Below are positions 1 through 64,000 of a stretch of DNA of 64,000 nt, one piece after another. Position numbers and translations under genes: made by a program. The first letter of the stretch is position 1; each line of letters starts with the position of its first letter. Location of the stretch: IMG/VR virus record IMGVR_UViG_3300008261_000001, positions 62,001-126,000 of that record; one strand, written 5' to 3'. The notes beneath the pieces are model-generated. The model was not told the origin of the DNA. It searched no databases and saw nothing but the letters and a program-made list of their open reading frames with translations.

Positions 1-112
1 AAACCGCCCTTACCCTTACCCTCCATATAGATCTACCTTATCCCTTATCCTCCATATAGACCCATATCCCTTATCCGCATATAGACCCTTACCCTTATCC
101 CATATAGACCGT
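1..112. repeat. Degenerate tandem repeat, about 4 units of CCCTTA(C/T)CC..CATATAGA
   Basis: CATATAG recurs at about 24, 53, 78 and 101, interleaved with CCCTTAC/CCCTTAT blocks; the array may continue left of the window. Confidence 0.8.
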
Positions 113-310
113 CTTACATATGAGGATTCATCTTGCTCCTTATATACGGCTGATTGGGGTGAGTGGTTTAGTTCGAAAAGGGGTTAGGATTCTGTTAAAT
201 TTTTCAAAATGGAAACTTGGAAAAGTGGTCCTAAAAATAGTTTTGGGTAAATTTTTTTGGGTTGATTTTGAAACCCCCTATTCTGCTTGAGTGTTTATAT
301 GTGGGCGTAG

Positions 311-348
311 GGTGTATTGGGCATAAGGTGTATTGGGCATAAGGTGTA
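311..348. repeat. 16-bp direct tandem repeat GGTGTATTGGGCATAA x2.4
   Basis: Exact copies at 311-326 and 327-342 plus partial GGTGTA at 343-348, just upstream of ATG 353. Confidence 0.9.
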
Positions 349-352
349 GTAT

Positions 353-784
353 ATGAGAGCAAAGACGACAAAGAACAGTGGGGGGGAGAGGGTGTGGGAG
401 GGTTGGGTATTGGATAAGTCTATATTGCTGTCGGGGGTGTTTGATTATGATTTAGCGTTGGGTTTGTATGAGGACATAGTGTGTGGTTTGGAGGAGTCTA
501 ATTTAAAGTTGAGGGGTAGTGGAGGTGGGGACAAGTACAAGATAAGGGAGTTTGTGGTGGGTAGTAGGGTTGTGAGGCAGGAGAGTTTGGAGTTATCGAT
601 GAGGATTTACTTAGTGCGGTCGAGTTTATTTGGTGGTGCTATATGTTATGACATAATGGTGGTGGGAGAGTTTGAGGATGAGGGTATGTTATCGGTATCG
701 GGTAAGAGGTTAGATTTGCCGATGGTGGAGGACTCTATATGGGTGGACATAAGGGTATGTTGGAGGAGTTTGGGAGGTGAGTAG
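353..784 (+). CDS. Hypothetical protein, 143 aa
   Basis: ORF with upstream AAGGTG; shares GERVW with the next ORF; extremely G-rich, C-poor coding strand. Confidence 0.6.
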   Translation: MRAKTTKNSGGERVWEGWVLDKSILLSGVFDYDLALGLYEDIVCGLEESNLKLRGSGGGDKYKIREFVVGSRVVRQESLELSMRIYLVRSSLFGGAICYDIMVVGEFEDEGMLSVSGKRLDLPMVEDSIWVDIRVCWRSLGGE

Positions 785-800
785 TTGGGAGGTGACTAAG

Positions 801-1139
801 ATGAACGAGGTAGGGGAGAGGGTATGGAGGGAGGAGTGGGTGTGGGTTTTTGTAAGTTCTCATTTTACGGTAGAGAAGAGGGAGTATGTATTACACCGAG
901 GGTTGAGGGAGGCTGGGTTTGAGTTATTTTCGCCTGTGGGGGGATTTATTTACGAGTTGGGTGTGTTAGTGGGTGGGGAGCCGAGGTATATAAGGGTGTG
1001 TGGTCTTGAGTCGGATGGTGGACTTGAGATAGGGATATACAATAAGTGGGATTTATTAGTTCGTGGTGAGTTAAGTGGGGGGGAGTGGGGGCTTTTATGG
1101 GAGCGTATAAGGGGGTTATGGGTGAGTAGTTTTGTATAA
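801..1139 (+). CDS. Hypothetical protein, paralog of 1164-1535
   Basis: ATG 801 follows GGAGGTG (preferred over the track start 777). It shares VLHxGLxExGF, GGFxYEL, YNKWDxL and LWERIRxLW with the next ORF. Confidence 0.75.
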   Translation: MNEVGERVWREEWVWVFVSSHFTVEKREYVLHRGLREAGFELFSPVGGFIYELGVLVGGEPRYIRVCGLESDGGLEIGIYNKWDLLVRGELSGGEWGLLWERIRGLWVSSFV

Positions 1140-1163
1140 GGGGCTTGGTAAGGAGGTTAGAGC

Positions 1164-1535
1164 ATGAGAAATGTTACGGAGAGAGACTTAGAGACTGGGA
1201 AGCGTAGGTGGAAAAGTGAAGTTTGTTATTTATTGGATGAGGGTGCGTTTATTTTAGTGTTGGATGTGTTGCACGAGGGTTTATTGGAGTCAGGTTTTAA
1301 GAAGTTAAATGTGGGTGGTTTTGAGTATGAGTTAGTGACAGCGGATGGGGAGTATTGGATAAGGTTGAGTTTGAAAGAGAATTCTTTGTTGGAGGTGAGT
1401 TTGTATAACAAGTGGGACATATTGGGTCGGGTGGAGTTGGAGAGAAAAGATTGGATAAGTTTATGGGAGCGTATAAGGGATTTGTGGGAGTGGGTATTGA
1501 GGTTTGCGGCGAATAAGTATCCGAACAATAAATGA
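1164..1535 (+). CDS. Hypothetical protein, paralog of 801-1139
   Basis: RBS AAGGAGG upstream; paralogous motifs as above. Confidence 0.8.
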   Translation: MRNVTERDLETGKRRWKSEVCYLLDEGAFILVLDVLHEGLLESGFKKLNVGGFEYELVTADGEYWIRLSLKENSLLEVSLYNKWDILGRVELERKDWISLWERIRDLWEWVLRFAANKYPNNK

Positions 1536-1542
1536 TCGGGGT

Positions 1543-2472
1543 TTAGGCTAGTTCAGCGAGGGATTTTTGGATAGAGGCGATAACGCCTTTGGTTTCGACC
1601 TTGTAGATAAGTTCGAGGGTCTCTGGGTCATTGGCGTAGAGTTCTACTGCCTTTTTAGCTCTCTTAGCCCAGTGGATATTCATATCCCATTCGACACCGC
1701 CTTCGAGGGTGACGATCTTGGATTGATCAGTACCTGTTGCTACAGCACCTGTGGCGGGGGTGGATTCGATAGCTTGTAGGGTTTGTAGGTCTTCGTTAGG
1801 GGTGGGGTTGTTCTCTTCTTCTAGGGGTGTGGCATCGTTTTGGTCTTCGATGACGGTCACTTTAAAGGAAGAGCGTGTGCCTTCTAGTTCTTCGAGTTTG
1901 GAGAGTTCGCGGTCTATAGCGGAGGCATCGGTGAGGATGGTCTTTTGCTTAGAGGCGGTCTTCAGTGCGGGTGTGATGGACTTAGAGGCTTGTGCTTCAG
2001 CCATAGCGTTTGTATTTGAGTCGGAGGCTGAGGAAGCCGAGGAGATAGAGGCTCCGCTTGAGTCTTTGACGAAGGACACTTCTTTGGTGTCTTCATCTGA
2101 GGACTCGACAACGATGGGGAACTTGGTAGTGGGGGCTTCTGCCTCTTCCTTTTTGACCGTGGTGACGGAGCGTTCTTCGTCATAGACGACTTGCACCTTA
2201 CTAGGTGTCTCTGCTTTGGGGGTGGGTTTAACCACCACTGGGGTTTCCTCGGTGTCGGTGGAGGGGGTCAGCCACCCTCTCTTAATGCCAGCCTTGAGTT
2301 CGGGCATATCGACATTCTGTCCGTTGAACTTAAGTGTAAAGCCATCGAACTCGACGATATCGCCCTCGTAGATGTTCCGCTCTAGGCGACCGAGGTGGAT
2401 TGTGTTCTTAGCCTTGAACTTTAGGAACTTGCCCTTAGAAAAAGATAACTCGCTCATGTTTATGTACTCCAT
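1543..2472 (-). CDS. Hypothetical protein with acidic/low-complexity middle and a KTAS motif
   Basis: 309-aa ORF at the end of the minus-strand virion block; folded-looking termini around an acidic linker. Confidence 0.7.
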   Translation of the reverse strand: MEYINMSELSFSKGKFLKFKAKNTIHLGRLERNIYEGDIVEFDGFTLKFNGQNVDMPELKAGIKRGWLTPSTDTEETPVVVKPTPKAETPSKVQVVYDEERSVTTVKKEEAEAPTTKFPIVVESSDEDTKEVSFVKDSSGASISSASSASDSNTNAMAEAQASKSITPALKTASKQKTILTDASAIDRELSKLEELEGTRSSFKVTVIEDQNDATPLEEENNPTPNEDLQTLQAIESTPATGAVATGTDQSKIVTLEGGVEWDMNIHWAKRAKKAVELYANDPETLELIYKVETKGVIASIQKSLAELA

Positions 2473-2510
2473 AGTGATGGGTGTGTGGGTTTTGTGTTAT
2501 TTATACCGAG

Positions 2511-3095
2511 CTATATCAGAGAACCTAACTCTGTTGTTTGAAGTGTATAGGTTGAGCCTTGTGATGGTCTAGCCCAAGTCACCGTAAGACCCTCACCTCC
2601 ACCATACTCCTGCATTCTCGCCCTAAACGAATACTGAGTCCCTGCTGTCAAAGAAATCGTCCCTGTCATTGGACCACTCATCCCATGACCCCCATAATAA
2701 GAGACAACAAAGTTCCCCCCTATAAACAAATCGCTTCCGTCGTCAGAGTTGATGGCGAAGGTATATGTGCCTGTCTCTTGAGGGATAAAAGTTCCCTCAG
2801 CCATGAGGGAGAAATAATCTCCTGAGGCGAGCGTCACGCCCGCATTGGTTAGGCTCGTGTAGTTGGAGAAGTTTATAGCAGGTGTGGCGTTCAGAGTTCC
2901 TTGCCAAGAAAGAGTTGTGTTCGTGTACGCTGTATCAAAAAGCCTATCGAACTGAGCGGTCGTGGAAGGGTAGCTGTCGTACTGAGTCGTGCTTCCATTT
3001 CCTGCGTGAGTCCTATAGACCTTAACGCTTAGAGAACCCTCAACGAGTCCAATACGAGCATCGCTCAGTACGCCATGTATTAATCTGATTATCAT
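2511..3095 (-). CDS. PA14-domain carbohydrate-binding protein, probably virion-associated
   Basis: EGTFIPQETGTYTFAINSDDGSDLFI..YSFRARMQEYGGGEGL is the PA14 pattern; N-terminal MIIRLIHG leader. Confidence 0.8.
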   Translation of the reverse strand: MIIRLIHGVLSDARIGLVEGSLSVKVYRTHAGNGSTTQYDSYPSTTAQFDRLFDTAYTNTTLSWQGTLNATPAINFSNYTSLTNAGVTLASGDYFSLMAEGTFIPQETGTYTFAINSDDGSDLFIGGNFVVSYYGGHGMSGPMTGTISLTAGTQYSFRARMQEYGGGEGLTVTWARPSQGSTYTLQTTELGSLI

Positions 3096-3830
3096 TTAGT
3101 GTCCATAAGGTGTCTTGGTGGCATCGTAGAAATCAGTAACCTCTGTACTTGATAAGGCTTTATTCCACACATGGAAAGCCCCTAGTCTAAATATAGACCC
3201 TGCACCGCTACCCATATGCGTGCTAGTTGGATACCCAAGCGTGTAGTACAACCCCACGCTACTTGTATTGTAAGGGGTCTGTCTTGCTTTCACGAGGCTT
3301 CCTGCAAGCTGTCCGTTTACATAACCCCTCAGAGTCGTGCCGTCATACACGAAGCCTACCAAATGCCAAGCGTTCAACCCCGCACTCACAGACGAACTTA
3401 CCCAATAACCACTTCCTATCGTGTATGGCCAGACAGAAAAGTGAGGGGTGCCACTTATCCACTCTATCTGAGAGTCAAACCAAGAACTATCAGGTGCGGT
3501 TGTCCCTTGCTCCGATAAAATCACACCGTTCGTTGTCGGATAAACCCAAGTCAAAACAGAAATAATCGTAGAGGTATTAGGGGGGGATAGATAGGGGTTC
3601 AGATTGGTCGTGGTGCGTACATAATTTGAAGTGCTACTATCCAAGCTCAAGTAGTTGGGCGTACCGCTGGTGTAAGGAACGCTCCCCACGAGTAATCCGT
3701 TATTTGTCCCATCAAGGTCGGTGATTGCAGTACCCGTTCCCCCATAGGAAGAAAGATTTTGAATATCCCAAGAGGTGATAAGCTCCCCTAGTTTTCTCGC
3801 TAACGCCCCATGAAGAACACGGATTATCAT
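3096..3830 (-). CDS. LamG/concanavalin A-like lectin domain protein
   Basis: WHLVGFVYDGTTLRGYVNG..VWNKALSSTEV is the LamG_3 pattern; MIIRVLHG leader. Confidence 0.85.
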   Translation of the reverse strand: MIIRVLHGALARKLGELITSWDIQNLSSYGGTGTAITDLDGTNNGLLVGSVPYTSGTPNYLSLDSSTSNYVRTTTNLNPYLSPPNTSTIISVLTWVYPTTNGVILSEQGTTAPDSSWFDSQIEWISGTPHFSVWPYTIGSGYWVSSSVSAGLNAWHLVGFVYDGTTLRGYVNGQLAGSLVKARQTPYNTSSVGLYYTLGYPTSTHMGSGAGSIFRLGAFHVWNKALSSTEVTDFYDATKTPYGH

Positions 3831-5203
3831 GAGGGGTACTTATCCTTGTCGTTGTTGTAGTTCGCTAAGACTTCCGCCCCACTCAGAGCCTTACTATAAA
3901 TCCGTACCACCCCCACATCTCCATTCAGATATTGGCTGTACTCCCCATTGTTATAGCTCCCTATGTACAAGCCATTAGCCGTATTGAGTATGCTCGTGTA
4001 GCTCATAGCCGATGAGGTGTGTTCCACCCCATTTATGTAGAGATACATAAGATTATTCGTGTTATCAATCACGCCCACCACTTGATACCAAGTGCCTGTG
4101 GTGGCTTGGTATCCACTTGTGCTTGTAGCGGCAGAGCCGTTACCCACCTCAAGTCTGATTAGTCCTGAAGCGTTGCACCTGACTCCATAAGACACATCAG
4201 CCGAAGCCCCGCCATTATCAAACTTTCCAATCACCACCGCGTTTTGGATAACGGAGAGTCTTACCCATATCTCTATTGAGAAATCCCCCCCCGCTGGCTC
4301 TAGGAGGGCACTATCCGCTATGGCAATCTGAGAGCTAGAACCGTTGAAGCTGAAATAAGTTCCATTATCCACCACATTGCTCATCGTTCCCGTGAGCGTA
4401 TTAGGGGCAAGATTAAAGATAGAGTTCCCTGCATTTGGATAAGAGTATGAGTTGGAAGGCTCATAATAAAGCACAAGGGATTCGGTGATAAGGGGGGCGA
4501 TATTTCCTGCTCTAGCCGCGTAGTTTCGATAAACCTCCGAGTCTGAGAGGGCTACACTATATATGCGGATAATGCCTATCCGCCCATCGAAGTAAGTCCC
4601 ATCACCCTGATCGGTGGTGTCCTGAGAGCCAAAGTTCATGTAGAGGTTATTGGGTGATGTGTCCTCTGGAGAGTCCCAATTCACATTAACTGACCCTGCA
4701 AGGCTTCCATCTAGATAACCCTTCAGAGTCGTGCCGTCATAGGTCAATACGACTTGGTGCCACGCATTGAAGGATATATTAGATGTCGGACCTGTAGAGG
4801 TTATGGCGGATCCGTTCCAAAGACCATACTCAACCTTGCCCGCTACTATTTCTAAAGCTGAGTGGTGATACGCGGAGTTGGGGGTTTGCTGTGCGTTGTA
4901 CTGATACACCACACCATTTGCGGTGGGGTATATCCAAACCTCAGTTGTGTGTGTTTCTGTTAAGTACGCAGCCAGATTCTGAGTGGATATATTGTCGTTT
5001 GAGAAAGTGAGATAGTTAGTGGTGAACACAGGCGAGCCTGTTATGTCTCCATGAAGAAAGTTCCCTGAAATATCAGAGATAGTCGCACCTGAGTCCTTGT
5101 TGTAGGAGTTCTCATTAAAGGTGGAGAAATACACCACCAAGTTATTAAGGATAACGGACTGCTGAATAGCGGATATTATCCCATTGAGTGCTTTGATTAT
5201 CAT
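3827..5203 (-). CDS. Tandem two-domain LamG/ConA-like protein
   Basis: Two LamG units (WHQVVLTYDG..IRIYSVALS and WYQVVGVID..LYING..VRIYSKALS); MIIKALNG leader. Confidence 0.85.
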   Translation of the reverse strand: MIIKALNGIISAIQQSVILNNLVVYFSTFNENSYNKDSGATISDISGNFLHGDITGSPVFTTNYLTFSNDNISTQNLAAYLTETHTTEVWIYPTANGVVYQYNAQQTPNSAYHHSALEIVAGKVEYGLWNGSAITSTGPTSNISFNAWHQVVLTYDGTTLKGYLDGSLAGSVNVNWDSPEDTSPNNLYMNFGSQDTTDQGDGTYFDGRIGIIRIYSVALSDSEVYRNYAARAGNIAPLITESLVLYYEPSNSYSYPNAGNSIFNLAPNTLTGTMSNVVDNGTYFSFNGSSSQIAIADSALLEPAGGDFSIEIWVRLSVIQNAVVIGKFDNGGASADVSYGVRCNASGLIRLEVGNGSAATSTSGYQATTGTWYQVVGVIDNTNNLMYLYINGVEHTSSAMSYTSILNTANGLYIGSYNNGEYSQYLNGDVGVVRIYSKALSGAEVLANYNNDKDKYPS

Positions 5204-5553
5204 AGGTTCTTATCTATGTGCTGTATGAGAAACCATTGGGGATTACCCAAAGCATTAAATCCTGCAATAACTCCTATTACCCCATAATCTCTCGTAATGG
5301 TGTCTGAGGCTGCCCCATCTATATTATAAGTCGTTGGACTATGCACGCATTGGATAATCACATTTGAAGTATGTGCTGCCCCTAGCTTGATGTAATAACA
5401 CCGACCTCTTACGGAGGCGATAGTGGGGTCGGGAAGATTAATCGTCTGTCCATTCTGAGCAATGTAAAAGAAATCAGTAGAGGTTAGCTGATAGGGGTCT
5501 GAGTTGGTTGCGGTTCTTATGGGGTGGAGATTAGAATCTACTTTGAAGGTCAT
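5200..5553 (-). CDS. Small protein paralogous to the N-terminal domain of 7530-8726
   Basis: MTFKVDSNLHPIRTATNSDPY..GQTINLP..IKLG..ITRDYG aligns with MTYLVDNNLKPTKVASTSDPY..GQTITLP..VKLG..ITSDYG. Confidence 0.75.
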   Translation of the reverse strand: MTFKVDSNLHPIRTATNSDPYQLTSTDFFYIAQNGQTINLPDPTIASVRGRCYYIKLGAAHTSNVIIQCVHSPTTYNIDGAASDTITRDYGVIGVIAGFNALGNPQWFLIQHIDKNL

Positions 5554-5566
5554 GGTTCATCGCCTC

Positions 5567-6259
5567 TCACATGGTGGGGTAGCTGAAGGCTGTCCAAGAG
5601 ACACCCGTATTAGTGACGGTCTTATTCAGTCCGCTAGAGTCTGAAGAAACGCTTCCGCTCGTGGTTGCGAGGAGCAGGAGTTTGGTGTTGGCTACAGGAG
5701 AAATAGGTGTTTTAGGGGGGGTGAACGCCCCTGTGTAAAGAGCGGTGCCTTTGACCCAATGGAAGTTGGTTAAGTATCCACCGAAAGAAGCGTCTGCTGA
5801 GAGAGACAGCTCATTTCCAATAGTGAGAGAGTTAACGGACTCTGAGAAGTTGGTGGAGTTTGCGATAGACCCTATCTGGGTGCCATTCTTGAAGGCTCTC
5901 AGAGTTCCGCTTGAGCGAGACACAGCGAAGTGAACCCATTGGTTCTTAAAAGTTCCTGGTGAAAACCCTATGGCACTACCGCCTGCCCAAAAGTAGAAGA
6001 CCCCACCCTCTAAAGATACGCCTATGTTTGCACTTGGATAAGTTCCCATAGAGAACACACGAGGGAAAGCATTTGAGTCAGTCTGATACTGCCACCACTC
6101 TATGGTGAAGTCGCCTGAACCCATACGCAAATCGGCATCGTTGGCTACGACTAAATAATCTGAAGTCGAGCCATTGAAGTTCATAGTCCCCACAAGGGCA
6201 GGGGGTGTCTCGACAGTAAGGGTGTCAGAAACGATTCCATGTAGGGCTCTGATTATCAT
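5567..6259 (-). CDS. LamG/ConA-like lectin domain protein
   Basis: GDFTIEWW..WVHFAVSRSSGTLRAFKNG..TALYTGAFTPP; MIIRALHG leader. Confidence 0.8.
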   Translation of the reverse strand: MIIRALHGIVSDTLTVETPPALVGTMNFNGSTSDYLVVANDADLRMGSGDFTIEWWQYQTDSNAFPRVFSMGTYPSANIGVSLEGGVFYFWAGGSAIGFSPGTFKNQWVHFAVSRSSGTLRAFKNGTQIGSIANSTNFSESVNSLTIGNELSLSADASFGGYLTNFHWVKGTALYTGAFTPPKTPISPVANTKLLLLATTSGSVSSDSSGLNKTVTNTGVSWTAFSYPTM

Positions 6260-6265
6260 GTGCAG

Positions 6266-7492
6266 TTATCCAATAATCATCCAATGAAGGACACAAGTCT
6301 GAACAGCACCTGTCGTGTTATTCACACCCAAATCCACTATGAAGTTAGCTCCACCATTTATTTCTCTAATCACAGGACTTCGTGTGACTAAGAATAGAGC
6401 GTCATTAGGGGCTTGTAGCGTGACTTGTATCATGCTATTCGCCCCTATAAACGCACCTACTACAGTCTGTTGGATAACGGCATTTACGCCTATACCCACA
6501 TTAAAGCTCTGCCTTCCATAAGCATTAGAGACAACCACACTACTAGATACCGAGAGGACTCCATCTTGAACATAATCTAAAAGATGAAGCTCTTTATTTA
6601 CCAAGACCGCCCCATTAGTCGCTCCCGCATTACCTGTTCCCGGTGTGAGTTCTATATCGCCTGCTGTGTGACCCGCACCCCTTCCTTCTCCGCCATTTAG
6701 ATTTACTGACCCCCCATTAGACACAGCGATGAACCCCCCAATACCACCACCAGAAATATTGACGCTCCCTGCGGTTGCATCCACATTGTCAATAACGGGG
6801 CCTGCCAGCAAGTTAATATCTCCCCCACTAAACCCTGCACCCCAAACAGGTCCAGAGTAAATATTAACATCTCCCCCATCGGCAGAGGGATTATCACCCG
6901 CAGAAATAGTGATTGCTCCCGCACTCGCTACACCCCCACCACGCCCCCCATAAATCCCTATATCTCCCCCATCACCTGTAGGACTATCTGAACCTCTTAT
7001 TTCAACAGAGCCTGCGGGTCCTACCCCAAGTCCATTTCCCGATTGTATTGTGATTGAGCCACCCTGTTCCCCCTCTACTGTGGCATCACCACCCAAGATA
7101 GAAATAGATGTACCCTGTCCAAAACCCGTGACTCCATCTCCACCTACTATTTTATATTCAGAGTCTTCTAAGCCCACACTTGCTGTGTACTTGAATAGAA
7201 GTTCTCCTGTTTCTCCATCAAAATCTTCTTGAGTAATATTTCTGAACCCCTCAAGGAAAGTTGTTGAGATAAGCCCTTGATTTGAAAAAGTCCGTATCGC
7301 CCCTTGCTCATACGAGTACTGCACTTGCTCAGAGAATATTAAGTCAACATAGCCATCCACAGGGACATATTGAGGTGGCTTTCGGTTATTAACCCTTCCG
7401 TTTTGGTCTTTTCCGTCATGGACATCGGATAAGAAAATAGACGAGTTTATAGTGTTGGAGTGGGTCACTCTCAGTAAAGTTCCATATGCCAT
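6266..7492 (-). CDS. Gly-rich repeat virion structural/fibre-like protein
   Basis: Repeated GGDxxIxxG / AGSVxIxG beta-repeat units in the middle; lies in the structural block. Confidence 0.6.
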   Translation of the reverse strand: MAYGTLLRVTHSNTINSSIFLSDVHDGKDQNGRVNNRKPPQYVPVDGYVDLIFSEQVQYSYEQGAIRTFSNQGLISTTFLEGFRNITQEDFDGETGELLFKYTASVGLEDSEYKIVGGDGVTGFGQGTSISILGGDATVEGEQGGSITIQSGNGLGVGPAGSVEIRGSDSPTGDGGDIGIYGGRGGGVASAGAITISAGDNPSADGGDVNIYSGPVWGAGFSGGDINLLAGPVIDNVDATAGSVNISGGGIGGFIAVSNGGSVNLNGGEGRGAGHTAGDIELTPGTGNAGATNGAVLVNKELHLLDYVQDGVLSVSSSVVVSNAYGRQSFNVGIGVNAVIQQTVVGAFIGANSMIQVTLQAPNDALFLVTRSPVIREINGGANFIVDLGVNNTTGAVQTCVLHWMIIG

Positions 7493-7529
7493 GACGGTCT
7501 CTCTTTAGTGGTAGGGGGAGGGGCTAGGA

Positions 7530-8726
7530 TTAAGAAGCGGACAAGTCACCAAACAAGTACCAAGTGGTCGAAGTCCTCTTCACGAGCGTAGCCGCCCCAT
7601 ACTGACTAGAAATATATCTATTGCTAGACACCGAATAGAGGGTGTCGGAAGTAATAGCGATATTCACCTTGCCAGAGCCTAAACGAGCCACCACAATCTG
7701 TGTCCCTACAGGGAAGGCAACAGATGAGTTGGCAGGAATAGTGAGGGTGAGGTTAGAAGAGGAGTTGAACTCCACGAGCTTCCCTGCATCGGATAAAACA
7801 AGGGTGTAGCTTGAAGTCTGAGTAGAAATACCCAAAGCGGCTTTCTGTACGAACTCAGTTGTGGCTACCGTAGTGGAGTTATCCGTAAGAGTAGCGGTCG
7901 TACTCGTGATGCTTCCAAAAACCGCAGACCCTGCTGAACCCGAAAAGACTTCAGAGGAGTTGGTGGCATCAGGAATAAATGTGAAAGCAGACGCGGAGTC
8001 GTCATAGCCAAAGAAGCCCACTTTAGCAGCAGACCCATTGTGCCACCTAAACTCAATGCCCCTGTCCTTATTATCGTCAGATGAAGGGGCTGTGTCTCCA
8101 CCGAGAGTAAAGATAGGGTCATCTACGGTCGTGGTAGTGGAGTTGACGGTCGTGGTTGTTCCGTTTACGGTCACATTTCCTGTGACGACAAGATTTCCAC
8201 CTACGCTCAGACTATGTGTGGGGATTTCCCAAGTGTCATTGTCTTCATCCCACAAGAGTTTTGCGTTGGTGGCTTGAGTTCCGCGTTCCACTTCAAGCAC
8301 CACAGCGTCTGCTTCTTGAGAGGCACCTGTCCTATCCGCATTGATTAAAATACTTGGGTCTGTTGTGGTTGTCCTCTTGTTGACTCTGAGAGGTTTGTCG
8401 TTGGATAGAGTGATGCTCTCTTTAACGACTAACCACTTGCCCGTAGAAGCGATTAGCTCTACGAAGCCATAATCAGAAGTAATCTTGTAGCTTGTTCCAC
8501 CCTCTATCGTGTCGGTGCCTGACCTAGAAATAGTTACATCGGAGGTGCGAGCCTCACCTAGCTTGACTAAGAAAGACCTACCCACCATACTAGCGGTGAT
8601 TTCAGGAAGGGTGATAGTCTGCCCGCTGAGAGCCAAGTACTGCCCATCAGATAACCCTATGGTGTAAGGGTCACTTGTTGAGGCGACTTTTGTAGGCTTA
8701 AGGTTATTATCTACTAAGTATGTCAT
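7530..8726 (-). CDS. Tail fibre-like protein
   Basis: VTVNGTTTTVNSTTTTVDDPIFTLGG..DRGIEFRW module and a C-terminal TSSYTLVLSDAGK..FPVGTQI..WYLFGDL domain typical of phage fibre proteins. Confidence 0.7.
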   Translation of the reverse strand: MTYLVDNNLKPTKVASTSDPYTIGLSDGQYLALSGQTITLPEITASMVGRSFLVKLGEARTSDVTISRSGTDTIEGGTSYKITSDYGFVELIASTGKWLVVKESITLSNDKPLRVNKRTTTTDPSILINADRTGASQEADAVVLEVERGTQATNAKLLWDEDNDTWEIPTHSLSVGGNLVVTGNVTVNGTTTTVNSTTTTVDDPIFTLGGDTAPSSDDNKDRGIEFRWHNGSAAKVGFFGYDDSASAFTFIPDATNSSEVFSGSAGSAVFGSITSTTATLTDNSTTVATTEFVQKAALGISTQTSSYTLVLSDAGKLVEFNSSSNLTLTIPANSSVAFPVGTQIVVARLGSGKVNIAITSDTLYSVSSNRYISSQYGAATLVKRTSTTWYLFGDLSAS

Positions 8727-8748
8727 GGTCTAGCTTCCTTCTTTAGAC

Positions 8749-11700
8749 TTAGATGATGAACCAAGCAGTTCCATAAGCGATGAGGCTTAGGGTAGCACCT
8801 GCCGCGATGTCCTTAGTGAGTTCGCCCGCTATGGTCTGAGTGCCGTTCCCATCTACGGTGATGGTGTTTGTCCCCTTGTTGATTAACTGAAGGACATAGC
8901 CATCATAGGTAGAACCGCTGAGAGCAAAGAGGTTCAGAGTTCCTGCGGTCGCTCCGTTATTTAAGAAGTAAGCGTGCTTATTCTCATACGCTGTAGGTGC
9001 TGATAGGGTATAGGCATTGGTGACGAAGGTGGGTTCGACACACGAGTATCTTGCACCCTCAGAGGCTTTGGCAGTAATGACCCCATAAGAAGTCCCTGTG
9101 CCATTGTCCGCCATCCATCTATCTTCGCCTTCATCCCAAGTGAGCTTGGCGTTGGTGCTGTCTCCACGCTCTACCTCTATGGTCACATCTTCAGTAGCCG
9201 CAGGTGTTCCTGTTTGGTCGCTGTTGAGAAGGATAGAAGTCTTAGCAGAGGAGTTATCGCTTGAGGATTTAACTCTGAGATCTACGACTGCTGTGACTGA
9301 GCTTAGGTCAACCGAAGCGAGTTCTGAGTCTGAGGGCGTTACAGTAGTACCCTCAGAGTCAATCGTGGTTTCAGAACCGAAGAGAACGAACTTATCGTTT
9401 GAAGGCTGATAGACTAGCCCTGCGATGTAGTTTGTTCCTGCTTCTCGATATTGTCCGTAGAAGCCCACATGGTTGGCTGTTGTGTTATTGAGACCGAGGA
9501 AGAGGAGGGGGTCAGAGAGCTTAACAATAGAGCCGTTGCCCGTAATGATGCCACCGACCGTTAAGTCTGAAGTGATGGTTACGCTGTCGGGCAAGCCTAT
9601 GGATAATGTATCCGTACCCGTTCCGCTTACGGTGATTTCTTGGGCGTTGGCAGACTGAATAGTAAAGCTGTTGGTCGAACCCTGCTTGATAGCGTAGGTG
9701 TTTATGCTTACAAGCGTATCGTTGGAGTGAAGCACATTGTAGGCGTTAGTTCCATCATTGGAAATCATCCACCTATCTACGCCCTCATCCCACCTCAAGT
9801 AGGTATCGGTATTCGTGCCTCTATCCACATAGATGTAAGCGTCAACATCTGCCGCCGCGTTGACTACGCCTTGATTAAGAGTAAGCGTCTTGGTGGTAGC
9901 TATTGTGACATTGTCTTTGAAGGTGCCTGTACCTGTTATATCCAATCCGCCCGATTGAACGGTGATGCTCCCCCCTGTGATGAGCGTACCTGTGAAGTTG
10001 GTGTTTCCGTTAGTGGCATCCACCTCAAACACCACCGATCCGTTGTTAATAATGGATAAGTCAGTAGTACCTGTGGTGCTTGTAAGGGTGAGGGTGCCTT
10101 GAATAGATGTATTACCTGTGGTGTCAGCCACAACGAACTTATTCGTATCTACAGATATGCCACCATTAGCGTTGAGGTTGCCCGCTATCGTGGTCACGCC
10201 TGCATTGGTCACTCCAAACACCGCTGTGGGTACTGCGTTGTTTATGGTGAACCCAACATTGGATAAAGTCACCGCACCCTTAAACTCAGATGTAGAGACA
10301 GCCTCAAAGGTGTTGGTGGTTGTCTTACCCGTTGTGGTGAGGTTATCCGAGCCGAAGGATATCCCTGAGTTATTGGCGGTTGTGATAGAACCATCACTCA
10401 GAAGGAGAGAATTTAAGGCTACCCCAACAAGTAAATCGTTCTGTACTTCGACATTACCCGCACCTGTGAAAGTCCAATTGTTAGTGCCTTCATCCCAATA
10501 GAAGATAGCGTCTTCGCCCGCTGTGGGTCTAACTACGGTGATGCCGAAGTCGTGTGCGTCTAGCTCACCTGTTGAGTCAGAGTTGAAGGTGATTGCCCCT
10601 TGTGAGGGGGTGTCTATCGCCAACACACCACCCGTGGTCTTTATTGTCCCTGCGGATGTCACAGCACCCGCAGTACTTACCGAGAAGTTCTTGGTTAAAA
10701 CCCCAAGTGCCTCAGTACCTACGGATAACTCAGTAGAGGAGAAGAGCTTGCCCCCCTCTATCTTGAAGGAGTCCTCTGAGTCGTCCCACTTCAAGTAAGC
10801 GTCTACAGCACCTACCGCACCTCCATCCTCGACATGGATAAGTACAGCGTCAAAGTCTGCTCCATTAGGTACATCCCCCACCGCTCTGTCTGAGTTAAAC
10901 ACAACACCCGTATCCGAACCTGACTTCTTAATGTAAAGAGAATCGGATAGAGTTGTTATGCCTGTAATGGATAAAGTACTCGATAGAGAAGTCGCTTGAT
11001 GGAGCGTGATTAGCTCCGACCCGTTTGTCGTTGCGAGGGTCACATAGTCTAAGCCCGCTCCCGTTCCTTGACGGATAACCAACCCTGTCGCTTGGTTATC
11101 CGCCATTTCAACGATAAAGCCATCCGCGTCTGTGTTGGTGATTTTGTTCAGACTCACCACATCGGTTGTCACAACACCTGCTGTTGTGATTGTGGTTGTT
11201 GGGCTATTAGCTGAGTTTGCCCCACCTATGGACAAAGCGAGTCCTGCCGCCTTGCCTACAAGGTGTAAGCCTGAGGCGGAGTTGAGATTGATCTCATCTC
11301 TAGTCTCGTCCCAGCTCAATACAGCGTCTGCGGAGTCGCCCCTCTCAATCTTAATGAGGTTAGCGTCTTCTGCACCCGCTCCTGTCACATCAGCGTTAAA
11401 GATAATCCCATCTGTTAGAGACTTGTTTAAGAGCAAGTCACCGCTGAAAGTCACCCTATTGTTGGTCGTGTCCACAGCCAACACATCTGTGCCGTCAGCC
11501 TTCTCAACCACGAAGGCACTCGTGTTGCCTGTCTTAACATTTAAGGTGTTAAGGATAGAGGTCACACCCAAGTTGCTTACGCTAAATACGCTCGCTCCGA
11601 CATCAATACCCGCATTAGGCTCAAGCAGAGAAGAAATCGTAACCGCCTCTGTGCCGTCAGCCGTATTGATATTCAGTACATCTGTTCCATTAGCCTTCTC

Positions 11701-14700
11701 AACCACAAACGCTGTAGCAGAGTTCAGAGTTATCTGAACATCCCCCGTTGTAGCGAGCTTATAGGTCGCACCATCTACGGTGAACTTATCCGTATCTACA
11801 GCCAAACCACCATTCGCGTTCACAACACCTGATGAAGTAATCGTTGAAGTTGTGGTGAGCGTTCCAACCTTCAAAGCACCCCAAGTGCTAGGCTCAGTAA
11901 AGTCAGTAGCTGTAGAGGCTACATTGGTAAGACCCATCTTGAAGACAGAGTCGTTCTCGTCAAAGAAGAACACCGCATCGTCTTCGTCACTTCCACGCTC
12001 CATGAATATCCCGATGTCGCGTGTGTTATTAGGAGCCGCACTCGCTCCCTTATTCAAACGGATAACTGAGTCCGACACCTCTAGGTCAGTTGAGTTAATC
12101 GTGGTGAGTGTCCCATTCACCGTCATATTGGTGCAAGTGACGCTCCCTGTCGTTAAGAGGTTATTCGCCACGAAGTCTATAGTGGCTGTCGCGGAAGTAA
12201 TCTCGCCATTATTTATTGTAAAGTCCGCTATTGTGTGACCCTCTGCCTCTGCCGTTACCACCCCTGTTACACCTAGCGTACCTTCCACGGTGGTGTCACC
12301 CGTAGCGGAAGCCACAATGAACTTAGAAGCACCGACTGAGAACTCGCCCTCAGAGTTGAGCTTATTGGAAACAACCCAGCTATCTGCACTCTCATCCCAA
12401 AGGAGATAAGAGTTAGTCGCAGTACCTCTCTCGACCTCTATCCGGGCGTCCCTCTCTGCATTAAGGGCAGTCGCATCAGAGTTGAGAAGGACTACAGCCG
12501 ATTGATTATTTGCGTCACCCGCTAAATCAGCAGACTTAATAGATAACACACCCGATAGCTCTGTATTGCCTGAAGCAGAAGCGATAGTAAAGACCTTATC
12601 GCCATCTCTCACACCAACCGAGAAGTTCCCTTCAGAGTTTAAGCCATCTGTTACCGTGAAGCTCTCGTTAGTATCCCAAGAAATAGTGGCGAAGCTACCA
12701 CCCTTATTTACCCTAACAAGTGTAGCGTCAGCATTACCCACCGCCTCAGAACGGAAAGTCACTCCATTAGAGGAAGCCGTTGTAAGGTCAAGAGAGCCTA
12801 CTAGTGTGGTCTTACCCGTCACATCAAGGGTATTTGAGACCCCTACGCTCCCTGTCACATCAAGGGTCTTAGCTGGAGCGTTATTAGCGATACCCACTCT
12901 ATCCGTAGAGGCATCCACAAATAAGAGATGAGTCTGAGTATCACCCTCTACGCGGAAATCTGAGTCCGCTCCCGTTTCGTTAATAACCACACCACCATTT
13001 AGAGTCGTCACACCTGTGATAAGCGTGTCCCCCACCACATCTAGCTGAACGCTTGGTGTGGCGTTATTGATACCCACTCTGTCTGTAGAAGCATCGGTAA
13101 AGATTAAGTGAGTCTGATTGTCGCCTTCTACTCGGAAGTCTAAGTCTGCTCCGTTTTCGTTTACGACCACCAAGCTATTAAGAGCCACACCTCCTGTAAG
13201 GGTAGCGGTAGAGGTAATGGATAAGGGCTTGCTGATTGTGACGAGTTCAGAACCATCGGTGGTGTCAAACTTCAAGTAAGAGTTAGCCCCTTGAAGGACT
13301 TCAAACGCTCCCGCTTGGTTATCCGTCATAGAAACTTGGATAGTCGAAGCGTCAGCCGAAATAGTGTCTAAGGCTATATCCCCCACATTGGTGATATTCC
13401 CCTCAGAGACATTTAAGCTATCTACGGTGGTAGCCCCAAAGTCAGCGGTCCCCGTTGTTGAGATGTTATTGTCGTTGAAGCTGATAGCGTCTGTAGCCGA
13501 GTCTATATTTCCATTAGTGATGGTCAGATTTGCAATCACCGAAGAAGCGGGAGCCTCAATCAGCTTTCCAAAGACAACCTTCTCTGTGCCATTTGTAGTC
13601 ACGAAGGTCTGATAAGCATTTAGACCCTCGGCTATCTGTAGAGAAGTCGCTTGGTTATCCGTTAAAGACACAGCGATGATGTTGGTCTGAGCCTCGATTA
13701 CACCTACTGAAAGGGTGTGAACATCTGTGATGTCATTATCGGATAGATCTAGCGTGTTATTAAGAGTGGTTACACCTGTGACTTCAAGGGTTCCACCGAT
13801 GGTGGTATTTCCCGAAGCACTCTGTATGCTGAAGGTCTGAACATCGTTAATATCAGTAAAGGCTAACGAGCCATCCTTTATGGTGACTGAGTTAGAGACA
13901 TTAACGACTGAAAGGGTAGCAGTGCCTGTGGACTCAATGTCGGTGGCTGAAATATCCCCTGTTGTCGTGAGGTCATCATCACCAAAGCTGAACCCTGCTA
14001 CATTGGTGGTGGTCATTTCTCCGTTGTTGAAGGTTATATCAGCTAAGAGATGACCTTCAGCGGCGGTAGAAATAACTCCCGCATTGCTCAACGAGAAGGT
14101 CGCTCCGACAATCAAGTCGCCTGCGACAACGGATAAGTTGCCTGTAGTCACCTCAAGGGCATCTGAAAGCGTGAAGGTATCAGACCCTGCGTTCCAAGAG
14201 AGGTCCGAGAAGCCTTCCGCACCTCTGTTGACGCGAAGGATAGTGGCGTTGCCATCTAAGCCACCACCAGCTATCTCAGACCTAAAGGTGATGCCGTTAG
14301 TGGCGGCGGTGGTTATATTCACACTCTCAGTATAAGTGGTGATACCCTCAATGGTGAGGTTATCTTGCACCTTGAGGTTATTGGATAAAACCCATTCTGA
14401 GTCGGCTTGTACCCAAGTGAAAGTTGTGTAAGTGCCTACACCTGTACCAACAGCGAGGGCGACCGCGTTTTGAGCTGGAGTTCCTGTGCCATCCGCCACA
14501 TCAGAGTTAAGGATAATCAGAGGGTTGGTTGCGTCTGCGGTAGCCGCTTGGATAAGAAGGGCTTTATCCGTAGTGATAGTGGCATTCTCATTAAGGATAG
14601 TATCCCCATCAGCGGTCAAAGTACCCGCTACGGTGAGTGTTCCTGTCCCTGTAGTTGAGATATTTCCTGATGTGGTGAGATTGTTGTCGTTGAAGGATAT

Positions 14701-16725
14701 GTTATTATCAACAGCCGTTGTCTCAATAAGCCCATCGGAGATGGTTATATCTCCGATAGTGCTTCCTGAAGCGAGGGTCGATGTACCCACAACCTCAAGT
14801 GTGCCTTCGATTAGAGTGTCGCCGGTATCTGTAGCTACCGAGAACTTGGTGTTCTCATTTACATCTTGGATAGCGAAGGTCTTTGTTTCGCCAATGATGG
14901 TGGTGTTTCCATTAAGGGTAGTGCCATCACCTGCTGTGCCGTTGACGACAAGATTTCTTCCTACAACGAGGTCTTGTCCGATGTTGGCATCTACAGCCAC
15001 CTCAAAGTTATTGGATAAGACCCATTCTGAGTCAGCTTGAACCCAAGTAAGGGTAGCTGTGGTAGCCGCACCTGTCTTGACGGCTAGTACGGCATTTTGA
15101 GCGGGAACACCTGCTCCGTTTACATTGGAGTTAAGAAGGATAAGGGGGTCAGCGGGGTTGGTGGCTACCTGTACGAGCAAAGAAGCGTCAGTCGTAAGGG
15201 TAGCGTCAGAGTTAAGGGTAGTCGCCCCATCAACCTCAAGGGTGGTTGTGGTGGAAATATCACCGAGGCTGGAGATAGAGGCGGTGGGGGCTCCGAGGTT
15301 TGAGCCTACATCAAGACCACCTACGCCTTGAAGCGTATGAGAGAGAGCGAACTTCTCAGAGCCTTCGTCCCAAGTGAAAGACGAAGGTCCAAAAGCTCCG
15401 CGTGTAACTGAGATGATGTTCGCGTTTGCTTCCTCGCCTGCACCATCCAAGTCAGCGTTGATGACGATGGCGGAGATGGAGGGGTTTGCCTTAATGGATA
15501 AGTTGTCATCGAGGGTGGTGATGCCCGTTACGGCTAGTGTGCCTTCGATGATTGTGTTTCCATTATCTGAGTCCACCGAGAACTTAGAGGCACCCGCACT
15601 CGTCTTAATAGAGAAGGTTGAGTTGTCTGCTTGGAGGGTGGTGTCCCCATTAACGACTAGGGAAGACGAGGCGTTAAGGGTAGCGAGGTTAAGAGTACCT
15701 TTGGTGAGGGTAGTGGTAGCGGAGAAGTCTGTGGTGGCTCCCGTAGCTCCGTTAGCAGTTCCCAAGAAGAACTGATCATTACCTTCATCCCAATAGATAA
15801 CAGCGGGGTTTTCGGTTGAGCCTCTAGTAAATACAAAGCCTGCATCGGTGGAGGCGTTAGGGTTAGCGGAGGCATTACGAGCGAGTTCAATAACGGGGTC
15901 TTCAACGGATAAGTTATCCGTATTGACGGTAGTTGTGGTGCCGTTAACGATGAGGTTGCCTGTGACGGTGGCGTTGCCTGTAATAGTGGCATTACCGCCT
16001 ACGGAGAGGATATTAGTGATTAAGACTTCAGAGCCTGCACCACCGATGGTGAGGGTGGTGGGGTTTCCGAGTCCGTCATCGGTCATGGAGGCGGCGAGGG
16101 AAGCGTCAGCGTTGGTGAAGTTAATACCTGTCATACCTGAGAGGGTAGTGGAGGTATTTCCGAGTTCTATTTCGGTTGAGCCGATAGTGACAGAGTCGTT
16201 AACGAGCTTGTTATTGGCAATAGTTGCGAGGGCGATGTCCCCGTCAACGATAGTGTTGGCTACGATTTGGACTTCGCCTGTATTGGATAGAGTGACATCG
16301 CCTGTAATGGAAACATTTTTCCATTTATCATCATTAGCACCTGCGTCATTATCATAGACGAGGATTTGGGCGTTGGCTTTATCTACGATGTGGGTATCAC
16401 CGAGTTCTTCGAGGAGAATATCTGAAGCACCTGCGGAGTCAACATATGCTTTTGTGGCGACATCTTGAGGGAGGGTAGGGTCAGCCACATTGGATAGTTT
16501 TACGGTCACATCGCCATCGTTGTCGGTGAAGTCAACGGAGGTGGCTGGGTCAAAGTCAATATTGGATAAGTCGGTACGGGCTGTTTCAGTACCACCTGCG
16601 GTGGCTCCATCGTGTACGCGGATGCTATTGCGTGTGGTATCTACGGTAATCTCACCCGACGCACCGATAAAGGCGTTGTTTTCAGCCGAAGTACCCCTTC
16701 TAAGTTGAACTCTACGAACGGACAT
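8749..16725 (-). CDS. Giant repetitive tail fibre-like protein, 2658 aa, with an Mtd_N-like N-terminus
   Basis: N-terminal VQLRRGTSAENNAFIGASGEITVDT..RVHDGATAGG matches the major-tropism-determinant N-terminal pattern; about a dozen LNxD..DAxIxVxRG..LxWDE modules. Confidence 0.75.
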   Translation of the reverse strand: MSVRRVQLRRGTSAENNAFIGASGEITVDTTRNSIRVHDGATAGGTETARTDLSNIDFDPATSVDFTDNDGDVTVKLSNVADPTLPQDVATKAYVDSAGASDILLEELGDTHIVDKANAQILVYDNDAGANDDKWKNVSITGDVTLSNTGEVQIVANTIVDGDIALATIANNKLVNDSVTIGSTEIELGNTSTTLSGMTGINFTNADASLAASMTDDGLGNPTTLTIGGAGSEVLITNILSVGGNATITGNATVTGNLIVNGTTTTVNTDNLSVEDPVIELARNASANPNASTDAGFVFTRGSTENPAVIYWDEGNDQFFLGTANGATGATTDFSATTTLTKGTLNLATLNASSSLVVNGDTTLQADNSTFSIKTSAGASKFSVDSDNGNTIIEGTLAVTGITTLDDNLSIKANPSISAIVINADLDGAGEEANANIISVTRGAFGPSSFTWDEGSEKFALSHTLQGVGGLDVGSNLGAPTASISSLGDISTTTTLEVDGATTLNSDATLTTDASLLVQVATNPADPLILLNSNVNGAGVPAQNAVLAVKTGAATTATLTWVQADSEWVLSNNFEVAVDANIGQDLVVGRNLVVNGTAGDGTTLNGNTTIIGETKTFAIQDVNENTKFSVATDTGDTLIEGTLEVVGTSTLASGSTIGDITISDGLIETTAVDNNISFNDNNLTTSGNISTTGTGTLTVAGTLTADGDTILNENATITTDKALLIQAATADATNPLIILNSDVADGTGTPAQNAVALAVGTGVGTYTTFTWVQADSEWVLSNNLKVQDNLTIEGITTYTESVNITTAATNGITFRSEIAGGGLDGNATILRVNRGAEGFSDLSWNAGSDTFTLSDALEVTTGNLSVVAGDLIVGATFSLSNAGVISTAAEGHLLADITFNNGEMTTTNVAGFSFGDDDLTTTGDISATDIESTGTATLSVVNVSNSVTIKDGSLAFTDINDVQTFSIQSASGNTTIGGTLEVTGVTTLNNTLDLSDNDITDVHTLSVGVIEAQTNIIAVSLTDNQATSLQIAEGLNAYQTFVTTNGTEKVVFGKLIEAPASSVIANLTITNGNIDSATDAISFNDNNISTTGTADFGATTVDSLNVSEGNITNVGDIALDTISADASTIQVSMTDNQAGAFEVLQGANSYLKFDTTDGSELVTISKPLSITSTATLTGGVALNSLVVVNENGADLDFRVEGDNQTHLIFTDASTDRVGINNATPSVQLDVVGDTLITGVTTLNGGVVINETGADSDFRVEGDTQTHLLFVDASTDRVGIANNAPAKTLDVTGSVGVSNTLDVTGKTTLVGSLDLTTASSNGVTFRSEAVGNADATLVRVNKGGSFATISWDTNESFTVTDGLNSEGNFSVGVRDGDKVFTIASASGNTELSGVLSIKSADLAGDANNQSAVVLLNSDATALNAERDARIEVERGTATNSYLLWDESADSWVVSNKLNSEGEFSVGASKFIVASATGDTTVEGTLGVTGVVTAEAEGHTIADFTINNGEITSATATIDFVANNLLTTGSVTCTNMTVNGTLTTINSTDLEVSDSVIRLNKGASAAPNNTRDIGIFMERGSDEDDAVFFFDENDSVFKMGLTNVASTATDFTEPSTWGALKVGTLTTTSTITSSGVVNANGGLAVDTDKFTVDGATYKLATTGDVQITLNSATAFVVEKANGTDVLNINTADGTEAVTISSLLEPNAGIDVGASVFSVSNLGVTSILNTLNVKTGNTSAFVVEKADGTDVLAVDTTNNRVTFSGDLLLNKSLTDGIIFNADVTGAGAEDANLIKIERGDSADAVLSWDETRDEINLNSASGLHLVGKAAGLALSIGGANSANSPTTTITTAGVVTTDVVSLNKITNTDADGFIVEMADNQATGLVIRQGTGAGLDYVTLATTNGSELITLHQATSLSSTLSITGITTLSDSLYIKKSGSDTGVVFNSDRAVGDVPNGADFDAVLIHVEDGGAVGAVDAYLKWDDSEDSFKIEGGKLFSSTELSVGTEALGVLTKNFSVSTAGAVTSAGTIKTTGGVLAIDTPSQGAITFNSDSTGELDAHDFGITVVRPTAGEDAIFYWDEGTNNWTFTGAGNVEVQNDLLVGVALNSLLLSDGSITTANNSGISFGSDNLTTTGKTTTNTFEAVSTSEFKGAVTLSNVGFTINNAVPTAVFGVTNAGVTTIAGNLNANGGISVDTNKFVVADTTGNTSIQGTLTLTSTTGTTDLSIINNGSVVFEVDATNGNTNFTGTLITGGSITVQSGGLDITGTGTFKDNVTIATTKTLTLNQGVVNAAADVDAYIYVDRGTNTDTYLRWDEGVDRWMISNDGTNAYNVLHSNDTLVSINTYAIKQGSTNSFTIQSANAQEITVSGTGTDTLSIGLPDSVTITSDLTVGGIITGNGSIVKLSDPLLFLGLNNTTANHVGFYGQYREAGTNYIAGLVYQPSNDKFVLFGSETTIDSEGTTVTPSDSELASVDLSSVTAVVDLRVKSSSDNSSAKTSILLNSDQTGTPAATEDVTIEVERGDSTNAKLTWDEGEDRWMADNGTGTSYGVITAKASEGARYSCVEPTFVTNAYTLSAPTAYENKHAYFLNNGATAGTLNLFALSGSTYDGYVLQLINKGTNTITVDGNGTQTIAGELTKDIAAGATLSLIAYGTAWFII

Positions 16726-16734
16726 AGTGCGACT

Positions 16735-16772
16735 CCTCTGTTAGTCTATTTAGATACAGAGGGGTATAAAAG
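16735..16772 (-). promoter_or_regulatory. CTTTTATA motif plus RBS-occluding hairpin upstream of the giant fibre gene
   Basis: Inverted repeat CCTCTGT (16735-16741) / ACAGAGG (16756-16762) covers the GAGGAG SD; + strand TATAAAAG at 16765-16772. Confidence 0.55.
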
Positions 16773-16811
16773 CACTATTGTGTTTAGTGTGTGGGTTAGA
16801 TAATCTCTTTA

Positions 16812-19800
16812 TTAAGAGACAAGGACTCCGTAGTCTTCTTGAGCGTACACGACAACATCACTGAAGCCTGTTCCGTTCCAATCTGTAGAGAAATCAACAC
16901 CAGGCATAAAGACTGAACTTACCTGTCCATAGTCGATTGTCTCTATGACTCGCCCAAGCACAATAAGGTCGGCTACGGCATTTACATTTTGTTGAGTAGG
17001 TTCGCTTAGTAAGAGTATTTCGTTGGGTGAGGTGCCAACATCATAATCGCTCGCTGTACCCAAGAGTGTGGGTACTAGCTTGTTTAACCCGCCTGCGGTC
17101 GAATACCTTAAAACTTGTTTATCCAATGTGGGGGCTGAGTCCACATCGGTGAGGTCTGAGGTTTGGATAGAGAGGGCTACGCTTATGGTGTTGTTCAAGT
17201 CGTCGTAGCTGAAGTCTAATGAAGTGACTCCCGTATGTGTCCCATTATCGAGGGCTGTGGTCACAAGGCTTCTGACTTGGTCAGCGGTCAGTCCCCCATC
17301 AGGGGTGGATATAATGAAACCACCGAGTCCACCATTAGCAGTTTCGTCCCAAATGATGGTATTTCCATCCTCTATACCTGTTAGGTCAACATCTGAGTGA
17401 AGCCCTATAGAGCCGAGGGCGGTTAGGTTAACACCAGATACAGCGGGCAAACCTGTTGCTCCGAGTACAGGTATTTGTCCATCGGCTGTACCTACATCAT
17501 AGGAGCTGGCTGTACCAAGCCCATCCACTACGCTCTTTATTTGCCCATCGAGAACAAAGTCAGCATTGGATAAACTTGTGGTTGCACCTAAGTAGTTAGA
17601 ACCCACAGGGGTTATGTAAGAACCATCTGTATCTAAGCCTGCTCCAAGTTGCGTATCGTCAATCTCGTTTTGGATATCTGTAAAGGTATCGGATAAGTTC
17701 TTAATCTCTGTGTCCAAGAGAGAGTCAGCGGAGAATAAGCTAGTAGCACCTGCCAAGTAGTTAGAACCTACTGGTGCAGTATAGGTGCCATCCACACCGA
17801 GCCCAGCACCGAGTTGTGTGTCGTCTAACTCGTCTTGTAAGTCTGAGGTAAGGTTATTTAAGTTCGTCTCTAAGCCGAAGAGTGCGTTGTCTAGATTTCC
17901 TAAAGATGTGTGGTGTGATTCGGTGTCGTTTATGAAGTGTGTGGAGGAATAAACGGGTAGTGACCCATCTACACCTACACCTACGGAAAGCTGGGTGTTA
18001 TCTAGCTCTAGTTGTAGACCACCCTCTACACCTGTAGCCCTTAGGATTTCAGCGTCCAAGTTATCCGATACGCTCTTTATTTGACCATCGAGAATCGTAT
18101 CGGCATTGAATAGGCTTGTGGCTATGTTTATGTAGTTGGATGCAAGGGGTGGTGCATAAGTGCCATCTCCATCTAAGCCCGCACCTGTGACAACATTGGA
18201 TAGTTGAGTGCTTATGTTTCCAACATCCGTCTGTGTGTTGGATAGAGAGGTAGCTACATCGAATATGCTCTGGTCGAGAGTGCCTATGGCATCGTGATGA
18301 GATTGCAGATCAGTGATGTAGTTGGTGGCTGTGTAAACAGGTCTGGATGCGTCTACATTCAGCCCAAGAGAAGATAAAGAAGTATCCAATAAGTCGGAGG
18401 TGTTTCCGAGGCTTATGTCGAGGGCGAGGTCAGCACTTGCCAAGCTCGTAGTTAGATCTAAGTAGTTAGAGCCTACAGGGACGATGTAAGAGCCATCGGT
18501 GTCTAAGCCTGCACCCTCTTGAGTCGCATCGAGTTCAGCTAAAGCCCCGCCTGTTGCGTTATTGACGGCAGTATCCAATAAGGACAGAGCCTCGTGGTGG
18601 GAAGTGCCGTTGGGTAGGTAGAAGTTAGAGGTGTAATCAGGTAATGACCCATCAGCGTTTAAGCCCAAAGAAGTCTGTGTGTTATCAAGCTCTAGCTGAA
18701 TATCCCCCTCTACATCTGTTGCTCTGTTAATCTCATTCAGCAGAGCGGTATCGAGAGCTTTAATCTCGGTGTCCAATAGGCTATCCGCATTGAACAAGCT
18801 CGTGGCGAGCCTTATGTAGTTGGATGCCCCATCTGCTGTGTATGTACCATTAGCGTTTAAGCCAGCACCACCTTGTGTGTTATCTAGTTCTAGCTGTAGA
18901 TCTCCCTCTACACCTGTTGCCCTTAGTATTTCTGCATCTAGGTTATCCGATACTCCCTTAATGGCTCCATCTAAAGCAAAGTCTGCATTGGATAAACTCG
19001 TGGTAGCCCCTAAGTAGTTAGAACCGACAGGAGTTATGTAAGAACCATCCGTATCTAAGCCCGCCCCCTCTTGCGTGTCATCTAGTTCTAGCTGTAGATC
19101 TCCCTCTACACCAGTAGCTCTGAGGATTTCAGCATCTAGGTTATCCGATACTCCCTTAATAGCTCCATCAAGGGTCGCATCGGCATTGGATAAACTTGTA
19201 GTTGCTCCTAAGTAGTTAGTGCCTACAGGGACTAAATAAGAACCATCTGTATCCAAGCCAGCACCAGATTGGGTGTTATCAAGCTCTAGCTGTGCGTCAG
19301 ATAGGGCAGAAGATCTGACCCAGTTAGTTCCGTTCCATGCTAGGACTTGACCCGCAACAGAGGGATCCGTTGTATCAACATCGGATAGTGCGTTAATGGA
19401 TAAGTCTCGTACCCATTCGGTCGTAGCGACTAGGCTTGAGTCTTCAGCAGAGGGTGGGGTAAGAGCCGAGATTGTACCAGTGGTTGAAAGAGCGGAAGCA
19501 CCAAAGGTTATTGTGTTATTGGCGGATAGTATAGACCCAGCGGAGAGGGTTAGTTGAGCTGGGTCTCCTACGCCTATTAGAGCAGAGGTTGAGGCTTTGA
19601 GGGTGGATAGATTTAAGGGTTGGAGGGTGGGGTTGAGGGGAGAAAAATCGATTGTGTCGTCATTAGCGTTGGGGGCTGTTGTGAGGAAGTACTCATTAAC
19701 GCCCTCGTCCCAATAGAACGCGGCAGGGTCTTCGGTAGAGCCTCTTGTAAAGATAAAGCCTGTGTCTGTAGAAGCGTTGGGGTCAGCATCGGCTCCGTTG

Positions 19801-22800
19801 GCTAATCGGATAATAGGCTCTGTGACAGATAAAGACTCTGTGTTGATTGTGGTGGTGGTTCCGTTCACTACAAGGTTTTGTGTAGTGATAGTCCCTGTAG
19901 TGGTGAGGTTGTTCGCACCGAAGTTTATAGCCGCAGATAGGCTAGTGATAGACCCATCGCTTATGGAGATGTCGGCAAGGGTATGACCTTGTGCTGTAGA
20001 GGTGATAGCTCCAATAATGGATAAGTCACCTGTTATTTCTACATCACCAGCAACATCTGAGAGTACGACCAAGTCTCCATTGGATAAATCAGAGGTAGAG
20101 AGGACTCTATTGACGAAGTTTCCTGTGTTGTCTTGTACGAGGACTTGAAACTCCTCTAAGGCACCAAGATCAACATCGCTAAGATCACCTATAGAGAGGC
20201 TTACAGAAGCGGATATGGTGTGATTAAGTGGATCGTGGTCAAAAGATATGCCCGTGTGGGCGGATGCTTCTAAAGCCACACCAACAGCGTCTATGGCTTG
20301 GTTATCCGTGTATGTGGAGGGGGCGTTTTGAGCAGTCCAAAGGTTGCCTGCACTCCAAGTTAAAACTTGACCTAGAGCGGGAGGGGTGGTCGTTGTGTCT
20401 ACATCGGATAAGTCGTCAATAGAAGACGAGGTGGTGAGCAAGTCGCCAACATCGGATAAGTCAGAACTAGAGAGAGAAGCGTTCTCGAAGCCGTTGGCTA
20501 CGCCTGTGTATTTAAGCGTCTGCCCAACAAGCGGTCCTGTGATTTTAACATCGGTGAGGTCATCAAGTTGGGTGACTCCACCTGCACCTGCAATCAAAGA
20601 ACGGACAAACGAAGCCGTGGCTACTTCTCTACCCACGGCTGTAAGATCTGGCGTATCAGCAGTTATGTCTCCGCCAAAGAAATCTACATTCCCTGTGAAG
20701 GTCTGATTAGCGTTCAACCGAGCTATGTTAGCCGTATCGGATAAGTCGAGAGACGAAAGCGACTTGTTTCTAAAGGTGTTATTAGCGAGGTCATAAACGA
20801 GCGTCTGCCCATCTACTAAGGGAACTCCACCTGGTACACCCGCAAGGGTAATGAGAGAGCTAGATAGGAAATCCCCAGTATCCGCTTGAGAGGCAGTACC
20901 TAGATTAAGGGCGGTTATTTCTTGTTGTACAAACGCGGTTGTAGCGATGAGGGTTGAGCTATCGGCTAGGGGCTGTGTCGTGACCCTTACAGAGCCTGTG
21001 AAGGTTTGGTTAGCGTCTAATAGGGCTATATTAGCTGTATTGGATAAGTCCGTAGAGGCTAGAAGTCTATTCGTGAACTGCCCAAGTCCATTATGAACTA
21101 AGACATGACCTACTAGGGGTAGGTTTACTTGTACATCGGATAAGTCATCGAGTCCTGCACTAGAGGCTAAGAAGTCGGTCGTATTGGATAGGGAAGCAGA
21201 TCCGAGACCCAAAGTCGTGCGGACTGCGGGAGCGTCTGCGTCATCGAGCAGTGAGCGAGCAAAGGTTGTAAGGTTGGCTTCTGCCCAAGTGTTCACGCCT
21301 GTGGTGTAGATAAGTTTATCTGCACCTGTGCCGAGGGTAGAGATGGAGTTGAGGTTAAGGTTAAAGGCTTGGACATCAACACCTGGCTCAAGCTCTAAGG
21401 TCGCCCTAGCGGTGGCGACATCGGTGTCGTCTATGAGGCTTCGACCGAAAGCTGTTATATCGCTCTCTGCCCATGTATCTACACCCACGCTATAGATGAT
21501 CTTATCCGCACCTGTGCCAAGTGTGGCTATAGACGAGAGGGTTGCGTCTAAGGGCTGATAGAGTCCATCTAGGTTTAGGGTAGTCCTAACTTGAGATGGG
21601 TCTTGGGATACTAGGTTAGCACCATCACCTACAATGAAGTTGCCCGCTGTTGGGGCAATAATGGATAAGTCGGTAAGTCTTGCGTTAAGAGGCTGATATG
21701 TATCAGCGAGGTCGAGGGCGGTTATTTCCTGCTGTACGAACTCAGTTGTGGCAAGCTGTGCGGTGTTTGTCCCTAAAGGAGCAGTGGGTGCCTCAGGTAC
21801 ACCCACAAACACTGGACTATCCAATAGAGCCAAATCTGCACTATTGGATAAGTCGGTGGATGAAAGCTCCCTATTCGTGAACTGACCGAGTCCATTATGA
21901 ACTAAGACATGACCTGCTAGGGGTAGGTTTACTTGTACATCGGATAAGTCGTCTAGGGAGAGGCTTACGCTGGCATTGAGTAAAGCGTTGTCGTCATCGT
22001 ATGTGAAGGTGATACCCGAGTTCCCTGCTTGGTTATCCGTAAACATCGCTCCGACGAGGTCTTGAACTTGCTCTGCATCTAAGCCCTCAAGATCATCCGC
22101 TTGAGTTATAACCCCGCCCACGACCTTGAGGACTTTTCCATTTACTAGAACACCACCCAAGTCAACATCGGATAAGTCATCAATAGAAGCATTTGAGGCT
22201 AAGAAATCTCCTGTATCTGCTTGGGAAGCCGTACCCAAGTTGAGTGCGGTTATTTCTTGTTGTACAAAGGCAGTGGAAGCGAGGAGTGTAGAGTTATCCG
22301 CTAGGGGCTGTGTTGTTGCTCTTACAGAGCCTGTGAAGGTTTGGTTCGCATCTAATAGGGCTATATTGGCACTATTGGATAAGTCCGTAGAAGCCAAAGA
22401 GACAACAGCAGATATCTGAGCATTGTCGTCATCGTAAGTCCAAGTCACGCCCCCACCATCGACGAGCATTCCCCCAACGAGGTCTTGAACTTGCTCTGCG
22501 TCTAACCCACCAGCTTCATCTGCTTGGGTTAGAACCCCACCTACAACCTTGAGGACTTTTCCATTTATTAAAGCCCCACCTAGATTGACATCGGATAAGT
22601 CGTCAATAGAGGCGTTGGAGGCTAAGAAATCTCCTGTGTCCGCTTGGGAAGCAGAGCCTAGATTAAGAGCGTTTATTTCTTGTTGTACGAAGGCTGTGTT
22701 AGCAACGAGGGAGGAGTTATCGGCTAGGGGCTGATTGGAGACTCTAGTGTTGCCTGTGAAGGTTTGGTTAGCGTCTAAGCGGGCGAGGTTAGCTGTGTCC

Positions 22801-23939
22801 GAGAGGTTTGTGGAGGCGAGGGTAACAACGGCTGATATTTCAGAGTTATCATCGTCATAAGTCCAAGTGACCCCCCCTCCATTGACAAACATAGCTCCGA
22901 CGAAGTCTTCTATTTCCTCTTGGGTGAACCCTCCCCCACCGCCTGCTTCGTCAGCTTGAGTGATGACTCCGCCTACGACCTTGAGGATCTTTCCATTTAC
23001 TAAAGCTCCGCCTAGATTGACATCTGATAGATCGTCAATAGAGGCGTTTGAAGGTAAGAAATCCCCAGTGTCTGCTTGAGAAGCCGACCCCAAGTTGAGT
23101 GCGGTTATTTCTTGTTGTACGAAAGCGGTTGTAGCTAGGAGGGTCGAGTTATCGGCTAGGGGTTGAGTCGTTGCTCTAGTGTTACCTGTGAAGGTTTGGT
23201 TCGCATTGAGAAGAGGAATATTGGCACTATTGGATAAGTCTGTGGACGCTATAGAGACAACAGCAGATATTTCAGAGTTGTCGTCATCATAAGTCCAAGT
23301 GACTCCTCCGCCATTGACGAACATAGCTCCAACAAAATCTTCTATTTCCTCTTGGGTGAACCCACCCCCACCTCCGGCAGGGTCTGCTTGTGTAATGACA
23401 CCGTCAACGACCTTGAGGATCTTTCCATTTACTAAAGCCCCACCCAAATCAACATCAGAGAGGTCATCAATAGAGGCGGTAGAGGATAAGAAATCTGTGG
23501 TGTCTGCTATAGAGGCAGAGCCTAGTCCGAGATTGGAGCGGGCGGAGGCTTGTGCTACTGCACCTGCTGTGGCGATTTCGGATAGGTTATTAGCTTTGAG
23601 CAGTAGAGAGGTGAGTGCTGTAGTGGCTGTGGAGGACAAGCCGAGGTTGGCTCGTGCGTTGGCTTGAGCTTGAGCCCCTTCATCTGCGAACTCGGATAAG
23701 TAGTTCGAGGCGATGAGATAACCAACGGGGTTAGAGCCATCTATAGTGCCAACCTCGTCTACAGCCACCTGCATGGCTGTGTTCACTTCTACAGGGTAAG
23801 TTCCGTTCCAAGTCACACCATTTCTACGGACATTTCCAATAGACACATACCCGTACTGATCCCTAGTGACGGTGAATGTAAAACGCCCAACAGGGGTGAC
23901 TACAAGGTATTGTAGGGAGACTGATTGCTGTATAGCCAT
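16812..23939 (-). CDS. Giant repetitive tail fibre/virion protein, about 2375 aa
   Basis: ATG 23939 follows GGAGG (preferred over track start 23954); DLSDV-type repeats, about 143-aa and about 60-aa repeat arrays, and an NGTTTTINT..TRGSTEDPA module shared with 8749-16725. Confidence 0.75.
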   Translation of the reverse strand: MAIQQSVSLQYLVVTPVGRFTFTVTRDQYGYVSIGNVRRNGVTWNGTYPVEVNTAMQVAVDEVGTIDGSNPVGYLIASNYLSEFADEGAQAQANARANLGLSSTATTALTSLLLKANNLSEIATAGAVAQASARSNLGLGSASIADTTDFLSSTASIDDLSDVDLGGALVNGKILKVVDGVITQADPAGGGGGFTQEEIEDFVGAMFVNGGGVTWTYDDDNSEISAVVSIASTDLSNSANIPLLNANQTFTGNTRATTQPLADNSTLLATTAFVQQEITALNLGSASQADTGDFLPSNASIDDLSDVNLGGALVNGKILKVVGGVITQADEAGGGGGFTQEEIEDFVGAMFVNGGGVTWTYDDDNSEISAVVTLASTNLSDTANLARLDANQTFTGNTRVSNQPLADNSSLVANTAFVQQEINALNLGSASQADTGDFLASNASIDDLSDVNLGGALINGKVLKVVGGVLTQADEAGGLDAEQVQDLVGGMLVDGGGVTWTYDDDNAQISAVVSLASTDLSNSANIALLDANQTFTGSVRATTQPLADNSTLLASTAFVQQEITALNLGTASQADTGDFLASNASIDDLSDVDLGGVLVNGKVLKVVGGVITQADDLEGLDAEQVQDLVGAMFTDNQAGNSGITFTYDDDNALLNASVSLSLDDLSDVQVNLPLAGHVLVHNGLGQFTNRELSSTDLSNSADLALLDSPVFVGVPEAPTAPLGTNTAQLATTEFVQQEITALDLADTYQPLNARLTDLSIIAPTAGNFIVGDGANLVSQDPSQVRTTLNLDGLYQPLDATLSSIATLGTGADKIIYSVGVDTWAESDITAFGRSLIDDTDVATARATLELEPGVDVQAFNLNLNSISTLGTGADKLIYTTGVNTWAEANLTTFARSLLDDADAPAVRTTLGLGSASLSNTTDFLASSAGLDDLSDVQVNLPLVGHVLVHNGLGQFTNRLLASTDLSNTANIALLDANQTFTGSVRVTTQPLADSSTLIATTAFVQQEITALNLGTASQADTGDFLSSSLITLAGVPGGVPLVDGQTLVYDLANNTFRNKSLSSLDLSDTANIARLNANQTFTGNVDFFGGDITADTPDLTAVGREVATASFVRSLIAGAGGVTQLDDLTDVKITGPLVGQTLKYTGVANGFENASLSSSDLSDVGDLLTTSSSIDDLSDVDTTTTPPALGQVLTWSAGNLWTAQNAPSTYTDNQAIDAVGVALEASAHTGISFDHDPLNHTISASVSLSIGDLSDVDLGALEEFQVLVQDNTGNFVNRVLSTSDLSNGDLVVLSDVAGDVEITGDLSIIGAITSTAQGHTLADISISDGSITSLSAAINFGANNLTTTGTITTQNLVVNGTTTTINTESLSVTEPIIRLANGADADPNASTDTGFIFTRGSTEDPAAFYWDEGVNEYFLTTAPNANDDTIDFSPLNPTLQPLNLSTLKASTSALIGVGDPAQLTLSAGSILSANNTITFGASALSTTGTISALTPPSAEDSSLVATTEWVRDLSINALSDVDTTDPSVAGQVLAWNGTNWVRSSALSDAQLELDNTQSGAGLDTDGSYLVPVGTNYLGATTSLSNADATLDGAIKGVSDNLDAEILRATGVEGDLQLELDDTQEGAGLDTDGSYITPVGSNYLGATTSLSNADFALDGAIKGVSDNLDAEILRATGVEGDLQLELDNTQGGAGLNANGTYTADGASNYIRLATSLFNADSLLDTEIKALDTALLNEINRATDVEGDIQLELDNTQTSLGLNADGSLPDYTSNFYLPNGTSHHEALSLLDTAVNNATGGALAELDATQEGAGLDTDGSYIVPVGSNYLDLTTSLASADLALDISLGNTSDLLDTSLSSLGLNVDASRPVYTATNYITDLQSHHDAIGTLDQSIFDVATSLSNTQTDVGNISTQLSNVVTGAGLDGDGTYAPPLASNYINIATSLFNADTILDGQIKSVSDNLDAEILRATGVEGGLQLELDNTQLSVGVGVDGSLPVYSSTHFINDTESHHTSLGNLDNALFGLETNLNNLTSDLQDELDDTQLGAGLGVDGTYTAPVGSNYLAGATSLFSADSLLDTEIKNLSDTFTDIQNEIDDTQLGAGLDTDGSYITPVGSNYLGATTSLSNADFVLDGQIKSVVDGLGTASSYDVGTADGQIPVLGATGLPAVSGVNLTALGSIGLHSDVDLTGIEDGNTIIWDETANGGLGGFIISTPDGGLTADQVRSLVTTALDNGTHTGVTSLDFSYDDLNNTISVALSIQTSDLTDVDSAPTLDKQVLRYSTAGGLNKLVPTLLGTASDYDVGTSPNEILLLSEPTQQNVNAVADLIVLGRVIETIDYGQVSSVFMPGVDFSTDWNGTGFSDVVVYAQEDYGVLVS
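17500..19300 (-). repeat. Intragenic array of at least 7 ELDxTQxGAGLxxDGSY..NYL units
   Basis: Recurrent (A)GTAGTT(A)G..CCATC..AAGCC blocks near 17590, 17755, 18130, 18460, 18820, 19012 and 19210. Confidence 0.8.
22000..23500 (-). repeat. Intragenic tandem repeat of about 430 bp, about 3.5 copies
   Basis: ASIDDLSDVxLGG..TQAD..MFVNGGGVTWTYDDDN..TTAFVQQEI unit; TCAATAGA(G/A)GC anchors near 22182, 22603, 23035 and 23466. Confidence 0.85.
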
Positions 23940-24128
23940 GACTCGAACCTCCAAAAGATTGGATACTTTAAGGGGTGTTCATCATTAAAAGATTATTGTT
24001 TCTTATAGGTGTATGTAGTTCTGCCCCCTCCAGAGTGTTGTTGATGTAGTCCGAGTGTCGATTATCGACCAAGAGGGGGGGGGTTAATACATACAAATAC
24101 TTAGCTTAAAAGAGAAAGGTGGGGTAGT

Positions 24129-25118
24129 ATGGGTCTATCTATTATGACGCAGGAAGAAGCAGAAGACCCTATGCGTAACATCTATTGGTCGCACTTGAAG
24201 ATGATGAGGGCTTGCCCTCAGCAGTACTTATGGCACAAGGGGCATCCAGACATTGACTTGGGGGCTGGTAAGGGAAACCCCAAGCCGTTGCCAGATGACA
24301 AGAGGGAGTCGGAACACCATCAGCTAATGGGTACGGTTTTATCCAAAGTCGTTGAGGATGTGTACAACCACGAGTTATGGAAAGAACCGAAGGTGTTATT
24401 GGAAAAGGTGCAAGACATAGCTCGCAGGGAGTTTGTATTTGCGGAGCAACGGCACTATGTGGAGTGGACTCTCATGACGAGGGAGAGTGCGTTAGAAACT
24501 TGTGTCGAGGGGGCGAGGAACTTTTTGGAAATCATGAGGGACAACAAGATGATTGGCCCTTTTGCGAAGTCCGAGATGAAGATGACCCCCACGATGAACA
24601 AGTACTTCAATGTGTGTGGTGTGGCGGACTTGGTCTATAGGGATAAGGAGGGAAGGGTATTTATTCTTGATGGCAAGAACGCGATGACACCGATGAAGTA
24701 TGAGGACGAGGATCAGCTTAGGTGGTATGCGTTATGTTTTAGGCTTCAGTACGGAAAGACTCCAGATAAGTTGGGGTTTTTCTTCTTTCGTTATCCGAAG
24801 TCTAATCCGCCCGCTGATTGGGACACTTCAAGTAGTGGTGAGTGGACTGGCTTTGTAGAGGTCAAGATAGACGAGGAAGACATTAAGCGTCTTGGCAAGG
24901 AAGCGATTGAGACGAATAGGGCTATCCATTTTGGGAAGTTCGAGCCGAACCCACAGCCTAAGCACTGTAAAATGTGTAAGTTCGAAAACATCTGTGAGGA
25001 GCGTCAAGCTCAAAAGAAGCACAACGCTGCCAAGAGGGGTTTGGGTAGGTCTGACACGGAAGACCCTGCTTCGGTGGGTGGGGGGTTTGTGGATTTGGAT
25101 ATGAGCAAAAAAGGGTAG
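24129..25118 (+). CDS. PD-(D/E)XK nuclease (RecB/Cas4-like exonuclease family)
   Basis: ACPQQY N-terminal Cys, GVADLV..ILDGK catalytic motif, QLRWYAL, and C-terminal CKMCKFENIC cysteines. Confidence 0.85.
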   Translation: MGLSIMTQEEAEDPMRNIYWSHLKMMRACPQQYLWHKGHPDIDLGAGKGNPKPLPDDKRESEHHQLMGTVLSKVVEDVYNHELWKEPKVLLEKVQDIARREFVFAEQRHYVEWTLMTRESALETCVEGARNFLEIMRDNKMIGPFAKSEMKMTPTMNKYFNVCGVADLVYRDKEGRVFILDGKNAMTPMKYEDEDQLRWYALCFRLQYGKTPDKLGFFFFRYPKSNPPADWDTSSSGEWTGFVEVKIDEEDIKRLGKEAIETNRAIHFGKFEPNPQPKHCKMCKFENICEERQAQKKHNAAKRGLGRSDTEDPASVGGGFVDLDMSKKG

Positions 25119-25187
25119 TTCTGAAGGGAGCTGATGGGGTGGATTTTATAAGTGTGAACTGCACCAATCGATCCTAAGGAGGAAGAA

Positions 25188-25451
25188 ATGGATTTGGAGC
25201 AGTTAGTAGCCAAGAAGTCGGAGCTAGAAAAGAGGAGAGAGAGGCTTCTTGGTAAGATGGAGTCTGCTAGGGCATCTTTAGCCGATTTGGATAAGAAGCT
25301 CATGGAGAGGGGCATAAACCCCGAAAACCTTGAGGACGAGATCGTAAGGTTGAAGTCTAAGAGGGACGATTTAATGAAGCAGTTATCTGAAGCTATCGCT
25401 GAAGCAGAGACAATTTTAACACGCATCGAGACACGAGTGGAGAACCTATGA
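25188..25451 (+). CDS. Small coiled-coil protein
   Basis: Strong RBS AAGGAGG; heptad-rich 87 aa; overlaps the next gene by ATGA. Confidence 0.75.
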   Translation: MDLEQLVAKKSELEKRRERLLGKMESARASLADLDKKLMERGINPENLEDEIVRLKSKRDDLMKQLSEAIAEAETILTRIETRVENL

Positions 25452-26665
25452 AGATTACGATTTCGACTAATGACCTCAAGGAAGCCTTGAGCATTGCCCA
25501 AAACACATTGGGTTCGGCATCTGACATTACATCACATTTTGTGTTTGTGCCGAGTTCTAATGGTGTGTCGGTGATGGCTTGTGAGCCACCTCGCATCTTT
25601 TCCAAAATCCCTTGTTTGGGGGCGACCGTTCAAGAAGCAGATGACTCTGTGGGCTTTTCTTTCGATGGTAAGCGAGCCATGCAAGCTATCGGAGCGGTGA
25701 GCGGGGTACTTGAGATTTCCGATGCTGAGGGTGAGGTGACCATCAAGTCGGATAAGGGTACGATCAGCCTATCGAGCCTCGACCCCAATGCGTTTCCTCC
25801 GTGGTTGGATAAGTTTAACGAGTCCACCGGAGACAAGTCTGTTCCATCGGGTGTGTTGTACGATTGTTTGAATCAGCTTAAGGGGTACATCTCTACGGAT
25901 GACTCTCGTAGACCTGAGCTTGCTATGTTGTACATCAATGATGGTAAGGCGTATGCTTGCGATGGTTTTGGGCTTTGTGTGTCTCGTCACGAGGCTTTGC
26001 AAGGGGTGACGCTGAAGCTCCACTTCAAGGATGTTGCCCCCTTGTGTAAGTTCTTGAAGGCACACGATGGTCACGCCATCTCCATAAAGGCAGGTGGGCA
26101 AGCGACATTCTTTGTGTCTGAGAACAACGCGGTGTTTGGCACGATGGATTTGCCTTACACTTATCCTATGGCGATCACGACACACAATGCTTTGGACTTC
26201 GACATGGTTCCGAGGAGGGTGTGGAGGCTCTCTAAGGGAGATGTTTTGACCGCGATCAACTTCCTCTCAGCAGGTGCAGATAAGACCGACCTCAAGGTGG
26301 TGTTCAAAGACCCTGAGGGTGAGATTGGATCATCACCTGTGATGGAGATGCGTCCAGCGAGCGGTAAGGGCTATATGTCTTATACGCTTGAGACTCCAAA
26401 CTACGATTTGGATAATGCCAAGCTAGAGACGCTGACCGACCCTGGGGAGCGTATGTTTGTTTCTCGCTCTAAGGCTAAGGACACCGAGGGAGAAGACATC
26501 GAGTCGTTTAACTTCAACTACTTGTACATGAAGAGGGCTTTGGAGGGTATCGATCAGTTTGTATATATGGGTTGTAATCGTCAACAGGGCAAGGGCTATA
26601 TGTTGTTCAAGAGCCAATGCTCATCTAGCGTTGAGATTGTATCCGTTATCGGTTGGATGATCTAA
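25448..26665 (+). CDS. dnaN: DNA polymerase III beta sliding-clamp-like protein (divergent)
   Basis: MKITISTNDLKEALSIA start, SSLDPNAFPP, ISTDDSRRPEL..YACDGFGL, and FNFNYLYM near the C-terminus follow the beta-clamp layout; about 400 aa. Confidence 0.7.
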   Translation: MKITISTNDLKEALSIAQNTLGSASDITSHFVFVPSSNGVSVMACEPPRIFSKIPCLGATVQEADDSVGFSFDGKRAMQAIGAVSGVLEISDAEGEVTIKSDKGTISLSSLDPNAFPPWLDKFNESTGDKSVPSGVLYDCLNQLKGYISTDDSRRPELAMLYINDGKAYACDGFGLCVSRHEALQGVTLKLHFKDVAPLCKFLKAHDGHAISIKAGGQATFFVSENNAVFGTMDLPYTYPMAITTHNALDFDMVPRRVWRLSKGDVLTAINFLSAGADKTDLKVVFKDPEGEIGSSPVMEMRPASGKGYMSYTLETPNYDLDNAKLETLTDPGERMFVSRSKAKDTEGEDIESFNFNYLYMKRALEGIDQFVYMGCNRQQGKGYMLFKSQCSSSVEIVSVIGWMI

Positions 26666-27279
26666 TGAATGACCTTGCCTCTCGCCTTCATCGTCTTTCT
26701 ATCCTAAAGGAAACGACCGAGCAAAGGATTTCGTCCCTTGAGCGGGAGATAGCGTTCCTAGAGGTGGACAAGGACAAGAGGGTAGAGGCAAGTGCCATAT
26801 TGGATAAACTAGCAGAGGACGAGGTGGAACAGGGTGTGTCCACCTATGTAACTCTGTTAGAGGAGGGGTTAAAGGCTATCTTTCCCGACCAAGAGGTGGG
26901 GCTAACAGCCTCAGTCGAAAAGGTGAGGGGGAAGGTATCTGTAAAGCTAAAGACTAGCTTTAAGGGTCAAGACGGCTTAGAGGTAGAGGGTGAGGGCATA
27001 GATGCGTTCGGAGGGGCGGTAGCTACCGTTCAGAGCCTCTTATTGAGAGTCGCTCTTATCCTTAAACGCAATCTGAGACCCATACTTATCCTAGACGAGA
27101 CTTTCCCCGCAGTAGATGAGGGGAGGGTTGGTTTGTTGGTGGACTTCTTAAAAGTTCTGTGTGATCGGTTAGATATGGAAATCCTTTGTATAACACACGA
27201 CCCCTCAATAGCGGAGGGGGCTGATGTCGCATACAAGATCAAGCCCACCGCTCATGGGGCTAAACTGAAACGGATATGA
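26665..27279 (+). CDS. C-terminal half of an SbcC/Rad50-like ABC ATPase
   Basis: Signature-like AFGGAV, Walker B LILDE, H-loop CITHD; no Walker A. ATG 26665 overlaps the upstream TAA. Confidence 0.8.
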   Translation: MNDLASRLHRLSILKETTEQRISSLEREIAFLEVDKDKRVEASAILDKLAEDEVEQGVSTYVTLLEEGLKAIFPDQEVGLTASVEKVRGKVSVKLKTSFKGQDGLEVEGEGIDAFGGAVATVQSLLLRVALILKRNLRPILILDETFPAVDEGRVGLLVDFLKVLCDRLDMEILCITHDPSIAEGADVAYKIKPTAHGAKLKRI

Positions 27280-27282
27280 ACT

Positions 27283-27759
27283 ATGAAGTCTCAAGGGGCT
27301 ATCCGTCATAAGTTAAAGCAAGTTAAGGCGAGGCTACTTCAAAAGGCTATACGGAACAATCTATCCAAAAAGCCTTGCAACTGCAAGCACAGCGGACTCG
27401 TGAGGGGTTCAGCTTCAGAACCCCTCTTTTATGTGTGCCTATTGGATAGTGACAAGCCTAAAGAGTGGGAGGGGACAATCTGCGACCCATCAGTTCCCAA
27501 TAACTGTCCCTTCTTCAAGCCACCAAAGTCAAAAGAAGAAATAGAGCAAGAGTTCGAGGAGGAGTTCAACAAGCTCATAGACTCTGGGGATATGGGTGAG
27601 ATAGCGTCTAAATATCCAGATGTTGCCGCTCTCGTTTGGGTTTTATCTGGAGATGGGGACATAGACAGCGATACTCAAATCAGCGAGAGCGAAACTACCA
27701 CAGAGGAAGTTCAGTCTAACACCACAGAGGAAACTAAAAAAGATGTTGGAGATAGTTAG
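27283..27759 (+). CDS. Hypothetical Cys-rich (possible Zn-binding) protein
   Basis: CNCKH..VC..ICDP..NNCPF; acidic tail. Confidence 0.65.
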   Translation: MKSQGAIRHKLKQVKARLLQKAIRNNLSKKPCNCKHSGLVRGSASEPLFYVCLLDSDKPKEWEGTICDPSVPNNCPFFKPPKSKEEIEQEFEEEFNKLIDSGDMGEIASKYPDVAALVWVLSGDGDIDSDTQISESETTTEEVQSNTTEETKKDVGDS

Positions 27760-28165
27760 GTTAAAAGGAAAACAGCCCCTTTTCTTGGAGGCAAATGTAC
27801 CCCCCTTGTGTTATCCATATCTTGTCGGAAATCCAAAAGGGGAAGGTTTTTTGAAATGGGTAGAGAAGCCCACGGCTAAAGAGACCATCCTTACATGGGG
27901 GGTAGAAGCCACAATCGAACAAATCTTAGCCGAGATGATTCGTTTAACCCTAGACAGAAGTGAGGTAGAGGGTTGGGGTGTTCGGCAGAAGAGTTTTAAT
28001 TTAGCCGAAAAGAGGCTAAAGGATTTGGGCGTAAACGACCTTGAAGTGTCGAACAAGCTGATTTATCCAAAAGACCCGTCTTTATTGGGGACTATCCTTA
28101 TATCGGAAAAGAAGTGCTTTCCTATTATTCACAATGTGAGCAGAGGATTGTGCGTACTAGAATAA
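27743..28165 (+). CDS. Hypothetical protein
   Basis: 140-aa ORF continuing the operon. Confidence 0.6.
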   Translation: MLEIVRLKGKQPLFLEANVPPLCYPYLVGNPKGEGFLKWVEKPTAKETILTWGVEATIEQILAEMIRLTLDRSEVEGWGVRQKSFNLAEKRLKDLGVNDLEVSNKLIYPKDPSLLGTILISEKKCFPIIHNVSRGLCVLE

Positions 28166-28233
28166 ATTATCCCAACTCTCTTTGAGTCTTATTATTGGGT
28201 AAGTGTTAAGACCCATTCTCAAAGGAGTCTCCC

Positions 28234-28416
28234 ATGTTAGACGACTACATTATCAAGATAGAGATTGAAAGAGAGAGGGATAGGAGAAGAAGGGTACAAG
28301 AGGAGGATGGGAGGCGGATACAGCTTCCGATACCAGAGTACGAGGATAGGGGCGAGGGTAGGGGCGAGACAAAGCCACAAGATGAACCGAAAAGGGTGAT
28401 AGTAATAGATCTGTAG
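28234..28416 (+). CDS. Small hypothetical protein
   Basis: RBS AAGGAG 5 nt before ATG; 60 aa, highly charged. Confidence 0.55.
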   Translation: MLDDYIIKIEIERERDRRRRVQEEDGRRIQLPIPEYEDRGEGRGETKPQDEPKRVIVIDL

Positions 28417-28477
28417 CGGTATAAAGGGGGGGTGTGGATAATCAAGTCCCACCTTTTCACCCTTTAGAGGACGCTCT

Positions 28478-29056
28478 ATGTCAGCGACTATTATTCTTGT
28501 GCGTGGTCTTACAGGTTCGGGCAAGACGACCCTTGCCGATCTTATTATTGGTGACGATGAAAACCGAGTGAGCATTTCTGTTGATGATTACTTCACAGAC
28601 GATGCTGGTTTTAACTTCGATCACACGAAGCTAAAGGAAGCCCACGATTGGTGTAAGAACAAGACCCTTGAGTTTATTCTAGAGGGCTACGAGGTGGTGG
28701 TTGTACACAACACATTCACTCGTAAGTGGGAGTGCGACCCCTACTTGGAGATGGCTAAGGAGAGGGGTTGTAACATCCATGTAATCAACCTGTACGATGC
28801 TGGGTTGAACGATGTGGAGTTATCCAATAGAAATGGTCACAATGTTCCTGCTCATGTGATTCAAGCACAGCGTAAGCGTTGGGATAAGGATGTTTACCGT
28901 GAGCGGAAGCAACATACACCACAGCAGAACTTCATGCCTTACCCTCCCCCTTATGGATATGGGAACTATCACCCTCAACAGCCGTTCGGTGGTTATCCCC
29001 CATATGTGCCTAACGAGGGTGGGTATCAGCGTAAGTCACCTCGCCCTAGTCGTTAA
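28478..29056 (+). CDS. AAA_33/N4BP2-like P-loop nucleotide or polynucleotide kinase with a P/Y/Q/G-rich tail
   Basis: IILVRGLTGSGKTT Walker A, SVDDYF, AHDWC, VVVHNTF..WE, RNGHNVP. Confidence 0.8.
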   Translation: MSATIILVRGLTGSGKTTLADLIIGDDENRVSISVDDYFTDDAGFNFDHTKLKEAHDWCKNKTLEFILEGYEVVVVHNTFTRKWECDPYLEMAKERGCNIHVINLYDAGLNDVELSNRNGHNVPAHVIQAQRKRWDKDVYRERKQHTPQQNFMPYPPPYGYGNYHPQQPFGGYPPYVPNEGGYQRKSPRPSR

Positions 29057-29146
29057 GTTTAGTCGTTAAGTTTAGTTTTTCTTAACCTATTACTCTTCTT
29101 ATTGTATAACCTCTCTTAAAGAGGCTACAAAAGAGGGTGTGGTTAA

Positions 29147-29572
29147 ATGGATAAGTTTAGAATAGGGCAGACGGTGCTCGTTGGGGAGAACTCTTTCGAC
29201 GAGCATACGATCATAACTATCACTAAAGATGATTTTGATTTGCTTTATGTTACGGACGATAAAAAGTCTATACGCTCGGAAAGCATTGTGGCGATATTAT
29301 CAGGACCTACTCAGCCTGAGACAGAGGATGTAGAAGACACCATTACGGTTCAAGACCCATACACAACAGACTACAACACGGAAATGTTCCGTTGGGGGGA
29401 CGAGGTTGTGTTCACCTCTAGGTATCTAGACGCTGAGATAGAGATAGAGGGGTATGTACTTGTACCTGGTAGGTCGTGGTGTGTCTTAACAGAAAAAGGT
29501 ATTTCCATACCCAATCGGCATTGGCGTGTACACAAAAATGCGATTCGCTTAAAGAACGACTTAAAGAAGTGA
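29147..29572 (+). CDS. Hypothetical protein
   Basis: 141-aa ORF with two SH3/KOW-like stretches (FRIGQTV.., FRWGDEV..). Confidence 0.6.
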   Translation: MDKFRIGQTVLVGENSFDEHTIITITKDDFDLLYVTDDKKSIRSESIVAILSGPTQPETEDVEDTITVQDPYTTDYNTEMFRWGDEVVFTSRYLDAEIEIEGYVLVPGRSWCVLTEKGISIPNRHWRVHKNAIRLKNDLKK

Positions 29573-29693
29573 GACCATTAATCAGACCATTAATCAGACC
29601 ATTTATCGTCTTTGATGTGTTTGGGGTCGATGGTGTTGCTGAGGATCTGTCGGGTGGTGTAGTAACCGATGGTTATGTAAATAATCAGTAGTG

Positions 29694-30158
29694 TCAAAGT
29701 GGTAGTCCCCTTTTTCTGGCAAGATTTCTAACTGCTCTGTAGCATGAAGAAGCGTCGAAATAGCCGACAATCTTTGCTATCTCTCTATAGGTTAGTCCAC
29801 TCTGTCTTCTTAGATTGTAGCTTAAAAAAGCATTTTTATCCAAAGACAAAGGGTCGGTGTCCCCTATTAACTGAGCATATGCGTTTATCCAATTTCGAGC
29901 GGTCATAGAGGTGACAGAGAAAAGTAGACCTATGTCTTGGGTGTTCATCCCATTTATGTATAGGCAGTAAGCATATTGAGTGGGTGCAGTTCTAGGATAG
30001 GGCAAGAAGTTCTTCTTAGCGTACTTTTTAATCCTAATACTCGCGTTGTGGGGGTGTGTAAGGCTTATGCCCAAAGCGTCACATATTTCTCTGTATGTAA
30101 GTCCATCCATGTAAAGTCTATAGGCGTTAGCCCAATCTATCTTGCTCTCACAAGTCAT
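29694..30158 (-). CDS. Multi-HTH DNA-binding protein
   Basis: Three HTH-like units: GLTYREICDALGIS, GMNTQDIGLLFSVT and GLTYREIAKIVGY. Confidence 0.7.
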   Translation of the reverse strand: MTCESKIDWANAYRLYMDGLTYREICDALGISLTHPHNASIRIKKYAKKNFLPYPRTAPTQYAYCLYINGMNTQDIGLLFSVTSMTARNWINAYAQLIGDTDPLSLDKNAFLSYNLRRQSGLTYREIAKIVGYFDASSCYRAVRNLARKRGLPL

Positions 30159-30468
30159 GTGTTTGCTCCCAGATCTCTAGGTCTCCATAATCACTCAAAA
30201 ACTTACGCTCCTCAGACAAAATAATGGATAGTTCATCTGAGGTCATAGAGTTATCCATTATAGACGAAGACTTGTCGTAAGAGACTACACAGAACCCATG
30301 TTCCCTTGCATAAGACCCTCCTTTGTTCAGTGCCTCAACCCAACAAAGAGCCGATAAGAAAGAGTTATGCGTGTCCTGCACAAAATGGATATGTGGACAA
30401 CCCTTATCCATTTTTATTTGAAGTGCTAGGGTTATAGACGATGTGAGGAAGAGCGTGGGCATAATCAC
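30148..30468 (-). CDS. Hypothetical protein
   Basis: 106-aa ORF overlapping the HTH gene start. Confidence 0.5.
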   Translation of the reverse strand: MIMPTLFLTSSITLALQIKMDKGCPHIHFVQDTHNSFLSALCWVEALNKGGSYAREHGFCVVSYDKSSSIMDNSMTSDELSIILSEERKFLSDYGDLEIWEQTHDL

Positions 30469-30494
30469 CTAAAGATGATGCGGTCAATGAGTGT

Positions 30495-31403
30495 TTATCC
30501 AAAAATAGAGTCCCACCAACAAGCTATGTCCCATTTGTTATCCGTAAGGTGATGATGCCCCACAACGCCCTTAAAGTATTCCACCAAGAAATCTTTATCC
30601 AATACATCATGTGTATTGGGAAAGCGATAGGGTACATCTAGGGTATCGCATAAGGACTTTACAGCGGAGCGAGTGGCTTGTGCTATGCGTGGGTCTAAGC
30701 TCAACACCTTACTTGGACCTCTAGAGGTAGGGTTGTCCACAATGGAAACTTGATAGCCGAGTTTGGTGTAGTGATCTTTCCATTTTACATCTGGCTGTTG
30801 GCAGATGTCGATGCCGACAGAGTGAGGGTTAACCCAACCTCCATGCCACGAAATATGCTGTAGATCGAGCCATTGGTAGATAGTAGCCTCTTGTTCATTT
30901 AGCCCTATGCCCGCATGACTAGACACCTTGCGGTCAGGATCTGAGAACACACGAAAACAATGCCGAGGGTCAAGCCCTCCCCAATGCACAACAATGAGGT
31001 GTGGTGGCTTGTTTCTACGAGTAGAGAAGTGACCGAACCTATGTAGGTCAAGACCACCATCTTGGTCGAAGTTTATGATTTGTGTTGAGCTATCTACGCG
31101 AACTCGTCTGTCTTTGTGTACCCAATAAGCGTCTAGTGACTCAACATAGTCGTAAAGTTTAAGAAGTTCAGCCCATGTGCCTCGCCCGAGTTTTCCGTCT
31201 ATCTGAGAAGATCCTTTTCCGTAAATCGCTGTCTGAAATTGGATAACCCCTAGAGCGAAGTCGTTCGAGTCGGCAGGGTTGGATAACAGAGGGTATTTCT
31301 CAAGGGCATTAGGGGGTATGCTATTCGCCCACCCTAGAGAAACAGAGGCGGTAGCGTTAAACTTTTTAGCTGAACCTAGCGTCTGTATAACAGAGTGAGA
31401 CAA
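30495..31403 (-). CDS. Endolysin: peptidoglycan-binding-like N-terminus plus N-acetylmuramoyl-L-alanine amidase (Amidase_2)
   Basis: FQTAIYG..DGKLGRGTW PG-binding-like segment; IVVHW, SSH, HGGWVNPHSVGIDI and VVGHHHL..K amidase motifs; TTG start after TAGGAG. Confidence 0.8.
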   Translation of the reverse strand: MSHSVIQTLGSAKKFNATASVSLGWANSIPPNALEKYPLLSNPADSNDFALGVIQFQTAIYGKGSSQIDGKLGRGTWAELLKLYDYVESLDAYWVHKDRRVRVDSSTQIINFDQDGGLDLHRFGHFSTRRNKPPHLIVVHWGGLDPRHCFRVFSDPDRKVSSHAGIGLNEQEATIYQWLDLQHISWHGGWVNPHSVGIDICQQPDVKWKDHYTKLGYQVSIVDNPTSRGPSKVLSLDPRIAQATRSAVKSLCDTLDVPYRFPNTHDVLDKDFLVEYFKGVVGHHHLTDNKWDIACWWDSIFG

Positions 31404-31432
31404 CTGATACTCCTATCTAGTGCGGTGTTTAC

Positions 31433-32800
31433 ATGAGCTTAGAACTCTTAATGCCAGATATAAACCAAGCTGTACAGCTACTTATCCTAAGCCATGCAAG
31501 CAAGGGTGGGTCTGTTTGCTTATACCGAAATGGAAAAGTGTGGAACAACCTATCTGCGTTATCCATTTTGAACGCTTGGTCACCCACACATAAAGTGGTT
31601 CAAAAAGGGTTCTTAGATGTATGTGGTACAGGCGGAGATGGTGGGAAAATGGGGGTGTTCATCACCGCGTCTTTGTTGAAGTCCATCTACAGAACAGGTG
31701 AAAGCCTAACCCCTTCGGAAGTGGAAGATTTCTTAGGGAACTTCAAAGAGGCAGTCAGCAAAAAGAAAAAGAAAGCCACCTACGATGTGCTGTTGGAGAT
31801 CGGGAGTAGATCAAAGCTCCATGCAGAACACCTAGAGAAGATCTGTGACGCTCTGATGACACATGGGGTTGACTCCCATATCTCATTAGAGCGTGGTAGG
31901 TCAGTCCATACGGAGGTTATCCAATCCGAGGCGTTGGAAACGCCTGTTATAGCTGGAATAGACACGGATCAGATTTCCTTAAAGGGTGCGATGTTTGCTT
32001 TCTTCGACTATCCATTATTCTCTTACACGCAAGTTCAAGATGCGATGGAACAGATGGGGGAGTTCGAGGGCAGACCTTTGTGTATAGTCTCACCGCTCAT
32101 GGGTAAAGAGGTGAAGGCGACCATAGCCCTCAATAGGAATAAGGGGGTGGTGGAGGTCTATGGGCTAGAAGCTCCACAGATCACTTGGAGCAAGGGGTGG
32201 TTAGAAGACCTTTGTGCTTTTACAGGTGGCACAATACACACAAAAATGGATAAGTCCTTTCCTGTGGAGTTTTATGGTTCAGCACTAGAGGTGTTAATCA
32301 AGCCTTCGTCTTTGCTGATAGAGCCATATGAGGATCATGCAGAACAGACAGCTAAACACGCTGAGGCGTTATTGAGAGAGGCTGAGTTTATCCCTCACGC
32401 ACACACACAAGATCTGTGGCGTAAGAGAGCTTCTTCTCTGATGGGGTCTTTGATCCGAGTCCAAGTGGGTGGGACGACCGAGGCGGAGTCTAGGGTGAAC
32501 TTAAACCTAGCCGAGAAATCTTTATTGTCCATGACTGACGCTCTAGAAAATGGATATGTCGAGGGGTCGATTCCATTTTTAGCGGAGGTGCAGTCAAGCT
32601 CTATAATAGGACACGCTATGCGTTGCCCTTTAAGGGTAGTCGCACACAACCTCAACCTCCCTCAACACTCCGTATTGGATAACCCAATACTAAGGGAGAG
32701 CTTCCCTACAGGTCGCTTAGTTTCCCTTATGGAGCGTTCTCTCTCTGTGGCGTACACACTAGGTACTATAGGTCACATAATCAAAGCAAAGGGGCATTAA
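31433..32800 (+). CDS. Divergent GroEL-like chaperonin
   Basis: DVCGTGGDG (cf. GDGTTT), IRVQVGGTTEAE (cf. IKVGAATEVE), ALENGYVEG, CPLRVVAHN (cf. PLRQIAEN). Confidence 0.7.
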   Translation: MSLELLMPDINQAVQLLILSHASKGGSVCLYRNGKVWNNLSALSILNAWSPTHKVVQKGFLDVCGTGGDGGKMGVFITASLLKSIYRTGESLTPSEVEDFLGNFKEAVSKKKKKATYDVLLEIGSRSKLHAEHLEKICDALMTHGVDSHISLERGRSVHTEVIQSEALETPVIAGIDTDQISLKGAMFAFFDYPLFSYTQVQDAMEQMGEFEGRPLCIVSPLMGKEVKATIALNRNKGVVEVYGLEAPQITWSKGWLEDLCAFTGGTIHTKMDKSFPVEFYGSALEVLIKPSSLLIEPYEDHAEQTAKHAEALLREAEFIPHAHTQDLWRKRASSLMGSLIRVQVGGTTEAESRVNLNLAEKSLLSMTDALENGYVEGSIPFLAEVQSSSIIGHAMRCPLRVVAHNLNLPQHSVLDNPILRESFPTGRLVSLMERSLSVAYTLGTIGHIIKAKGH

Positions 32801-32802
32801 AG

Positions 32803-33216
32803 ATGTTTAAGAACTATCATTGGACAGTGGTCGAAGCTGAAAATGCTTGTACGGGTTTTAAGCTCGCCAAACAAAGCGACAACACCTTCGAGAACTTCAA
32901 CCGATACTATATCGTCAACCCCAACACACAAATCCTTTTTGAGGAAATCGAGTACTTGATCGAGAGTACAAAGGACACCCGCTCCCCATCTCGGTCTCGC
33001 TCCTGTTGTTGCTTTGTCCTTCAAGGAAATAAGTACTTCTTCTATGTCAAGAAGTCCTCCTTAGTCAAAGCGGACAAGCTGTTTATCCAAAACATCGGCA
33101 GGATACTGCATGGAGGTGGCGACTTAACCGAGGACGACTTAAATAAGCTCGCTTCCTCTGTACAGAGGCTCAAGGCTTCCCTTAAAAGCACACCCAAGAA
33201 AGCGGATGGTCGATGA
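32803..33216 (+). CDS. Hypothetical protein
   Basis: 137 aa; its stop overlaps the first MTase module start (ATGA). Confidence 0.6.
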   Translation: MFKNYHWTVVEAENACTGFKLAKQSDNTFENFNRYYIVNPNTQILFEEIEYLIESTKDTRSPSRSRSCCCFVLQGNKYFFYVKKSSLVKADKLFIQNIGRILHGGGDLTEDDLNKLASSVQRLKASLKSTPKKADGR

Positions 33217-33833
33217 TAATCACCCTGTTGAGAAAGCCCCTAGACGGGAGCGTAGCTGAGAACGCCTTACAGCATGGCTGTGGGGCTATCAATATAGACG
33301 CTACAAGAGTAGGTTTTGTGAATGGAGAAAACCCCTCCGCCTCCTCACGAGAGGCGTACACTCCCAATCACTCGGCAGTGGCGGACATGAACGCGAGCGG
33401 TGTCATCTATTCCGATCCAACACGGCAACTCGGCAGGTGGCCCGCTAACTTTATCCTTAACCACCTAGAGAGCTGTGAGCTAAAAGGTACTAAGAAAGTT
33501 AAAGGGGCGATAAGCAAACCTTCGGTGGGATACAAAGCTAAGACCTCCACCTCTTGGTTCAACTCTAAAGATGGTATTCATAGGGTTGGTCATGCGGATG
33601 AAGATGGGAATGAAGAAGTAGCGGATTGGGCTTGTGTAGAGGGTTGCCCTGTCCAAGAGCTAGACCAACAAAGTGGACATCTGAAAAGTGGGAAGATGGG
33701 TGCTAAGTCATATCAAATGTGGGGGGTAAATGGGATATATGGGGGAGGTAAAGAACACCCTGCGACATATTATGGAGATGAGGGTGGTGCTTCTAGGTTC
33801 TTCATGCAGTTTAAGAAAGACCCAGAAGAATGA
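33213..33833 (+). CDS. Split beta-class MTase, insert module A1
   Basis: RKPLDGSVAENAL..INIDATRV..GRWPANFI..GGASRFF corresponds to the central insert of phage N6/N4 methyltransferases; no DPPY or FxGxG. Confidence 0.8.
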   Translation: MIITLLRKPLDGSVAENALQHGCGAINIDATRVGFVNGENPSASSREAYTPNHSAVADMNASGVIYSDPTRQLGRWPANFILNHLESCELKGTKKVKGAISKPSVGYKAKTSTSWFNSKDGIHRVGHADEDGNEEVADWACVEGCPVQELDQQSGHLKSGKMGAKSYQMWGVNGIYGGGKEHPATYYGDEGGASRFFMQFKKDPEE

Positions 33834-34408
33834 TAGAAATAAAAATCGGAGACTGCGTGGATAGGCTCAAAGACCTAGAGGATAACTCCGTTGACGCTAT
33901 TATTTCTGACCCCCCCTATGGTCTGAAGTTCATGAGTAAGGGTTGGGATGATATTGGAGAGGGTGCCGAACAACGAGAGTGGCACCGAGCTTGGCTTACT
34001 GAAGCCTATAGAGTCTTAAAGCCTAATGGAGTCCTTAAAGCCTTCTCAGGTACGAGAACTTTCCATCACCTCATAGCGATGATGGGAGAGGTGGGGTTCT
34101 CAGAGTTATCTGTGGAGGCATGGACATACGGAAGCGGTTTTCCAAAATCCCATAATGTGAGCAAGGCACTCGATAAAGGATTTGGGGCGGAAAGAACAGT
34201 AGTAGGGACGCAAAAAATGGGGGGTTCTGCGAGAAAACTAAAAGGTTCAAATAGGAACGGTCAGAAAATGGTCGGAGTTGACTTGGAATACGAAGAGACA
34301 TACGCAGAAATAACTATCCCCGCAACAGATGAAGCAAAAACATGGGAGGGATGGGGAACTGCTCTTAAGCCAGCTTGGGAGCCCATCTGCATAGGAGTTA
34401 AGAAATGA
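33830..34408 (+). CDS. Split beta-class MTase, catalytic module B (subtype 1a)
   Basis: GDCVDRL, DPPY (motif IV), RVLKPNG, GSGFPKSHN, WEGWGTALKPAWEP; no FxGxG. Confidence 0.85.
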   Translation: MIEIKIGDCVDRLKDLEDNSVDAIISDPPYGLKFMSKGWDDIGEGAEQREWHRAWLTEAYRVLKPNGVLKAFSGTRTFHHLIAMMGEVGFSELSVEAWTYGSGFPKSHNVSKALDKGFGAERTVVGTQKMGGSARKLKGSNRNGQKMVGVDLEYEETYAEITIPATDEAKTWEGWGTALKPAWEPICIGVKK

Positions 34409-35016
34409 TAATCACCCTCCTAAGAAAGCCCCTAGAGGGTACTGTAGCTGAGAACGCCTTACAGCATGGCTGTGGGGCTATCAATATAGACGCTACGAGA
34501 GTGTCCACTTCCGATAATCTTAATGGCGGGGCTTATCGTTGTGAAAACCCTACTGATAGTGAATCAGTTTCCTATTCTTTGAGAAAAGGGATAGGTGAGT
34601 ATGAGCAACCGAGTGGGAGGTGGCCAGCTAACTTTATCCTTAACCACCTAGAGGGCTGTGAACTAAAAGGCACTAAGAAAGTTAAAGAGGGTAAAAGTAG
34701 CTCTGCTGTTGGTGGCTCTGACAGAAAAGTAGGTCTTTATAAGGATGGACTTAAGAAAGAAGCGGAAAATCGCTATCGAGGAGAGGAAGAAGTGGCAGAT
34801 TGGGCTTGTGCCGAGGGATGCCCTATTAAGAAATTGGATACTCAGTCTGGGATACTCAAAAGTGGAGCATTGAAACCCGATGCTTATGTTAAAAATGACA
34901 GGGTCAACTCCTCTATGTTTGCAGGAGCAGGTACTTACTCAAATAAGGGATATTCATCTGAGGAGGGTGGAGCGTCTAGGTTCTTCATGCAGTTTAAGAA
35001 AGACCCCGAACAATGA
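34405..35016 (+). CDS. Split beta-class MTase, insert module A2
   Basis: Same conserved blocks as A1 with different variable segments. Confidence 0.8.
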   Translation: MIITLLRKPLEGTVAENALQHGCGAINIDATRVSTSDNLNGGAYRCENPTDSESVSYSLRKGIGEYEQPSGRWPANFILNHLEGCELKGTKKVKEGKSSSAVGGSDRKVGLYKDGLKKEAENRYRGEEEVADWACAEGCPIKKLDTQSGILKSGALKPDAYVKNDRVNSSMFAGAGTYSNKGYSSEEGGASRFFMQFKKDPEQ

Positions 35017-35600
35017 TAGAAATAAAAATCGGAGACTGCGTTGACCGACTTAAAGACCTCGCGGATAACTCTATTGACGCGGTTATTTCTGACCCTCCTT
35101 ATGGTGTTAAGGTATTAGGGAAGGGTTGGGATAATATCGGTGAGGGGATTCAACAACGAGAATGGCATAGAGGTTGGCTCATGGAAGCCTATAGAGCCTT
35201 AAAGCCTAATGGAGTCCTTAAAGCCTTTTCTAGTGCGGTCACTTATCATCACTTATTAGAGGTAATGGGAGAGGTGGGGTTCTCGGACTTGAGCGTAGAG
35301 GCTTGGGTTTATTCAAGCGGTATGCCCGCTGGAAACTTTGATTTGGCGAAGGGGGTTGAGTGTCAGATTCTCTTTGGTGACTCGAACAACAAGCAGTTTA
35401 AGAAACTTAAAGGTAGTCGTAGAGAGGGTAAAACAGGTTTGGGGCAACTCAACTTTTTACACGACTCAAGACCTGAGAACTACAAACAGCATGGGGCGTT
35501 TACGCTCGACCCTCAAACAGAGCAAGGTGCTTTGTGGGCAGGCTGGGGAACAACACTAAAGAAATCTTGGGAACCCATTTGCATTGGAGTTAAGAAATGA
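35013..35600 (+). CDS. Split beta-class MTase, catalytic module B (subtype 2a)
   Basis: DPPYGVKVLGK, SSGMPAGNFDL, WAGWGTTLKKSWEP; no FxGxG. Confidence 0.85.
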   Translation: MIEIKIGDCVDRLKDLADNSIDAVISDPPYGVKVLGKGWDNIGEGIQQREWHRGWLMEAYRALKPNGVLKAFSSAVTYHHLLEVMGEVGFSDLSVEAWVYSSGMPAGNFDLAKGVECQILFGDSNNKQFKKLKGSRREGKTGLGQLNFLHDSRPENYKQHGAFTLDPQTEQGALWAGWGTTLKKSWEPICIGVKK

Positions 35601-36166
35601 TAGAAATAAAAATCGGAGACTGCGTTGATAGGCTTAAAGACCTCGCGGATAACTCCGTTGACGCTATTATTTCTGACCCCCCCTATGGTCTGAAGTTCAT
35701 GGGTAAAGGTTGGGATGATATTGGAGAGGGTGCCGAACAACGAGAGTGGCATAGGGCATGGCTTACTGAAGCCCACCGCGTCTTAAAGCCTAATGGAGTC
35801 CTTAAAGCCTTCTCAGGGACGAGGACTTTCCATCATCTGATAGCGATGATGGAAGAAATAGGTTTCTCAGACTTGAGCGTAGAGGCTTGGGCATATGGGA
35901 GCGGTTTCCCGAAGTCTCACAACCTTGCCAAGCAGTTCGATAAGAAGGCTGGTGTAGAGGGTGAGATAATAGGTCATAAGCCCGGAGTGTCAGTAGAGGA
36001 CTCTCAAGGACATGGGGGCATCGCGAGAGGTGGTGTGGGGATTGTTCAGAAGAACGCGATGATACCCATTAGAGCTTCGGTGACGGATGACGCGAAAGTA
36101 TGGGAGGGATGGGGAACGGCTCTTAAACCAGCTTGGGAGCCCATCTGCATAGGAGTTAAGAAATGA
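35597..36166 (+). CDS. Split beta-class MTase, catalytic module B (subtype 1b)
   Basis: DPPYGLKFMGK, GSGFPKSHN, WEGWGTALKPAWEP; no FxGxG. Confidence 0.85.
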   Translation: MIEIKIGDCVDRLKDLADNSVDAIISDPPYGLKFMGKGWDDIGEGAEQREWHRAWLTEAHRVLKPNGVLKAFSGTRTFHHLIAMMEEIGFSDLSVEAWAYGSGFPKSHNLAKQFDKKAGVEGEIIGHKPGVSVEDSQGHGGIARGGVGIVQKNAMIPIRASVTDDAKVWEGWGTALKPAWEPICIGVKK

Positions 36167-36813
36167 TAATCACTTTGCTCAGAAAGCCCCTAGAGGGTAC
36201 TGTAGCTGAGAACGCCTTACAGCATCGCTGTGGGGCAATCAACATTGACGCTACAAGAGTGTCCACTTCCGATAATCTTAATGGTGGAGCGTATGCAGAA
36301 AACCCTACAGAGCGTGGGGGGGCGGATATGTGGACTTCAACAAGAAAAGGGGATTCTAACTGCTTTAAGCGTGGTGGTGGGGGTGAATATGAGCAACCGA
36401 GTGGCAGATGGCCCGCTAACTTTATCCTTAACCACCTAGAGGGCTGTGAGCTAAAAGGCACTAAGAAAGTTAAAGGGGCGATAAGCAAACCTTCGGAGGG
36501 AAACAAAGCTAAGACTTCTATCTCTATGAACAACTCTAAAGAAGGTATTCATAGGGTTAGTCACGCTGATGAAGATGGGAATGAAGAAGTGGCAGATTGG
36601 GCTTGTGTAGAGGGATGCCCTGTTAAGACCCTCGATGAACAAAGTGGTATTTCTAAAAGTACAGGTGGGCGTATCGGTAATAAGCAAGGAGCTTATGCTC
36701 ATCAGGGGCCGGGGGGGTGGTCAACGGATTATACGAAAGGTGACCCAGGTTTTGGAGATGAGGGTGGTGCTTCTAGGTTCTTTATGCAGTTTAAGAAAGA
36801 CCCCGAACAATGA
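36163..36813 (+). CDS. Split beta-class MTase, insert module A3
   Basis: Conserved A blocks; appears mosaic of A2 (5' part) and A1 (3' part). Confidence 0.8.
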   Translation: MIITLLRKPLEGTVAENALQHRCGAINIDATRVSTSDNLNGGAYAENPTERGGADMWTSTRKGDSNCFKRGGGGEYEQPSGRWPANFILNHLEGCELKGTKKVKGAISKPSEGNKAKTSISMNNSKEGIHRVSHADEDGNEEVADWACVEGCPVKTLDEQSGISKSTGGRIGNKQGAYAHQGPGGWSTDYTKGDPGFGDEGGASRFFMQFKKDPEQ

Positions 36814-37400
36814 TAGAAATAAAAATCGGAGACTGCGTGGATAGGCTCAAAGACCTAGAGGATAACTCCATTGATGCGGTTATTTCTGACCCCCCTTATG
36901 GTGTTAAAGTACTAGGGAAGGGTTGGGATAATATCGGAGAAGGTGCCTTACAGAGAGAGTGGCATAAAGGTTGGGTTCAAGAAGCCTATAGAGTCTTAAA
37001 GCCTAATGGAGTCCTTAAAGCCTTTTCTAGTGCGGTCACTTATCATCACTTATTAGAGGTAATGGGGCAGATGGGCTTCTCAGACTTGAGCGTAGAAGCG
37101 TGGGTTTATTCAAGCGGTATGCCCGCAGGGAACTTCGACTTGGCGAAGGGGGTTGAGTGTCAGCTTCTCTTTGGGGTGTCGAACTCAAAACACTTCCATA
37201 AACTTAAAGGGACAAAGCGAGCAGGGAAGACAGGGATAAACAAGTGGGGGGTAGAGCATGGCTCTCGTCAGGTGGACTCTCAGATAGGGGCTTCCGCCTT
37301 TGACCTAGAGCCACAGACGAAGGAGGGGGAGACATGGATGGGGTGGGGTTCTGTTCTCAAGAAATCTTGGGAGCCTATCTGCATAGGGGTTAAGAAGTGA
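36810..37400 (+). CDS. Split beta-class MTase, catalytic module B (subtype 2b)
   Basis: DPPYGVKVLGK, SSGMPAGNFDL, WMGWGSVLKKSWEP; no FxGxG. Confidence 0.85.
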   Translation: MIEIKIGDCVDRLKDLEDNSIDAVISDPPYGVKVLGKGWDNIGEGALQREWHKGWVQEAYRVLKPNGVLKAFSSAVTYHHLLEVMGQMGFSDLSVEAWVYSSGMPAGNFDLAKGVECQLLFGVSNSKHFHKLKGTKRAGKTGINKWGVEHGSRQVDSQIGASAFDLEPQTKEGETWMGWGSVLKKSWEPICIGVKK

Positions 37401-37858
37401 AAGACAAACACCTAAAAACACGGATTATCCAATGCGACTTGATTGCCTCTAACTCCCCTTGTTGTAGGCGGAAAGTGGGGGCTTTGGTGATAGACCCAGA
37501 GAGTAATGTGGTTATTTCCGAGGGGTACAATGGAACACCACGAGGATCTACTTATCCATTGTGTGGCGGAGAGTTCTGTTTAAGGGAAGAGTTATCCATT
37601 AAGAGTGGGACACAAAACGATGTGGGGTGCATACACGCGGAACAGAACGCAATCTATAATGCCTCAAGGACAGGGAACAGCACACTCAACAAGTGGATGA
37701 TCACTAACTGCGACCCTTGCCTTATGTGTGCGAAGGCTATTCACCAAGCGGGAATAACAAGGGTCTATCTACCTCTACACGAGCAAGTCCACATAGAGGG
37801 CGTAAAGTTCCTCAGAAACAACCAAGTAGAACTCATTAAGACGGAGAGCTTCAAATGA
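37397..37858 (+). CDS. dCMP deaminase
   Basis: SPCCRRKVGA, GYNGTP, HAEQNAI and PCLMC zinc-deaminase motifs. Confidence 0.9.
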   Translation: MKDKHLKTRIIQCDLIASNSPCCRRKVGALVIDPESNVVISEGYNGTPRGSTYPLCGGEFCLREELSIKSGTQNDVGCIHAEQNAIYNASRTGNSTLNKWMITNCDPCLMCAKAIHQAGITRVYLPLHEQVHIEGVKFLRNNQVELIKTESFK

Positions 37859-38637
37859 ACGAGATGATAGATTATTTCCTCAAGATGATTACGCCACCAG
37901 TGGAAGACGCTTATGTGCTAGTGTCTGACCCAAGTGAGATAAACTTCGATCTTTATCTAAAAGAGATAGGGGCTGAAGACTCACTTACAAGTACCTTCGA
38001 GCCTATGCTTCATGGTCTTATCCTCTTGGGAGAACCGACTGCGGACGAAGCAGATCAGATTATGAGGATACTAAAGCCTGGTGCTCATGTAGTTCTCATC
38101 CCTAAGAGCGACTCCCCCATAGGCTACAAGGGTGTGATCGCTATGGAGGACAACGGATTTGAGGTGCGTGACGCAATCTTCGTTGCCGAGGGGAACTCAG
38201 ATTTCTTCTATGGCTCAAAGGCAGGTCGGAGTGAGAGAGAGGCGGGGCTAGAGGGCTTTGAAGAGAAAGAGGGTCATGGCGGGATGACGGCTACAAAGAA
38301 CCAAGACATGAAAACAGGAAGCGGAAATGACCGAGACAACTCGCGTAAGAATATACACCCAACCGTTAAGCCGATTGATGTGATGGAGTGGTGTGCTAGG
38401 GATATTGGAAAGAAGTGTAAGGTGGTCGATCCATTCTTAGGAAGTGGGACAACGGGCTGTGCTATGGCTCGACTAGGTCACGACTTTGTGGGGATAGAGC
38501 TTCAGCCAGAATATGGAAAGATTTGTGAGGCTCGTATTCGTCATTGGATGCCGATAGGTACGGAACTCAAGTCCGAGGCTGTAGGGGTAGCGAAGTCCCC
38601 TACGAAGGGTGGGATGGTTTCTATATTTGACTTTTGA
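37855..38637 (+). CDS. Split beta-class MTase, SAM-binding module C (catalytic motif degenerate)
   Basis: HPTVKP, VVDPFLGSGTTG (motif I) and GIELQPEY; the N-terminus keeps RILKPG and AMEDNGFEVRD but has DPSE where DPPY is expected. Confidence 0.85.
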   Translation: MNEMIDYFLKMITPPVEDAYVLVSDPSEINFDLYLKEIGAEDSLTSTFEPMLHGLILLGEPTADEADQIMRILKPGAHVVLIPKSDSPIGYKGVIAMEDNGFEVRDAIFVAEGNSDFFYGSKAGRSEREAGLEGFEEKEGHGGMTATKNQDMKTGSGNDRDNSRKNIHPTVKPIDVMEWCARDIGKKCKVVDPFLGSGTTGCAMARLGHDFVGIELQPEYGKICEARIRHWMPIGTELKSEAVGVAKSPTKGGMVSIFDF

Positions 38638-38671
38638 GCCAACAGAGGCTCCTAAGTCTTAGGGGTGAGAT

Positions 38672-39055
38672 ATGGGGTACGGTTTCAGCTACTTAGAAAA
38701 TGGCTTGAGGACAATAGACGGTACGAAGCTACCTATCCCCAACACGCTTTACTTTGTGTTATGCTTGTTGGAGGAGTGCGGTTTCGAGGACGAGAATAAA
38801 GTCCCTGTAAACACAAGTAATGCCTATTTTAAGCTAGTGCATAAAACAGACGAAAAACTTAAAGTCACCGTTAGCACCCGCGAGATAGGCATCTTATCCA
38901 TTTCTTTAGTCTTGGATAACTATAAATCGAGCCTCAAGTTCGACATAAGCAACAAGGATCTCTTATTACACACTCAGATGGACATAGGCACTACCATACT
39001 GAGACAGATAAGGGGTCTTTATGTGTTCAGTAGTAAACACCATGAGAAAGGATAA
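38672..39055 (+). CDS. Hypothetical protein
   Basis: 127 aa; GGGGTG RBS-like motif upstream. Confidence 0.6.
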   Translation: MGYGFSYLENGLRTIDGTKLPIPNTLYFVLCLLEECGFEDENKVPVNTSNAYFKLVHKTDEKLKVTVSTREIGILSISLVLDNYKSSLKFDISNKDLLLHTQMDIGTTILRQIRGLYVFSSKHHEKG

Positions 39056-39058
39056 GCG

Positions 39059-39772
39059 ATGATACTTGGACTTGATCCGTCATTGAGAAACTTCGGTTGG
39101 GTGTTGATGACGGACGAGGGAGATTTCTTGGATAAGGGCATGATGAGTACGGAGGCGGATATGGTGTTTGTGGAGCGGTATATCTACTTGAGGGAGGGTC
39201 TGAGGAAAGTGGTGCAGATGCTGAGGGAAAAGTATCCAAATGATGTGATGAGGGTAGGCATAGAGTCGCCCATCTTTAACGACCTCTATTCTGAGGGTAT
39301 GTATGGGTTATTCCTCTACTCGAACGAGGCGTTGATGTTAGAGAAGTTGGATACGGTGTATTTAACACCGAACCAAGTGAAGGCTCATGCTCATGTGTAC
39401 TTGGGTCGTCCGAAGGGTTGGAAAATGCAGAAGGCGGACATGGTGGACGCGGTAAAGAAAGCCACACAAGGTCAAGGTGCTAAGGCGTGGAATCACCACC
39501 AAGCAGACGCTTATTGGGTGGGTCGTACAGCGGGTAGATTTTGGAAACTTGTGGAGGGGGATCTAGATATAGCGGACTTATCCGATTTGGAGAGGAAGCA
39601 TTTCACAGATCTAGAGCGGTATGTACAGGGAAAGAAAGCTGGCAAGATTAAGCGTATGGGGATAACCCACAAAGAAGATGACCGATATTTTAGGTGGTCT
39701 TCTATAACTACAACCGATGAGTCACCTAGCGTGGGAGACTCAGACAACCCGAACGGAGCGAGCGATGAGTAA
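39059..39772 (+). CDS. ruvC: RuvC-like Holliday junction resolvase
   Basis: ILGLDPSLRNFGW, VGIESP, KADM and HHQADAY acidic catalytic motifs. Confidence 0.8.
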   Translation: MILGLDPSLRNFGWVLMTDEGDFLDKGMMSTEADMVFVERYIYLREGLRKVVQMLREKYPNDVMRVGIESPIFNDLYSEGMYGLFLYSNEALMLEKLDTVYLTPNQVKAHAHVYLGRPKGWKMQKADMVDAVKKATQGQGAKAWNHHQADAYWVGRTAGRFWKLVEGDLDIADLSDLERKHFTDLERYVQGKKAGKIKRMGITHKEDDRYFRWSSITTTDESPSVGDSDNPNGASDE

Positions 39773-41009
39773 AGCACCGAATAAAAAGGTGGAGGGCGTG
39801 AAGTCAGCCCTCAATAAGAAGGCGGATTTGATGGGGACTCTTAAGGAGGTTGAGAAGGGTACGAAGGACTCTGCACTTGTAGAGCTAGACCCTGCGTCTT
39901 TGACAACATCTATGCCCCATATCTCTACAGGGGCTGTGGCGTTGGATTATCTCATTGGGGGCAAGGAGAACGCTCAAGGTGTGCGTCCATGTCCAGGTAT
40001 CCCTCGTGGGCGTATCACCAACATTTACGGCATGGCAGGTGCAGGTAAGACGACCATCGCTCTACAGACCGCAGCGAGCGTTTGTGCTGAGGGTGGGACT
40101 TGCGTGTACATAGATTGGGAGAACGAAGTTGAGCCTCGTTATGCCTCAGTCTTAGGTGTTCCCGTGACGGATAAAAATCATTTCCTTTTGCTTCAGCCTG
40201 AGACCCTAGAGCAAGGGTTCAAGCTCATGGTGAAGTTCGCTCATGCAGGGGTGGACTTAATCGTCGTGGACTCTGTGGGTGCAGGTGTACCTGAGGCGAT
40301 GTACAAGAAGGAAGCGGGCGAGCAAGGTGGTGTGGGTTTATTGGCTCGTCAATGGTCGCAGTTCTTGCCCTTGTTTAAGAAGGTTATTGCAAGCTCCAAC
40401 ACGGCTGTTATTGGTATCTCTCAGTTGCGTGAGGCTATCGGTGGTATGCCAGGTTTTGGTGCTGGACCTACGAAGAAGCCACAAGGCGGTCAGGCTTGGA
40501 CTTTCTACTCTACGCTCAAGATTATGCTCACCGTTATTGGAAAGGATAAAGGCAAGGAGTGGGATGGGCTACAGAACAAGATGATCGAGACGGTGAAGGG
40601 CAACATCGTCAAGGCGGCATTGGATAAGTGCAAGGTGTCGGACTCGTATAAGCACGAGGCTCAGTTCTACCTCATGTCGGGCAAGGGCGTAGATAACGAG
40701 CGTACGGTGATTGACTTGGCTATCGCCACGAACATCTTGGTTAAGAAGGGTGCTTGGTTCTCATGGATGGGACCAGAGGGCGAAGTGCGTGGGCAAGGGC
40801 TTGAGGGCTTTAGAGCTAACTTGCCTGAGGGTTGGCTCGACTTCATGTTCGCACAGGTGAAGCCATACCTTACTTCAAAAAAGGGAGACGAGGGTGGAGC
40901 TACCACAGCTTTGAGCGGTGGTGCAGGTGGTGCTTTGGAGTTGGGAGATGAAGCAGATGACGCTATGGAAGAGCTTGACGCTTTGTTCGGTGGTGAAGAC
41001 GAGGAGTAA
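39765..41009 (+). CDS. recA: RecA/UvsX recombinase
   Basis: GIPRGRITNIYGMAGAGKTT, YIDWE, LIVVDSV, ISQLRE, GGQAWTFYS, GAWFS; ATG 39765 preferred as start. Confidence 0.92.
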   Translation: MSKAPNKKVEGVKSALNKKADLMGTLKEVEKGTKDSALVELDPASLTTSMPHISTGAVALDYLIGGKENAQGVRPCPGIPRGRITNIYGMAGAGKTTIALQTAASVCAEGGTCVYIDWENEVEPRYASVLGVPVTDKNHFLLLQPETLEQGFKLMVKFAHAGVDLIVVDSVGAGVPEAMYKKEAGEQGGVGLLARQWSQFLPLFKKVIASSNTAVIGISQLREAIGGMPGFGAGPTKKPQGGQAWTFYSTLKIMLTVIGKDKGKEWDGLQNKMIETVKGNIVKAALDKCKVSDSYKHEAQFYLMSGKGVDNERTVIDLAIATNILVKKGAWFSWMGPEGEVRGQGLEGFRANLPEGWLDFMFAQVKPYLTSKKGDEGGATTALSGGAGGALELGDEADDAMEELDALFGGEDEE

Positions 41010-41010
41010 G

Positions 41011-41110
41011 CAGAGTAGGGTAGTGGATATAATGGGGGGGGTAGGGTAAGTGGTGGATATAATGGGGTAGATAGTGGTGGTGGATATAATAGGGTATCTA
41101 TATAAGGGGT
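41011..41110 (+). promoter_or_regulatory. Tandem array of promoter-like GTGGATATAAT(G/A)GGG units
   Basis: TATAAT at 41028, 41058 and 41085, each followed by a G-run, plus TATATAAGGGG at 41099; directly upstream of the SbcC N-half gene. Confidence 0.6.
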
Positions 41111-41132
41111 TAAGGAGAGAGGGGATACACCT

Positions 41133-42278
41133 ATGAAGGTCACTATAGAGAACTTTCAGTCTATTGAACACACCGAGTTTGAGGTGAAGGGGCTTACGGT
41201 CATAACAGGTCCAAACAACACGGGTAAATCAGCGTGTGCAAGGGCTGTTATAGGGGCTTTCACCAACACAAGGGGGTCTAGCTTTGTCCGTCAAGGTACA
41301 AAGGGCTGTAGGGTTCAAATCGACTTCAAAGATGGGAAAAGCCTTGTTTGGGAAAAGGGGAAAAACACTAACCGATATGAGGTCGATGGCTTCGAGATCA
41401 ACAAGGTCGGCTCTGGAGTTCCAGACGAGGTCAAACAGCTTGGGGTTGTGGCTGTAGAGGTGGATGGAAAAGAAGTCTATCCACAAATTGCCAAGCAGTT
41501 TGAGCAGATTTTTCTTTTGGATATGCCACCGAGCGTTTTGTCTAGTGCTTTGTCCGATGTGGATAAAATCCAAGTGTTGGAGCAAGCTACTGCGATGGCA
41601 CGAAACGAGGTTAAGAGCATAAACAATAGGATAAAAGTCAAATCGGAGGACTTAGATCTAGAAAGGAAAAAAGTAAAAGCATTTGATGAACTGTACTTGG
41701 CACAACAAGCGAATCTTGTAGTCCAATCCTTACAAAACGAGTTATCCAATTTAGAACAAACAGTAAAGGTTTTAGGGGATATAATGGATAAAAGGTCTCA
41801 GTGTAAAAATATATTAAGTGTGTTGGGTGATGCTGTTCAAGTGTCTTTACCAGACACTAGAGCGGTTTATGATTTCGACAGGATACCAGAGCTTGAGCGG
41901 ATAAAGCGTGAGAGATCCAAGTGCTTACTATTGGATAAGTCTATATCTATTGGTTTGGATTCTTTACCGAGTCTTCCAGAGATTAAGGGCTTTGAGAAGA
42001 TAGAAAACCTAGAGCGTATTGTTGGTGTTCGTAATGGATATATTCAGTTATCGAGAGGTTTATCCAATATCCAAGAAATGAACATGAGTTTCAGTTCTGC
42101 CGAGGTGGAGCAGGTTATCCTATTTTTAGAGTACATGGAAAAGAGGAACGACTTAGCTTCAAAGTTAAAAGTTGCGGACTTGGAGGTAGAGCGTATATCG
42201 GATGAGTTAAGCTCACTGAAGACATCTTTAGGTGCTGTGTGTCCGCTCTGTGAGAAGGCGTGTGGGGATACACATTAA
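41133..42278 (+). CDS. N-terminal half of an SbcC/Rad50-like ABC ATPase ending at a zinc hook
   Basis: IENFQSI, ITGPNNTGKSA Walker A, Q-loop region, coiled coil and C-terminal CPLC. Confidence 0.85.
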   Translation: MKVTIENFQSIEHTEFEVKGLTVITGPNNTGKSACARAVIGAFTNTRGSSFVRQGTKGCRVQIDFKDGKSLVWEKGKNTNRYEVDGFEINKVGSGVPDEVKQLGVVAVEVDGKEVYPQIAKQFEQIFLLDMPPSVLSSALSDVDKIQVLEQATAMARNEVKSINNRIKVKSEDLDLERKKVKAFDELYLAQQANLVVQSLQNELSNLEQTVKVLGDIMDKRSQCKNILSVLGDAVQVSLPDTRAVYDFDRIPELERIKRERSKCLLLDKSISIGLDSLPSLPEIKGFEKIENLERIVGVRNGYIQLSRGLSNIQEMNMSFSSAEVEQVILFLEYMEKRNDLASKLKVADLEVERISDELSSLKTSLGAVCPLCEKACGDTH

Positions 42279-42802
42279 ACTTTGAGTGGGTTCCCATCAT
42301 CGTCAAACATACGCTCGATGTCGTAAGAACCGTCTTCGGCTAACTTAACCGACCATAGGTCTTTGGTCGCCTTATGGACTAATACGGCATCGTCGTTAGC
42401 GAACATAGAGTGAGCCATAAGGGAGGGACCACTAAGGATAACAAAGTGGTCGTCTATGGATGCGACCCTCTTAGAAACGACTTGTAAGAACTCTGAGGGG
42501 ATGCGGTCTATCTTCGCACCCCTACCATCGAACTTTACAAATACCTCTCCACCCATAGAGGTGACCTCGCCTGAGGCTGTCCTCACCGCCACAACCGTTC
42601 CCTTAGTGCCACTCATGGGAACTTGTGTGGGGATCACTACGCCATTGTTGGTGTAAACGGCTACCCGAGTTCCCTCTTTGAAGTTAATCCGTTTAGCTTT
42701 CCGACCTGTATCTGTAAGGTCAGAAATCTTGGTGTTCAACACCGCGTCCATGCTAGAGGTCTTGGCGTTCCCATAGAAGGTAATCTCGTCATCGTCCCAC
42801 AT
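42275..42802 (-). CDS. Hypothetical protein with an SH3/KOW-like core and RTAS/RVAS motifs
   Basis: FKEGTRVAV..GTKGTVVAV..VFVKFDG; preceded by an RBS-occluding hairpin. Confidence 0.7.
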   Translation of the reverse strand: MWDDDEITFYGNAKTSSMDAVLNTKISDLTDTGRKAKRINFKEGTRVAVYTNNGVVIPTQVPMSGTKGTVVAVRTASGEVTSMGGEVFVKFDGRGAKIDRIPSEFLQVVSKRVASIDDHFVILSGPSLMAHSMFANDDAVLVHKATKDLWSVKLAEDGSYDIERMFDDDGNPLKV

Positions 42803-42804
42803 GG

Positions 42805-42846
42805 TATCTCTCCTTATGTGTCATTCCATAAGGCTGAGATATAAAG
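42805..42846 (-). promoter_or_regulatory. CTTTATA motif plus RBS-occluding hairpin
   Basis: TATCTCTCCTTATG (42805-42818) pairs with CATAAGGCTGAGATA (42827-42841; one bulge/mismatch), covering AAGGAG 2-10 nt before the ATG. Confidence 0.6.
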
Positions 42847-42873
42847 GGTTTATTGAGAGACCCTTAAAGCACA

Positions 42874-42923
42874 AAGCCCCAGCCCCCTTTAGCCTTTGTG
42901 AGGGCGTTAAGGGGCTGGGGCTT
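42874..42923 (-). terminator. Probable intrinsic terminator after the SSB-like gene
   Basis: 13-bp inverted repeat AAGCCCCAGCCCC / GGGGCTGGGGCTT; on the minus strand it runs into TTTGTGCTTT. Confidence 0.6.
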
Positions 42924-42962
42924 GTTAGCCCTCTAGTGTTGGGGGGAGTCTAGGTGCGGTTT

Positions 42963-43694
42963 TTAGCCGAGGACATCATCGAGGATGTCATCCGCGTCAA
43001 ACGAGCTATTAAAGCTCCCACCGCCCTTGTTGCCCGTGGGTGAACCAACCTGACCGCTGATACGCTCACGGATCTGATCAATCGTGAGGTCTTGGGCGAT
43101 GTCGTTTTGGATATTGCCGTGGATACCACGAGCGTGTTCCACAATCGTCTTGTAGATGTCAGCACCCTTGTCGCAGAGGGTCTTAAAGAGCGACTCCTTG
43201 CAAGGGGCGAAGGACATCTTATGGAACTGAGGGTCGGTCACAGTGATGGAGAGGTCGTGATGAGACAGAGGGAACTCCCCATTAATCGACTCTAACTGCT
43301 TGTACTTATCGAGGCTGAAGACCCAAGTCTTGATCTCGTACTCACCGTTGGCGAAGCGAGCCTTATCCAAGTTGCCGTTGGCATCCACAGGCCAGAACAC
43401 AAGGGTCGTAGCGATAGAGGTCTTAGACCCCTTACCATCATCCGCGTACTTCTGATACTCGGGGCCGTGGTCGAGGAAGTACCCAACCTTCTGATTGTAC
43501 AGACGCTTGCCCCCCTTGAAAGAGGGGTTTGTGGGGTTGCCATTCGCATCCGAGAAGATGGGGGCGTTCTTGTCGAGACCTGGGAGAGCCACGAAGGTCA
43601 CGCGATACTTGCCCTTCTGGGGCTTCCAACGAACCTTGTCGCCAGAGAGGAGGGGGGCTGAACCACCGAGGGAAAAATCTGAGAAGCCTGCCAT
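42963..43694 (-). CDS. Putative single-stranded DNA-binding protein
   Basis: ATG 43694 after AAGGAG; aromatic beta-rich core, Gly-rich linker and acidic tail FDADDILDDVLG; lies among recombination genes. Confidence 0.6.
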   Translation of the reverse strand: MAGFSDFSLGGSAPLLSGDKVRWKPQKGKYRVTFVALPGLDKNAPIFSDANGNPTNPSFKGGKRLYNQKVGYFLDHGPEYQKYADDGKGSKTSIATTLVFWPVDANGNLDKARFANGEYEIKTWVFSLDKYKQLESINGEFPLSHHDLSITVTDPQFHKMSFAPCKESLFKTLCDKGADIYKTIVEHARGIHGNIQNDIAQDLTIDQIRERISGQVGSPTGNKGGGSFNSSFDADDILDDVLG

Positions 43695-43828
43695 AGCAGT
43701 CACTCCTTGTATGAGGGTTAAGAGCGTTAGCAAGTCATTCGTATGATAGGCTCATCGCTCACCTAACCCTTATAAAATCTCACCCTCACTCTAAGGGTTT
43801 TTTTAAGTTTTTTCTGCCCCCCCCCAAA

Positions 43829-45043
43829 CTATCCATTATTCTCCTCTTTTACCTTAGCTTCATATTCAGCCTGAGCCTGAGCCGCCTCCGCTTCCCATCG
43901 TGCTCCCTCTTCTTGTCTCTTTCTAGCCTCTGCTTCCCAATCTTGTGCTCTGCTTTGTTGGTTCTTTTTACGCCTCTGCTCTTTCTCATACTCTTTCTGT
44001 AGCCTTTTAGCTTCACGCTCCGCCGCCTCTTGAGCTATTTGACGAGCTAGGGCTTCCTCCCTGGCTTTAGCTTCTTCTTCTTCCTTAAGCCTCTTCTGAT
44101 TATTCTCATGTAGGGCTTTATTTTGCTCATCACTAAGGATTTCTAGTGGGTCGCAGTTCACCTCGTCAGACTGACCATAAGGAACAATAGACTTAATAAA
44201 AATCCCCTCAAGTCGCCACTTATGCTCTTTGATTATCTCATTAACTATCCTTCTCCTTAGTTCCGCACTTTGGCTGTTTCTCTCTCTACCCCTAGCGAAG
44301 TTCTCTAATAAAGGTAGCTTCTTAATAGTTATGGTGTTCTCACTACCCTCTTCTTTTAGCTCAATGTCTTTATCCAAGTACTTCTTTAAGTCTGAGTCGT
44401 TCGTGTGGATGTTGGACTCCAAGATAATCAAAATCGTAAGCCCCCCATGCTCTATGGTTATTTTGTTGTAACTCTCTTGGCTAACACCGAAGTATCCTTT
44501 GGAAGTCCACAATGACTTCACTAAAGCCAGTTGCACACTATCTTCATCTTTGAAGAAACTTCCGATTGCCTTAACCACCGTGTCTTCTGAGATACTCCTA
44601 AGATCCATCCTCCATTGTGTATGCCTATTAAACTCCAAAGGTACGACACCTGCCCTACCAAACCTAAAGCTCTCCTCATAGGTTTTGTAAGCCGCATATT
44701 CAATATCTTCGTTATATATGGCTTTTATGCCGTCCTCAGTAATTATTGCTGGGCTGTTATTAAGGGAAGTCACGAGCTTGTTATAATCTTGCCTTTGCCT
44801 ATTCAACAGCCTGTCTAGATGGTCTGGGTGTACACGCATTGCTCGGCTAATCGCCACGCAAGGGCCACCGCTACCTAAGGGGGGGGTTAGGTCGGCTTGT
44901 CTCTCCAACATCGCCACTCTCTGCATAAGACGCTCTATTTGAGCGGCGAGCTTATCTGTAGAGGCAACCCTAGAAATCTTATTCTGAGCCACAAGGGAAG
45001 CTATCTTCCTTTGTGCTACGCGGACAATCATAAATCTATCCAT
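43829..45043 (-). CDS. Hypothetical protein with RVAS/KIAS-rich N-terminus, DUF4258-like segment and charged coiled-coil tail
   Basis: FNRHTQWRMDLRSISEDTV resembles the HAxxRMxxRxI pattern; E/K/R/Q-rich C-terminus. Confidence 0.7.
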   Translation of the reverse strand: MDRFMIVRVAQRKIASLVAQNKISRVASTDKLAAQIERLMQRVAMLERQADLTPPLGSGGPCVAISRAMRVHPDHLDRLLNRQRQDYNKLVTSLNNSPAIITEDGIKAIYNEDIEYAAYKTYEESFRFGRAGVVPLEFNRHTQWRMDLRSISEDTVVKAIGSFFKDEDSVQLALVKSLWTSKGYFGVSQESYNKITIEHGGLTILIILESNIHTNDSDLKKYLDKDIELKEEGSENTITIKKLPLLENFARGRERNSQSAELRRRIVNEIIKEHKWRLEGIFIKSIVPYGQSDEVNCDPLEILSDEQNKALHENNQKRLKEEEEAKAREEALARQIAQEAAEREAKRLQKEYEKEQRRKKNQQSRAQDWEAEARKRQEEGARWEAEAAQAQAEYEAKVKEENNG

Positions 45044-45050
45044 TTTCAGC

Positions 45051-45090
45051 TCCTTCTATGAGTTATCCTAAATGTAACCTCATAAAAGGA
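45051..45090 (-). promoter_or_regulatory. CTTTTATG motif plus RBS-occluding hairpin
   Basis: TCCTTCTATGAGTTA (45051-45065) pairs with TAACCTCATAAAAGGA (45075-45090; one bulge, one wobble), covering AAGGAG. Confidence 0.6.
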
Positions 45091-45129
45091 TAATACACCC
45101 CCCACCAAAGAGCTAGTATCCACCTCCCA

Positions 45130-46116
45130 CTAGAGGTCGAGCTTATCCACCTGCTCTAAATAAGCCAAAGCACACTCCTTTGCTCCGTTGGAAGCCGACA
45201 CGCTCATGACACGCTCACGGAGGGTTAAACTAGACCAACCTGTGGTAGCAACGCTCTTCATTTTCTCTACTATGGTTTCCATACGCTCTTTTGAGTCTTT
45301 GTCCCTTATGGCTTCCTCTACCTTAAAAGCCTCCGTAGCGGGACGACAAGGCACATCGTGTCGAATAATGGATAAATCTGTCTCAGATACGGAAACCTCT
45401 ACAGCACAAGGTGTACGGTCTAGGTCGTCTAGGTGTAAAGACCCTCGTGTCAAAGACCCTACATTTACGACATGAGAGCCATTGGATAACTTGGTGATTC
45501 CTTGATCCTTATGCCAATGACCGAAGAACCAACAATCCACATCGGTTATGCTATCCAATAAATCATAGCCTACGATGTCCTCGTTCTCGAACATAGAGCC
45601 ACCCTCACCTTTGCGGGCTAAAAGATGGCAAGCTACGAATAAGTAGTCCTCTGGACCTTTTTGGATACTTTTGAGCCTCTCGAAGTCGTAGCTTGTGCCA
45701 TGATACGGCACACCGACTATCCTTAATGAAACCCCTGACTTATCCGTAATGAATACCTCTTGGTTGTCTCCGAACTGCTTGAACACACCAGATGAAAACA
45801 AGACGCTCAGTGGTTGCTCAGGTAAATACTCGATGTTTCCGTATTTCACATCGTGATTGCCGACAAGGGCGTAAACGGGACACGGATAGTTGCTGTGAGC
45901 CTCACACGCTTGACGAACAAGGGCATGGGAGTTTCTTGTGGGCGACTTCACATCAAAAAAGTCACCACCATCCAGCACTAGGTCTGCACCCACCTCTTGA
46001 GCGAGCTTCCCTATCCATTTTAGCTTATCCACCACATCGAGCGTCCAATCGCCTGTACGCCTACGAGGGGTTTTATCGGACAGATGGACATCAGTCCGCC
46101 AGATTAGTTTTATCAT
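45130..46116 (-). CDS. SbcD/Mre11-like metallophosphoesterase nuclease
   Basis: TDVH, GGDFFD, GNHD, CH, GHWH and GSL motifs. Confidence 0.88.
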   Translation of the reverse strand: MIKLIWRTDVHLSDKTPRRRTGDWTLDVVDKLKWIGKLAQEVGADLVLDGGDFFDVKSPTRNSHALVRQACEAHSNYPCPVYALVGNHDVKYGNIEYLPEQPLSVLFSSGVFKQFGDNQEVFITDKSGVSLRIVGVPYHGTSYDFERLKSIQKGPEDYLFVACHLLARKGEGGSMFENEDIVGYDLLDSITDVDCWFFGHWHKDQGITKLSNGSHVVNVGSLTRGSLHLDDLDRTPCAVEVSVSETDLSIIRHDVPCRPATEAFKVEEAIRDKDSKERMETIVEKMKSVATTGWSSLTLRERVMSVSASNGAKECALAYLEQVDKLDL

Positions 46117-46154
46117 GGTAGCTCTCCTAGAGCCTTATTATAACATAAAACCCA

Positions 46155-46640
46155 TCAAGGTGTAGGCGGTTTCTTGGTGTACTTGTCCGCTATACATGAA
46201 GCACACCAAGCATTGGGCTTTATTTCTACACGCTCGTATCCAAAGCCTTTGGCTATGCTCACTAGACCCTTCGACCACCTATGGGTGTATCCCCTCTCAT
46301 TAGAGTTCACATCTAAATGGATAACTATCGGCATCGAGGGATACGCTTGTTTGAGTGCATTAGCGACTTCTAGGGTTGCCTCAAACTCCGTATATAGCCT
46401 TGTGTACAAATCCATGAACGGCTTCAGCATCGGAAGGCTCTTATGAAAGCACCTCCCATGATGGGCTGTGTTATTGGATAACACACACACAGCCACCACA
46501 ACGAAAGTACCCTCTTTGAAGGGCTGACTGTCTGCACCCACAACCACCTCTATGAGATCTCCGCTCCTAAGGTAAGAACCAACCTCAGTTAAGAAATGTT
46601 CTTCTGTGTACAGATCACTACCGCGTATCCATTTATCCAT
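46155..46640 (-). CDS. RNase H-like YkuK/DUF458 family protein
   Basis: VGADSQ, EFEATLEVA, IHLDVN and IKPNAWCASCIADKY. Confidence 0.75.
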   Translation of the reverse strand: MDKWIRGSDLYTEEHFLTEVGSYLRSGDLIEVVVGADSQPFKEGTFVVVAVCVLSNNTAHHGRCFHKSLPMLKPFMDLYTRLYTEFEATLEVANALKQAYPSMPIVIHLDVNSNERGYTHRWSKGLVSIAKGFGYERVEIKPNAWCASCIADKYTKKPPTP

Positions 46641-46685
46641 TTTTTGGTCTCAGACCCCTTATGGACTCGGATAAGCCTTAGAGGG

Positions 46686-47048
46686 CTAGTTATTGGGTGT
46701 AATCCTCAGAGTGGGGACCACAGAGTTTGAGGAGTTTTTCTCAACGAGGTCGGTGGGGATAACACCTTGTTGAATCGCCTCAGCGAGCATCTTGCGGTTG
46801 ATAGATACTACCACATCACCAATCAATGTGGGGTCGATACCCTTTTCTAGCAGATCTTTAAGAAACTGTGCCTCATCGTAGCTCGTGCGGTTAACCCCAA
46901 CAAGATGTACCTTGCCCGCAGATGTTGTAATGGAGTCTCCAACCTCAAGATAAGCCCTTAGGGATTTAACCTCTTGATCGAGCATCACACGAAGAGACTC
47001 GATACGGCACAAACGCTCACACACTTGGTTTTTATCCAATGTCATCAA
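46686..47048 (-). CDS. Hypothetical protein
   Basis: 120 aa; TAGGAG RBS upstream. Confidence 0.65.
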   Translation of the reverse strand: MMTLDKNQVCERLCRIESLRVMLDQEVKSLRAYLEVGDSITTSAGKVHLVGVNRTSYDEAQFLKDLLEKGIDPTLIGDVVVSINRKMLAEAIQQGVIPTDLVEKNSSNSVVPTLRITPNN

Positions 47049-47240
47049 AACACTCCTAGAGAGGGTTGAGGGGTGTCACCCCCATATAGATTTTGGTAAG
47101 GACATTTTGAGAGATTGGGTATAAGTCCACGCACATGATGCCTATCACTACACCTAGTCGCATTTATCCAATACGGATACTCGAAGAAGAAGGGTGTCAG
47201 AGGCGATTGGGAGTAGAAATCTGTTTGACTCCGTAGATTT

Positions 47241-47585
47241 TCACCCTTTCTTTACGGGGGAGGAGACGATAGGGTCATGTGCTTTATGTTCTGAGTTATT
47301 TGGGGGGTGTGGATTATTTGTGACCTCTTGTTCGTCTAAGAGTTTGAAGTAAAAGAAGTCTCCGTTATCCAACAAGAAGGCGAAGGCGATCTGTGGGTAG
47401 CGTCTGCATTTAAGGTGTTTAGAGGCTCTTATCTTGGCTTCTTCTAGAGTTTGCACCTCAAGTCCTTTGGGTAAGACATAGGACTTTTTATCCTCAAAGC
47501 CAGCTTGTGTTTTCACTCTCTCTAAGAACAGAGTTTTTAGACCACGACTGCGGTCTGGATTGGTCACGATTATGTACTCGTACAT
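47241..47585 (-). CDS. Hypothetical protein
   Basis: 114 aa; GGAG RBS upstream; divergent from dnaX. Confidence 0.6.
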   Translation of the reverse strand: MYEYIIVTNPDRSRGLKTLFLERVKTQAGFEDKKSYVLPKGLEVQTLEEAKIRASKHLKCRRYPQIAFAFLLDNGDFFYFKLLDEQEVTNNPHPPNNSEHKAHDPIVSSPVKKG

Positions 47586-47660
47586 GGGGACTCCGTTTAT
47601 AGATGGGTCGGTTCAATCCTATAGTATAGGGACTCACACACTAGTTCATAAGGAGAACTG

Positions 47661-48887
47661 ATGTCGTTAGACACAAAATACCGCCCCAAAGCGTACTCGG
47701 ATGTGTTAGGACAGCAAGGGTCGATACAAGCTCTGAAGGGGTTTATTAAGTCAGGTGCGGGTTGGAGGCAGTCTTATCTTTTCGCTGGGCCATATGGGTC
47801 AGGTAAGACCACCCTCGGTCGCATCATGGCTCGTGCTTTATTGTGTATGAGTCCACGCGATGGCGAGCCGTGTGACGAGTGTGCTTCTTGTGTATCTATG
47901 CTTAATGGATCTTCGGATAGCTTTGTGGAGGTGGACGCGGCTACGAACTCTGGTAAGGCAGATGTAAAGAAGCTGTTAGAGGAGATTGGATACTCTAGCT
48001 TCTCTGGTAATCGGAAACTTTATCTTTTTGACGAGGCACATCAGCTTTCCAAAGACGCACTCGATGCACTGCTCAAGCCTATGGAGGAAAACGAAAGGGG
48101 TACATTGGATAAAAGGCTTGTGGTCATTTTCGCCACGACTGAGCCTGAGAAGATGAGGCAGACGGTTTTATCTCGTTGTGCTCCAGCGTTCATTATCCGT
48201 CATGTGAACTCCGAGGAGATTGCGGATAGACTTCAATGGGTGTGTGAGCAAGAGAATATCTCTTGGGAGCGAGAGGCTCTTTTGCTCATTGCTGACTTCA
48301 CTGAGGGACACATAAGGGATGCCCTTAAAGCCATCGAGGGGGTTGCATCGGCTTGTGGGGGGAGCGTCACTTTAAAGGGGGTGAGGACATACCTTCATGT
48401 GGATCGAAACGATACGATATGTAAGATGTTGTTATCCAATGGTGGAGAGAGCCTAGCCCTTGCAGACGAGCTTTTAGAATCTACTCCAGTGGGTACTGCT
48501 TATGATAGGCTCTTATCGGCTAGTATGTACGCGGTGAGTCTTGGGCTTGGAGCAGGTTCACCACCCCCTTATTGGAGCAAAGACGACATACAACGCATTT
48601 GGGACACCTATGGTTTGAGCCTTTTGTCTTTATCGGATAGTTTGGCGAGCAGACCTATACGCCCCACTTCTGCTATGTTTAAGTGTGATTTATTAAAATG
48701 GAAAATCGGAGGTGTGGCACCTACAAGGAGTTTGGGGTCTAGCACTTCCGACTTAGTGATGACGACTCCCTCAGTGGGGATGACGAACCCTTCCGTGAAA
48801 CAAGAGAAAGAAGTATCCAATATAATAAAGGATTTATCGCTATCGGATTTCGCTAGGTTGGTAAAAGGGTTTTTGAATAACCAATAG
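47661..48887 (+). CDS. dnaX: DNA polymerase III gamma/tau-like clamp-loader subunit
   Basis: KYRPK, YLFAGPYGSGKTT, EPCDECASC, EVDAA, LFDEAHQL, ATTE..TVLSRC and GHIRDAL. Confidence 0.9.
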   Translation: MSLDTKYRPKAYSDVLGQQGSIQALKGFIKSGAGWRQSYLFAGPYGSGKTTLGRIMARALLCMSPRDGEPCDECASCVSMLNGSSDSFVEVDAATNSGKADVKKLLEEIGYSSFSGNRKLYLFDEAHQLSKDALDALLKPMEENERGTLDKRLVVIFATTEPEKMRQTVLSRCAPAFIIRHVNSEEIADRLQWVCEQENISWEREALLLIADFTEGHIRDALKAIEGVASACGGSVTLKGVRTYLHVDRNDTICKMLLSNGGESLALADELLESTPVGTAYDRLLSASMYAVSLGLGAGSPPPYWSKDDIQRIWDTYGLSLLSLSDSLASRPIRPTSAMFKCDLLKWKIGGVAPTRSLGSSTSDLVMTTPSVGMTNPSVKQEKEVSNIIKDLSLSDFARLVKGFLNNQ

Positions 48888-48905
48888 CCAACGAGTAGGA
48901 GACCT

Positions 48906-49421
48906 ATGAAAGAACCTGCATGGGTCACATTAGAGATAACACCACGCGGTGAAGAGGAAGCAAGAGCTGGAAGGTTGAGAAGCCTCCTCTCAAATAGAAG
49001 TCCATTTAAAGAGGAGGACATCTATATCCCGATCATTAGGTCGGGGAAAGACCCAGTTTTTTTACTTGAGGGGTACATATTCATAAAGTGGGGGTATCCA
49101 ACAAGCGACTATGTGCATCTGAAACGCACACCGTGGATATCGGGTTTAATGGCGAGGATTGACCCAAGAACGGGTCTTATCAGTAGCGGTGTGCTAAAGG
49201 ATAAAGACCTAAAGGCAATGGTCAAGAGGGCAGATAACATGGGGGGCAAGTTTCAGATAGGGGACTTGGTGGAGATAAAGTCTGGTGAGATGAAGGGGTT
49301 CTCTGCCATTGTGATGGATTGGTGGATGAACGAAGAGGGTTTAAGAAGCTATACGCTCCTTATTGAGTTACGGAGCGTAGAGGTTGTCTTATCCGTCGAT
49401 TGCCTATCTTTGGAGGGGTGA
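48906..49421 (+). CDS. NusG/RfaH-like transcription factor
   Basis: NGN-like N-terminus (IYIP..EGYIFI) plus KOW motif FQIGDLVEIKSGEMKGFSAIV. Confidence 0.75.
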   Translation: MKEPAWVTLEITPRGEEEARAGRLRSLLSNRSPFKEEDIYIPIIRSGKDPVFLLEGYIFIKWGYPTSDYVHLKRTPWISGLMARIDPRTGLISSGVLKDKDLKAMVKRADNMGGKFQIGDLVEIKSGEMKGFSAIVMDWWMNEEGLRSYTLLIELRSVEVVLSVDCLSLEG

Positions 49422-49422
49422 T

Positions 49423-49992
49423 ATGGACTCTAAGTTAATGGAAAGATTGTTTTCATCTGAACAGGGGTTGCACACACTACCCACTGCACCAGAGGAGCTA
49501 TCCGAGGAAGCAAAGGGTCAGTTAGCGACTATAATAGAGAACATGGGGCGAATATCTCCCTTAGAAGCTGATCTGTTGGAGATGTATTTGCTCAAAGGGG
49601 TCAGTCAGGCAACTCTTGGTAAGATTTTTCAGTACACCCAACCGAATATCCATTACAGAATAAATAGGGGTTTACAGAGGCTCCGTGTGTTTGTAAGCAT
49701 ACGAATCTACACAGAGGAAGAGCTAAGGAAACGCTTATCCACTTTTTTCACCGACACAAAAGACATAGAGGTAATGACGCTCATTTATGTACACTCTAGT
49801 CAGAGCTTGGTAGCCCGTATGATAGGTGAGTCACAAGGTAAAGTTAGATATCGTTACCTCAAGTGCATAAAGGCACTCGAACAAGCTCCATCGCTTCAAG
49901 ATGTGTATCTAACCCTCAAGTCCATAGGTGACAATATCACCCTACTGAGAAAACACAAAGACGACGACCTTGAGAAGAAGGTCATATTATGA
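49423..49992 (+). CDS. Tandem sigma-70 region 4-like HTH protein
   Basis: ATG 49423 after GGAGGGG; two units, ISPLEADLLEMYLLKGVSQATLGKIF..RGLQRL and VMTLIY..SQSLVARMIG..KCIKAL. Confidence 0.65.
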   Translation: MDSKLMERLFSSEQGLHTLPTAPEELSEEAKGQLATIIENMGRISPLEADLLEMYLLKGVSQATLGKIFQYTQPNIHYRINRGLQRLRVFVSIRIYTEEELRKRLSTFFTDTKDIEVMTLIYVHSSQSLVARMIGESQGKVRYRYLKCIKALEQAPSLQDVYLTLKSIGDNITLLRKHKDDDLEKKVIL

Positions 49993-50246
49993 GCGAGGAA
50001 AACAAAACACCACCCATCCTAGCAAAAGCTGTGGTGGATAAATGGCTGTCTGAGATTCTCTCTTACGAGTACTCCATTACTATTTATCCAAAAGACAAGC
50101 CTTTTCGTGAAAGGTTTGTGCGTTCTTTAACGGATAAGTATCAGGTAAGTATCTCTGGGGATAAGCTCGTAATATTATCTAATAATCCCATAGAGCTGGC
50201 GGAACTGTCTTTAGCACTACAAAATCAAGGTTACTTAGTGGACTGA
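49989..50246 (+). CDS. Hypothetical protein
   Basis: 85 aa; ATGA overlap with the previous gene. Confidence 0.6.
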   Translation: MSEENKTPPILAKAVVDKWLSEILSYEYSITIYPKDKPFRERFVRSLTDKYQVSISGDKLVILSNNPIELAELSLALQNQGYLVD

Positions 50247-50296
50247 CTTTTAGTTTATTTATGATAGCCGACCCCTAGACACATCTTTCACATGGG

Positions 50297-53200
50297 GTGC
50301 TTCATATGCTTTTCCTAAGAAATAAAAACAGATCGGTGGTTCCCTTTAAGGGGGAGCTGTTCAAGATGATAGAGACGAAGTTCTCTAGGATTCCAGTCTT
50401 GAACGCTATGGGTCAGCAGATAGTGGATCCTTCCACCAAGAAGGTCAAGACGACAAAAGCTGAAGAAGTGACGATGCCCTTTTTCGTCTATAACTCTCTT
50501 GTGTCCTTAGACGAGTATGTCATGGGCAAAATGGAGCAACTAGAGGCGGATAAGGATAGGAAAAGGGTTAAGTCAGACTTAACGACTAAGTTCGCTGCGT
50601 CTTGGCGGTTTATACTTCGTAGGTGGACGGTGACCGCCCCCAAAGGCATGAGGGACAACTGCGTTAAGATCGAAAGATTTATCGAAGCACTCGACAACGA
50701 AATGGAAAACCTTATCAACGATAGGAATACCCCCTTCACAGAGAAGGTTAAAGCCATCAAAGATTATGCGAAGAGTACCGAGGGCAAAAAGCTCATGGAG
50801 CTTTACTGCGACTTCATGCGTAATGTGTTTCAGACCTTCGGCATGGTCGTGGCAGTATCCATTAAGGTCAATAACAGAGTCGGTGTAAGATATCTTCAGT
50901 TCAAGCTCGGCTCTCAAGTAGAGGCTATGCTTGAGGAAGCAAGCAACTCTGAAAAGGTTCGTATCGAACGAGCCATGAAGATGACCGAACTTCGTGATCT
51001 CAAGCTCAAAGCCCAAATGGATAACATGGGCTATGTTGTTGAGTCTATGCCCGTCTACGGAGATGGGGATAAACCCATCTTCGCCCTCGTAGCGTACGAC
51101 CCCGCATACAAGCAAATCCCCGTACCCAAAGTCCCCACAAGGGTAAAAGTAAGTGACGAGGAAAAGAAGCTCATTAAAGAGCTTTATCCCAACGAACAAG
51201 GGCTTTATTCAGTACTCCCCCCTAGAGCCACAAAGGAAGACAGGGATAGGCTTTTGGAAAGGATTGAGTTCCTTAAAGAAGAGATTAAGGATCAAATAGG
51301 AAAGTCACAAAAATTCTATCTCCCTGGTTATGGGATAAAACCTGATGGGACACCAGAGAAAACGGATAAAAACGGCAAGCCTATTTACAAGTACATAAAT
51401 ACAGAAACTGAACGCAGAAAAGCCGCTAGAGCCGCTAAAGCACTAGAAAAACTGCAATACAATATGAGCCTTCAGCTCTCTTCCAATGTAACCAAAGAAA
51501 TCAAAGATCAATACAGAAGGGCTATAGAGCCTTACATCAAGGGCATATACCACCCCAACTTCACCACAAACCTCGGCAACGAGTACGAGTACTTCCCCTC
51601 GCTACAAGCCTTAAAGGATAAAATAGCAGTACAACAAGCCTCTAGTACTGCTATTCAAACCGTACTCGTCCCTGAGTTCCAAACACAGAAGGTCAATGTG
51701 CCTAACTATCCTGTTTGGGATGATGTCACGCAGAAGATTAAGTATGAGTCCAAAGATCTCACTGTACCCGTGATAACAATCGGACCAAACAACACCGCAG
51801 TACCCCACTACGCAACAGAGCTTGCTAGTGTGAACTACGAAAAAGACGAAATCGTCACTAGAGAGATCAGGGACTTCGGTGAATCCCAAGTCGTAGGTAG
51901 TGGGATTTCTCGCTCTGTAGAGACAAAGCAGATAGTAGTAAACGGCTCACCAAAGTCTCTCATCGTAAAGGGTCGCTATGCAGGCTATCTCTTAGAACAC
52001 ATCGTTAACCTTGAGGGTAAGTTCATCGAGGGTGGGTACATCAACAAGGTTGGTGGAGATAACAAGACGGTCTCCCTCCTTGAAGACCGCATGATTGTTA
52101 AGGACGGAGTAGTACAGACCATAGACTACTTAGCGGACAATAAGGTACGCCAACGCTTAATCGAGCCTTATGTGACCCTCACAGAAGATGGGCAGTCGCT
52201 CTTGTTGGGTCTCCCTGGATCATCCCCTCGTGGGATAAATCTCGACCATAGCATAATGGATAAACTATCCAAAAAGGTAGCCACTATTGAGAAGGTGATC
52301 AATAAGGATATACCAGAGTCTCACTCATGGCATAGGTCTCGTAACCCTTACTACACCTTCAAGGTTGAAGACTTTGAGCTAGTTCGTAAGAGCCTCGGTT
52401 CTGTTGGTGTGAGCAAGCCAGCCTCCGACTTCATTGACGCTTATTTCAATAAGCTCAAAGCACAAGAGGCGGCGATGGCTGTAGAAAACCTAGAACGCTT
52501 CACCCCAGCGTCTCTAGGTGGCTTCGTTAAGCAAACGGATAGAGGCCCGTTTAGGTTCAACAATAAGCAACTCGAAGCCCTTGCTTGGATCGACTCCGCT
52601 GAAATGAAGGGTGTAGTCGGTCTAGACACAGGTGTAGGAAAGACGGTGACGGCTCTCGCCGCCATCAAGAACGCCATAAACCAAGAGATGTACGAGGGGC
52701 TACCTAAGCGTAAGTTCCTATTCGTATCGCCTGCTCGTCTTGTGGGCAACCTCAAGAAAGAGATAGATGCCTACATGGATGAGGGTGGTGAAGAAGTCAC
52801 TCTCGCTGACGGCACTAAGGATGTGTCTCCAAACTGGCGTAAGATACTCAACGACCGCGTGGTCGAGATGTCTTATGACAAGTACACGGAAACTTTCCAA
52901 GATTTCGGTGGGCAGTTCGCCTCCACAGAAGAGGGTTCTAAGCTACTGGAAGAGTTATCCGTTCTAGAGAGAGAAATACAGCTACAAGGTCGTCCCGTTG
53001 ACCCTAACAACCTAGAGGGCGAAAAGCACCCCACCCTAAGCGATAAGCAACTAGAGGCTAAGAAAAAGCTCATCAAAGAACTCAAGAAGCAAATCCGTCT
53101 GCTTCAAAAGGCACTCGTGGTGGAGAGTTATCCTAAAGCGGATAAGTATTTCCAAAAGGAGTTCTATGCCTGCTTCTTTGACGAGGTGAACGAAGCCCTT

Positions 53201-55882
53201 GTTGGGGATAAGAGGAAAGCCCTCGCCTCTCTCAAGCACCCTCGTAAGGTTTTCCTTACCGCCTCTACCATGCAGAAGGATCCCCTCGACCTTTACAGAT
53301 TCGTTACGCTCGCTAAGGGTGCAGATTACTCAGCGGCAGATGAAGAAGCCTTCGTTAAGAAATACGGAAATGTCGTGGGCGGTCGCTTTGTAGGCATCAA
53401 GAACGACCCTGAGGCTCAGAGAGAGTTCTACACATGGGTCAAGGAAAACGCTTTCTTTGCCTTTAAGGAGAGCGTCAACTATGAGGAGGTTGGCTTACCC
53501 AAGCTACTCCCCAAGACCTCACGCACCTTAACGGTTAAGATGCCACAGGCTGTTCAAAACGCCTATAAGCAAGAGGCTTCTAAAATCAAACGCGAACTCG
53601 CAGCCATGCTCAAGAAGTATCGTGACTTGAGTGCTGAAGAGCTTTCCTCATACAGCGACACCGAGGATGACGACTTCAGAGAGCTTAATCCCTCCGCTGT
53701 GGGTCGTGGCAGAAACCGCACCATGCAGAAGAAGCTACTCCAAGACTACGCTCAGAAGTCTCTTACACCGCTCATTAAGAAGCTCATGAAGCTATCCAAT
53801 AGACCTGAGAGCGTTATCAAGGGAGCTAAAAATGTAAAGGTGGAACAGGCTGTTGCTCTAGCCCTTGAGTACAGAACAACTAAGACCCTTTACTTCACCG
53901 CAGATAACCTCTTAGCTGTAGAGACAGGTAAGAGCATCAGTAAGAAGATGCCTGCAAAAGTCGTAGCTGTGTGCTTACCAGAAGCTATCCGCTTCTATCA
54001 AGCGGGCAAGCTCATCTACACCGTCAACTCAAGGGATAACCTCTCCCTTGAGCAGTTTGAAAAGCTAGATGTGGCTAAGATCATCAAGCGTTCAAACGAA
54101 ATGCCTGAGGGTGAAGAGATGGAGGCTGAGGCTACATGGGCAATGGATATCTCCAAGCAGTACATCAACAACAACCCCCACATCGGGTCTACCGTGTGTA
54201 CTGACGCTTATGCGTTCGGCTTTAACTTCCAAACCTTCACCAAAGTTATCCATTTGGATAGAGGTGCGGGATTCAACTCCGAAGTGATTAAGCAACGCAC
54301 AGCTAGAGCCTATAGAGCGGGACAAGACAAAGAGGTCGAAGAAATCTTCATCGACACCACAATGAGTGAAGCCACAGACTCACCCACCGCTGTGTCTCAG
54401 AATATCCAAGAGGGCGACATAGAGAACCTATCCATTGACGAGCTTCAGGGTCTAGTCGCCATGAAGGATCAAGAGTTCTTTACGGACATTATCCGTAAGA
54501 GCCTCACAATGGATTTAACCGCTGGTGCAGACGCAGTACAAAGAGACTCCTCTAAGGTGGTTAACTTCACCAACGAGATGCTCTCTTCTATTGTGGATCC
54601 TACGCCTCAGAACATCACCGCTCTTGAGGTACAGCTTGACGATTTTGAGAAGAATCCAGTAAATCATGTGTCTCTACCTGCGGATAGATATGCTCGGCTT
54701 AAAGGTAAATATAGTTTTGCTGTAGAGGGTTATCCACCTAAGAATTTAACTCTTATTCAAGCAATAAATACATTCACAAATGTGCCTGTAGAGCGTCTTT
54801 TCGACTCCATTGGGTTGTTCTTTAACAACTCAGACACAGAAAGCACTCAAAAAAGGATAAACATAGAAAAATATATGACTAAGGGATGGCAGATTTCCTA
54901 CCTAACACCCTTTGCCAGAACTACCGCTACAATAAAGTTTACTCAGGATACTGGTGAAGAGTATATTTATGGGGACTACACGGTGGCTGGAGAGTGTGCT
55001 CCAAGCGGTACTGGTATAAGGATAATGATTACCCGTGCCATATCCGCGATGAAGTCTGGTTTGAAGTCCGTGAGGAACACCTCTGCATTAACTGGTGGAC
55101 CGCGTGTGTGGCCGAAGGTTGGAATGAATGGTAAGGTCGATGTAGGTAGTATCGCAAACACTTGGAGATACAAGCATAACGGTTCTGCCGTTGCCGAACA
55201 GGAAGTAGAGTGGATGAAAGATCTTCTTGAAAGCGACAATAGCATCCTCAGGCTTATTGCTTCAGAGAGAAATCCTGGAGACAAGTTAGGTGAGCGTATG
55301 TGGTCTGCGGGAGCCCACGCTTTCAGCGGAAAAATAGACCTCACTCCAGGGAGTCTATCTCTACAGGTGCTGAACGGATACATTAAAAAGAAGTGTGAGC
55401 AGTTAGGCATAAGCGTACAAGATTACCTCACCGCACCACTAGAGCCTTTCGATCTCGAATCTGTGGATTGCTGGCGTAACCTAGCTAATGGGACTAAGTT
55501 CACTTATGAGGGGAAGGAAATAACCCTTGAGGAAGCAGCCTCGTTATTCCCCACAGAGTTCAAGATTGCCCTTAGGAGTAGTTCAATCCTTAGGGAAGTT
55601 TTGAAGTATTCCAAGCCAGAACTTTTGTCCAAGTATTTCCGCACACCTGTAGAACCCACGGTAGGGAGAACAGCCTCTCCTAGTCACAAGTACTCTTCTG
55701 AACAGCAAGAGGGTGTGGAAATGGATAGCATCCTTAAAGGCATGATGAATGACCCCATATTGGATAGTGTATGGGACGCTATTCGTAGGCAACACTCTAT
55801 CATCTCTATGGAGATAGACCTAGAGATAGACAGAGGCGACACCGACCTCTCACTCGTTGAGAAACTCAAAGGAGCTAACTGA
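50297..55882 (+). CDS. Large SNF2-like (SF2) ATPase with long accessory regions and a C-terminal GNAT-like segment
   Basis: LDTGVGKT (I), FFDEVN (II), LTAS (III), GFNFQ (V) and QRTARAYRAGQ (VI); the start may be ATG 50306 or 50366. Confidence 0.8.
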   Translation: MLHMLFLRNKNRSVVPFKGELFKMIETKFSRIPVLNAMGQQIVDPSTKKVKTTKAEEVTMPFFVYNSLVSLDEYVMGKMEQLEADKDRKRVKSDLTTKFAASWRFILRRWTVTAPKGMRDNCVKIERFIEALDNEMENLINDRNTPFTEKVKAIKDYAKSTEGKKLMELYCDFMRNVFQTFGMVVAVSIKVNNRVGVRYLQFKLGSQVEAMLEEASNSEKVRIERAMKMTELRDLKLKAQMDNMGYVVESMPVYGDGDKPIFALVAYDPAYKQIPVPKVPTRVKVSDEEKKLIKELYPNEQGLYSVLPPRATKEDRDRLLERIEFLKEEIKDQIGKSQKFYLPGYGIKPDGTPEKTDKNGKPIYKYINTETERRKAARAAKALEKLQYNMSLQLSSNVTKEIKDQYRRAIEPYIKGIYHPNFTTNLGNEYEYFPSLQALKDKIAVQQASSTAIQTVLVPEFQTQKVNVPNYPVWDDVTQKIKYESKDLTVPVITIGPNNTAVPHYATELASVNYEKDEIVTREIRDFGESQVVGSGISRSVETKQIVVNGSPKSLIVKGRYAGYLLEHIVNLEGKFIEGGYINKVGGDNKTVSLLEDRMIVKDGVVQTIDYLADNKVRQRLIEPYVTLTEDGQSLLLGLPGSSPRGINLDHSIMDKLSKKVATIEKVINKDIPESHSWHRSRNPYYTFKVEDFELVRKSLGSVGVSKPASDFIDAYFNKLKAQEAAMAVENLERFTPASLGGFVKQTDRGPFRFNNKQLEALAWIDSAEMKGVVGLDTGVGKTVTALAAIKNAINQEMYEGLPKRKFLFVSPARLVGNLKKEIDAYMDEGGEEVTLADGTKDVSPNWRKILNDRVVEMSYDKYTETFQDFGGQFASTEEGSKLLEELSVLEREIQLQGRPVDPNNLEGEKHPTLSDKQLEAKKKLIKELKKQIRLLQKALVVESYPKADKYFQKEFYACFFDEVNEALVGDKRKALASLKHPRKVFLTASTMQKDPLDLYRFVTLAKGADYSAADEEAFVKKYGNVVGGRFVGIKNDPEAQREFYTWVKENAFFAFKESVNYEEVGLPKLLPKTSRTLTVKMPQAVQNAYKQEASKIKRELAAMLKKYRDLSAEELSSYSDTEDDDFRELNPSAVGRGRNRTMQKKLLQDYAQKSLTPLIKKLMKLSNRPESVIKGAKNVKVEQAVALALEYRTTKTLYFTADNLLAVETGKSISKKMPAKVVAVCLPEAIRFYQAGKLIYTVNSRDNLSLEQFEKLDVAKIIKRSNEMPEGEEMEAEATWAMDISKQYINNNPHIGSTVCTDAYAFGFNFQTFTKVIHLDRGAGFNSEVIKQRTARAYRAGQDKEVEEIFIDTTMSEATDSPTAVSQNIQEGDIENLSIDELQGLVAMKDQEFFTDIIRKSLTMDLTAGADAVQRDSSKVVNFTNEMLSSIVDPTPQNITALEVQLDDFEKNPVNHVSLPADRYARLKGKYSFAVEGYPPKNLTLIQAINTFTNVPVERLFDSIGLFFNNSDTESTQKRINIEKYMTKGWQISYLTPFARTTATIKFTQDTGEEYIYGDYTVAGECAPSGTGIRIMITRAISAMKSGLKSVRNTSALTGGPRVWPKVGMNGKVDVGSIANTWRYKHNGSAVAEQEVEWMKDLLESDNSILRLIASERNPGDKLGERMWSAGAHAFSGKIDLTPGSLSLQVLNGYIKKKCEQLGISVQDYLTAPLEPFDLESVDCWRNLANGTKFTYEGKEITLEEAASLFPTEFKIALRSSSILREVLKYSKPELLSKYFRTPVEPTVGRTASPSHKYSSEQQEGVEMDSILKGMMNDPILDSVWDAIRRQHSIISMEIDLEIDRGDTDLSLVEKLKGAN

Positions 55883-55884
55883 AA

Positions 55885-56166
55885 ATGGAACCTGAGAACC
55901 TACAAGAATGGATAGATTTTATCCTTAATGAGATACCTATGGAGGAGCTTATCTTCCAAGCCCAAGCCATAGGCTCTATCGCCTTCCAAAATCAGCTACA
56001 GCAAGAGGGCTATACAGGTGAAGACCTACTAGCCATCTATAGAGCCGTAGCCCTTCGCTTTACACGCGATGATTTTCGTATCCCATCTCAGATGGACGAT
56101 TGTATCGTGGACTATCAAGAAATAGCGGATTTCGACCCCAACAATCCGCTCAATATGCCTCAGTAA
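55885..56166 (+). CDS. Hypothetical acidic protein
   Basis: 93 aa immediately after the SNF2-like gene. Confidence 0.65.
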   Translation: MEPENLQEWIDFILNEIPMEELIFQAQAIGSIAFQNQLQQEGYTGEDLLAIYRAVALRFTRDDFRIPSQMDDCIVDYQEIADFDPNNPLNMPQ

Positions 56167-56168
56167 TC

Positions 56169-56954
56169 TTAACCCTCGAACTCGGAGAACAGATCGTCTA
56201 GATTTAACTCGTCTATGTTCGAGGTGTCTACTTGAGTGAGGGGGGTCTTGGCAAACTCCTCAATAGCATCCATATCCGACACATTATCCAATAACTGAGC
56301 CTTAGGTGGTGTCGCTAAGGCTCGGTTCAACTCGTCCTCCGCATCTTCGGCTTCTTGCCTTCGGTCTAGATAGTCTTTTACGAGCGAGTCCGTGTTGGCT
56401 TGTGTGTCGGGTGCTTTGCTTGCAGGGAGCTTCAAGTCCGAGGGCAACCCAAAGTCTTGTGCCGTGTAAGCCCTACTACCCCAACGCTGACCTAAGCCCA
56501 ACTGCTCTTGGCAGAGCTTCAACTGATCCTTAAGCCTCCCTTGTAGGTCTTTCAAGTCCGCCCGCTTCGCTTTGATTACGGCTAAGACATCCTCCAAGTC
56601 ATGAACTGCAAGGGTCAAGTCATTAATGGAAACTTGCAAGGGTACTAAGCGAGTAGCCGCTATAGCCTCTCGCTCAGGCTGAGATCTGCCCGACCTCACA
56701 ATGGGGTCGTTCGTCATTAGGCTCGTCACCTCTAGCTTGTACTGCGTCTGAGCCACCAACAGATTACGCTTGTATTGCTGAAGGTTATGAGACACCTCCA
56801 TGAATATACGCTCTGTATTGGATAAATAACCGCGTACTTCTGCTGTCTTTTGATTAAGCCTCGATGGTCCAAACTGCAAAGGGTCTGCGTCTAGCTCCAC
56901 ATCCATTTCGGATAAACGCTGATAAACACCATCAATATAGTCTTGGGTTATCAA
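56169..56954 (-). CDS. Hypothetical coiled-coil protein with acidic tail
   Basis: TTG start after AGGAGG; long helical region, tentatively UvsY-like. Confidence 0.65.
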   Translation of the reverse strand: MITQDYIDGVYQRLSEMDVELDADPLQFGPSRLNQKTAEVRGYLSNTERIFMEVSHNLQQYKRNLLVAQTQYKLEVTSLMTNDPIVRSGRSQPEREAIAATRLVPLQVSINDLTLAVHDLEDVLAVIKAKRADLKDLQGRLKDQLKLCQEQLGLGQRWGSRAYTAQDFGLPSDLKLPASKAPDTQANTDSLVKDYLDRRQEAEDAEDELNRALATPPKAQLLDNVSDMDAIEEFAKTPLTQVDTSNIDELNLDDLFSEFEG

Positions 56955-57034
56955 TGTACTCGCCCCTCCTGCTAGGGTTTAGGTGTAGGTCAGCCCTATT
57001 ATATAAAGCTCAACCCTCAACCCCACCAAAATCC

Positions 57035-57898
57035 CTACACACCCACCTCTTTAGCCGTTAAGTGTCCATTTTTGTACAGCCAATAAAGCTGAAGACCTAG
57101 CGTTGGAATAATCAGAGCGTTCCAACCTATCTGTAAAGACTTCATCACCCAACCTCCAGGGATACCAGGGAACATCAGCGTCACCAAGAACCCAAGCCCG
57201 CTCTCAGGTAATGACGCAAGCAACTCCCCCCATGAGATCATCCCTAGAAATCCCTTTAGGATATCCGTGATCTTCCAACTCACCTCCGTCACATTTATCC
57301 AGATTATCCAAAATATGTAGGCTTTAGCGGGAGTGGTTAAAGCGGACAATAAGGGGTTCGCCTCTAAGAACTTAGTCATCCAATCCGTCAGAGAGCGTGT
57401 GCCTTTGGTGAGCTTGCCCACATAAGCTGAAACAGCGGATCTCTTTTCCTCTGGTAGCTTCTTTATGAGGTCTGTCACTAAGGAGGTAAGCGTAGGGGCG
57501 TTGTTAGCGTAGGCAAAGAAAAACCTAACGAACGCATACTTGTCCTCTAAAGATTTCTTCTTTGAATCTATCCATTTTTTCCCCTCGTCCAAGAACTTCT
57601 CGAACTTGGTGGATAGCTCTTTGTAGAGGCTCAAAACATTCGTAGATGTGATGCCGAGCATCTCTTTGAACTGCTCCCACAGCTTAGGTGCTTTTTGGAA
57701 GCCTTGATAGATTTCTTTAATCTTTGAGACAAGCCCTTTGATACTCGCCCGCTTAACCGAACCTTTGAGGATTTGGTTTCCAAAGGGGATGAGGGTAATC
57801 TCGTTCAGTTCTTGGCGAACCAAATAAGCAGAGGCTGTACGAACTCTTGGGGATGTCCTTACAGCCTCTCTACAGGCAAAAGAGATTGTAGATCTCAT
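57035..57898 (-). CDS. Hypothetical protein with RTAS N-terminus and hydrophobic C-terminal helices
   Basis: YIFWIIWINV, LGFLVTLMFPG and WNALIIPTLGLQLYWLY hydrophobic stretches suggest membrane insertion. Confidence 0.7.
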   Translation of the reverse strand: MRSTISFACREAVRTSPRVRTASAYLVRQELNEITLIPFGNQILKGSVKRASIKGLVSKIKEIYQGFQKAPKLWEQFKEMLGITSTNVLSLYKELSTKFEKFLDEGKKWIDSKKKSLEDKYAFVRFFFAYANNAPTLTSLVTDLIKKLPEEKRSAVSAYVGKLTKGTRSLTDWMTKFLEANPLLSALTTPAKAYIFWIIWINVTEVSWKITDILKGFLGMISWGELLASLPESGLGFLVTLMFPGIPGGWVMKSLQIGWNALIIPTLGLQLYWLYKNGHLTAKEVGV

Positions 57899-57940
57899 AG
57901 TGGGTTATCCTATCTGTTTAAGGATAACCCACTATAAAAG
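57897..57940 (-). promoter_or_regulatory. CTTTTATA motif plus a perfect 15-bp hairpin occluding the RBS and start codon
   Basis: ATAGTGGGTTATCCT (57897-57911) / AGGATAACCCACTAT (57921-57935); the minus-strand 3' arm includes AGGA and the AT of ATG. Confidence 0.7.
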
Positions 57941-57976
57941 ACTTACACAAGATAAGGGGTGTTGATCAAAAGCTAA

Positions 57977-58306
57977 TCAGCCCTCGCTATTGCCCTTAAT
58001 GAGATAAGTGAAGTTTCCTTTAATCTTCTTGATAGAGGCTTCCATCTGAGCTTGTGTGATAAGACCACCTGCGGCAGCTTGCTCGTGAGCGAGTACATTT
58101 ACATCCAAGCCCAACAGATGGGTTGCAACACGCACATCTGCATGGTCTAGACCCTCAGTCAAGTCATCAGGGGTTCCGTAGTTTGCAGTAAGAGAGACAA
58201 ACACATCACCACCACCGCGTGGGAGCTTCACAACACGGCTTACCATAATCTGAGTCACTTTGGTGTTCGACCTTATACGACTCACTTGTGCTTTCAAATC
58301 GCTCAT
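57977..58306 (-). CDS. Hypothetical protein
   Basis: 109 aa; GAGG RBS upstream. Confidence 0.65.
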   Translation of the reverse strand: MSDLKAQVSRIRSNTKVTQIMVSRVVKLPRGGGDVFVSLTANYGTPDDLTEGLDHADVRVATHLLGLDVNVLAHEQAAAGGLITQAQMEASIKKIKGNFTYLIKGNSEG

Positions 58307-58373
58307 ATAAAACCTCGTTTAAGTGCGGTAACTTACACCCCTTTATATAGGAAAGGGGGTTTAGAACACCGCC

Positions 58374-58796
58374 TTATTTACGGATTTTTCTCATGCGAGC
58401 GTTGATCTTGTTGAACACCGCCTCTACATCCTCGATAGCCTCGATAGACTCTTCCAAAATGGATAACGCCTTACCCAAGTCACCGCCAGGTAAATCGAGG
58501 TGGTTCATGAGGTTGTTCTGAAGGATACGAGCCTCAGCCCTAAGGGGGTTAGCCTCGTCCTCGTCAAAAGAAACCTCCTCGTCTTCGTCCAACTGAGATT
58601 GAATAGAACCAACCTCTTTCAGTACAGCCTTAAACTCCGACTTAACGGACTCTACTGCCTTCTTTAGACCACCGAGGTCGAGCTTCACATCCTTATCATC
58701 TGCGGCGATACGGCTAGAGAAATCATTACGACCCTCTAGGCGGGCTAAACGGGACTCAAGTTCACGGACTACTTCACTTGCTAGACGAGTTCTCAT
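58374..58796 (-). CDS. Coiled-coil protein with an MRTRLASEV..RLARLE leader
   Basis: ATG 58796 after AAGGA (preferred over track start 58865). Confidence 0.7.
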   Translation of the reverse strand: MRTRLASEVVRELESRLARLEGRNDFSSRIAADDKDVKLDLGGLKKAVESVKSEFKAVLKEVGSIQSQLDEDEEVSFDEDEANPLRAEARILQNNLMNHLDLPGGDLGKALSILEESIEAIEDVEAVFNKINARMRKIRK

Positions 58797-58919
58797 AGCT
58801 GTCTTATCCTTTGTAAGTGGGGTGAAAAACACATGGGCAACAAAATATAAACGAATAAAAATCATCCCAACCCTGGTTATCCATTATTAGTGAGGAGAAC
58901 CAACAGCTAGGAGAGCTAA

Positions 58920-59186
58920 ATGAACAAGTACGATAACAAGATCACCCAATGGCTCTTTGAGAGCCCCGCCAATAACTTCAACCTCACCCTCAGCGAGCTA
59001 ACCGCCCTCAATGACCACCTCAAGGGGATTGACCTCGACAGCCTTGAGATTGAGATGCCCCAAGCCTCTGTCTCTACCAAGAGACTCTTAAACGCCCTCA
59101 AAGGCGATTTTGGAAGGTCGGTCAAGTTTAAGGCTTTTGAGTATCTGATGGCTACCTGCCCTAACTTCGCTCAGTATTGGGACTGA
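58920..59186 (+). CDS. Hypothetical protein
   Basis: TAGGAG RBS; 88 aa; isolated on the + strand. Confidence 0.6.
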   Translation: MNKYDNKITQWLFESPANNFNLTLSELTALNDHLKGIDLDSLEIEMPQASVSTKRLLNALKGDFGRSVKFKAFEYLMATCPNFAQYWD

Positions 59187-59207
59187 AGAGGAGCTAGGGG
59201 GGTAGGG

Positions 59208-59822
59208 TCACTCAGAGTAAACGATCTCGCTCTCCACAGAGACTAAGAGAGACACCACTAGGGTATTCCTCTCTTTCTTAGCGGAGAGGTTCACCACCTC
59301 TAGTTCGGTCGTTATGTCTTGGATATCCAATCCACGAACCTCGTAGTTGAGTTCGAGCTTGGTGGCTTCTATGAGGTCTTGCTCTACGCTAGAGAGCTTA
59401 GACTTCACAACCGAGAACAAAGTTTTGGATAGATCTTCATAGCCCATGCCACCGAGTACTAGGGGTGTGCCTAGTACTCTTTCGAAATCACTTCCATCAT
59501 AGACATAGGTGAGAACCATCGAGCCACCTACTACCACTTGATCTGGATAAGGGATAAGCTCAGTCTCTCGTTCTGCTCTGTTGTATCGCTCGATAGAGGC
59601 GTAGCCCTTTTTGGCTTTAAAGTTCGAAGAACCATCTAGGTTAGAACCGAATCCTTGAAGGATTACATTTAGGACTTGATTAGCGACTTTATCGTCTCCC
59701 TCTGTTTGAGGGAAAACAGCATGGACAGGCTTTAGGTCTAAAGCCGCCCTACGAGTCATTCCGCTTTCGAGGCGGGCGACTCTCACCTCTAGACTTCTCA
59801 ATACTTCACTTGCTGTTCTCAT
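59208..59822 (-). CDS. Hypothetical protein with an MRTASEV..RVARLE leader
   Basis: 204 aa; leader shared with 58374-58796. Confidence 0.75.
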   Translation of the reverse strand: MRTASEVLRSLEVRVARLESGMTRRAALDLKPVHAVFPQTEGDDKVANQVLNVILQGFGSNLDGSSNFKAKKGYASIERYNRAERETELIPYPDQVVVGGSMVLTYVYDGSDFERVLGTPLVLGGMGYEDLSKTLFSVVKSKLSSVEQDLIEATKLELNYEVRGLDIQDITTELEVVNLSAKKERNTLVVSLLVSVESEIVYSE

Positions 59823-59871
59823 TTATAACCCCTTAGGTGAATCTTATTGTATCCACCTAAGGGGTTATAAA
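59822..59871 (-). promoter_or_regulatory. CTTTATAA motif plus a perfect 18-bp hairpin occluding the RBS
   Basis: TTTATAACCCCTTAGGTG (59822-59839) / CACCTAAGGGGTTATAAA (59854-59871); the stem ends at the A of ATG. Confidence 0.72.
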
Positions 59872-59883
59872 GAGACTATAAAC

Positions 59884-62800
59884 TCAGTTAGACCTAAGGA
59901 ACTCCCGCATAGCTTCCATAAAGCTAACGCTTGCAGTACGAGTATCGAGGGAGATCTCGGGTTGGATACAAGCCTCAGAGATGAAGGGGGAAGGACCGCC
60001 CTTACCCTTATTCCCACGGTCTGAGGGGTTTCTGTCAGGACCATAAAGAATCTTAACGCGGTCTTGCCCACGAGTGATAGCCACATAAGCAAGCCTACGC
60101 TCAGACTCTATATCAGAGCGAGGGTCTGGGAAGTATCCATTTGTCATAGGGAGGTACATATCCCTACACTCAAGACCTTTCCAAGCGTGCATGGTGCCGA
60201 GGAACACAGAGTTCTTATTTCGACCACCCTCTTCGTTGGACTTATCCGCCATCGTCTTCGACTGTTTCTTTAGCTCAAAGAAGAAGGTCAACCCATCTTC
60301 GAGGGTTCGTTTCTCGAACACACGATGGACTACGCGGGTTCCAGACTCAGCGTACTGAGCCATATCATCCAGAGTGACCTCGCCTGACTCGGTCTCTCTG
60401 GATAGATCGTCGATCTCGGCAGCGGACAAGTTTTCACCCGTGCGTTCCAAGAGGTTCTTACCATCTAGACCACGGATATTACGGCACACAAAGTCTATCA
60501 GTTCTGAGTTAGTCCCTTCGAAGTCCATAATAGACTTCAAAGCATCCGCATACGCCTTAGCATTGGACAATCTCTTGGTTTGGCTTGAAGGATAGAGCGA
60601 CCTCCAACCGCCATTCACCAAGAAATCTAAGGGGTGTTGCCCAGCGTGTCTTGCTTGCTCATCTAGGCTGGCATTGAACTGAGAGTCGATGTAAAACAAC
60701 AAGTGCTTGTGAGCCATCTTAACGGCTTCAAGTTTGTACACTGGATTGTTTGAACGAACCGACATCAAGTGAACAGGTGCAAGCATTGTGGCTGTGTTCA
60801 TTAAGTCTCTCTTACAGAAGTAAGGAACTCCAGCTACCAATAACTCAAACGCATATCCAGTCAGTTCTGCGTTTGTACGGCAACCAATACCGAACTTGTG
60901 TTGCTCACCATTTTGGTGAGACCAACCCTCAATCTCAATAATCTCAGAGATCTCCTTAGCCACCTCTACAGCACCAGGTGATTGGGGTGTCGATGTATTG
61001 ATGTGATCCTCTGAGGTAATCCGACCCTCTTCTTTTGTGGGTGTAGGATTACAAACCATAGGGATTTGTTTGGTGTTATGGGCGATGAGTTTATTAGCCG
61101 CTTGGACGATGTTGCGACCTGATCTAAAGTTTGTCCTTAAAACAGATGTCTTGAACTCACCATTGTAAGCGTCTGAGATGTTGATGAACTCCTCGGGTTG
61201 AGCACCTCTAAACTCGTAAATGGCTTGCTTGTCGTCACCAATGAAGCAGTATGTGTCTGCCGTCATACGACCATCACCATATGGCTGTAAGGTCTCGGGA
61301 TTAATATGACCTGCAATAAGACCGAACAGAGTGTGTTGTGCCTTATTTAAGTCTTGTGCCTCGTCTACGAAGATGTACTTGTAAGCCGCCTGCATGGAGC
61401 GGAGCTTAGACGGATTCTCTACAAGGGATTTATTCGCCCACACCAAAAGGTCGTCATAATCAGCGAGCTTCTCCCTTGTCTTAAAGTACATATAAGCACC
61501 ATAAACTGCCGCTACCGCTCCACCATTGCCCCCAGACCAAAGCTCGGTGGGTGACACCATATCCGCCATGTAGATACCGATCTCCTTCATGTAATCGGAT
61601 ACCTTCTGGTCTTTAGAGAGGACATCTTCCCTCTCGTAGCCAATGTTAAACCACTGCCCTACAGGCTCAGGTTTACCAAAGGGAGGGAAAGAGGCGAACT
61701 TACCCGTAAAGCCAGGAAATGGACCAGCCTTTTGGATAGAGTTCTGCCCACGATTTGTGGTGATGAGAGCATTAACTGTATCCCTAAAACCCCTATCGTC
61801 CCAAATGGGACTGCTCGGAGGTAAGAATGTGATGTTCCCTCTGTTGTCGATGTTTTGGATAGATGGACGAATCTTATCCAAATCACCTCTACCCCACGAC
61901 ATATTGTTATTTATAGCCCAAATCGCCTTCTCACCGATTACGCGGGCGGTCTCAATAAGAAGTCTCTTTAGCTCGTCCACTTGTTGTGTGTTTCCAGCCG
62001 CTTGATCCACTTGTACGCTCATAGACTGAAGTGGAGCGGCGGCGAGGGCGAGGTTAATGAAAGGTCTAACAAGTGGAGGGGTATTACTAGCAGGGTGATA
62101 AAGCATAACCTGCTCTATAGCCGCCTTCATCCACGCCTCTGCCTTAGACTCTGACATTAGCTCCACACCCCTAAGAAAACCAGAATCGGTACAAATCTTA
62201 TGGGAGATAGAGTGTGTCGTAGAGCCAATAAAACGACCAGAATCCGATGCTCCATTCGAGTACTTAGATGCCCTAGACTTCAACTCGTTAGAAGCCTCCT
62301 TGCCGAAGGTCGTGGCGATTATCTGATCAGGGCTGGCACCTAACTCGTTAATGGTGTAGGCGATCTTAGATGCCAACACACGAGTCTTACCAGAACCTGC
62401 ACCCGCAGCAATAATCGACTTACCCGTCACCATCATCGCTTCCTCTTGCTCTGGAGTGAGCCTTTGGATCTCTCCAGTTCGAGTTTGGAAACTTGTGTTG
62501 GTGTTGATTACACGACCCGCCTCTGCCAACAAAGCCTGCCTGTCTTCCGAACCTTTCGTCATATCCAAGAGCTTGTCGTACAAAACCTCGCGGTTTTGAA
62601 GCATCTTGATCTGCTCCCCTTCAGGCAAACCACCCGCCCTGATCCTCGCATCTAAGCTCTTAATCTCCCCCGCCAGCTTCGCTACCTCCCTTATGTCCCT
62701 AAGGCTTTGCTCCACAGGGTTCGCTTGCTCCAATAGAGCACACGCATCAGCTATCCATTTCCCTATCGACTGTGCCTTGCTCGCCCTCTCGACTAAGAGT

Positions 62801-63255
62801 AGACCGTTAAGATCCACCATAACATCAAGACAAGCATTGCTAACCCCAATCAAAGCTACTTGAGTCGGCTTATCTGTAAAAGCTGACTTCAAAAGAGGCT
62901 GACGAGTTTTAAACCAACCAAAAACACTCTTATAAACACGGCTTACAGCCACCACACGCTTTATCGTGACTTGTGGCGTCCCGACCAACCTAGATAAATA
63001 AGCCACTAAACGAGGCTTACTCTTTAAACCGTCAAACGCCTGCCCCTCAAGCAAACTTAAAATAGACTTCTCAGTTTCGAGAAACTCCTCTTTGAAACGC
63101 CTCAAGAGAGCCTCCGCATCTCCCATTAAAGCAGAAACATCGACACCGCTCTCTACAGAAAGCTCCTCAACAGCCCTAACAGCTAGAGAAAACTTGATTA
63201 AATCAGCTTGAAGCCTTGTCTCAGGCAAGGGTCCAGTAGCGGTCTTTACTCTCAT
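59884..63255 (-). CDS. UvrD/PcrA-like SF1A helicase with an N-terminal extension of about 260 aa
   Basis: LTPEQ, AAGAGSGKT, THS, VDEAQD, GDDKQAIYEFRGA, NFRS, RTNA, TMHAWKGLE and ERRLAYVAITR. Confidence 0.9.
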   Translation of the reverse strand: MRVKTATGPLPETRLQADLIKFSLAVRAVEELSVESGVDVSALMGDAEALLRRFKEEFLETEKSILSLLEGQAFDGLKSKPRLVAYLSRLVGTPQVTIKRVVAVSRVYKSVFGWFKTRQPLLKSAFTDKPTQVALIGVSNACLDVMVDLNGLLLVERASKAQSIGKWIADACALLEQANPVEQSLRDIREVAKLAGEIKSLDARIRAGGLPEGEQIKMLQNREVLYDKLLDMTKGSEDRQALLAEAGRVINTNTSFQTRTGEIQRLTPEQEEAMMVTGKSIIAAGAGSGKTRVLASKIAYTINELGASPDQIIATTFGKEASNELKSRASKYSNGASDSGRFIGSTTHSISHKICTDSGFLRGVELMSESKAEAWMKAAIEQVMLYHPASNTPPLVRPFINLALAAAPLQSMSVQVDQAAGNTQQVDELKRLLIETARVIGEKAIWAINNNMSWGRGDLDKIRPSIQNIDNRGNITFLPPSSPIWDDRGFRDTVNALITTNRGQNSIQKAGPFPGFTGKFASFPPFGKPEPVGQWFNIGYEREDVLSKDQKVSDYMKEIGIYMADMVSPTELWSGGNGGAVAAVYGAYMYFKTREKLADYDDLLVWANKSLVENPSKLRSMQAAYKYIFVDEAQDLNKAQHTLFGLIAGHINPETLQPYGDGRMTADTYCFIGDDKQAIYEFRGAQPEEFINISDAYNGEFKTSVLRTNFRSGRNIVQAANKLIAHNTKQIPMVCNPTPTKEEGRITSEDHINTSTPQSPGAVEVAKEISEIIEIEGWSHQNGEQHKFGIGCRTNAELTGYAFELLVAGVPYFCKRDLMNTATMLAPVHLMSVRSNNPVYKLEAVKMAHKHLLFYIDSQFNASLDEQARHAGQHPLDFLVNGGWRSLYPSSQTKRLSNAKAYADALKSIMDFEGTNSELIDFVCRNIRGLDGKNLLERTGENLSAAEIDDLSRETESGEVTLDDMAQYAESGTRVVHRVFEKRTLEDGLTFFFELKKQSKTMADKSNEEGGRNKNSVFLGTMHAWKGLECRDMYLPMTNGYFPDPRSDIESERRLAYVAITRGQDRVKILYGPDRNPSDRGNKGKGGPSPFISEACIQPEISLDTRTASVSFMEAMREFLRSN

Positions 63256-63263
63256 AAGTAGCT

Positions 63264-63307
63264 CCTATGTGTGCTTAGATTATCCAAACACACATAGGGT
63301 TATAAAC
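63264..63307 (-). promoter_or_regulatory. GTTTATAA motif plus RBS-occluding hairpin
   Basis: CCTATGTGTG (63264-63273) / CACACATAGG (63289-63298) covers TAGG of the TAGGAG SD. Confidence 0.65.
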
Positions 63308-63317
63308 AAAGTATAAA

Positions 63318-63992
63318 TTATAAACCCTTTGCCCCAATCCTTACATACCCACGCCTAGAACCTAACTCCCAATCACTACTTCTTAACAAGAGCTTCTTCG
63401 CACTACCTCGCCCCAAAAATACCACCTGCTTAGTCGTGTTGTTCCTTAAGTCTACACTCGCACTCTTAAACTCATAACCCAACCTCAACTTGTCCAAGTA
63501 CTCCCCACGAGCCACCGACACAACATCACCACTTGGACTCACCAACAACACCGGCTTATCCGACCACGACTTCACCTGCCCTTCCGACTTCACTTGCTTT
63601 ACTCCCTCTAGATTGGAAATCACATCGTAGTTCACCCTCTCAAGTCCATAATGCGTCCCAAACTGAAAACCATGCTCCACCACCAAGTGCTTCACCACAT
63701 CATGCTGTCCACAGCTATACACACCTATGTCCGAGCGGTAAATGTTCACCACCCCCTTCGAACATAAAGACCAACCTAATCGAAAATAATCGGATAACTC
63801 ATCTCGGTTAATGGATAAAACCACTCCGTTTTTCTCTATCCTTATTGGCTTAACCATGTTGCTCCTTCTAAGGTTCTCTCTCCTAGAAGCACAGCGAAAC
63901 CTACCCCTCAACCACTCCATGAAAATCGGGTCCCTGAGCTTAATCTTATAGGCTTCTATCCTTTTAACAGCTACGGAACCTTGCCTAGACAA
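63318..63992 (-). CDS. Hypothetical protein with an internal duplication; possibly 5'-truncated by the window edge
   Basis: KPIRIEK..LSINRDELSDYFRLGW and KPVLLVS..VSVARGEYLDKLRLGY; no in-frame stop before position 64000. Confidence 0.55.
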   Translation of the reverse strand: MSRQGSVAVKRIEAYKIKLRDPIFMEWLRGRFRCASRRENLRRSNMVKPIRIEKNGVVLSINRDELSDYFRLGWSLCSKGVVNIYRSDIGVYSCGQHDVVKHLVVEHGFQFGTHYGLERVNYDVISNLEGVKQVKSEGQVKSWSDKPVLLVSPSGDVVSVARGEYLDKLRLGYEFKSASVDLRNNTTKQVVFLGRGSAKKLLLRSSDWELGSRRGYVRIGAKGL

Positions 63993-64000
63993 GAGTACTT

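What the first reader, a model, noticed from the sequence alone, without database searches (positions are those of the whole stretch)
33213..37400. Mosaic MTase modules point to recombinational shuffling of variable segments
Seen: conserved DNA blocks are near-identical between copies (ATGATAGAAATAAAAATCGGAGACTGCGT and AAAGCCTAATGGAGTCCTTAAAGCCTT in all four B; GCTAACTTTATCCTTAACCACCTAGAG in all three A) and flank unrelated variable segments. A3 shares VSTSDNLNGGAY and GEYEQPSGRWP with A2 but GAISKPS..KAKTS..GIHRV..HADEDGNEEV with A1. The first about 50 nt of the B genes pair 33830 with 36810 and 35013 with 35597, cutting across the subtype pairing of the rest of the gene (33830/35597 and 35013/36810). 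Inference: gene conversion or unequal crossover reshuffles specificity segments, loosely analogous to hsdS shuffling in type I R-M loci.
Basis: partly seen in the sequence, partly recalled or inferred. Interest (0 to 1): 0.72.

Follow-up and report, generated by a model that had tools for sequence, protein, structure and literature searches.

The report
Recombining split methyltransferase array, jumbo phage
A 290-kb freshwater phage carries a row of coupled genes encoding separate pieces of a DNA methyltransferase in several versions; recombination within the phage and between related phages has swapped these pieces, probably to keep its DNA protected from many bacterial restriction enzymes.

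Summary
All three quoted DNA blocks are exact in every copy. A3 is a statistically supported mosaic of A2-like and A1-like segments (p <= 5e-5). The first four informative sites of the B genes contradict the other 67.

The recombination inference is supported and extends further. The array is A1 plus a duplicated three-gene unit, [B1 A2 B2][B3 A3 B4]. Variable segments reassort almost freely across the whole family. B4 and one A3 segment are 95-100% identical to a phage whose neighbouring genes are 62-65% identical (dS 0.15 against 1.2-1.6). Relatives differ in module number and order.

It is not an hsdS-like switch. There are no inverted repeats, no recombinase was found among the neighbours checked, and the unique pieces are identical in metagenomes of three studies, 2019-2022.

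The genes are pieces of one beta-class amino-methyltransferase:
- B is the DPPY catalytic half.
- A is a recognition module without a Pfam family.
- C, present once, is the only SAM-binding part.

Relatives fuse these pieces in one chain, and a complex model passes its controls (0.87 against 0.34). Assembly, methylation and specificity are untested.

The parts
33213..33833 (+). A1: recognition-type module (206 aa) with no Pfam family. It has three variable segments, V1-V3, between conserved blocks.
   Evidence: ORF. No Pfam hit. It matches the middle part of one-chain methyltransferases. H/C/C/C positions are conserved family-wide.
33830..34408 (+). B1: catalytic half, subtype I (192 aa). It carries DPPY motif IV to motif VIII and a variable loop, and has no SAM motif I.
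   Evidence: PF01555 positions 1-93 of 221, E 5e-13. Alignment.
34405..35016 (+). A2: recognition-type module (203 aa).
   Evidence: Its V2 segment is 83% identical to that of P0121 from another phage, while V1 is 13% identical.
35013..35600 (+). B2: catalytic half, subtype II (195 aa).
   Evidence: PF01555 E 2e-10. Alignment.
35597..36166 (+). B3: catalytic half, subtype I (189 aa). It follows B2 directly.
   Evidence: PF01555 E 1e-13. Relatives have 86-88% identical copies although their C is only 59-63% identical. pN is 0.08-0.10 with synonymous sites saturated.
36163..36813 (+). A3: mosaic recognition-type module (216 aa). It is A2-like at the 5' end and the V1 flanks, A1-like in V2 and at the 3' end, and has its own V3.
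   Evidence: Its V1 region (36283-36462) is 90-98% identical in DNA to L013, while V2 and V3 are 43-55%.
36810..37400 (+). B4: catalytic half, subtype II (196 aa). Its first 61 nt are identical to B1.
   Evidence: It is 97% identical in protein to the B of L013, with dS 0.15 against 1.2-1.6 for the flanking genes.
37397..37858 (+). dCMP deaminase gene lying inside the array, with a GTG start overlapping the B4 stop.
   Evidence: PF00383 E 3e-20. Its position in or outside the array varies among relatives.
37855..38637 (+). C: the single SAM-binding subunit (260 aa). It has motifs X and I (HPTVKP, FLGSGTT) behind an N-terminal half whose motif IV is eroded (DPSE).
   Evidence: PF01555 positions 153-218 of 221. 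It is the only such part of this family in the 290-kb genome. Family alignment. phrog_67 covers residues 67-229.
33829..33889 (+). 61-nt exact block at the A/B junction and B start, shared with 36809-36869. It is a switch point in variant L040.
34001..34044 (+). 44-nt exact block inside B, shared with 36981-37024.
34423..34467 (+). 45-nt exact block in the 5' part of A, shared with 36181-36225. It is a switch point in L040.
33830..37396 (+). Tandem duplication of a three-gene unit, [B1 A2 B2] and [B3 A3 B4] (1767 and 1800 nt). Overall identity is 71%, in alternating stretches of 90-98% and 23-47%.
   Evidence: Repeat families D1 and D4.
39717..41009 (+). Phage RecA homologue 1.1 kb downstream. 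It is context only: the phage has its own homologous recombination protein.
   Evidence: PF00154 E 9e-42.

Best explanation
The window comes from an uncultured 290-kb freshwater phage. Positions 33213-38637 form one co-directional, translationally coupled gene row that encodes a beta-class amino-methyltransferase (probably N6-adenine) in separate pieces:
- four catalytic halves (B, with DPPY);
- three recognition-type modules (A);
- one SAM-binding subunit (C).

Shown:
- The pieces are mosaics.
- The row arose by duplication of a B-A-B unit.
- Conserved blocks are kept alike within the genome.
- Variable segments (V1-V3 in A, one loop in B) have been exchanged by homologous recombination at those blocks, both between copies in the row and between related phages.
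- Module number and order differ between relatives.

Inferred:
- B, A and C assemble into methyltransferases that share the single C.
- Different B and A versions give different target sequences.
- Recombination of segments keeps creating new specificities, which protects the phage DNA from diverse host restriction systems.
- Homing endonucleases found in this locus in relatives may start some of the exchanges.

The exchange is evolutionary. It is not a programmed switch.
For: Recombination:
- 3SEQ-type tests and site patterns support mosaics.
- Identity alternates between 90-100% and 14-55% within and between genomes.
- dS is 0.15 for B4 against L013, and 1.2 and 1.6 for the adjacent C and deaminase genes.
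- Among 111 distinct A modules, 87 pairs have one segment >= 70% identical and another <= 35%. Only 3-21% of pairs that share one segment type share another. All four combinations exist for every pair of segments.
- In B, identity of the N-terminal part and of the variable loop correlates at only r = 0.13.
- Conserved blocks share 67-90% identical codons within the window, against 54-57% between genomes.
- Arrays in relatives vary in module number and order, each with one C at the 3' end.
- L040 is a chimera with switches in exact 61-, 44- and 45-nt blocks.

Function:
- Pfam halves.
- One-chain relatives B-A-C', B-A-A'-A'-A'-C' and A-A-A-C.
- dN/dS is 0.07-0.31 for B and 0.37-0.45 for A paralogues, and all frames are intact.
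- No + strand terminator-like site lies between 33213 and 38598, the end of C. Every junction has an ATGA or GTGA overlap, most with a purine-rich stretch upstream.
- The complex model of B3+A3+C scores 0.87; the best control scores 0.34. That mark was reached by 51 of 78 solved complexes and 2 of 108 mismatched pairs.
- Confident interface residues fall in invariant columns: 24 of 25 in A3 (p 3e-8) and 49 of 74 in B3 (p 0.001).

Relatives carry an intein with a LAGLIDADG domain in C (L033) and HNH genes inside the array (L038, L039).
Against: - No methylation, binding or specificity data exist.
- The complex model was folded without alignments. It may only replay the packing of one-chain methyltransferases, and residue pairs were not given.
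- C already has its own N-terminal half, so how a B half would reach C's SAM pocket is unclear.
- The model of C alone is mediocre (pLDDT 67) and superposes badly on solved enzymes (TM 0.2).
- The A model is poor (pLDDT 61) and has no structural match.
- The family-wide counts use cluster representatives at 50% identity, which under-counts concordant pairs.
- L040 could be an assembly chimera. I found no second copy of its junctions.
- Short-read contigs break at the repeats, so reads neither confirm nor exclude variants within one population.
Confidence: 0.75

Rival explanations
1. Programmed, rapid switching as in phase-variable type I hsdS loci or shufflons: a dedicated recombinase rearranges the modules within a population and gives alternative specificities on short time scales.
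For: Many near-identical blocks flank variable segments. One contig (L040) is otherwise 100% identical but carries two exchanges.
Against: - All copies are direct repeats, and only weak chance-level inverted repeats occur.
- No site-specific recombinase was found among the neighbours checked.
- The array is the same in a second assembly.
- All unique pieces are 100% identical in runs of three studies from 2019-2022, and no joints were seen.
- Shared segments are mostly 3-10% diverged.
Confidence: 0.04
2. No recombination: the copies diverged after duplication, with fast, selection-driven change in some segments and constraint in others.
For: The conserved blocks are also the predicted protein interfaces, so some DNA conservation follows from protein constraint. 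dN/dS is higher in A (0.37-0.45) than in B.
Against: - Rate differences cannot make A3 nearest to A2 in one segment and nearest to A1 in the next.
- They cannot give a tenfold lower dS in B4 than in the flanking genes against L013.
- They cannot produce all four combinations of segment types.
- Codon identity in the conserved blocks exceeds what the same amino acids give between genomes.
Confidence: 0.03
3. The A and B ORFs are decaying fragments of once complete methyltransferase genes, left by rearrangements. Only C, or nothing, still works.
For: No B has a SAM-binding motif and no A has a Pfam domain. C has an eroded catalytic motif. No single ORF is a complete enzyme.
Against: - Seven frames are intact and every junction is a precise ATGA or GTGA overlap.
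- DPPY is invariant.
- dN/dS is 0.07-0.31 in B, and B3 types are kept at pN 0.08-0.10 while synonymous sites are saturated.
- The separate-gene layout recurs in 15 fetched relatives with B, A and C genes.
- Stand-alone B-like proteins number more than 4000 clusters. Among the 150 best representatives matching A2, 57 are stand-alone A.
Confidence: 0.06
4. The pieces are joined into one long protein by programmed frameshifting at each junction, so this is a conventional multi-domain enzyme.
For: Each gene lies in the -1 frame of the one before it. One-chain relatives exist.
Against: - The junction sequences (GTTAAGAAATGA, GAACAATGA) hold no slippery heptamer. Most starts have a purine-rich stretch such as GGAG or AAGAAAG 6-12 nt upstream (read directly from the sequence).
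- A joined chain would order the parts A-B-A-B-B-A-B, unlike the B-A(n)-C order that dominates the one-chain relatives. A few representatives do show mixed orders.
Confidence: 0.04

Closest known systems
One-chain beta-class N6-adenine/N4-cytosine DNA methyltransferases (Pfam PF01555). Examples are mycobacteriophage 'DNA methylase' genes, the single ORF of huge phage LR745208, and the solved CcrM (6PBD) and M1.HpyAVI (5HEK).
   Same: - The motif order is the same: DPPY half, then a recognition region with the RKPL...NID...GRWPAN pattern, then HPTxKP and FxGSGTT.
- B is about 45% identical to mycobacteriophage enzymes and A about 30%.
   Different: - Here the parts are separate genes in unequal numbers (4 B, 3 A, 1 C).
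- C carries an extra, catalytically eroded N-terminal half.
- No solved structure covers the A module.
Multispecific cytosine-C5 methyltransferases of Bacillus phages (SPR, phi3T, rho11s; Trautner and co-workers, cited as references 86-87 in PMC7544214).
   Same: - Phage enzymes in which several target-recognising modules share one catalytic and cofactor core.
- They protect the phage against several restriction systems.
- The modules are exchangeable.
   Different: - They belong to a different family (C5, not the amino-methyltransferase family PF01555).
- They are one polypeptide. Only relatives such as P0123, P0125 and P0122 have tandem A modules in one chain.
- Here even sub-segments of a module reassort.
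Domain movement of target recognition domains in Helicobacter pylori restriction-modification genes (PMC3077401, PMC3467074, PMC3983042, PMC3575425).
   Same: - Recognition sequences flanked by conserved repeats move between positions and between genes by homologous recombination.
- There is no dedicated recombinase.
- The result is mosaic alleles and new specificities.
   Different: - Those cases are bacterial chromosomes and type I, IIG and III systems.
- Here the setting is a phage gene row of a split type II-like orphan enzyme, with exchange between co-circulating phages and units smaller than a domain.
Phase-variable type I hsdS loci (inverting specificity genes).
   Same: Several alternative specificity segments with shared conserved blocks lie next to one methyltransferase core.
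   Different: - There are no inverted copies.
- No neighbouring tyrosine or serine recombinase was found.
- There is no HsdS, HsdM or HsdR.
- There is no evidence of switching within a population.
Heterodimeric beta-class enzymes with one eroded partner (MettL3-MettL14, ciliate MTA1-MTA9; PMC7544214).
   Same: One subunit has an intact motif IV and its partner has a degenerate one. C has DPSE, and other residues in relatives.
   Different: - In those pairs the active subunit binds SAM itself.
- Here the DPPY subunits lack any SAM motif, and the eroded one has the only SAM motif.

Membership tests
Beta-class amino-methyltransferase (PF01555 N6_N4_Mtase) | Catalytic motif IV, (D/N/S)PP(Y/F/W) | tested here: met
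   DPPY is invariant in B1-B4. It is not met in C, which has DPSE and is variable in relatives.
Beta-class amino-methyltransferase (PF01555 N6_N4_Mtase) | SAM-binding motif I (FxGxG) preceded by motif X | tested here: met
   Present only in C (HPTVKP, FLGSGTT; PF01555 positions 153-218). Absent from every B and A. C is the only copy of this family in the genome.
Beta-class amino-methyltransferase (PF01555 N6_N4_Mtase) | Order IV-VIII, recognition region, X, I-III within one polypeptide | tested here: not met
   The order is kept only across separate genes, for example B3-A3 and then C. One-chain relatives keep it in one ORF.
Beta-class amino-methyltransferase (PF01555 N6_N4_Mtase) | Methyl transfer to DNA adenine N6 or cytosine N4 | not testable with these tools
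   Needs expression and methylation mapping.
Phase-variable type I hsdS shuffling locus | Inverted partial specificity genes sharing repeats | tested here: not met
   All modules lie on the + strand. Only weak inverted repeats of 16-34 nt occur.
Phase-variable type I hsdS shuffling locus | Adjacent site-specific recombinase | tested here: not met
   The neighbours checked are an amidase, an HTH protein, a RecA homologue and unknowns. None is a tyrosine or serine recombinase. Only genes within about 4 kb were checked.
Multispecific phage methyltransferase (several recognition modules per core) | More recognition modules than cofactor-binding cores | tested here: met
   There are 3 A and 4 B for 1 C here, and exactly one C in each of the 15 fetched relatives that hold B, A and C genes. 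Tandem A modules occur in single chains in relatives.
Multispecific phage methyltransferase (several recognition modules per core) | Each module confers its own target sequence | not testable with these tools
   Needs methylome data or module swaps.
Domain movement by homologous recombination at flanking repeats | The same variable segment is found in different positions or genes between conserved flanks, with conflicting relationships of neighbouring segments | tested here: met
   A3 V2 resembles A1 V2, while the A3 V1 flanks resemble A2. Reassortment is family-wide. Tracts shared between genomes have sharp edges.
Multi-subunit (split) methyltransferase | The separate products bind each other | tested here: inconclusive
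   The complex model scores 0.87 against a best control of 0.34. That mark was reached by 51 of 78 solved complexes and 2 of 108 mismatched pairs. Fusion relatives point the same way. There is no experiment.

The most novel reading that the evidence does not exclude
A combinatorial, three-part DNA methyltransferase.

- One SAM-binding subunit (C) is shared by alternative catalytic halves (B) and recognition subunits (A).
- The motif-IV strand of B docks against the motif-I strand of C to complete the active site.
- C's own eroded half acts as a stand-in that B displaces.
- Target specificity is built from four small loop cassettes (V1-V3 in A, one in B) that aquatic giant phages trade among themselves.

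This would be a natural mix-and-match system for DNA recognition.
Probability: 0.3. Interest if true: 0.82.

Novelty: new variant of a known kind. Interest (0 to 1): 0.62.

Why it matters
Phage methyltransferases are a main answer to bacterial restriction, and how they gain new target sequences is poorly understood outside type I and type III systems.

This locus offers three things.

1. It is a natural case in which a type II-like amino-methyltransferase is divided into catalytic, recognition and cofactor genes in unequal numbers.

2. It shows exchange of pieces smaller than a domain across a whole clade of uncultured aquatic giant phages. In effect this gives a ready-made table of which loops vary independently.

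3. The recognition module has no Pfam family and no solved structure, yet it matches thousands of proteins: 7978 cluster representatives at E <= 0.001.

If the assembly model holds, the system could guide the design of methyltransferases with chosen specificity. It could also explain how large phages with broad exposure to restriction systems stay protected. The recombination result alone is a solid, moderately interesting example of a known evolutionary process in a new setting.

Tried and rejected
- **Fold of A.** The AlphaFold model is poor (pLDDT 61). Only the small core at residues 85-105, 135-160 and 200-216 is confident. A search of 48,161 PDB chains gave no match with Z >= 2. No PDB relative was found by sequence.
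- **Fold of C.** pLDDT is 67. All top Foldseek hits are beta-class methyltransferases over 226-278 columns, but at TM about 0.2 and rmsd 15-19 A. The model therefore does not settle whether the two halves of C pack as one domain.
- **Profile comparison of B with C.** Only a weak local match at the LKPxG region (E 0.011, probability 3.7%). The homology of C's N-terminal half to B rests on that match, the phrog_67 overlap and a by-eye alignment.
- **Reads.** Only assembled contigs were available, and they break at the repeats. No joints were seen in any run, and nothing can be concluded about minority orders.
- **L040 chimeric junctions.** Scans of the viral and metagenome contig collections with the shared 26-mer found only the same phage and more distant relatives. 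There is no independent copy of the chimeric junctions.
- **Deposited phages.** DNA search found nothing similar apart from a 48-nt stretch in a Rhizobium phage methylase gene.
- **Inversion system.** Inverted repeats are at chance level.
- **Frameshift fusion.** No slippery sites at the junctions.
- **Internal regulation.** Promoter- and terminator-like sites are at or below the number in shuffles.
- **Literature.** Five full-text searches found no description of such split arrays. That is not proof of absence.

Full report
**Setting.** The window is positions 62001-126000 of a 290,179-bp virus record from IMG/VR, estimated 93% complete. The same DNA occurs in lake and freshwater metagenomes from many studies. 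No cultured phage is close. The nearest deposited record is an uncultured 485-kb phage, with RecA 51% identical.

**Checking the observation.**
- Between 33213 and 38637 nine + strand ORFs follow one another, each overlapping the next by ATGA (GTGA once): A1, B1, A2, B2, B3, A3, B4, a dCMP deaminase and C.
- Sliding identity shows that A3 is 80-97% identical to A2 and 23-27% to A1 in alignment columns 76-120. In columns 300-450 it is 73-97% identical to A1 and 13-57% to A2.
- A 3SEQ-type permutation test gives p <= 5e-5 for A3 as a recombinant of A1 and A2. The result holds when only well-aligned columns are used.
- In B, the four informative sites within the first 50 nt group B1+B4 against B2+B3. 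From site 61 on, 67 sites group B1+B3 against B2+B4. B4 tests as a B1 x B2 recombinant at p about 2e-4.

**History of the array.**
- Aligning 33830-35596 with 35597-37396 shows a tandem duplication of a three-gene unit, [B1 A2 B2] and [B3 A3 B4]. Overall identity is 71%, in stretches of 90-98% alternating with 23-47%.
- The A1-like part of A3 runs from V2 to the gene's end and on into the first 61 nt of B4, interrupted by a private V3.
- Conserved blocks are more alike within this genome than the same amino acids require. Codons encoding the same residue are identical in 67-90% of cases between copies here, against 54-57% between genomes. That is the signature of recent duplication or homogenisation by gene conversion.

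**Exchange between phages.**
- Against relative L013, DNA identity is 95-100% across B4 and 90-98% across V1 of A3. It is 43-55% in V2 and V3 of the same A gene and 62-65% in most of the deaminase gene, with sharp edges.
- Synonymous divergence is 0.15 for B4, against 1.2 for C and 1.6 for the deaminase.
- B3 has 86-88% identical counterparts in phages whose C is only 59-63% identical. There the synonymous sites are saturated and pN is 0.08-0.10. That points to an old type held by strong purifying selection.
- Across 111 distinct A modules from databases and fetched loci, 87 pairs have one of V1-V3 at >= 70% identity and another at <= 35%.
- Only 3-21% of pairs sharing one segment type share another, and all four combinations exist for every pair of segments.
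- Each variable segment of A2 and A3, and two of the three in A1, has a 76-95% identical counterpart in a module of another phage whose other segments differ. V1 and V3 of A2 reach only 59% and 58%, and V1 of A1 42%.
- The variable loop of B reassorts in the same way (r = 0.13 between identity of the N-terminal part and of the loop).
- These counts use cluster representatives, which removes near-identical whole modules and so overstates the discordance somewhat.

**Structural variants.**
- Fifteen of the fetched loci hold B, A and C genes. They show B-A-C, A-B-deaminase-C, B-A'-B-deaminase-B-A'-C, B-A-A-B-A'-A'-C, A'-B-B-A fused to C, and other orders. Each has exactly one C, at the 3' end.
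- A related strain in run X5 matches up to module borders and then continues differently. For example, a B start follows the end of B3 where this genome has A3.
- Contig L040, from an NCBI metagenome assembly, is 100% identical to the window over 28104-33889. It then carries a B gene made of B4 (first ~180 nt) and B1 (the rest), both at 100%. An A gene follows that starts as A2 and continues as A3.
- The three switches in L040 lie in exact shared blocks of 61, 44 and 45 nt.
- If L040 is real, it shows very recent gene conversion and unequal crossover. An assembly chimera cannot be excluded, and I found no second copy of its junctions.

**Against a programmed switch.**
- There are no inverted copies and no site-specific recombinase among the neighbours checked.
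- A second assembly has the same array.
- The unique pieces are 100% identical in runs of three studies from 2019-2022, and no joints were seen.

**What the genes are.**
- B matches the first half of PF01555 (positions 1 to about 100 of 221), with invariant DPPY and no SAM motif.
- C matches the last part (positions 153-218), with HPTVKP and FLGSGTT.
- A has no Pfam family.
- The genome has no other SAM-binding part of this family. Three other ORFs of about 410 aa belong to a different methyltransferase class.
- A exhaustive profile-free search with A2 found 7978 representatives. Among the best 150, 57 are stand-alone A. Others are one chain: B-A-C', B-A-A-C', B-A followed by three further partial A units and C' (P0123, P0125), A-A-A-C (P0122) and A-C.
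- The 485-kb phage has B-A-C' in one ORF.
- A is thus the region that lies between motif VIII and motif X in ordinary beta-class enzymes, where the target recognition domain sits (PMC7544214).
- Its family-wide invariant residues include His91, Cys95 and Cys148, with Cys152 nearly invariant. This suggests a zinc site, which is an inference.
- The three variable segments are the low-confidence stretches of the model, between a confident small core.
- The N-terminal 120 residues of C resemble the B half (LKPG and GFE blocks) but have lost motif IV.

**How it probably works (inference).**
- The fusions argue that B, A and C are parts of one enzyme.
- A structure model of B3+A3+C scored 0.87 against 0.34 for the best control. 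That mark was reached by 51 of 78 solved complexes and 2 of 108 mismatched pairs.
- The confident contacts include B residues 20-29 (the strand ending in DPPY) and C residues 188-196 (the strand before FLGSGTT). This is what one expects if B completes C's active site as in one-chain enzymes. Residue pairs were not reported, however, and the model may simply recall known folds.
- Confident contact residues lie in invariant columns: 24 of 25 in A3 and 49 of 74 in B3. The conserved blocks would then be both the common docking surfaces and the DNA substrates for recombination, while the variable loops are free.
- Intact frames, low dN/dS, purine-rich stretches upstream of most overlapping starts and the absence of + strand terminator-like sites before the end of C fit a co-expressed set of subunits.
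- The likely role is methylation of phage DNA at several target sequences to escape host restriction. DPPY and the database names point to adenine N6.

**A possible driver.** In relatives the locus holds homing elements. L033 has an intein with Hint and LAGLIDADG domains inside C, and L038 and L039 have free HNH endonuclease genes right after the B3-type gene. Double-strand breaks made by such enzymes during co-infection, repaired from the other phage with co-conversion of flanks, would give exactly the patchy tracts seen. The phage also encodes a RecA homologue 1.1 kb downstream. This link is an inference.

**Comparison and novelty.**
- Movement of recognition domains by recombination is known in Helicobacter pylori (PMC3077401, PMC3467074, PMC3983042).
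- Phage enzymes with several recognition modules are known for C5 methyltransferases of Bacillus phages (references 86-87 in PMC7544214).
- Beta-class heterodimers with an eroded partner are known (PMC7544214).
- What I did not find described has three parts. First, a beta-class amino-methyltransferase split into catalytic, recognition and cofactor genes in unequal copy numbers. Second, reassortment of sub-domain loops across a phage clade. Third, tandem A modules in single chains.
- I rate it a new variant of a known kind. The recombination claim is solid. The assembly and specificity model is plausible but untested.

Noticed in passing
L033:10001-11914: In a 297-kb relative the C gene is interrupted in frame by about 360 residues with Hint and LAGLIDADG domains. 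This is an intein with a homing endonuclease inside the SAM-binding subunit.
   Followed up: partly
L038:3160-3549 and L039:1007-1627: Free-standing HNH endonuclease genes sit inside the array of close relatives, directly after the B3-type gene. The window has an ATGA overlap with A3 at that position.
   Followed up: partly
L040:5727-6605 (NCBI GCA_031546345.1, contig JAVQIO010056482.1): The contig is 100% identical to the window over 5.8 kb, then has a perfect B4/B1 chimeric gene and an A2/A3 chimeric gene. The switches lie in exact 61-, 44- and 45-nt blocks. It is either a very recent recombinant strain or an assembly chimera.
   Followed up: partly
genome positions 217750-218973, 273216-274460 and 276883-278124 (outside the window): Three paralogous ORFs of about 410 aa have a SAM motif (D-x-S-x-GWG) upstream of SPPYF. 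They form a second, differently ordered methyltransferase-like family in the same phage.
   Followed up: no
window 37397-37858: A dCMP deaminase gene sits between B4 and C with a GTG start overlapping the B4 stop. In relatives it lies inside the array at different places, or 6-8 kb downstream.
   Followed up: partly
window 32803-33216: A 137-aa ORF with no Pfam or PHROG match ends in an ATGA overlap with A1, so it may be co-translated with the array. It is conserved in L040.
   Followed up: no
P0123, P0125 and P0122 (database proteins): Single chains of 899-1164 aa carry three or four tandem copies of the A core (GRWP...GGASRFF). Some hold a long insertion in the SAM-binding part. They are candidate multi-target amino-methyltransferases.
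   Followed up: partly
window 39059-39772: A 237-aa ORF just upstream of the RecA homologue starts like a RuvC-type resolvase (by eye only) but has no Pfam hit.
   Followed up: no
window 1-2000: GC skew is unusually high here (0.51, against about 0.3 or less in absolute value elsewhere). Two short tandem repeats lie at 39-110 and 302-348.
   Followed up: no

What the first reader, a model, noticed from the sequence alone, without database searches (positions are those of the whole stretch)
42275..63255. Recurrent K/R-x-A-S/T peptide near the termini of unrelated proteins: candidate prohead-protease or capsid-targeting signal
Seen: RTAS and RVAS (42275-42802); RVAQ, KIAS, RVAS and KLAA (43829-45043); RTAS about 60 aa from the C-terminus of the SNF2-like protein; RVRTAS (57035-57898); RLAS and RIAA (58374-58796); MRTAS and RRAA (59208-59822); KTAT at the N-terminus and RTAS about 15 aa from the C-terminus of the UvrD-like protein; KTAS in 1543-2472. 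Five of these genes also have the hairpin-type 5' region. I did not notice the motif at the termini of RecA, DnaX, SbcD or the MTase modules. Established: T4 gp21 and phiKZ gp175 cleave many head proteins at short motifs, removing propeptides. Inference: a basic-residue variant of such a code marks proteins that are packaged and ejected.
Basis: partly seen in the sequence, partly recalled or inferred. Interest (0 to 1): 0.76.

Follow-up and report, generated by a model that had tools for sequence, protein, structure and literature searches.

The report
Capsid-targeting leader and protease-site code
An uncultivated giant phage carries a short peptide code, basic residue-any-Ala-Ser, and a shared 20-residue N-terminal helix on many unrelated small proteins; this most likely marks proteins that are loaded into the phage head and cut by the head-maturation protease, so it could predict a phage's injected proteins from sequence alone.

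Summary
The real motif is narrower than proposed: [K/R]-x-A-S. Variants ending in T or A are not enriched.

- **Enrichment.** Of 8000 'a.bc' patterns, R.AS ranks first in this 290-kb phage genome (70 observed, 22 expected). It also ranks first in two of three related genomes, and only this order of the residues stands out.
- **Level of selection.** Codons vary, so selection acts on the protein.
- **Leader family.** The apparent terminal bias here comes mostly from a paralogous N-terminal leader, M-RTAS-EVLRSLEaRIARLE, often followed by a second site. It sits on 17 otherwise unrelated proteins, including 59208-59822 and 58374-58796. A profile of it finds 1107 protein clusters in public data.
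- **Head module.** Just beyond the window lie the portal, a gp21-like maturation protease, a scaffold-like protein and the major capsid protein. The most site-rich proteins are there: a 796-aa protein (10 sites), a 517-aa protein (7) and the protease (3).
- **Listed proteins.** The C-terminal site of the UvrD-like protein is kept in four of five genomes (KQSS in the fifth). The SNF2-like and 57035 sites are not conserved.

Best reading: a prohead-protease cleavage code plus a T4-CTS-like targeting leader. This is a new variant of a known kind. Cleavage and packaging are not shown.

The parts
59208..59822 (-). Gene for a 204-aa protein with the canonical N-terminal leader MRTASEVLRSLEVRVARLE (codons at about 59766-59822; RTAS at 59808-59819). 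The rest of the protein has no known relatives.
   Evidence: Leader HMM hit E 1e-12. No Pfam or PHROG hit. Site coordinates.
59823..59880 (-). 5' region of the leader gene: a TTTATA promoter-like box followed by a hairpin just upstream of the start codon. Other leader genes, and the 42275, 43829, 57035 and UvrD-like genes, have the same type of 5' region; in many of them GGAG lies in the 3' arm.
   Evidence: Upstream sequences read. Function not tested.
58374..58796 (-). Gene with a variant leader, MRTRLASEVVRELESRLARLEGR (RLAS at 58776-58787). The true start is probably the ATG at 58796, not the upstream ATG at 58865, because a TTTATA box precedes it.
   Evidence: Leader HMM hit E 1.6e-8. Upstream sequence.
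43829..45043 (-). 404-aa protein with a degenerate leader: KIAS (44996-45007), RVAS (44960-44971), then the helix QIERLMQRVAMLERQA.
   Evidence: Sequence. The G001 relative keeps only the helix, LRLRIARLERLA. The HMM hit is weak, E about 4.
59884..63255 (-). UvrD-like helicase (1123 aa). The C-terminal site RTAS (59929-59940) is followed by a 14-residue amphipathic tail, VSFMEAMREFLRSN.
   Evidence: Orthologue tails read RNAS, RNAS, KSAS and KQSS, 14-22 aa from the end, at about 31-56% identity. The G003 orthologue has 6 sites against 0.89 expected.
42275..42802 (-). 175-aa protein of unknown function. Site RVAS (42458-42469) is kept in all four genomes but slides by about 5 residues. RTAS (42572-42583) is not conserved.
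   Evidence: Alignment. 2 sites against 0.12 expected, P 0.007.
55667..55678 (+). RTAS, 68 aa from the C-terminus of the 1861-aa SNF2-like protein (50297-55882). Probably chance or lineage-specific.
   Evidence: The 47%-identical G001 and G002 orthologues read QRSLQS and RRSLQS. 2 sites against 1.19 expected.
57035..57898 (-). 287-aa protein with hydrophobic, membrane-like C-terminal segments. RTAS (57830-57841) and KRAS (57743-57754) are not conserved in orthologues.
   Evidence: Alignment.
1951..1962 (-). Internal KTAS in the 309-aa protein 1543-2472. Kept in G004, shifted in G003, KTAA in G001. Its status is unclear.
   Evidence: Alignment.

Best explanation
The window belongs to a 290-kb uncultivated jumbo phage. 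Its head-maturation protease is a distant relative of T4 gp21. I propose that this protease recognises the short linear motif [K/R]-x-A-S.

**Proposed sequence of events.**
1. About 17 small, mutually unrelated proteins begin with a conserved amphipathic helix, (M)-R-T/S-A-S-E-V-L-R-x-L-E-x-R-I/V-A-R-L-E. A first motif copy precedes the helix. A second copy or near-copy ([K/R]-Q/K/T-A/S-S) usually follows it.
2. The helix acts as a capsid-targeting propeptide. It docks the protein onto the prohead core, which is probably made of the 517-aa scaffold-like protein and the 796-aa repeat protein.
3. Once the shell closes, the protease cuts itself in its N-terminal arm and in the linker after its catalytic domain.
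4. It then chops the core proteins at their many sites and trims the leader from the cargo. The cargo stays in the head.
5. A few larger proteins, most clearly the UvrD-like helicase, carry the same site in front of a short C-terminal helix. They may be handled in the same way.

**Shown here.**
- The motif and the leader are real.
- Both are selected at protein level.
- The motif is conserved across the clade and concentrated in head-module proteins.

**Inferred only.**
- Cleavage itself and which bond is cut. A|S is a guess, by analogy with herpesvirus assemblin.
- Docking to the core.
- Presence in virions and ejection.
For: **The motif is specific.**
- R.AS ranks first of 8000 'a.bc' patterns in G000, G001 and G004. 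R.AS and K.AS rank fourth and fifth in G003. These genomes span 31-47% GC.
- Of 12 orderings of {[KR], x, A, S}, only B-x-A-S stands out: 120 against 36-58, 145 against 42-75, 127 against 39-85, and 114 against 29-67.
- Arg and Ser codons from both codon families are used.

**It sits in the head module.**
- The order is TerL, portal, two leader genes, a 1062-aa protein, protease (PHROG 18299, 5.5e-17), the 517-aa protein, a 201-aa protein, capsid protein (PHROG 2522, 2.7e-51), then two more leader genes.
- The site-richest proteins are the 796-aa protein (10 sites, P 4e-9), the 517-aa protein (7, P 8e-6) and the protease (3).
- Their orthologues are again the richest in G001, G003 and G004.

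**Individual sites are conserved while x and K/R vary.**
- Site 137 of the 517-aa protein is kept in 21 of 21 relatives, as RTAS, RRAS, RNAS, KFAS, KKAS or KTAS.
- Protease site R-V/I-A-S25 is kept in 30 of 33 relatives, within poorly conserved flanks.
- The linker after the catalytic domain always holds a K-x-A-S. This is also true of Bacillus phage G gp19.
- Protease sites 25 and 270 fall in segments modelled as disordered. Site 380 falls between two helices.

**The leader is widespread and modular.**
- It gives 17 hits in G000, 29 in G001 and 16 in G003, with variants in G004.
- It gives 62 hits in 30 related loci.
- A profile finds 1107 clusters among 1.84 billion representative proteins. 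The leader is at residue 1 in nearly all of the top 150. Their cargo parts fall into 115 unrelated groups out of 140.
- One copy sits at a C-terminus.

**The protease family fits.**
- It has tblastn relatives annotated as prohead proteases.
- T4 gp21 is the top Foldseek hit, though weakly.
- His131 and Ser182 are invariant.

**Published precedent.**
- T4 capsid-targeting sequences and gp21 processing (PMC9026906).
- The SPN3US A-x-E code and its propeptides (PMC10052503).
- The N-terminal packaging signal of P1 DarB (PMC9024508).
Against: - There are no proteomic or biochemical data, so cleavage, packaging and ejection are all inferred.
- The first motif copy lies 1-2 residues from the initiator Met. 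Cutting there would achieve little, so that copy may be a binding element.
- The second site is a strict [KR]xAS in only 36 of 147 top leader proteins. It is relaxed in 70 and absent in 41. In G003 the leader flanks read KVSAQQ and KEAG.
- Strict positional conservation of sites is barely above permuted controls: 26% against 20%. Within 8 residues either way it is 32% against 21%.
- The major capsid protein has no site.
- The protease model is poor (pLDDT 54) and its match to gp21 is not significant. Pfam Peptidase_S77 does not match the genome.
- Known gp21-type proteases cut after Glu. A basic-x-Ala-Ser code has no precedent that I found.
- Outside the leader family and the head-core proteins, roughly two thirds of the sites are expected by chance. 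Single sites therefore cannot be called.
Confidence: 0.55

Rival explanations
1. The leader helix is a permanent docking or anchor module, for example a coiled-coil adaptor. It would fix many alternative small proteins to one site on the virion or on another phage complex. [KR]-x-A-S would then be a structural or binding element, such as a helix N-cap with Ser, rather than a cleavage site.
For: - The motif often directly precedes a helix: the leader, the UvrD tail, and the modules of the 796-aa protein.
- The first copy is too close to the N-terminus for cutting there to matter.
- The second site is often imperfect.
- The helix core LE-x-R-I-A-R-L-E is better conserved than its flanks in G003.
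Against: - This does not explain 7-10 sites in the scaffold-like and repeat proteins next to the protease.
- It does not explain the conserved sites in the protease's own disordered linkers.
- R.AS is not enriched in Tunturi_5 (37 against 33) or phage G (14 against 15). It is therefore not a general helix-capping preference.
Confidence: 0.15
2. The motif is the target of a different protease or quality-control system, phage-encoded or from the host. The head-maturation protease would not be involved.
For: Sites also occur in proteins outside the head module, at about twice expectation in internal regions. The specificity of the head protease is unknown.
Against: - The strongest concentration is in proteins encoded beside the head protease, and in that protease itself.
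- The same pattern recurs beside the homologous protease in Tunturi_5, in gp328, gp332 and the protease termini.
Confidence: 0.1
3. [KR]-x-A-S is a serine modification site, for example phosphorylation by a basophilic R-x-x-S kinase or another Ser/Arg modification. The modification would regulate head assembly proteins.
For: R at -3 of Ser fits the basophilic kinase consensus. RRAS-L resembles the classical kemptide substrate (my own knowledge).
Against: - The genome gives no Pkinase (PF00069) match at E up to 1.
- Ala at -1 is strictly required and Thr is not accepted: R.AT and K.AT are flat.
- Many sites clustered in scaffold-like proteins is the pattern expected of scaffold removal by proteolysis.
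Confidence: 0.07
4. The recurrence is an artefact of composition, paralogy or a DNA-level motif, with no function for the tetrapeptide itself.
For: About a quarter of the sites (27 of 120) lie in the paralogous leader genes. Strict positional conservation is weak.
Against: - The permutation control argues against a composition effect.
- The enrichment holds across 31-47% GC.
- Codons are diverse.
- x and K/R vary at conserved sites.
- The enrichment persists without the leader genes: 54 against 28 internally.
Confidence: 0.03

Closest known systems
T4 capsid-targeting sequences on internal proteins IPI-III and Alt, processed by the prohead protease gp21 (PMC9026906)
   Same: - A short N-terminal propeptide is shared by otherwise unrelated small proteins.
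- The genes lie with the head genes.
- The propeptide is bounded by the motif that also riddles the scaffold or core proteins and the protease itself.
- The cargo is hypervariable.
   Different: - There is no sequence similarity to the T4 sequence.
- The leader here is longer, about 20-25 residues, and is an amphipathic heptad helix.
- The candidate code is basic-x-Ala-Ser, not L/I-x-Glu.
- Each genome has 17-29 tagged genes, against about 4 in T4.
- Nothing has been tested experimentally.
phiKZ gp175 and SPN3US gp245 prohead proteases, with the S/A/G-x-E (A-x-E) code and their ejection proteins (PMC10052503, PMC5694885)
   Same: - It is a jumbo-phage head with many processed proteins.
- The protease cuts itself after its catalytic domain.
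- Several motif copies occur in the regions that are removed.
- The protease is a distant sequence relative: tblastn hits include Erwinia and Dickeya jumbo-phage proteases.
   Different: - A.E, S.E and G.E are not enriched here (z -3.2 to +1.3).
- The major capsid protein is short (292 aa) and has no site or long propeptide.
- The phage belongs to a different lineage: its capsid protein resembles those of phage G, Tunturi_5 and cluster-C mycobacteriophages.
Herpesvirus assemblin, with its release and maturation sites cut at Ala|Ser (my own knowledge; cited as the fold relative of gp21 in PMC9026906)
   Same: - Ala-Ser lies at the core of the site.
- The protease carries a C-terminal scaffold-like extension, with a site in the linker between the catalytic and C-terminal parts.
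   Different: - In assemblin sites the residue two positions before the Ala is hydrophobic, not basic.
- The scissile bond here is unknown.
- Homology is supported only weakly.
Phage P1 DarB, an N-terminal packaging signal on a 250-kDa helicase/methyltransferase (PMC9024508); and 'polyvalent proteins' predicted to be packaged (PMC5512222)
   Same: This is precedent for large nucleic-acid enzymes being loaded into heads by a short terminal signal and delivered to the host.
   Different: - The candidate signal on the UvrD-like protein is C-terminal.
- The giant ORFs in this window (8749-16725 and 16812-23954) are not enriched in sites.
- There is no sequence similarity.
Encapsulin cargo-loading peptides (my own knowledge)
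   Same: A short terminal peptide directs diverse cargo into a shell built from the HK97 fold.
   Different: - Those peptides are usually C-terminal and are not removed by a protease.
- The sequence is unrelated.
- The system is cellular, not viral.

Membership tests
T4-type capsid-targeting sequence / internal-protein system | One short N-terminal peptide shared by otherwise unrelated small proteins | tested here: met
   17 leader hits in G000, 29 in G001 and 16 in G003. 1107 clusters in public proteins; the cargo parts of 140 fall into 115 unrelated groups.
T4-type capsid-targeting sequence / internal-protein system | The peptide ends at the cleavage motif of the prohead protease | tested here: inconclusive
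   After the helix there is a strict [KR]xAS in 36 of 147, a relaxed form in 70 and none in 41. The protease's specificity is itself only inferred.
T4-type capsid-targeting sequence / internal-protein system | Tagged proteins are incorporated into the prohead and the tag is removed | not testable with these tools
   This needs virion or prohead proteomics, or reporter fusions.
T4-type capsid-targeting sequence / internal-protein system | Sequence homology to the T4 capsid-targeting sequence | not tested
   No sequence comparison was run. From memory, the consensus M-R-R-S/T-A-S-E-V-I-R-x-L-E-x-R-I-A-R-L-E does not resemble the T4 sequence. This would be an analogue, not a member.
gp21 / assemblin-like prohead serine proteases | Sequence or profile membership | tested here: inconclusive
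   PHROG 18299 'head maturation protease' at 5.5e-17, and tblastn relatives annotated as prohead proteases. But Pfam Peptidase_S77 gives no match in the genome, Pfam gives no protease hit, and there is no PDB sequence hit.
gp21 / assemblin-like prohead serine proteases | The fold | tested here: inconclusive
   The AlphaFold model has mean pLDDT 54. The Foldseek top three hits are T4 gp21 (5jbl), but at E 0.017-0.03 and probability 0.33.
gp21 / assemblin-like prohead serine proteases | Conserved catalytic His and Ser | tested here: met
   H131 and S182 are invariant in 17 relatives and in phage G gp19. Calling them catalytic is inference.
gp21 / assemblin-like prohead serine proteases | Gene lies between the portal and major capsid genes, next to a scaffold-like gene | tested here: met
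   Gene order. The order is the same in phage G and Tunturi_5.
Acidic-P1 cleavage codes (T4 L/I-x-E; phiKZ/SPN3US S/A/G-x-E) | The motif ends in Glu and is concentrated in head-core proteins | tested here: not met
   A.E, S.E and G.E are not enriched. In the four head-core proteins the top 'a.b' patterns are K.A and R.A.

The most novel reading that the evidence does not exclude
The leader helix together with [K/R]-x-A-S is a readable 'packaging code' for a large, globally distributed clade of uncultivated jumbo phages. If so, it lets one list each phage's head-loaded, host-injected proteins from sequence alone. That list would cover more than 1100 distinct cargo families, nearly all of unknown function and likely rich in anti-defence or takeover factors. 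It would also include DNA-repair-type enzymes such as the UvrD-like helicase. The code would rest on a prohead-protease specificity (basic residue, any residue, Ala, Ser) unlike the Glu-dependent codes known from T4 and phiKZ.
Probability: 0.4. Interest if true: 0.8.

Novelty: new variant of a known kind. Interest (0 to 1): 0.7.

Why it matters
**A sequence tag for injected proteins.** Proteins carried inside phage heads and injected with the DNA are the first phage factors the host meets. They include known anti-restriction proteins such as T4 IPI and P1 Dar. For uncultivated phages there is at present no way to tell which genes encode such proteins. A validated sequence tag would make that prediction possible for a clade found in hundreds of metagenomes: 573 capsid-gene relatives in IMG/VR and 1107 tagged protein clusters.

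**A third cleavage code.** It would add a third, chemically different cleavage code to the two known for gp21-type proteases.

**A tool for loading proteins.** It would provide a candidate peptide for loading foreign proteins into large capsids.

**It can be tested now.** The weaker K-x-A-S/A pattern in the cultured relatives Tunturi_5 and Bacillus phage G means the idea can be tested with existing phage stocks.

Tried and rejected
**Searches that gave nothing.**
- Near-identical DNA in the INPHARED phage collection: none.
- PHROGs and Pfam on the window ORFs and on 10 leader proteins: no hits.
- ESM Atlas on the 796-aa protein: no usable relatives and a poorly ordered model.
- PDB sequence searches with the protease and with its profile: nothing relevant.

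**Ideas tested and dropped.**
- A DNA-level explanation of RTAS: rejected, because Arg and Ser codons vary.
- T/A variants of the motif: rejected, because they are not enriched.
- A composition artefact: rejected by the permutation control and by the GC range.
- A kinase-site reading: weakened, because no Pkinase match was found.

**Tests that gave weak or mixed results.**
- Terminal enrichment in this genome after removing the leader genes: not significant.
- Strict positional conservation of sites: only marginally above controls.
- A leader-like family in the first 50 kb of phage G: none found. N-terminal K.AS cases in phage G share no helix.
- The capsid protein N-terminus (K-L-A-A/S-S) as a processing site: left open, because it is not a strict motif in this genome.

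- The third ran, on clade sequences only.
Full report
**Context**

The window is bases 62001-126000 of a single 290,179-bp IMG/VR virus record, estimated 93% complete. It has no near relative among sequenced phages. Its major capsid protein has 573 relatives in IMG/VR. The 80 best share 91-100% protein identity, although neighbouring genes share only 35-60%. More distant cultured relatives are Tunturiibacter phage Tunturi_5 (47%), Bacillus phage G (39%) and cluster-C mycobacteriophages (about 27%).

I called genes with a simple longest-ORF procedure: 331 ORFs and 90,866 aa. N-terminal positions therefore depend on my choice of start codon.

In the region 42275-63255, [KR].AS occurs 13 times against 4.4 expected and RTAS 5 times against 0.09.

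Genome-wide counts against 300 within-protein shuffles:

| Pattern | Observed | Expected |
|---|---|---|
| R.AS | 70 | 22 |
| K.AS | 50 | 26 |
| RTAS | 19 | 1.5 |
| R.AT | 23 | 17 |
| K.AT | 17 | 20 |
| [KR].AA | 23 | 43 |

The control patterns ([DE].A[ST], [KR].GS, [KR].SS and the reversed motif) are flat. The motif is therefore [K/R]-x-A-S, not K/R-x-A-S/T/A.

- An unbiased scan of all 8000 'a.bc' patterns puts R.AS first in this genome.
- It is also first in the related complete genomes G001 (376 kb) and G004 (316 kb).
- In G003 (312 kb), R.AS and K.AS rank fourth and fifth. These genomes span 31-47% GC.
- Among the 12 possible orders of the same residues, only B-x-A-S stands out in all four genomes.
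- The RTAS codons use both Arg families and both Ser families. Selection therefore acts on the protein.
- R.AS is not enriched in Tunturi_5 (37 against 33) or phage G (14 against 15), so it is not a general property of phage proteins.

**Where the terminal bias comes from**

Eleven of the 19 RTAS copies belong to one N-terminal module, M-RTAS-EVLRSLE-a-RIARLE.

- A small HMM of this module finds 17 copies in the genome. They include 59208-59822 and, in variant form, 58374-58796.
- 43829-45043 carries a degenerate copy.
- Usually a second [KR]xAS or near-copy follows the helix directly, for example ...ARLEG-RTAS-SK-RSAS.
- One copy sits at a C-terminus (RSAS-DVLRSLETRIARLEARRR, then stop).
- With the 16 leader genes I called removed, the motif is about twofold enriched equally in the N-terminal, internal and C-terminal zones.
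- The 30-residue end zones are then not significantly above the internal rate in this genome.
- Pooling four genomes does show an excess within 30 residues of both ends. That pool counts orthologues more than once. It also includes variant leaders (G004: MISQ-KLAS-LEARIAKLE...KKAS) and a family of C-terminal 'site plus helix' tails in G003.

**What surrounds it**

Just 3' of the window lies the head module (window-extended coordinates):

| Coordinates | Product |
|---|---|
| 83910-85766 | Terminase large subunit |
| 86055-87740 | Portal |
| 87811, 88466 | Two leader genes |
| 89666-92854 | 1062-aa protein |
| 92859-94244 | Head-maturation protease (PHROG 18299, 5.5e-17) |
| 94204-95757 | 517-aa protein |
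| 95904-96509 | 201-aa protein |
| 96531-97409 | 292-aa major capsid protein (PHROG 2522, 2.7e-51) |
| 97593, 98291 | Two more leader genes |

- The proteins with the greatest excess of sites are a 796-aa protein at 80108-82498 (10 sites, P 4e-9), the 517-aa protein (7 sites, P 8e-6), the leader proteins and the protease itself (3 sites).
- In G001, G003 and G004 the orthologue of the 796-aa protein is again the richest (9 sites each). The 517-aa orthologue ranks second in G003 and G004 and eighth in G001 (4-9 sites). The protease and UvrD-like orthologues also rank high.
- The 796-aa protein is built of repeated helical modules with a site at most junctions. Several of these are positionally conserved. 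Its Atlas model is poorly ordered.

**Conservation of single sites**

- Site 137 of the 517-aa protein is a motif in 21 of 21 relatives, while x and K/R vary freely (RTAS, RRAS, RNAS, KFAS, KKAS, KTAS). Site 471 is kept in 19 of 21.
- The protease has R-V/I-A-S-G at residue 25 in 30 of 33 relatives, within a poorly conserved arm.
- The protease always has a K-x-A-S in the linker after its catalytic domain. In phage G gp19 that linker reads KVAS and KIAS.
- In the (poor) protein model, sites 25 and 270 lie in disordered segments. Site 380 lies between two helices of a confident C-terminal helical domain.
- Over all non-leader proteins, strict positional conservation is only 26% against 20% for permuted controls.
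- Within 8 residues either way it is 32% against 21%. Sites therefore turn over, while the same proteins stay site-rich.

| Protein | Result |
|---|---|
| UvrD-like helicase | The C-terminal site is RTAS, RNAS, RNAS, KSAS or KQSS in five genomes, at about 31-56% identity. It is always 14-22 residues from the end and is followed by a short amphipathic tail. The G003 orthologue has 6 sites against 0.89 expected. A credible substrate. |
| 42275-42802 | The site near residue 112 is kept in four genomes but slides by five residues. RTAS74 is not kept. |
| SNF2-like | The orthologues read QRSLQS and RRSLQS. Not supported. |
| 57035-57898 | Neither site is conserved. |
| 1543-2472 | Ambiguous. |
| UvrD N-terminal KTAT | Belongs to a class that is not enriched. 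|

**The leader beyond this genome**

- It gives 29 hits in G001 and 16 in G003. In G003 the helix core is best kept and the flanks are altered.
- It gives 62 hits in 30 related loci. The downstream sequences I read differ from one another.
- A 38-sequence profile finds 1107 representative proteins among 1.84 billion (E up to 0.001). The leader is at residues 1 to about 30 in nearly all of the best 150, which are 40-400 aa long.
- The cargo parts of 140 of these fall into 115 groups with no BLAST similarity.
- Ten leader proteins from this genome have no Pfam family.
- Leader genes share a TTTATA box and a hairpin, in many of them with the GGAG ribosome-binding site in its 3' arm. The UvrD-like, 42275, 43829 and 57035 genes have the same kind of 5' region. 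I did not test its function.

**The protease**

- Its relatives by tblastn include proteins annotated as prohead proteases in actinophages and in Erwinia and Dickeya jumbo phages.
- His131 and Ser182 are invariant, and a Cys/His-rich insertion is conserved.
- The model is poor (pLDDT 54). Its best three Foldseek matches are T4 gp21, at non-significant scores.
- Pfam Peptidase_S77 does not match.
- The Glu-dependent codes of T4 and of phiKZ/SPN3US are not enriched. In the four head-core proteins the top two-residue patterns are K.A and R.A.

**Wider relatives**

- In Tunturi_5 the top-ranked pattern is K.AA (90 against 41), and K.AS is mildly enriched (z 4.0).
- The richest Tunturi_5 proteins again flank the protease. 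They are gp328, annotated as a DNA ejection protein (10 sites), and gp332. The protease termini also carry sites.
- In phage G, K.AS is mildly enriched (z 3.7) and lies in gp4, gp7, the portal and the protease.
- The published phage G multi-omics paper does not mention a cleavage motif.
- My literature searches found no description of a basic-x-Ala-Ser code. The library is incomplete.

**Interpretation**

The pattern parallels T4, as described in PMC9026906:
- the scaffold and core proteins and the protease are riddled with the protease's motif;
- small internal proteins share an N-terminal targeting propeptide that ends at that motif;
- the genes lie with the head genes.

I therefore read [K/R]-x-A-S as the recognition code of this clade's head-maturation protease. 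I read the leader helix as a capsid-targeting propeptide. The steps from 'selected motif in head-module proteins' to 'cleaved, packaged, ejected' are inference.

The rivals are a permanent docking helix, another protease, a serine modification site and an artefact. They are weighed in their own sections of this report.

**Verdict**

In this genome its terminal bias is due mainly to one leader family.
- This is a new variant of a known kind of system, in an abundant uncultivated clade. It can be tested in two cultured relatives.

Noticed in passing
whole genome; 55 copies in the window, the first near 408, 1353, 1449, 5348, 6266 and 9938: The DNA octamer TATCCAAT/ATTGGATA occurs 258 times in this genome against about 11 expected. 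It is equally frequent on both strands, with a median spacing of 648 bp. Most copies lie inside genes in one reading frame (TTA-TCC-AAT = Leu-Ser-Asn), which makes the tripeptide LSN threefold enriched. It is not over-represented in the related genomes G001, G003 or G004, nor in Tunturi_5 or phage G.
   Followed up: partly
upstream of window genes ending at 59822, 63255, 57898, 42802 and 45043, and of the leader genes elsewhere in the genome: These genes share a 5' region: a TTTATA box followed by a hairpin. In many of them the GGAG ribosome-binding site lies in the 3' arm. In several leader genes the whole 5' region of about 60 nt is nearly identical.
   Followed up: partly
L006:14859-16244 (the protease, just outside the window): The head-maturation protease carries a conserved Cys/His-rich, zinc-ribbon-like insertion (C192, C195, C206, H208, C231, H233). 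It also has a 190-residue C-terminal extension that ends in a well-modelled helical domain. The extension is absent from phage G gp19.
   Followed up: no
L006:2108-4498 (the 796-aa protein, outside the window): The protein is made of repeated helical modules of about 50 residues, separated by [KR]xAS sites. It has a conserved N-terminal region, a Cys cluster (KCASCVF...CQKYNK) and the C-terminus FGGFEV. It has no database relatives outside the clade and a poorly ordered predicted structure.
   Followed up: partly
G003 (L111-L126) and G004 (L127-L142): The relatives use variant tags.
- G004 leaders read MISQ-KLAS-LEARIAKLE...KKAS. A second N-terminal family there has tandem sites (MYSQRQRQS-RLAS-LRQN-RLAS-LRS-KKAS).
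- G003 has a paralogous family that carries both the N-terminal leader and a C-terminal 'site plus short helix' tail.
   Followed up: partly
P0010 (public protein): One metagenomic protein carries two complete leaders in tandem, joined site to site (…RIARLERKAS-KRTASEKLNDIDRRIARLERKAS…).
   Followed up: no
L006:18531-19409 (capsid protein), with G004 and Tunturi_5 for comparison: The N-terminal arm of the major capsid protein keeps K-L-A-A/S-S near residue 27-30 in G000 (KLAAS), G004 (KLASS) and Tunturi_5 (KLAAS). This is close to the motif, but not a strict copy in this genome.
   Followed up: no
window 8749-16725 and 16812-23954 (minus strand): Two giant ORFs (2658 and 2380 aa) resemble the 'polyvalent proteins' predicted to be packaged into phage heads (PMC5512222). 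Their [KR]xAS counts are not enriched (2 and 0 sites).
   Followed up: no

What the first reader, a model, noticed from the sequence alone, without database searches (positions are those of the whole stretch)
58374..59822. Shared N-terminal leader of about 20 aa on two otherwise unrelated proteins
Seen: MRTRLASEVVRELESRLARLEG (58796) versus MRTASEVLRSLEVRVARLES (59822), followed by dissimilar bodies. A looser version, RVASTDKLAAQIERLMQRVAMLE, occurs in 43829-45043. Established: T4 internal proteins share a 10-aa capsid targeting sequence. Inference: a portable amphipathic-helix tag that docks cargo onto the prohead scaffold.
Basis: partly seen in the sequence, partly recalled or inferred. Interest (0 to 1): 0.62.

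Follow-up and report, generated by a model that had tools for sequence, protein, structure and literature searches.

The report
Shared N-terminal leader on jumbo-phage proteins
A freshwater jumbo phage puts the same 20-residue helical leader on at least 16 otherwise unrelated small proteins, and its relatives do so on hundreds more; this is most likely an address tag that loads them into the phage head, though no experiment has tested that.

Summary
The window is part of a 290-kb jumbo phage related to Bacillus phage G.

- **In this genome:** the leader MRTASEVLRSLEARIARLE starts 15 ORFs. A truncated form starts a 16th, and one copy sits at the C-terminal end of another ORF. Apart from one tandem pair, the protein bodies show no similarity to each other.
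- **Selection is on the peptide:** invariant residues are encoded by many different codons.
- **Elsewhere:** a profile search finds 852 protein clusters carrying the leader. Of the best 149 hits, 139 have it at the extreme N-terminus. Their 135 bodies fall into 122 unrelated groups, with essentially no known domains.
- **It is an add-on:** the body of one tagged protein occurs without any leader in a relative and in its phage protein family.
- **Other lineages use other leaders:** relatives with about 90% identical capsid protein carry a different leader or shorter variants.
- **Link to the head:** four of the 16 genes lie in the head module, next to the portal and capsid genes.
- **Possible processing site:** the half-motif RVARLE-RQA recurs between domains in some proteins.

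The best reading is a capsid-targeting propeptide like those of T4 and P1. Targeting and cleavage are inferred, not shown.

The parts
59208..59822 (-). Gene B, 204 aa: 20-aa leader, a short linker that the model leaves unstructured, and a body with no known relatives
   Evidence: ORF. No Pfam, PHROG or NCBIfam match. Only three homologues were found, and all keep the leader. The AF2 model is poor (pLDDT 56); it places a helix at residues 4-19 and a low-confidence stretch at 20-33.
59763..59822 (-). Leader of gene B: MRTASEVLRSLEVRVARLES
   Evidence: profile score 40-46 bits, E about 1e-13.
58374..58796 (-). Gene A, 140 aa from the ATG at 58796: leader plus an acidic, helical-looking body
   Evidence: No significant family match: none in Pfam or PHROGs, and only sub-threshold coiled-coil hits in NCBIfam. 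No BLASTP similarity to B outside the leader.
58731..58796 (-). Leader of gene A: MRTRLASEVVRELESRLARLEG, a variant with a two-residue insertion after MRT
   Evidence: profile score 31-36 bits, E about 2e-9.
59825..59882 (-). Upstream of gene B: two TTTATA boxes (59877-59882 and 59866-59871) and a perfect 21-bp RNA hairpin that ends 2 nt before the ATG
   Evidence: Hairpin energy -31.7 kcal/mol, z -8.6. The box-plus-hairpin layout recurs before many genes of this phage, leader-bearing or not.
58846..58851 (-). TTTATA box 50-55 nt upstream of the start of gene A; no hairpin here
44891..44923 (-). QRVAMLERQAD inside ORF 43829-45043 (residues 41-51 of 404): a borderline match to the C-terminal half of the leader
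   Evidence: 4.5-6.4 bits, E 0.11-0.53 in this genome's proteome. It resembles the internal half-motifs seen in some metagenomic members, such as RVASLERQAD in P0054. Not accepted as a member.

Best explanation
The leader is a portable N-terminal address tag of about 20-24 residues. The consensus across phages is M-R-(R)-T-A-S-E-V-L-R-S-L-E-x-R-[VIL]-A-R-L-E followed by [R/G/K]-[Q/R/K]-[A/T/S]. A clade of freshwater jumbo phages related to phage G attaches it to a large, fast-turning-over set of small proteins of unknown function. It most likely works like the capsid-targeting sequence of the T4 internal proteins or the N-terminal packaging signal of P1 DarB. The amphipathic helix would dock the newly made protein to a lineage-specific part of the prohead interior (the scaffold, the tail of the protease, or the core). 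The invariant ...R-V-A-R-L-E end, with its conserved downstream residues, would then be cut by the prohead protease. The freed cargo would stay in the head and enter the host with the DNA. Shown: the tag exists, is modular, is under strong selection at the peptide level, nearly always sits at the N-terminus, varies by lineage, and is enriched in the head module. Inferred: docking to the prohead, cleavage after the final Glu, and co-injection.
For: (1) Scale and modularity. There are 17 copies in the genome. Bodies are unrelated except the tandem pair at genome positions 149811 and 150466. Across metagenomes there are 852 clusters; 139 of the best 149 carry the leader at the extreme N-terminus, and 135 bodies fall into 122 BLAST groups.
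(2) Selection acts on the peptide. Invariant Ala, Leu, Arg and Glu are encoded by 2-4 codons each. Ser switches between AGY and TCN, Leu between CTN and TTA, and Arg between AGR and CGN. Of the codon pairs that differ, 790 are synonymous and 414 are not.
(3) The leader is an add-on. The body of the gene at 160297 matches phrog_9437 positions 3-97 of 98 starting at its own residue 33. Its LR745208 homologue starts directly at the body.
(4) Head-module context. The gene order is terminase, portal, two leader genes, 206-aa gene, 1062-aa gene, protease, scaffold-like gene, decoration gene, capsid gene, two leader genes. In 13 of 41 relatives' head loci, leader genes were found, mostly within about 2 kb after the capsid gene.
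(5) Lineage-specific leaders. LR745208 and G009 (capsid protein 90-91% identical, protease 44-46%, scaffold 36-40%) have no copy of this leader but 11 and 8 copies of a different one, MTTLRSKLIRLAHENPALRPQLLPLLKEA. G006 and G008 use shortened variants such as MISQKLASLEARIAKLE. This fits co-evolution with a diverged receptor rather than with the nearly invariant capsid protein.
(6) Two-part structure. The C-terminal half plus downstream residues (R[VI]ARLE[RKG][QK][AS]) recurs alone between domains in five or so metagenomic members (P0005, P0013, P0028, P0054, P0141). It is also the part conserved in the distant variants. A processing site would behave this way.
(7) Precedent. The T4 targeting sequence is removed by the head protease (PMC7697877). 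The first 30 residues of P1 DarB are enough to package a reporter, and the P1 capsid protein is cut after Glu120 (PMC9024508). The SPN3US protease cuts after A-x-E and removes 20-24-residue N-terminal propeptides from two of its substrates (PMC10052503).
(8) The leader is absent from 185,579 bacterial and archaeal genomes, so it appears phage-specific.
Against: There is no direct evidence that any leader protein is in a virion or is cleaved. Twelve of the 16 genes lie outside the structural modules, next to a UvrD helicase, a ligase, homing endonucleases and methyltransferase-like genes. T4 internal-protein genes are also scattered (from memory), so this is weak evidence. The RVARLE motif does not occur in the scaffold-like protein, protease, portal or capsid protein of this phage, although such proteins are usually protease substrates. 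The residue three positions before the putative cut is Arg or Lys, not the Leu/Ile of T4 or the Ala/Ser/Gly of phiKZ and SPN3US. The protease could not be placed in the Glu-specific T4 gp21 family: PF03420 is absent, there is no PDB sequence match, and the AF2 model is unusable. One copy sits at the C-terminal end of an ORF. Cargo charge does not differ from the rest of the proteome. The complex prediction gave no answer.
Confidence: 0.5

Rival explanations
1. The leader is a docking peptide for a hub that has nothing to do with the capsid interior. The hub could be a phage or host protein such as a chaperone, a polymerase, a clamp-like factor or a protease adaptor, or an external virion structure. 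This would resemble the short clamp-binding tails shared by unrelated T4 proteins.
For: Most leader genes lie among DNA-metabolism genes and each has its own upstream TTTATA box and hairpin. The bodies are of unknown function, with no virion annotation. The leader motif is missing from the known head proteins. The window already shows a different shared N-terminus on lectin-type fibre proteins, so shared anchors for external parts do exist in this phage.
Against: Four genes lie inside the head module, and leader genes sit right after the capsid gene in several relatives. Internal half-motifs look more like processing sites than docking sites. Host-hub motifs would not be expected to be swapped wholesale between phages that share about 90% identical capsids.
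Confidence: 0.25
2. The leader is only a short coiled-coil oligomerisation module that lets these small proteins form homo- or hetero-oligomers, with no targeting role.
For: The heptad-like spacing of V7, L8, L11, I15 and L18 with flanking Arg/Glu pairs. AF2 models residues 4-19 as a helix, at low confidence.
Against: A generic coiled coil would not need near-identity across more than 120 unrelated proteins (A, L, R and E are 100% conserved in 143 sequences). It would not need a strict N-terminal position (139 of 149), nor a lineage-wide swap to a different, proline-containing leader.
Confidence: 0.12
3. The conserved element acts at the nucleic-acid level, as a translation-initiation region, a regulatory RNA or a recombination site, and the peptide similarity is a by-product.
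For: The upstream regions also share features: a TTTATA box and a hairpin that includes the ribosome-binding site.
Against: Leader codons vary freely at synonymous sites, including switches between six-fold codon families, while the amino acids stay fixed. The upstream box and hairpin also precede many genes without the leader (47 of 322 genes). Gene A has the leader but no hairpin.
Confidence: 0.03
4. Genes A and B, and the other leader genes, are ordinary diverged paralogues whose N-termini happen to be the best-conserved part.
For: One tandem pair (genome 149811 and 150466) is truly paralogous, with 39% body identity.
Against: No other pair of bodies matches (best E 0.022). Body lengths range from 87 to 352 aa. 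One body belongs to a family that lacks the leader. There are 122 unrelated groups among 135 metagenomic bodies.
Confidence: 0.03

Closest known systems
T4 capsid-targeting sequence of the internal proteins IPI, IPII and IPIII (Mullaney & Black 1996, as cited in PMC7697877 and PMC9024508)
   Same: A short N-terminal peptide shared by otherwise unrelated small proteins. It ends in a Glu that could be a head-protease site. The cargo genes are scattered, fast-evolving and of unknown function.
   Different: There is no apparent sequence similarity to the T4 peptide (judged from memory of its sequence, not aligned here). This leader is about 20 residues rather than about 10. It marks 16-17 proteins per genome rather than a handful. 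No T4-type gp21 protease (PF03420) or gp23 capsid protein (PF07068) is present. The residue three positions before the putative cut is Arg, not Leu/Ile. Packaging and cleavage are untested here.
P1 DarB N-terminal packaging signal (PMC9024508)
   Same: An N-terminal stretch of up to 30 residues directs a protein into the head of a myovirus. The cargo there is an anti-restriction protein delivered with the DNA.
   Different: In P1 the signal is defined on one protein, with no shared consensus among the Dar proteins. Here a nearly identical peptide is reused on many proteins and across many phages.
N-terminal propeptides of phiKZ/SPN3US-type giant-phage head proteins (PMC10052503, PMC5694885)
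   Same: These are jumbo phages with many packaged ejection proteins. Their propeptides are removed after Glu (A-x-E), and two of them are only 20-24 residues long.
   Different: Those propeptides are protein-specific or shared only among paralogues, and mostly 111-254 residues long. No single conserved leader is reported on unrelated proteins.
Encapsulin cargo-loading peptides and microcompartment encapsulation peptides (PMC8346489 for encapsulins; microcompartment peptides from memory)
   Same: A short amphipathic helix plus flexible linker fused to diverse cargo directs it into a protein shell; for encapsulins the shell has the same HK97 fold as phage capsids.
   Different: Those are cellular systems with metabolic cargo, and the encapsulin peptides are usually C-terminal. 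This leader is absent from 185,579 cellular genomes.

Membership tests
T4-type capsid-targeting sequence or propeptide | A short N-terminal peptide shared by proteins that are otherwise unrelated | tested here: met
T4-type capsid-targeting sequence or propeptide | The peptide ends at a site matching the prohead protease motif (T4: Leu/Ile-x-Glu, then the cut) | tested here: inconclusive
   The final Leu-Glu is invariant, and a second x-Leu-Glu lies seven residues earlier. However, the residue three positions before the cut is Arg/Lys, and there are no cleavage data.
T4-type capsid-targeting sequence or propeptide | A gp21-family protease (Peptidase_S77) and a gp23-family capsid protein in the same genome | tested here: not met
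   PF03420 and PF07068 give no match in the genome. The protease here is phrog_18299 and the capsid protein is phrog_2522, the phage G type.
T4-type capsid-targeting sequence or propeptide | The peptide is sufficient to package a foreign protein and is removed in the head | not testable with these tools
   Needs an expression and packaging assay. The complex prediction gave no answer.
P1 DarB-type packaging signal | Cargo is detected in purified virions, and this depends on the N-terminus | not testable with these tools
   The phage is uncultured and no proteome is available.
Encapsulin or microcompartment encapsulation peptide | An amphipathic helix followed by a flexible linker | tested here: inconclusive
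   AF2 places a helix at residues 4-19 and a low-confidence stretch at 20-33, but pLDDT is 30-37 there. Heptad spacing is visible in the alignment.
Encapsulin or microcompartment encapsulation peptide | Encoded in cellular genomes beside a shell operon | tested here: not met
   The degenerate pattern gives 0 hits in 185,579 genomes. All contexts found are phage contigs.
Ordinary paralogue family | Similarity along the full length of the proteins | tested here: not met
Double-glycine leader of bacteriocin type | The leader ends in Gly-Gly (or Gly-Ala) at the cut site, and the cargo is a short peptide | tested here: not met
   Only 2 of 16 leaders are followed directly by Gly-Gly (a third has Gln-Gly-Gly). 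The residue after the final Glu is mostly Arg, Gly or Lys, and cargo is 87-352 aa.

The most novel reading that the evidence does not exclude
Phage-G-like jumbo phages run a generalised 'zip-code' loading system. Interchangeable leader families (the RTASEVLRSLExRVARLE type, the TLRSKLIRLAHENPALRPQLLPLLKEA type and short ISQKLASLEARIAKLE variants) each co-evolve with their lineage's prohead core and protease. Each addresses dozens of rapidly exchanged effector proteins per genome into the head for co-injection. The leader would then be a sequence handle that defines the injected proteome of uncultured huge phages directly from metagenomes.
Probability: 0.4. Interest if true: 0.85.

Novelty: new variant of a known kind. 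Interest (0 to 1): 0.7.

Why it matters
If the leader is a capsid-loading signal, several things follow. It gives a purely sequence-based way to list the packaged, probably injected, proteins of uncultured jumbo phages: 852 protein clusters so far, almost all with no known function. That is a rich pool of candidate anti-defence or host-takeover effectors. It would extend the T4 and P1 targeting-sequence principle from a few proteins to a genome-wide system with lineage-specific address codes. It would also offer a compact tag of about 24 residues for loading foreign proteins into very large capsids. Even if the receptor is not the prohead, a 20-residue peptide kept nearly invariant on more than 120 unrelated proteins points to an unknown, central hub in these phages.

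Tried and rejected
**Attempts that gave no usable result**
- Complex prediction of the 517-aa scaffold-like protein with the first 45 residues of the leader protein at genome position 149811: no answer (score 0.00, controls not run). This is not evidence either way.
- AF2 of gene B with 3 sequences: pLDDT 56, too poor for a fold search. The Atlas look-alikes (DUF7941 at 0.85; tail-completion-like fold at TM 0.43) are leads only.
- AF2 of the protease domain with 14 sequences: pLDDT 36, unusable.
- PDB sequence and profile searches with the protease: nothing. The protease could therefore not be tied to the Glu-specific gp21 family.
- Pfam, PHROG and NCBIfam scans of all 16 cargo proteins and of 147 metagenomic representatives: essentially nothing.
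- tblastn of a 34-aa leader against GenBank phages: no match. The complete lack of hits even at E<=10 suggests the search is insensitive for so short a query.
A degenerate DNA pattern was used instead and gave 0 hits.
- Cargo isoelectric point compared with the proteome: no difference.
- Head-module gene content compared between lineages using different leaders: everything tracks phylogeny, so no single candidate receptor emerged.
- Reads: contigs from two metatranscriptome libraries cover parts of genes A and B, but this does not prove transcription.

**Ideas rejected**
- Nucleic-acid-level element: rejected because of the synonymous variation.
- Simple paralogy: rejected.
- Double-glycine leader: rejected.
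- The third copy in ORF 43829-45043 as a member: not significant.

No alternative genetic code was used.

Full report
**1. The observation**

On the minus strand of the window, gene B (59208-59822, 204 aa) begins MRTASEVLRSLEVRVARLES. Gene A begins MRTRLASEVVRELESRLARLEG at the ATG at 58796. The longest ORF for A runs up to 58865. However, a TTTATA box (58846-58851) and an AAGGA ribosome-binding site point to 58796 as the start, giving 140 aa. After the leader the two bodies show no BLASTP similarity even at E<=10. Neither matches Pfam, PHROGs or NCBIfam.

**2. What the window belongs to**

The window is bases 62001-126000 of a 290,179-bp IMG/VR virus record with CheckV completeness 93%. Its head module lies outside the window at G000 145.9-160.7 kb. 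The gene order there is:
- large terminase subunit, portal
- two leader genes
- a 206-aa and a 1062-aa protein
- prohead protease (phrog_18299)
- an acidic 517-aa scaffold-like protein
- a decoration-like protein
- a 292-aa major capsid protein (phrog_2522)
- two more leader genes

The nearest deposited relatives are the uncultured 485-kb phage LR745208.1 (capsid protein 90% identical), Tunturiibacter phage Tunturi_5, Bacillus phage G and the cluster C mycobacteriophages. The phage is common in freshwater metagenomes, being found in at least 13 independent studies.

**3. The leader is a genome-wide feature**

A profile of the leader finds 17 places in the genome:
- 15 ORFs start with the full leader: M at G000 21576, 22022, 120796 (gene A), 121822 (gene B), 149811, 150466, 159875, 160297, 172012, 212878, 214384, 219745, 224901, 229684 and 278452.
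- One ORF starts with a truncated leader: MNHRLQALEMRVARLE at 215877.
- One copy lies at the very C-terminal end of ORF 45006-45497.

The bodies are 87-352 aa long. By BLASTP they are mutually unrelated, except the tandem pair 149811/150466, which shares 39% body identity against 100% leader identity. An all-against-all comparison of N-termini shows this is the only leader family with unrelated bodies in the genome. The other N-terminal groups are ordinary paralogues.

**4. Peptide, not nucleotide**

Across 16 copies the invariant residues are spelled with many codons:
- Ala: GCA, GCC, GCT, GCG
- Leu: CTT, CTC, CTA, TTA
- Arg: AGA, AGG, CGC, CGT
- Ser: AGC, AGT, TCN

Among codon pairs that differ, 790 are synonymous and 414 are non-synonymous. 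Selection therefore acts on the peptide.

The upstream DNA also looks alike, but this is a general feature of the phage's genes rather than of the leader. A TTTATA box lies 30-100 nt upstream of 47 of 322 genes, against about 6 expected by chance. This includes 11 of the 16 leader genes, but also the UvrD helicase, a giant fibre gene and a head-module gene. Long perfect hairpins run from that box to a few bases before the ATG and include the GGAG ribosome-binding site. Their sequences differ completely between genes. Gene A has the leader but no hairpin.

**5. Portability**

The body of the gene at 160297 matches phrog_9437 over positions 3-97 of 98, beginning at its own residue 33. Its homologue in LR745208 starts directly with the body and has no leader.

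A profile of 26 leaders was searched against 1.84 billion cluster representatives and gave 852 hits at E<=1e-3. Of the best 149:
- two are unrelated repeat proteins (false positives);
- 139 carry the leader within the first 30 residues;
- 135 bodies of at least 50 aa fall into 122 single-linkage BLAST groups;
- median protein length is 140 aa.

Hardly any has a Pfam or annotated PHROG domain.

The consensus across these proteins is (M)RRTASEVLRSLEMRVARLE followed by [R/G/K][Q/R/K][A/T/S][A/S]. Counting back from the final Glu as position 0, Ala at -15, Leu at -8, Arg at -5 and Glu at 0 are conserved in 143 of 143 sequences. Fragmentary relatives hold 3-12 copies per contig. A degenerate pattern for the leader has no match in 185,579 bacterial and archaeal genomes.

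**6. Lineage-specific leaders**

| Genome | Capsid protein identity | Protease identity | Leader found |
|---|---|---|---|
| LR745208 | 90% | 44% | None of this leader; 11 genes start with MTTLRSKLIRLAHENPALRPQLLPLLKEA[A/G], bodies mutually unrelated |
| G009 | 91% | 46% | 8 copies of that second leader, none of the first |
| G007 | 98% | 60% | 12 copies of the first, 3 weak matches to the second |
| G006, G008 | 96%, 94% | 67%, 48% | Shortened N-terminal variants (MRHLTASQKIAHLESRIARLEKKA, MISQKLASLEARIAKLEQSS) that keep only the LExR[IVL]A[RK]LE core |

This genome itself has weak copies of the second leader. One is a 103-aa protein with the motif at both ends.

Across this clade the capsid protein is 88-99% identical. 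The portal is 66-94%, the protease 44-82% and the scaffold-like protein 30-78% identical. A leader that is uniform within a genome but is swapped between lineages with almost the same capsid protein suggests a receptor among the diverged head parts. However, every head protein's identity to ours falls off in step across the relatives, so no single partner could be singled out.

**7. A two-part leader?**

In five or so metagenomic members a second, internal copy of only the C-terminal half plus its downstream residues separates two domains. Examples are ...FRVARLEKQSGS... in P0013...SRVARLERQAKT... in P0028 and ...LRVASLERQADT... in P0054. The same half is what survives in the distant variants. 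This is how a processing site would behave. By contrast, the N-terminal half (RTASEVLRS) is specific to the terminal position. Cleavage after Glu is the rule for the T4, phiKZ and SPN3US head proteases, and the P1 capsid protein is cut after Glu120 (PMC10052503, PMC9024508).

This remains an inference, for three reasons:
- The residue three positions before the putative cut is Arg/Lys here.
- The motif is absent from the scaffold-like protein, protease, portal and capsid protein.
- The protease could not be assigned to the gp21 family.

**8. Best explanation and rivals**

I favour a capsid-targeting propeptide of the T4 internal-protein or P1 DarB kind (PMC7697877, PMC9024508), with confidence about 0.5. 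It fits the modularity, the strict N-terminal position, the conserved Glu boundary followed by a polar, basic linker, and the placement of four genes in the head module. It also fits the leader genes found just after the capsid gene in relatives and the unknown, fast-changing nature of the cargo.

Against it:
- Twelve of the 16 genes lie among DNA-metabolism genes.
- There is no proteomic evidence.
- Cargo charge is unremarkable.
- One copy is C-terminal.
- The only complex prediction returned no answer.

The main rival is a docking peptide for some other hub (about 0.25). A plain oligomerisation coiled coil comes next (about 0.12). A nucleic-acid-level element and simple paralogy are effectively excluded.

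**9. The third copy**

The stretch RVASTDKLAAQIERLMQRVAMLERQAD (ORF 43829-45043, residues 25-51) is the top-scoring non-member in the proteome. It reaches only 4.5-6.4 bits, E 0.11-0.53. Its RVAMLERQAD resembles the internal half-motifs, so it may be a degenerate relative. I do not count it as a member.

**10. Novelty**

Targeting peptides for phage heads are known from T4 and P1. New here are:
- the sequence itself;
- its reuse on 16-17 proteins per genome and on 852 protein clusters;
- its near-invariance across unrelated cargo;
- the existence of alternative leader families in sister lineages.

Text searches of the held literature found no description of this. I rate it a new variant of a known kind, conditional on the targeting function being confirmed.

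Read laying was given 2,101 letters. Only genetic code 11 was used.

Noticed in passing
window 2511-6259 (-), with the 2658-aa ORF at window 8749-16725 (-): Three proteins (194, 458 and 230 aa) share the N-terminus MIIRxLxGxxSD but carry different lectin-type bodies (PA14, Laminin_G_3). The neighbouring 2658-aa protein starts with an Mtd_N tail-fibre domain. This looks like a second, conventional case of a shared N-terminal anchor on variable receptor-binding modules.
   Followed up: partly
window 33213-37400 (+): A tandem array of alternating paralogues: three copies of a protein of about 205 aa, interleaved with four copies of an N6/N4 DNA methyltransferase-like protein of about 193 aa. Their N-termini are almost identical.
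   Followed up: partly
window 59825-59882 (-); also G000 149745-149810, 212879-212935 and many others: Very stable perfect hairpins of 13-21 bp (-27 to -38 kcal/mol, z -7 to -12) span the whole 5' leader, from a TTTATA box to 2-9 nt before the ATG, and bury the GGAG ribosome-binding site. The stems differ in sequence between genes. TTTATA lies 30-100 nt upstream of 47 of 322 genes, against about 6 expected. The role is unresolved: 5' stabiliser, translational control or RNase III site.
   Followed up: partly
G000 158531-159409, compared with L054 and L066-L106: The major capsid protein is 88-99% identical across relatives whose portal (66-94%), protease (44-82%) and scaffold-like protein (30-78%) have diverged much further.
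   Followed up: partly
LR745208.1 (L054:10716-11120, L054:18343-19398 and 9 more); G009; G000 283647-283958 and 198183-199253: A second shared N-terminal leader, MTTLRSKLIRLAHENPALRPQLLPLLKEA, sits on 11 unrelated proteins of LR745208 and 8 of G009. In the window's own genome a 103-aa protein carries a weak version of it at both its N- and C-terminus.
   Followed up: partly
G000 45006-45497 (-): A full leader-like peptide (RRSASDVLRSLETRIARLEARRR, then stop) sits at the C-terminal end of a 163-aa ORF. It is either a C-terminal tag or the remnant of a leader gene that lost its body.
   Followed up: no
G000 217753-219745 and 276904-278452: Twice, a 406-aa paralogue (phrog_12517, with a weak methyltransferase-like match) lies convergent with and directly adjacent to a leader gene whose leader is followed by Gly-Gly-Arg. 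Homing endonucleases lie nearby at 219846-222913.
   Followed up: no
window 50297-55882 (+) and 16812-23954 (-): An 1861-aa protein with SNF2/helicase motifs, and a 2380-aa ORF with no family match.
   Followed up: no
window 57900-60000: Contigs from two freshwater metatranscriptome libraries cover parts of gene A (58486-58800) and the 5' part of gene B (59596-59819). This hints at expression but does not prove it, because DNA carry-over is possible.
   Followed up: partly
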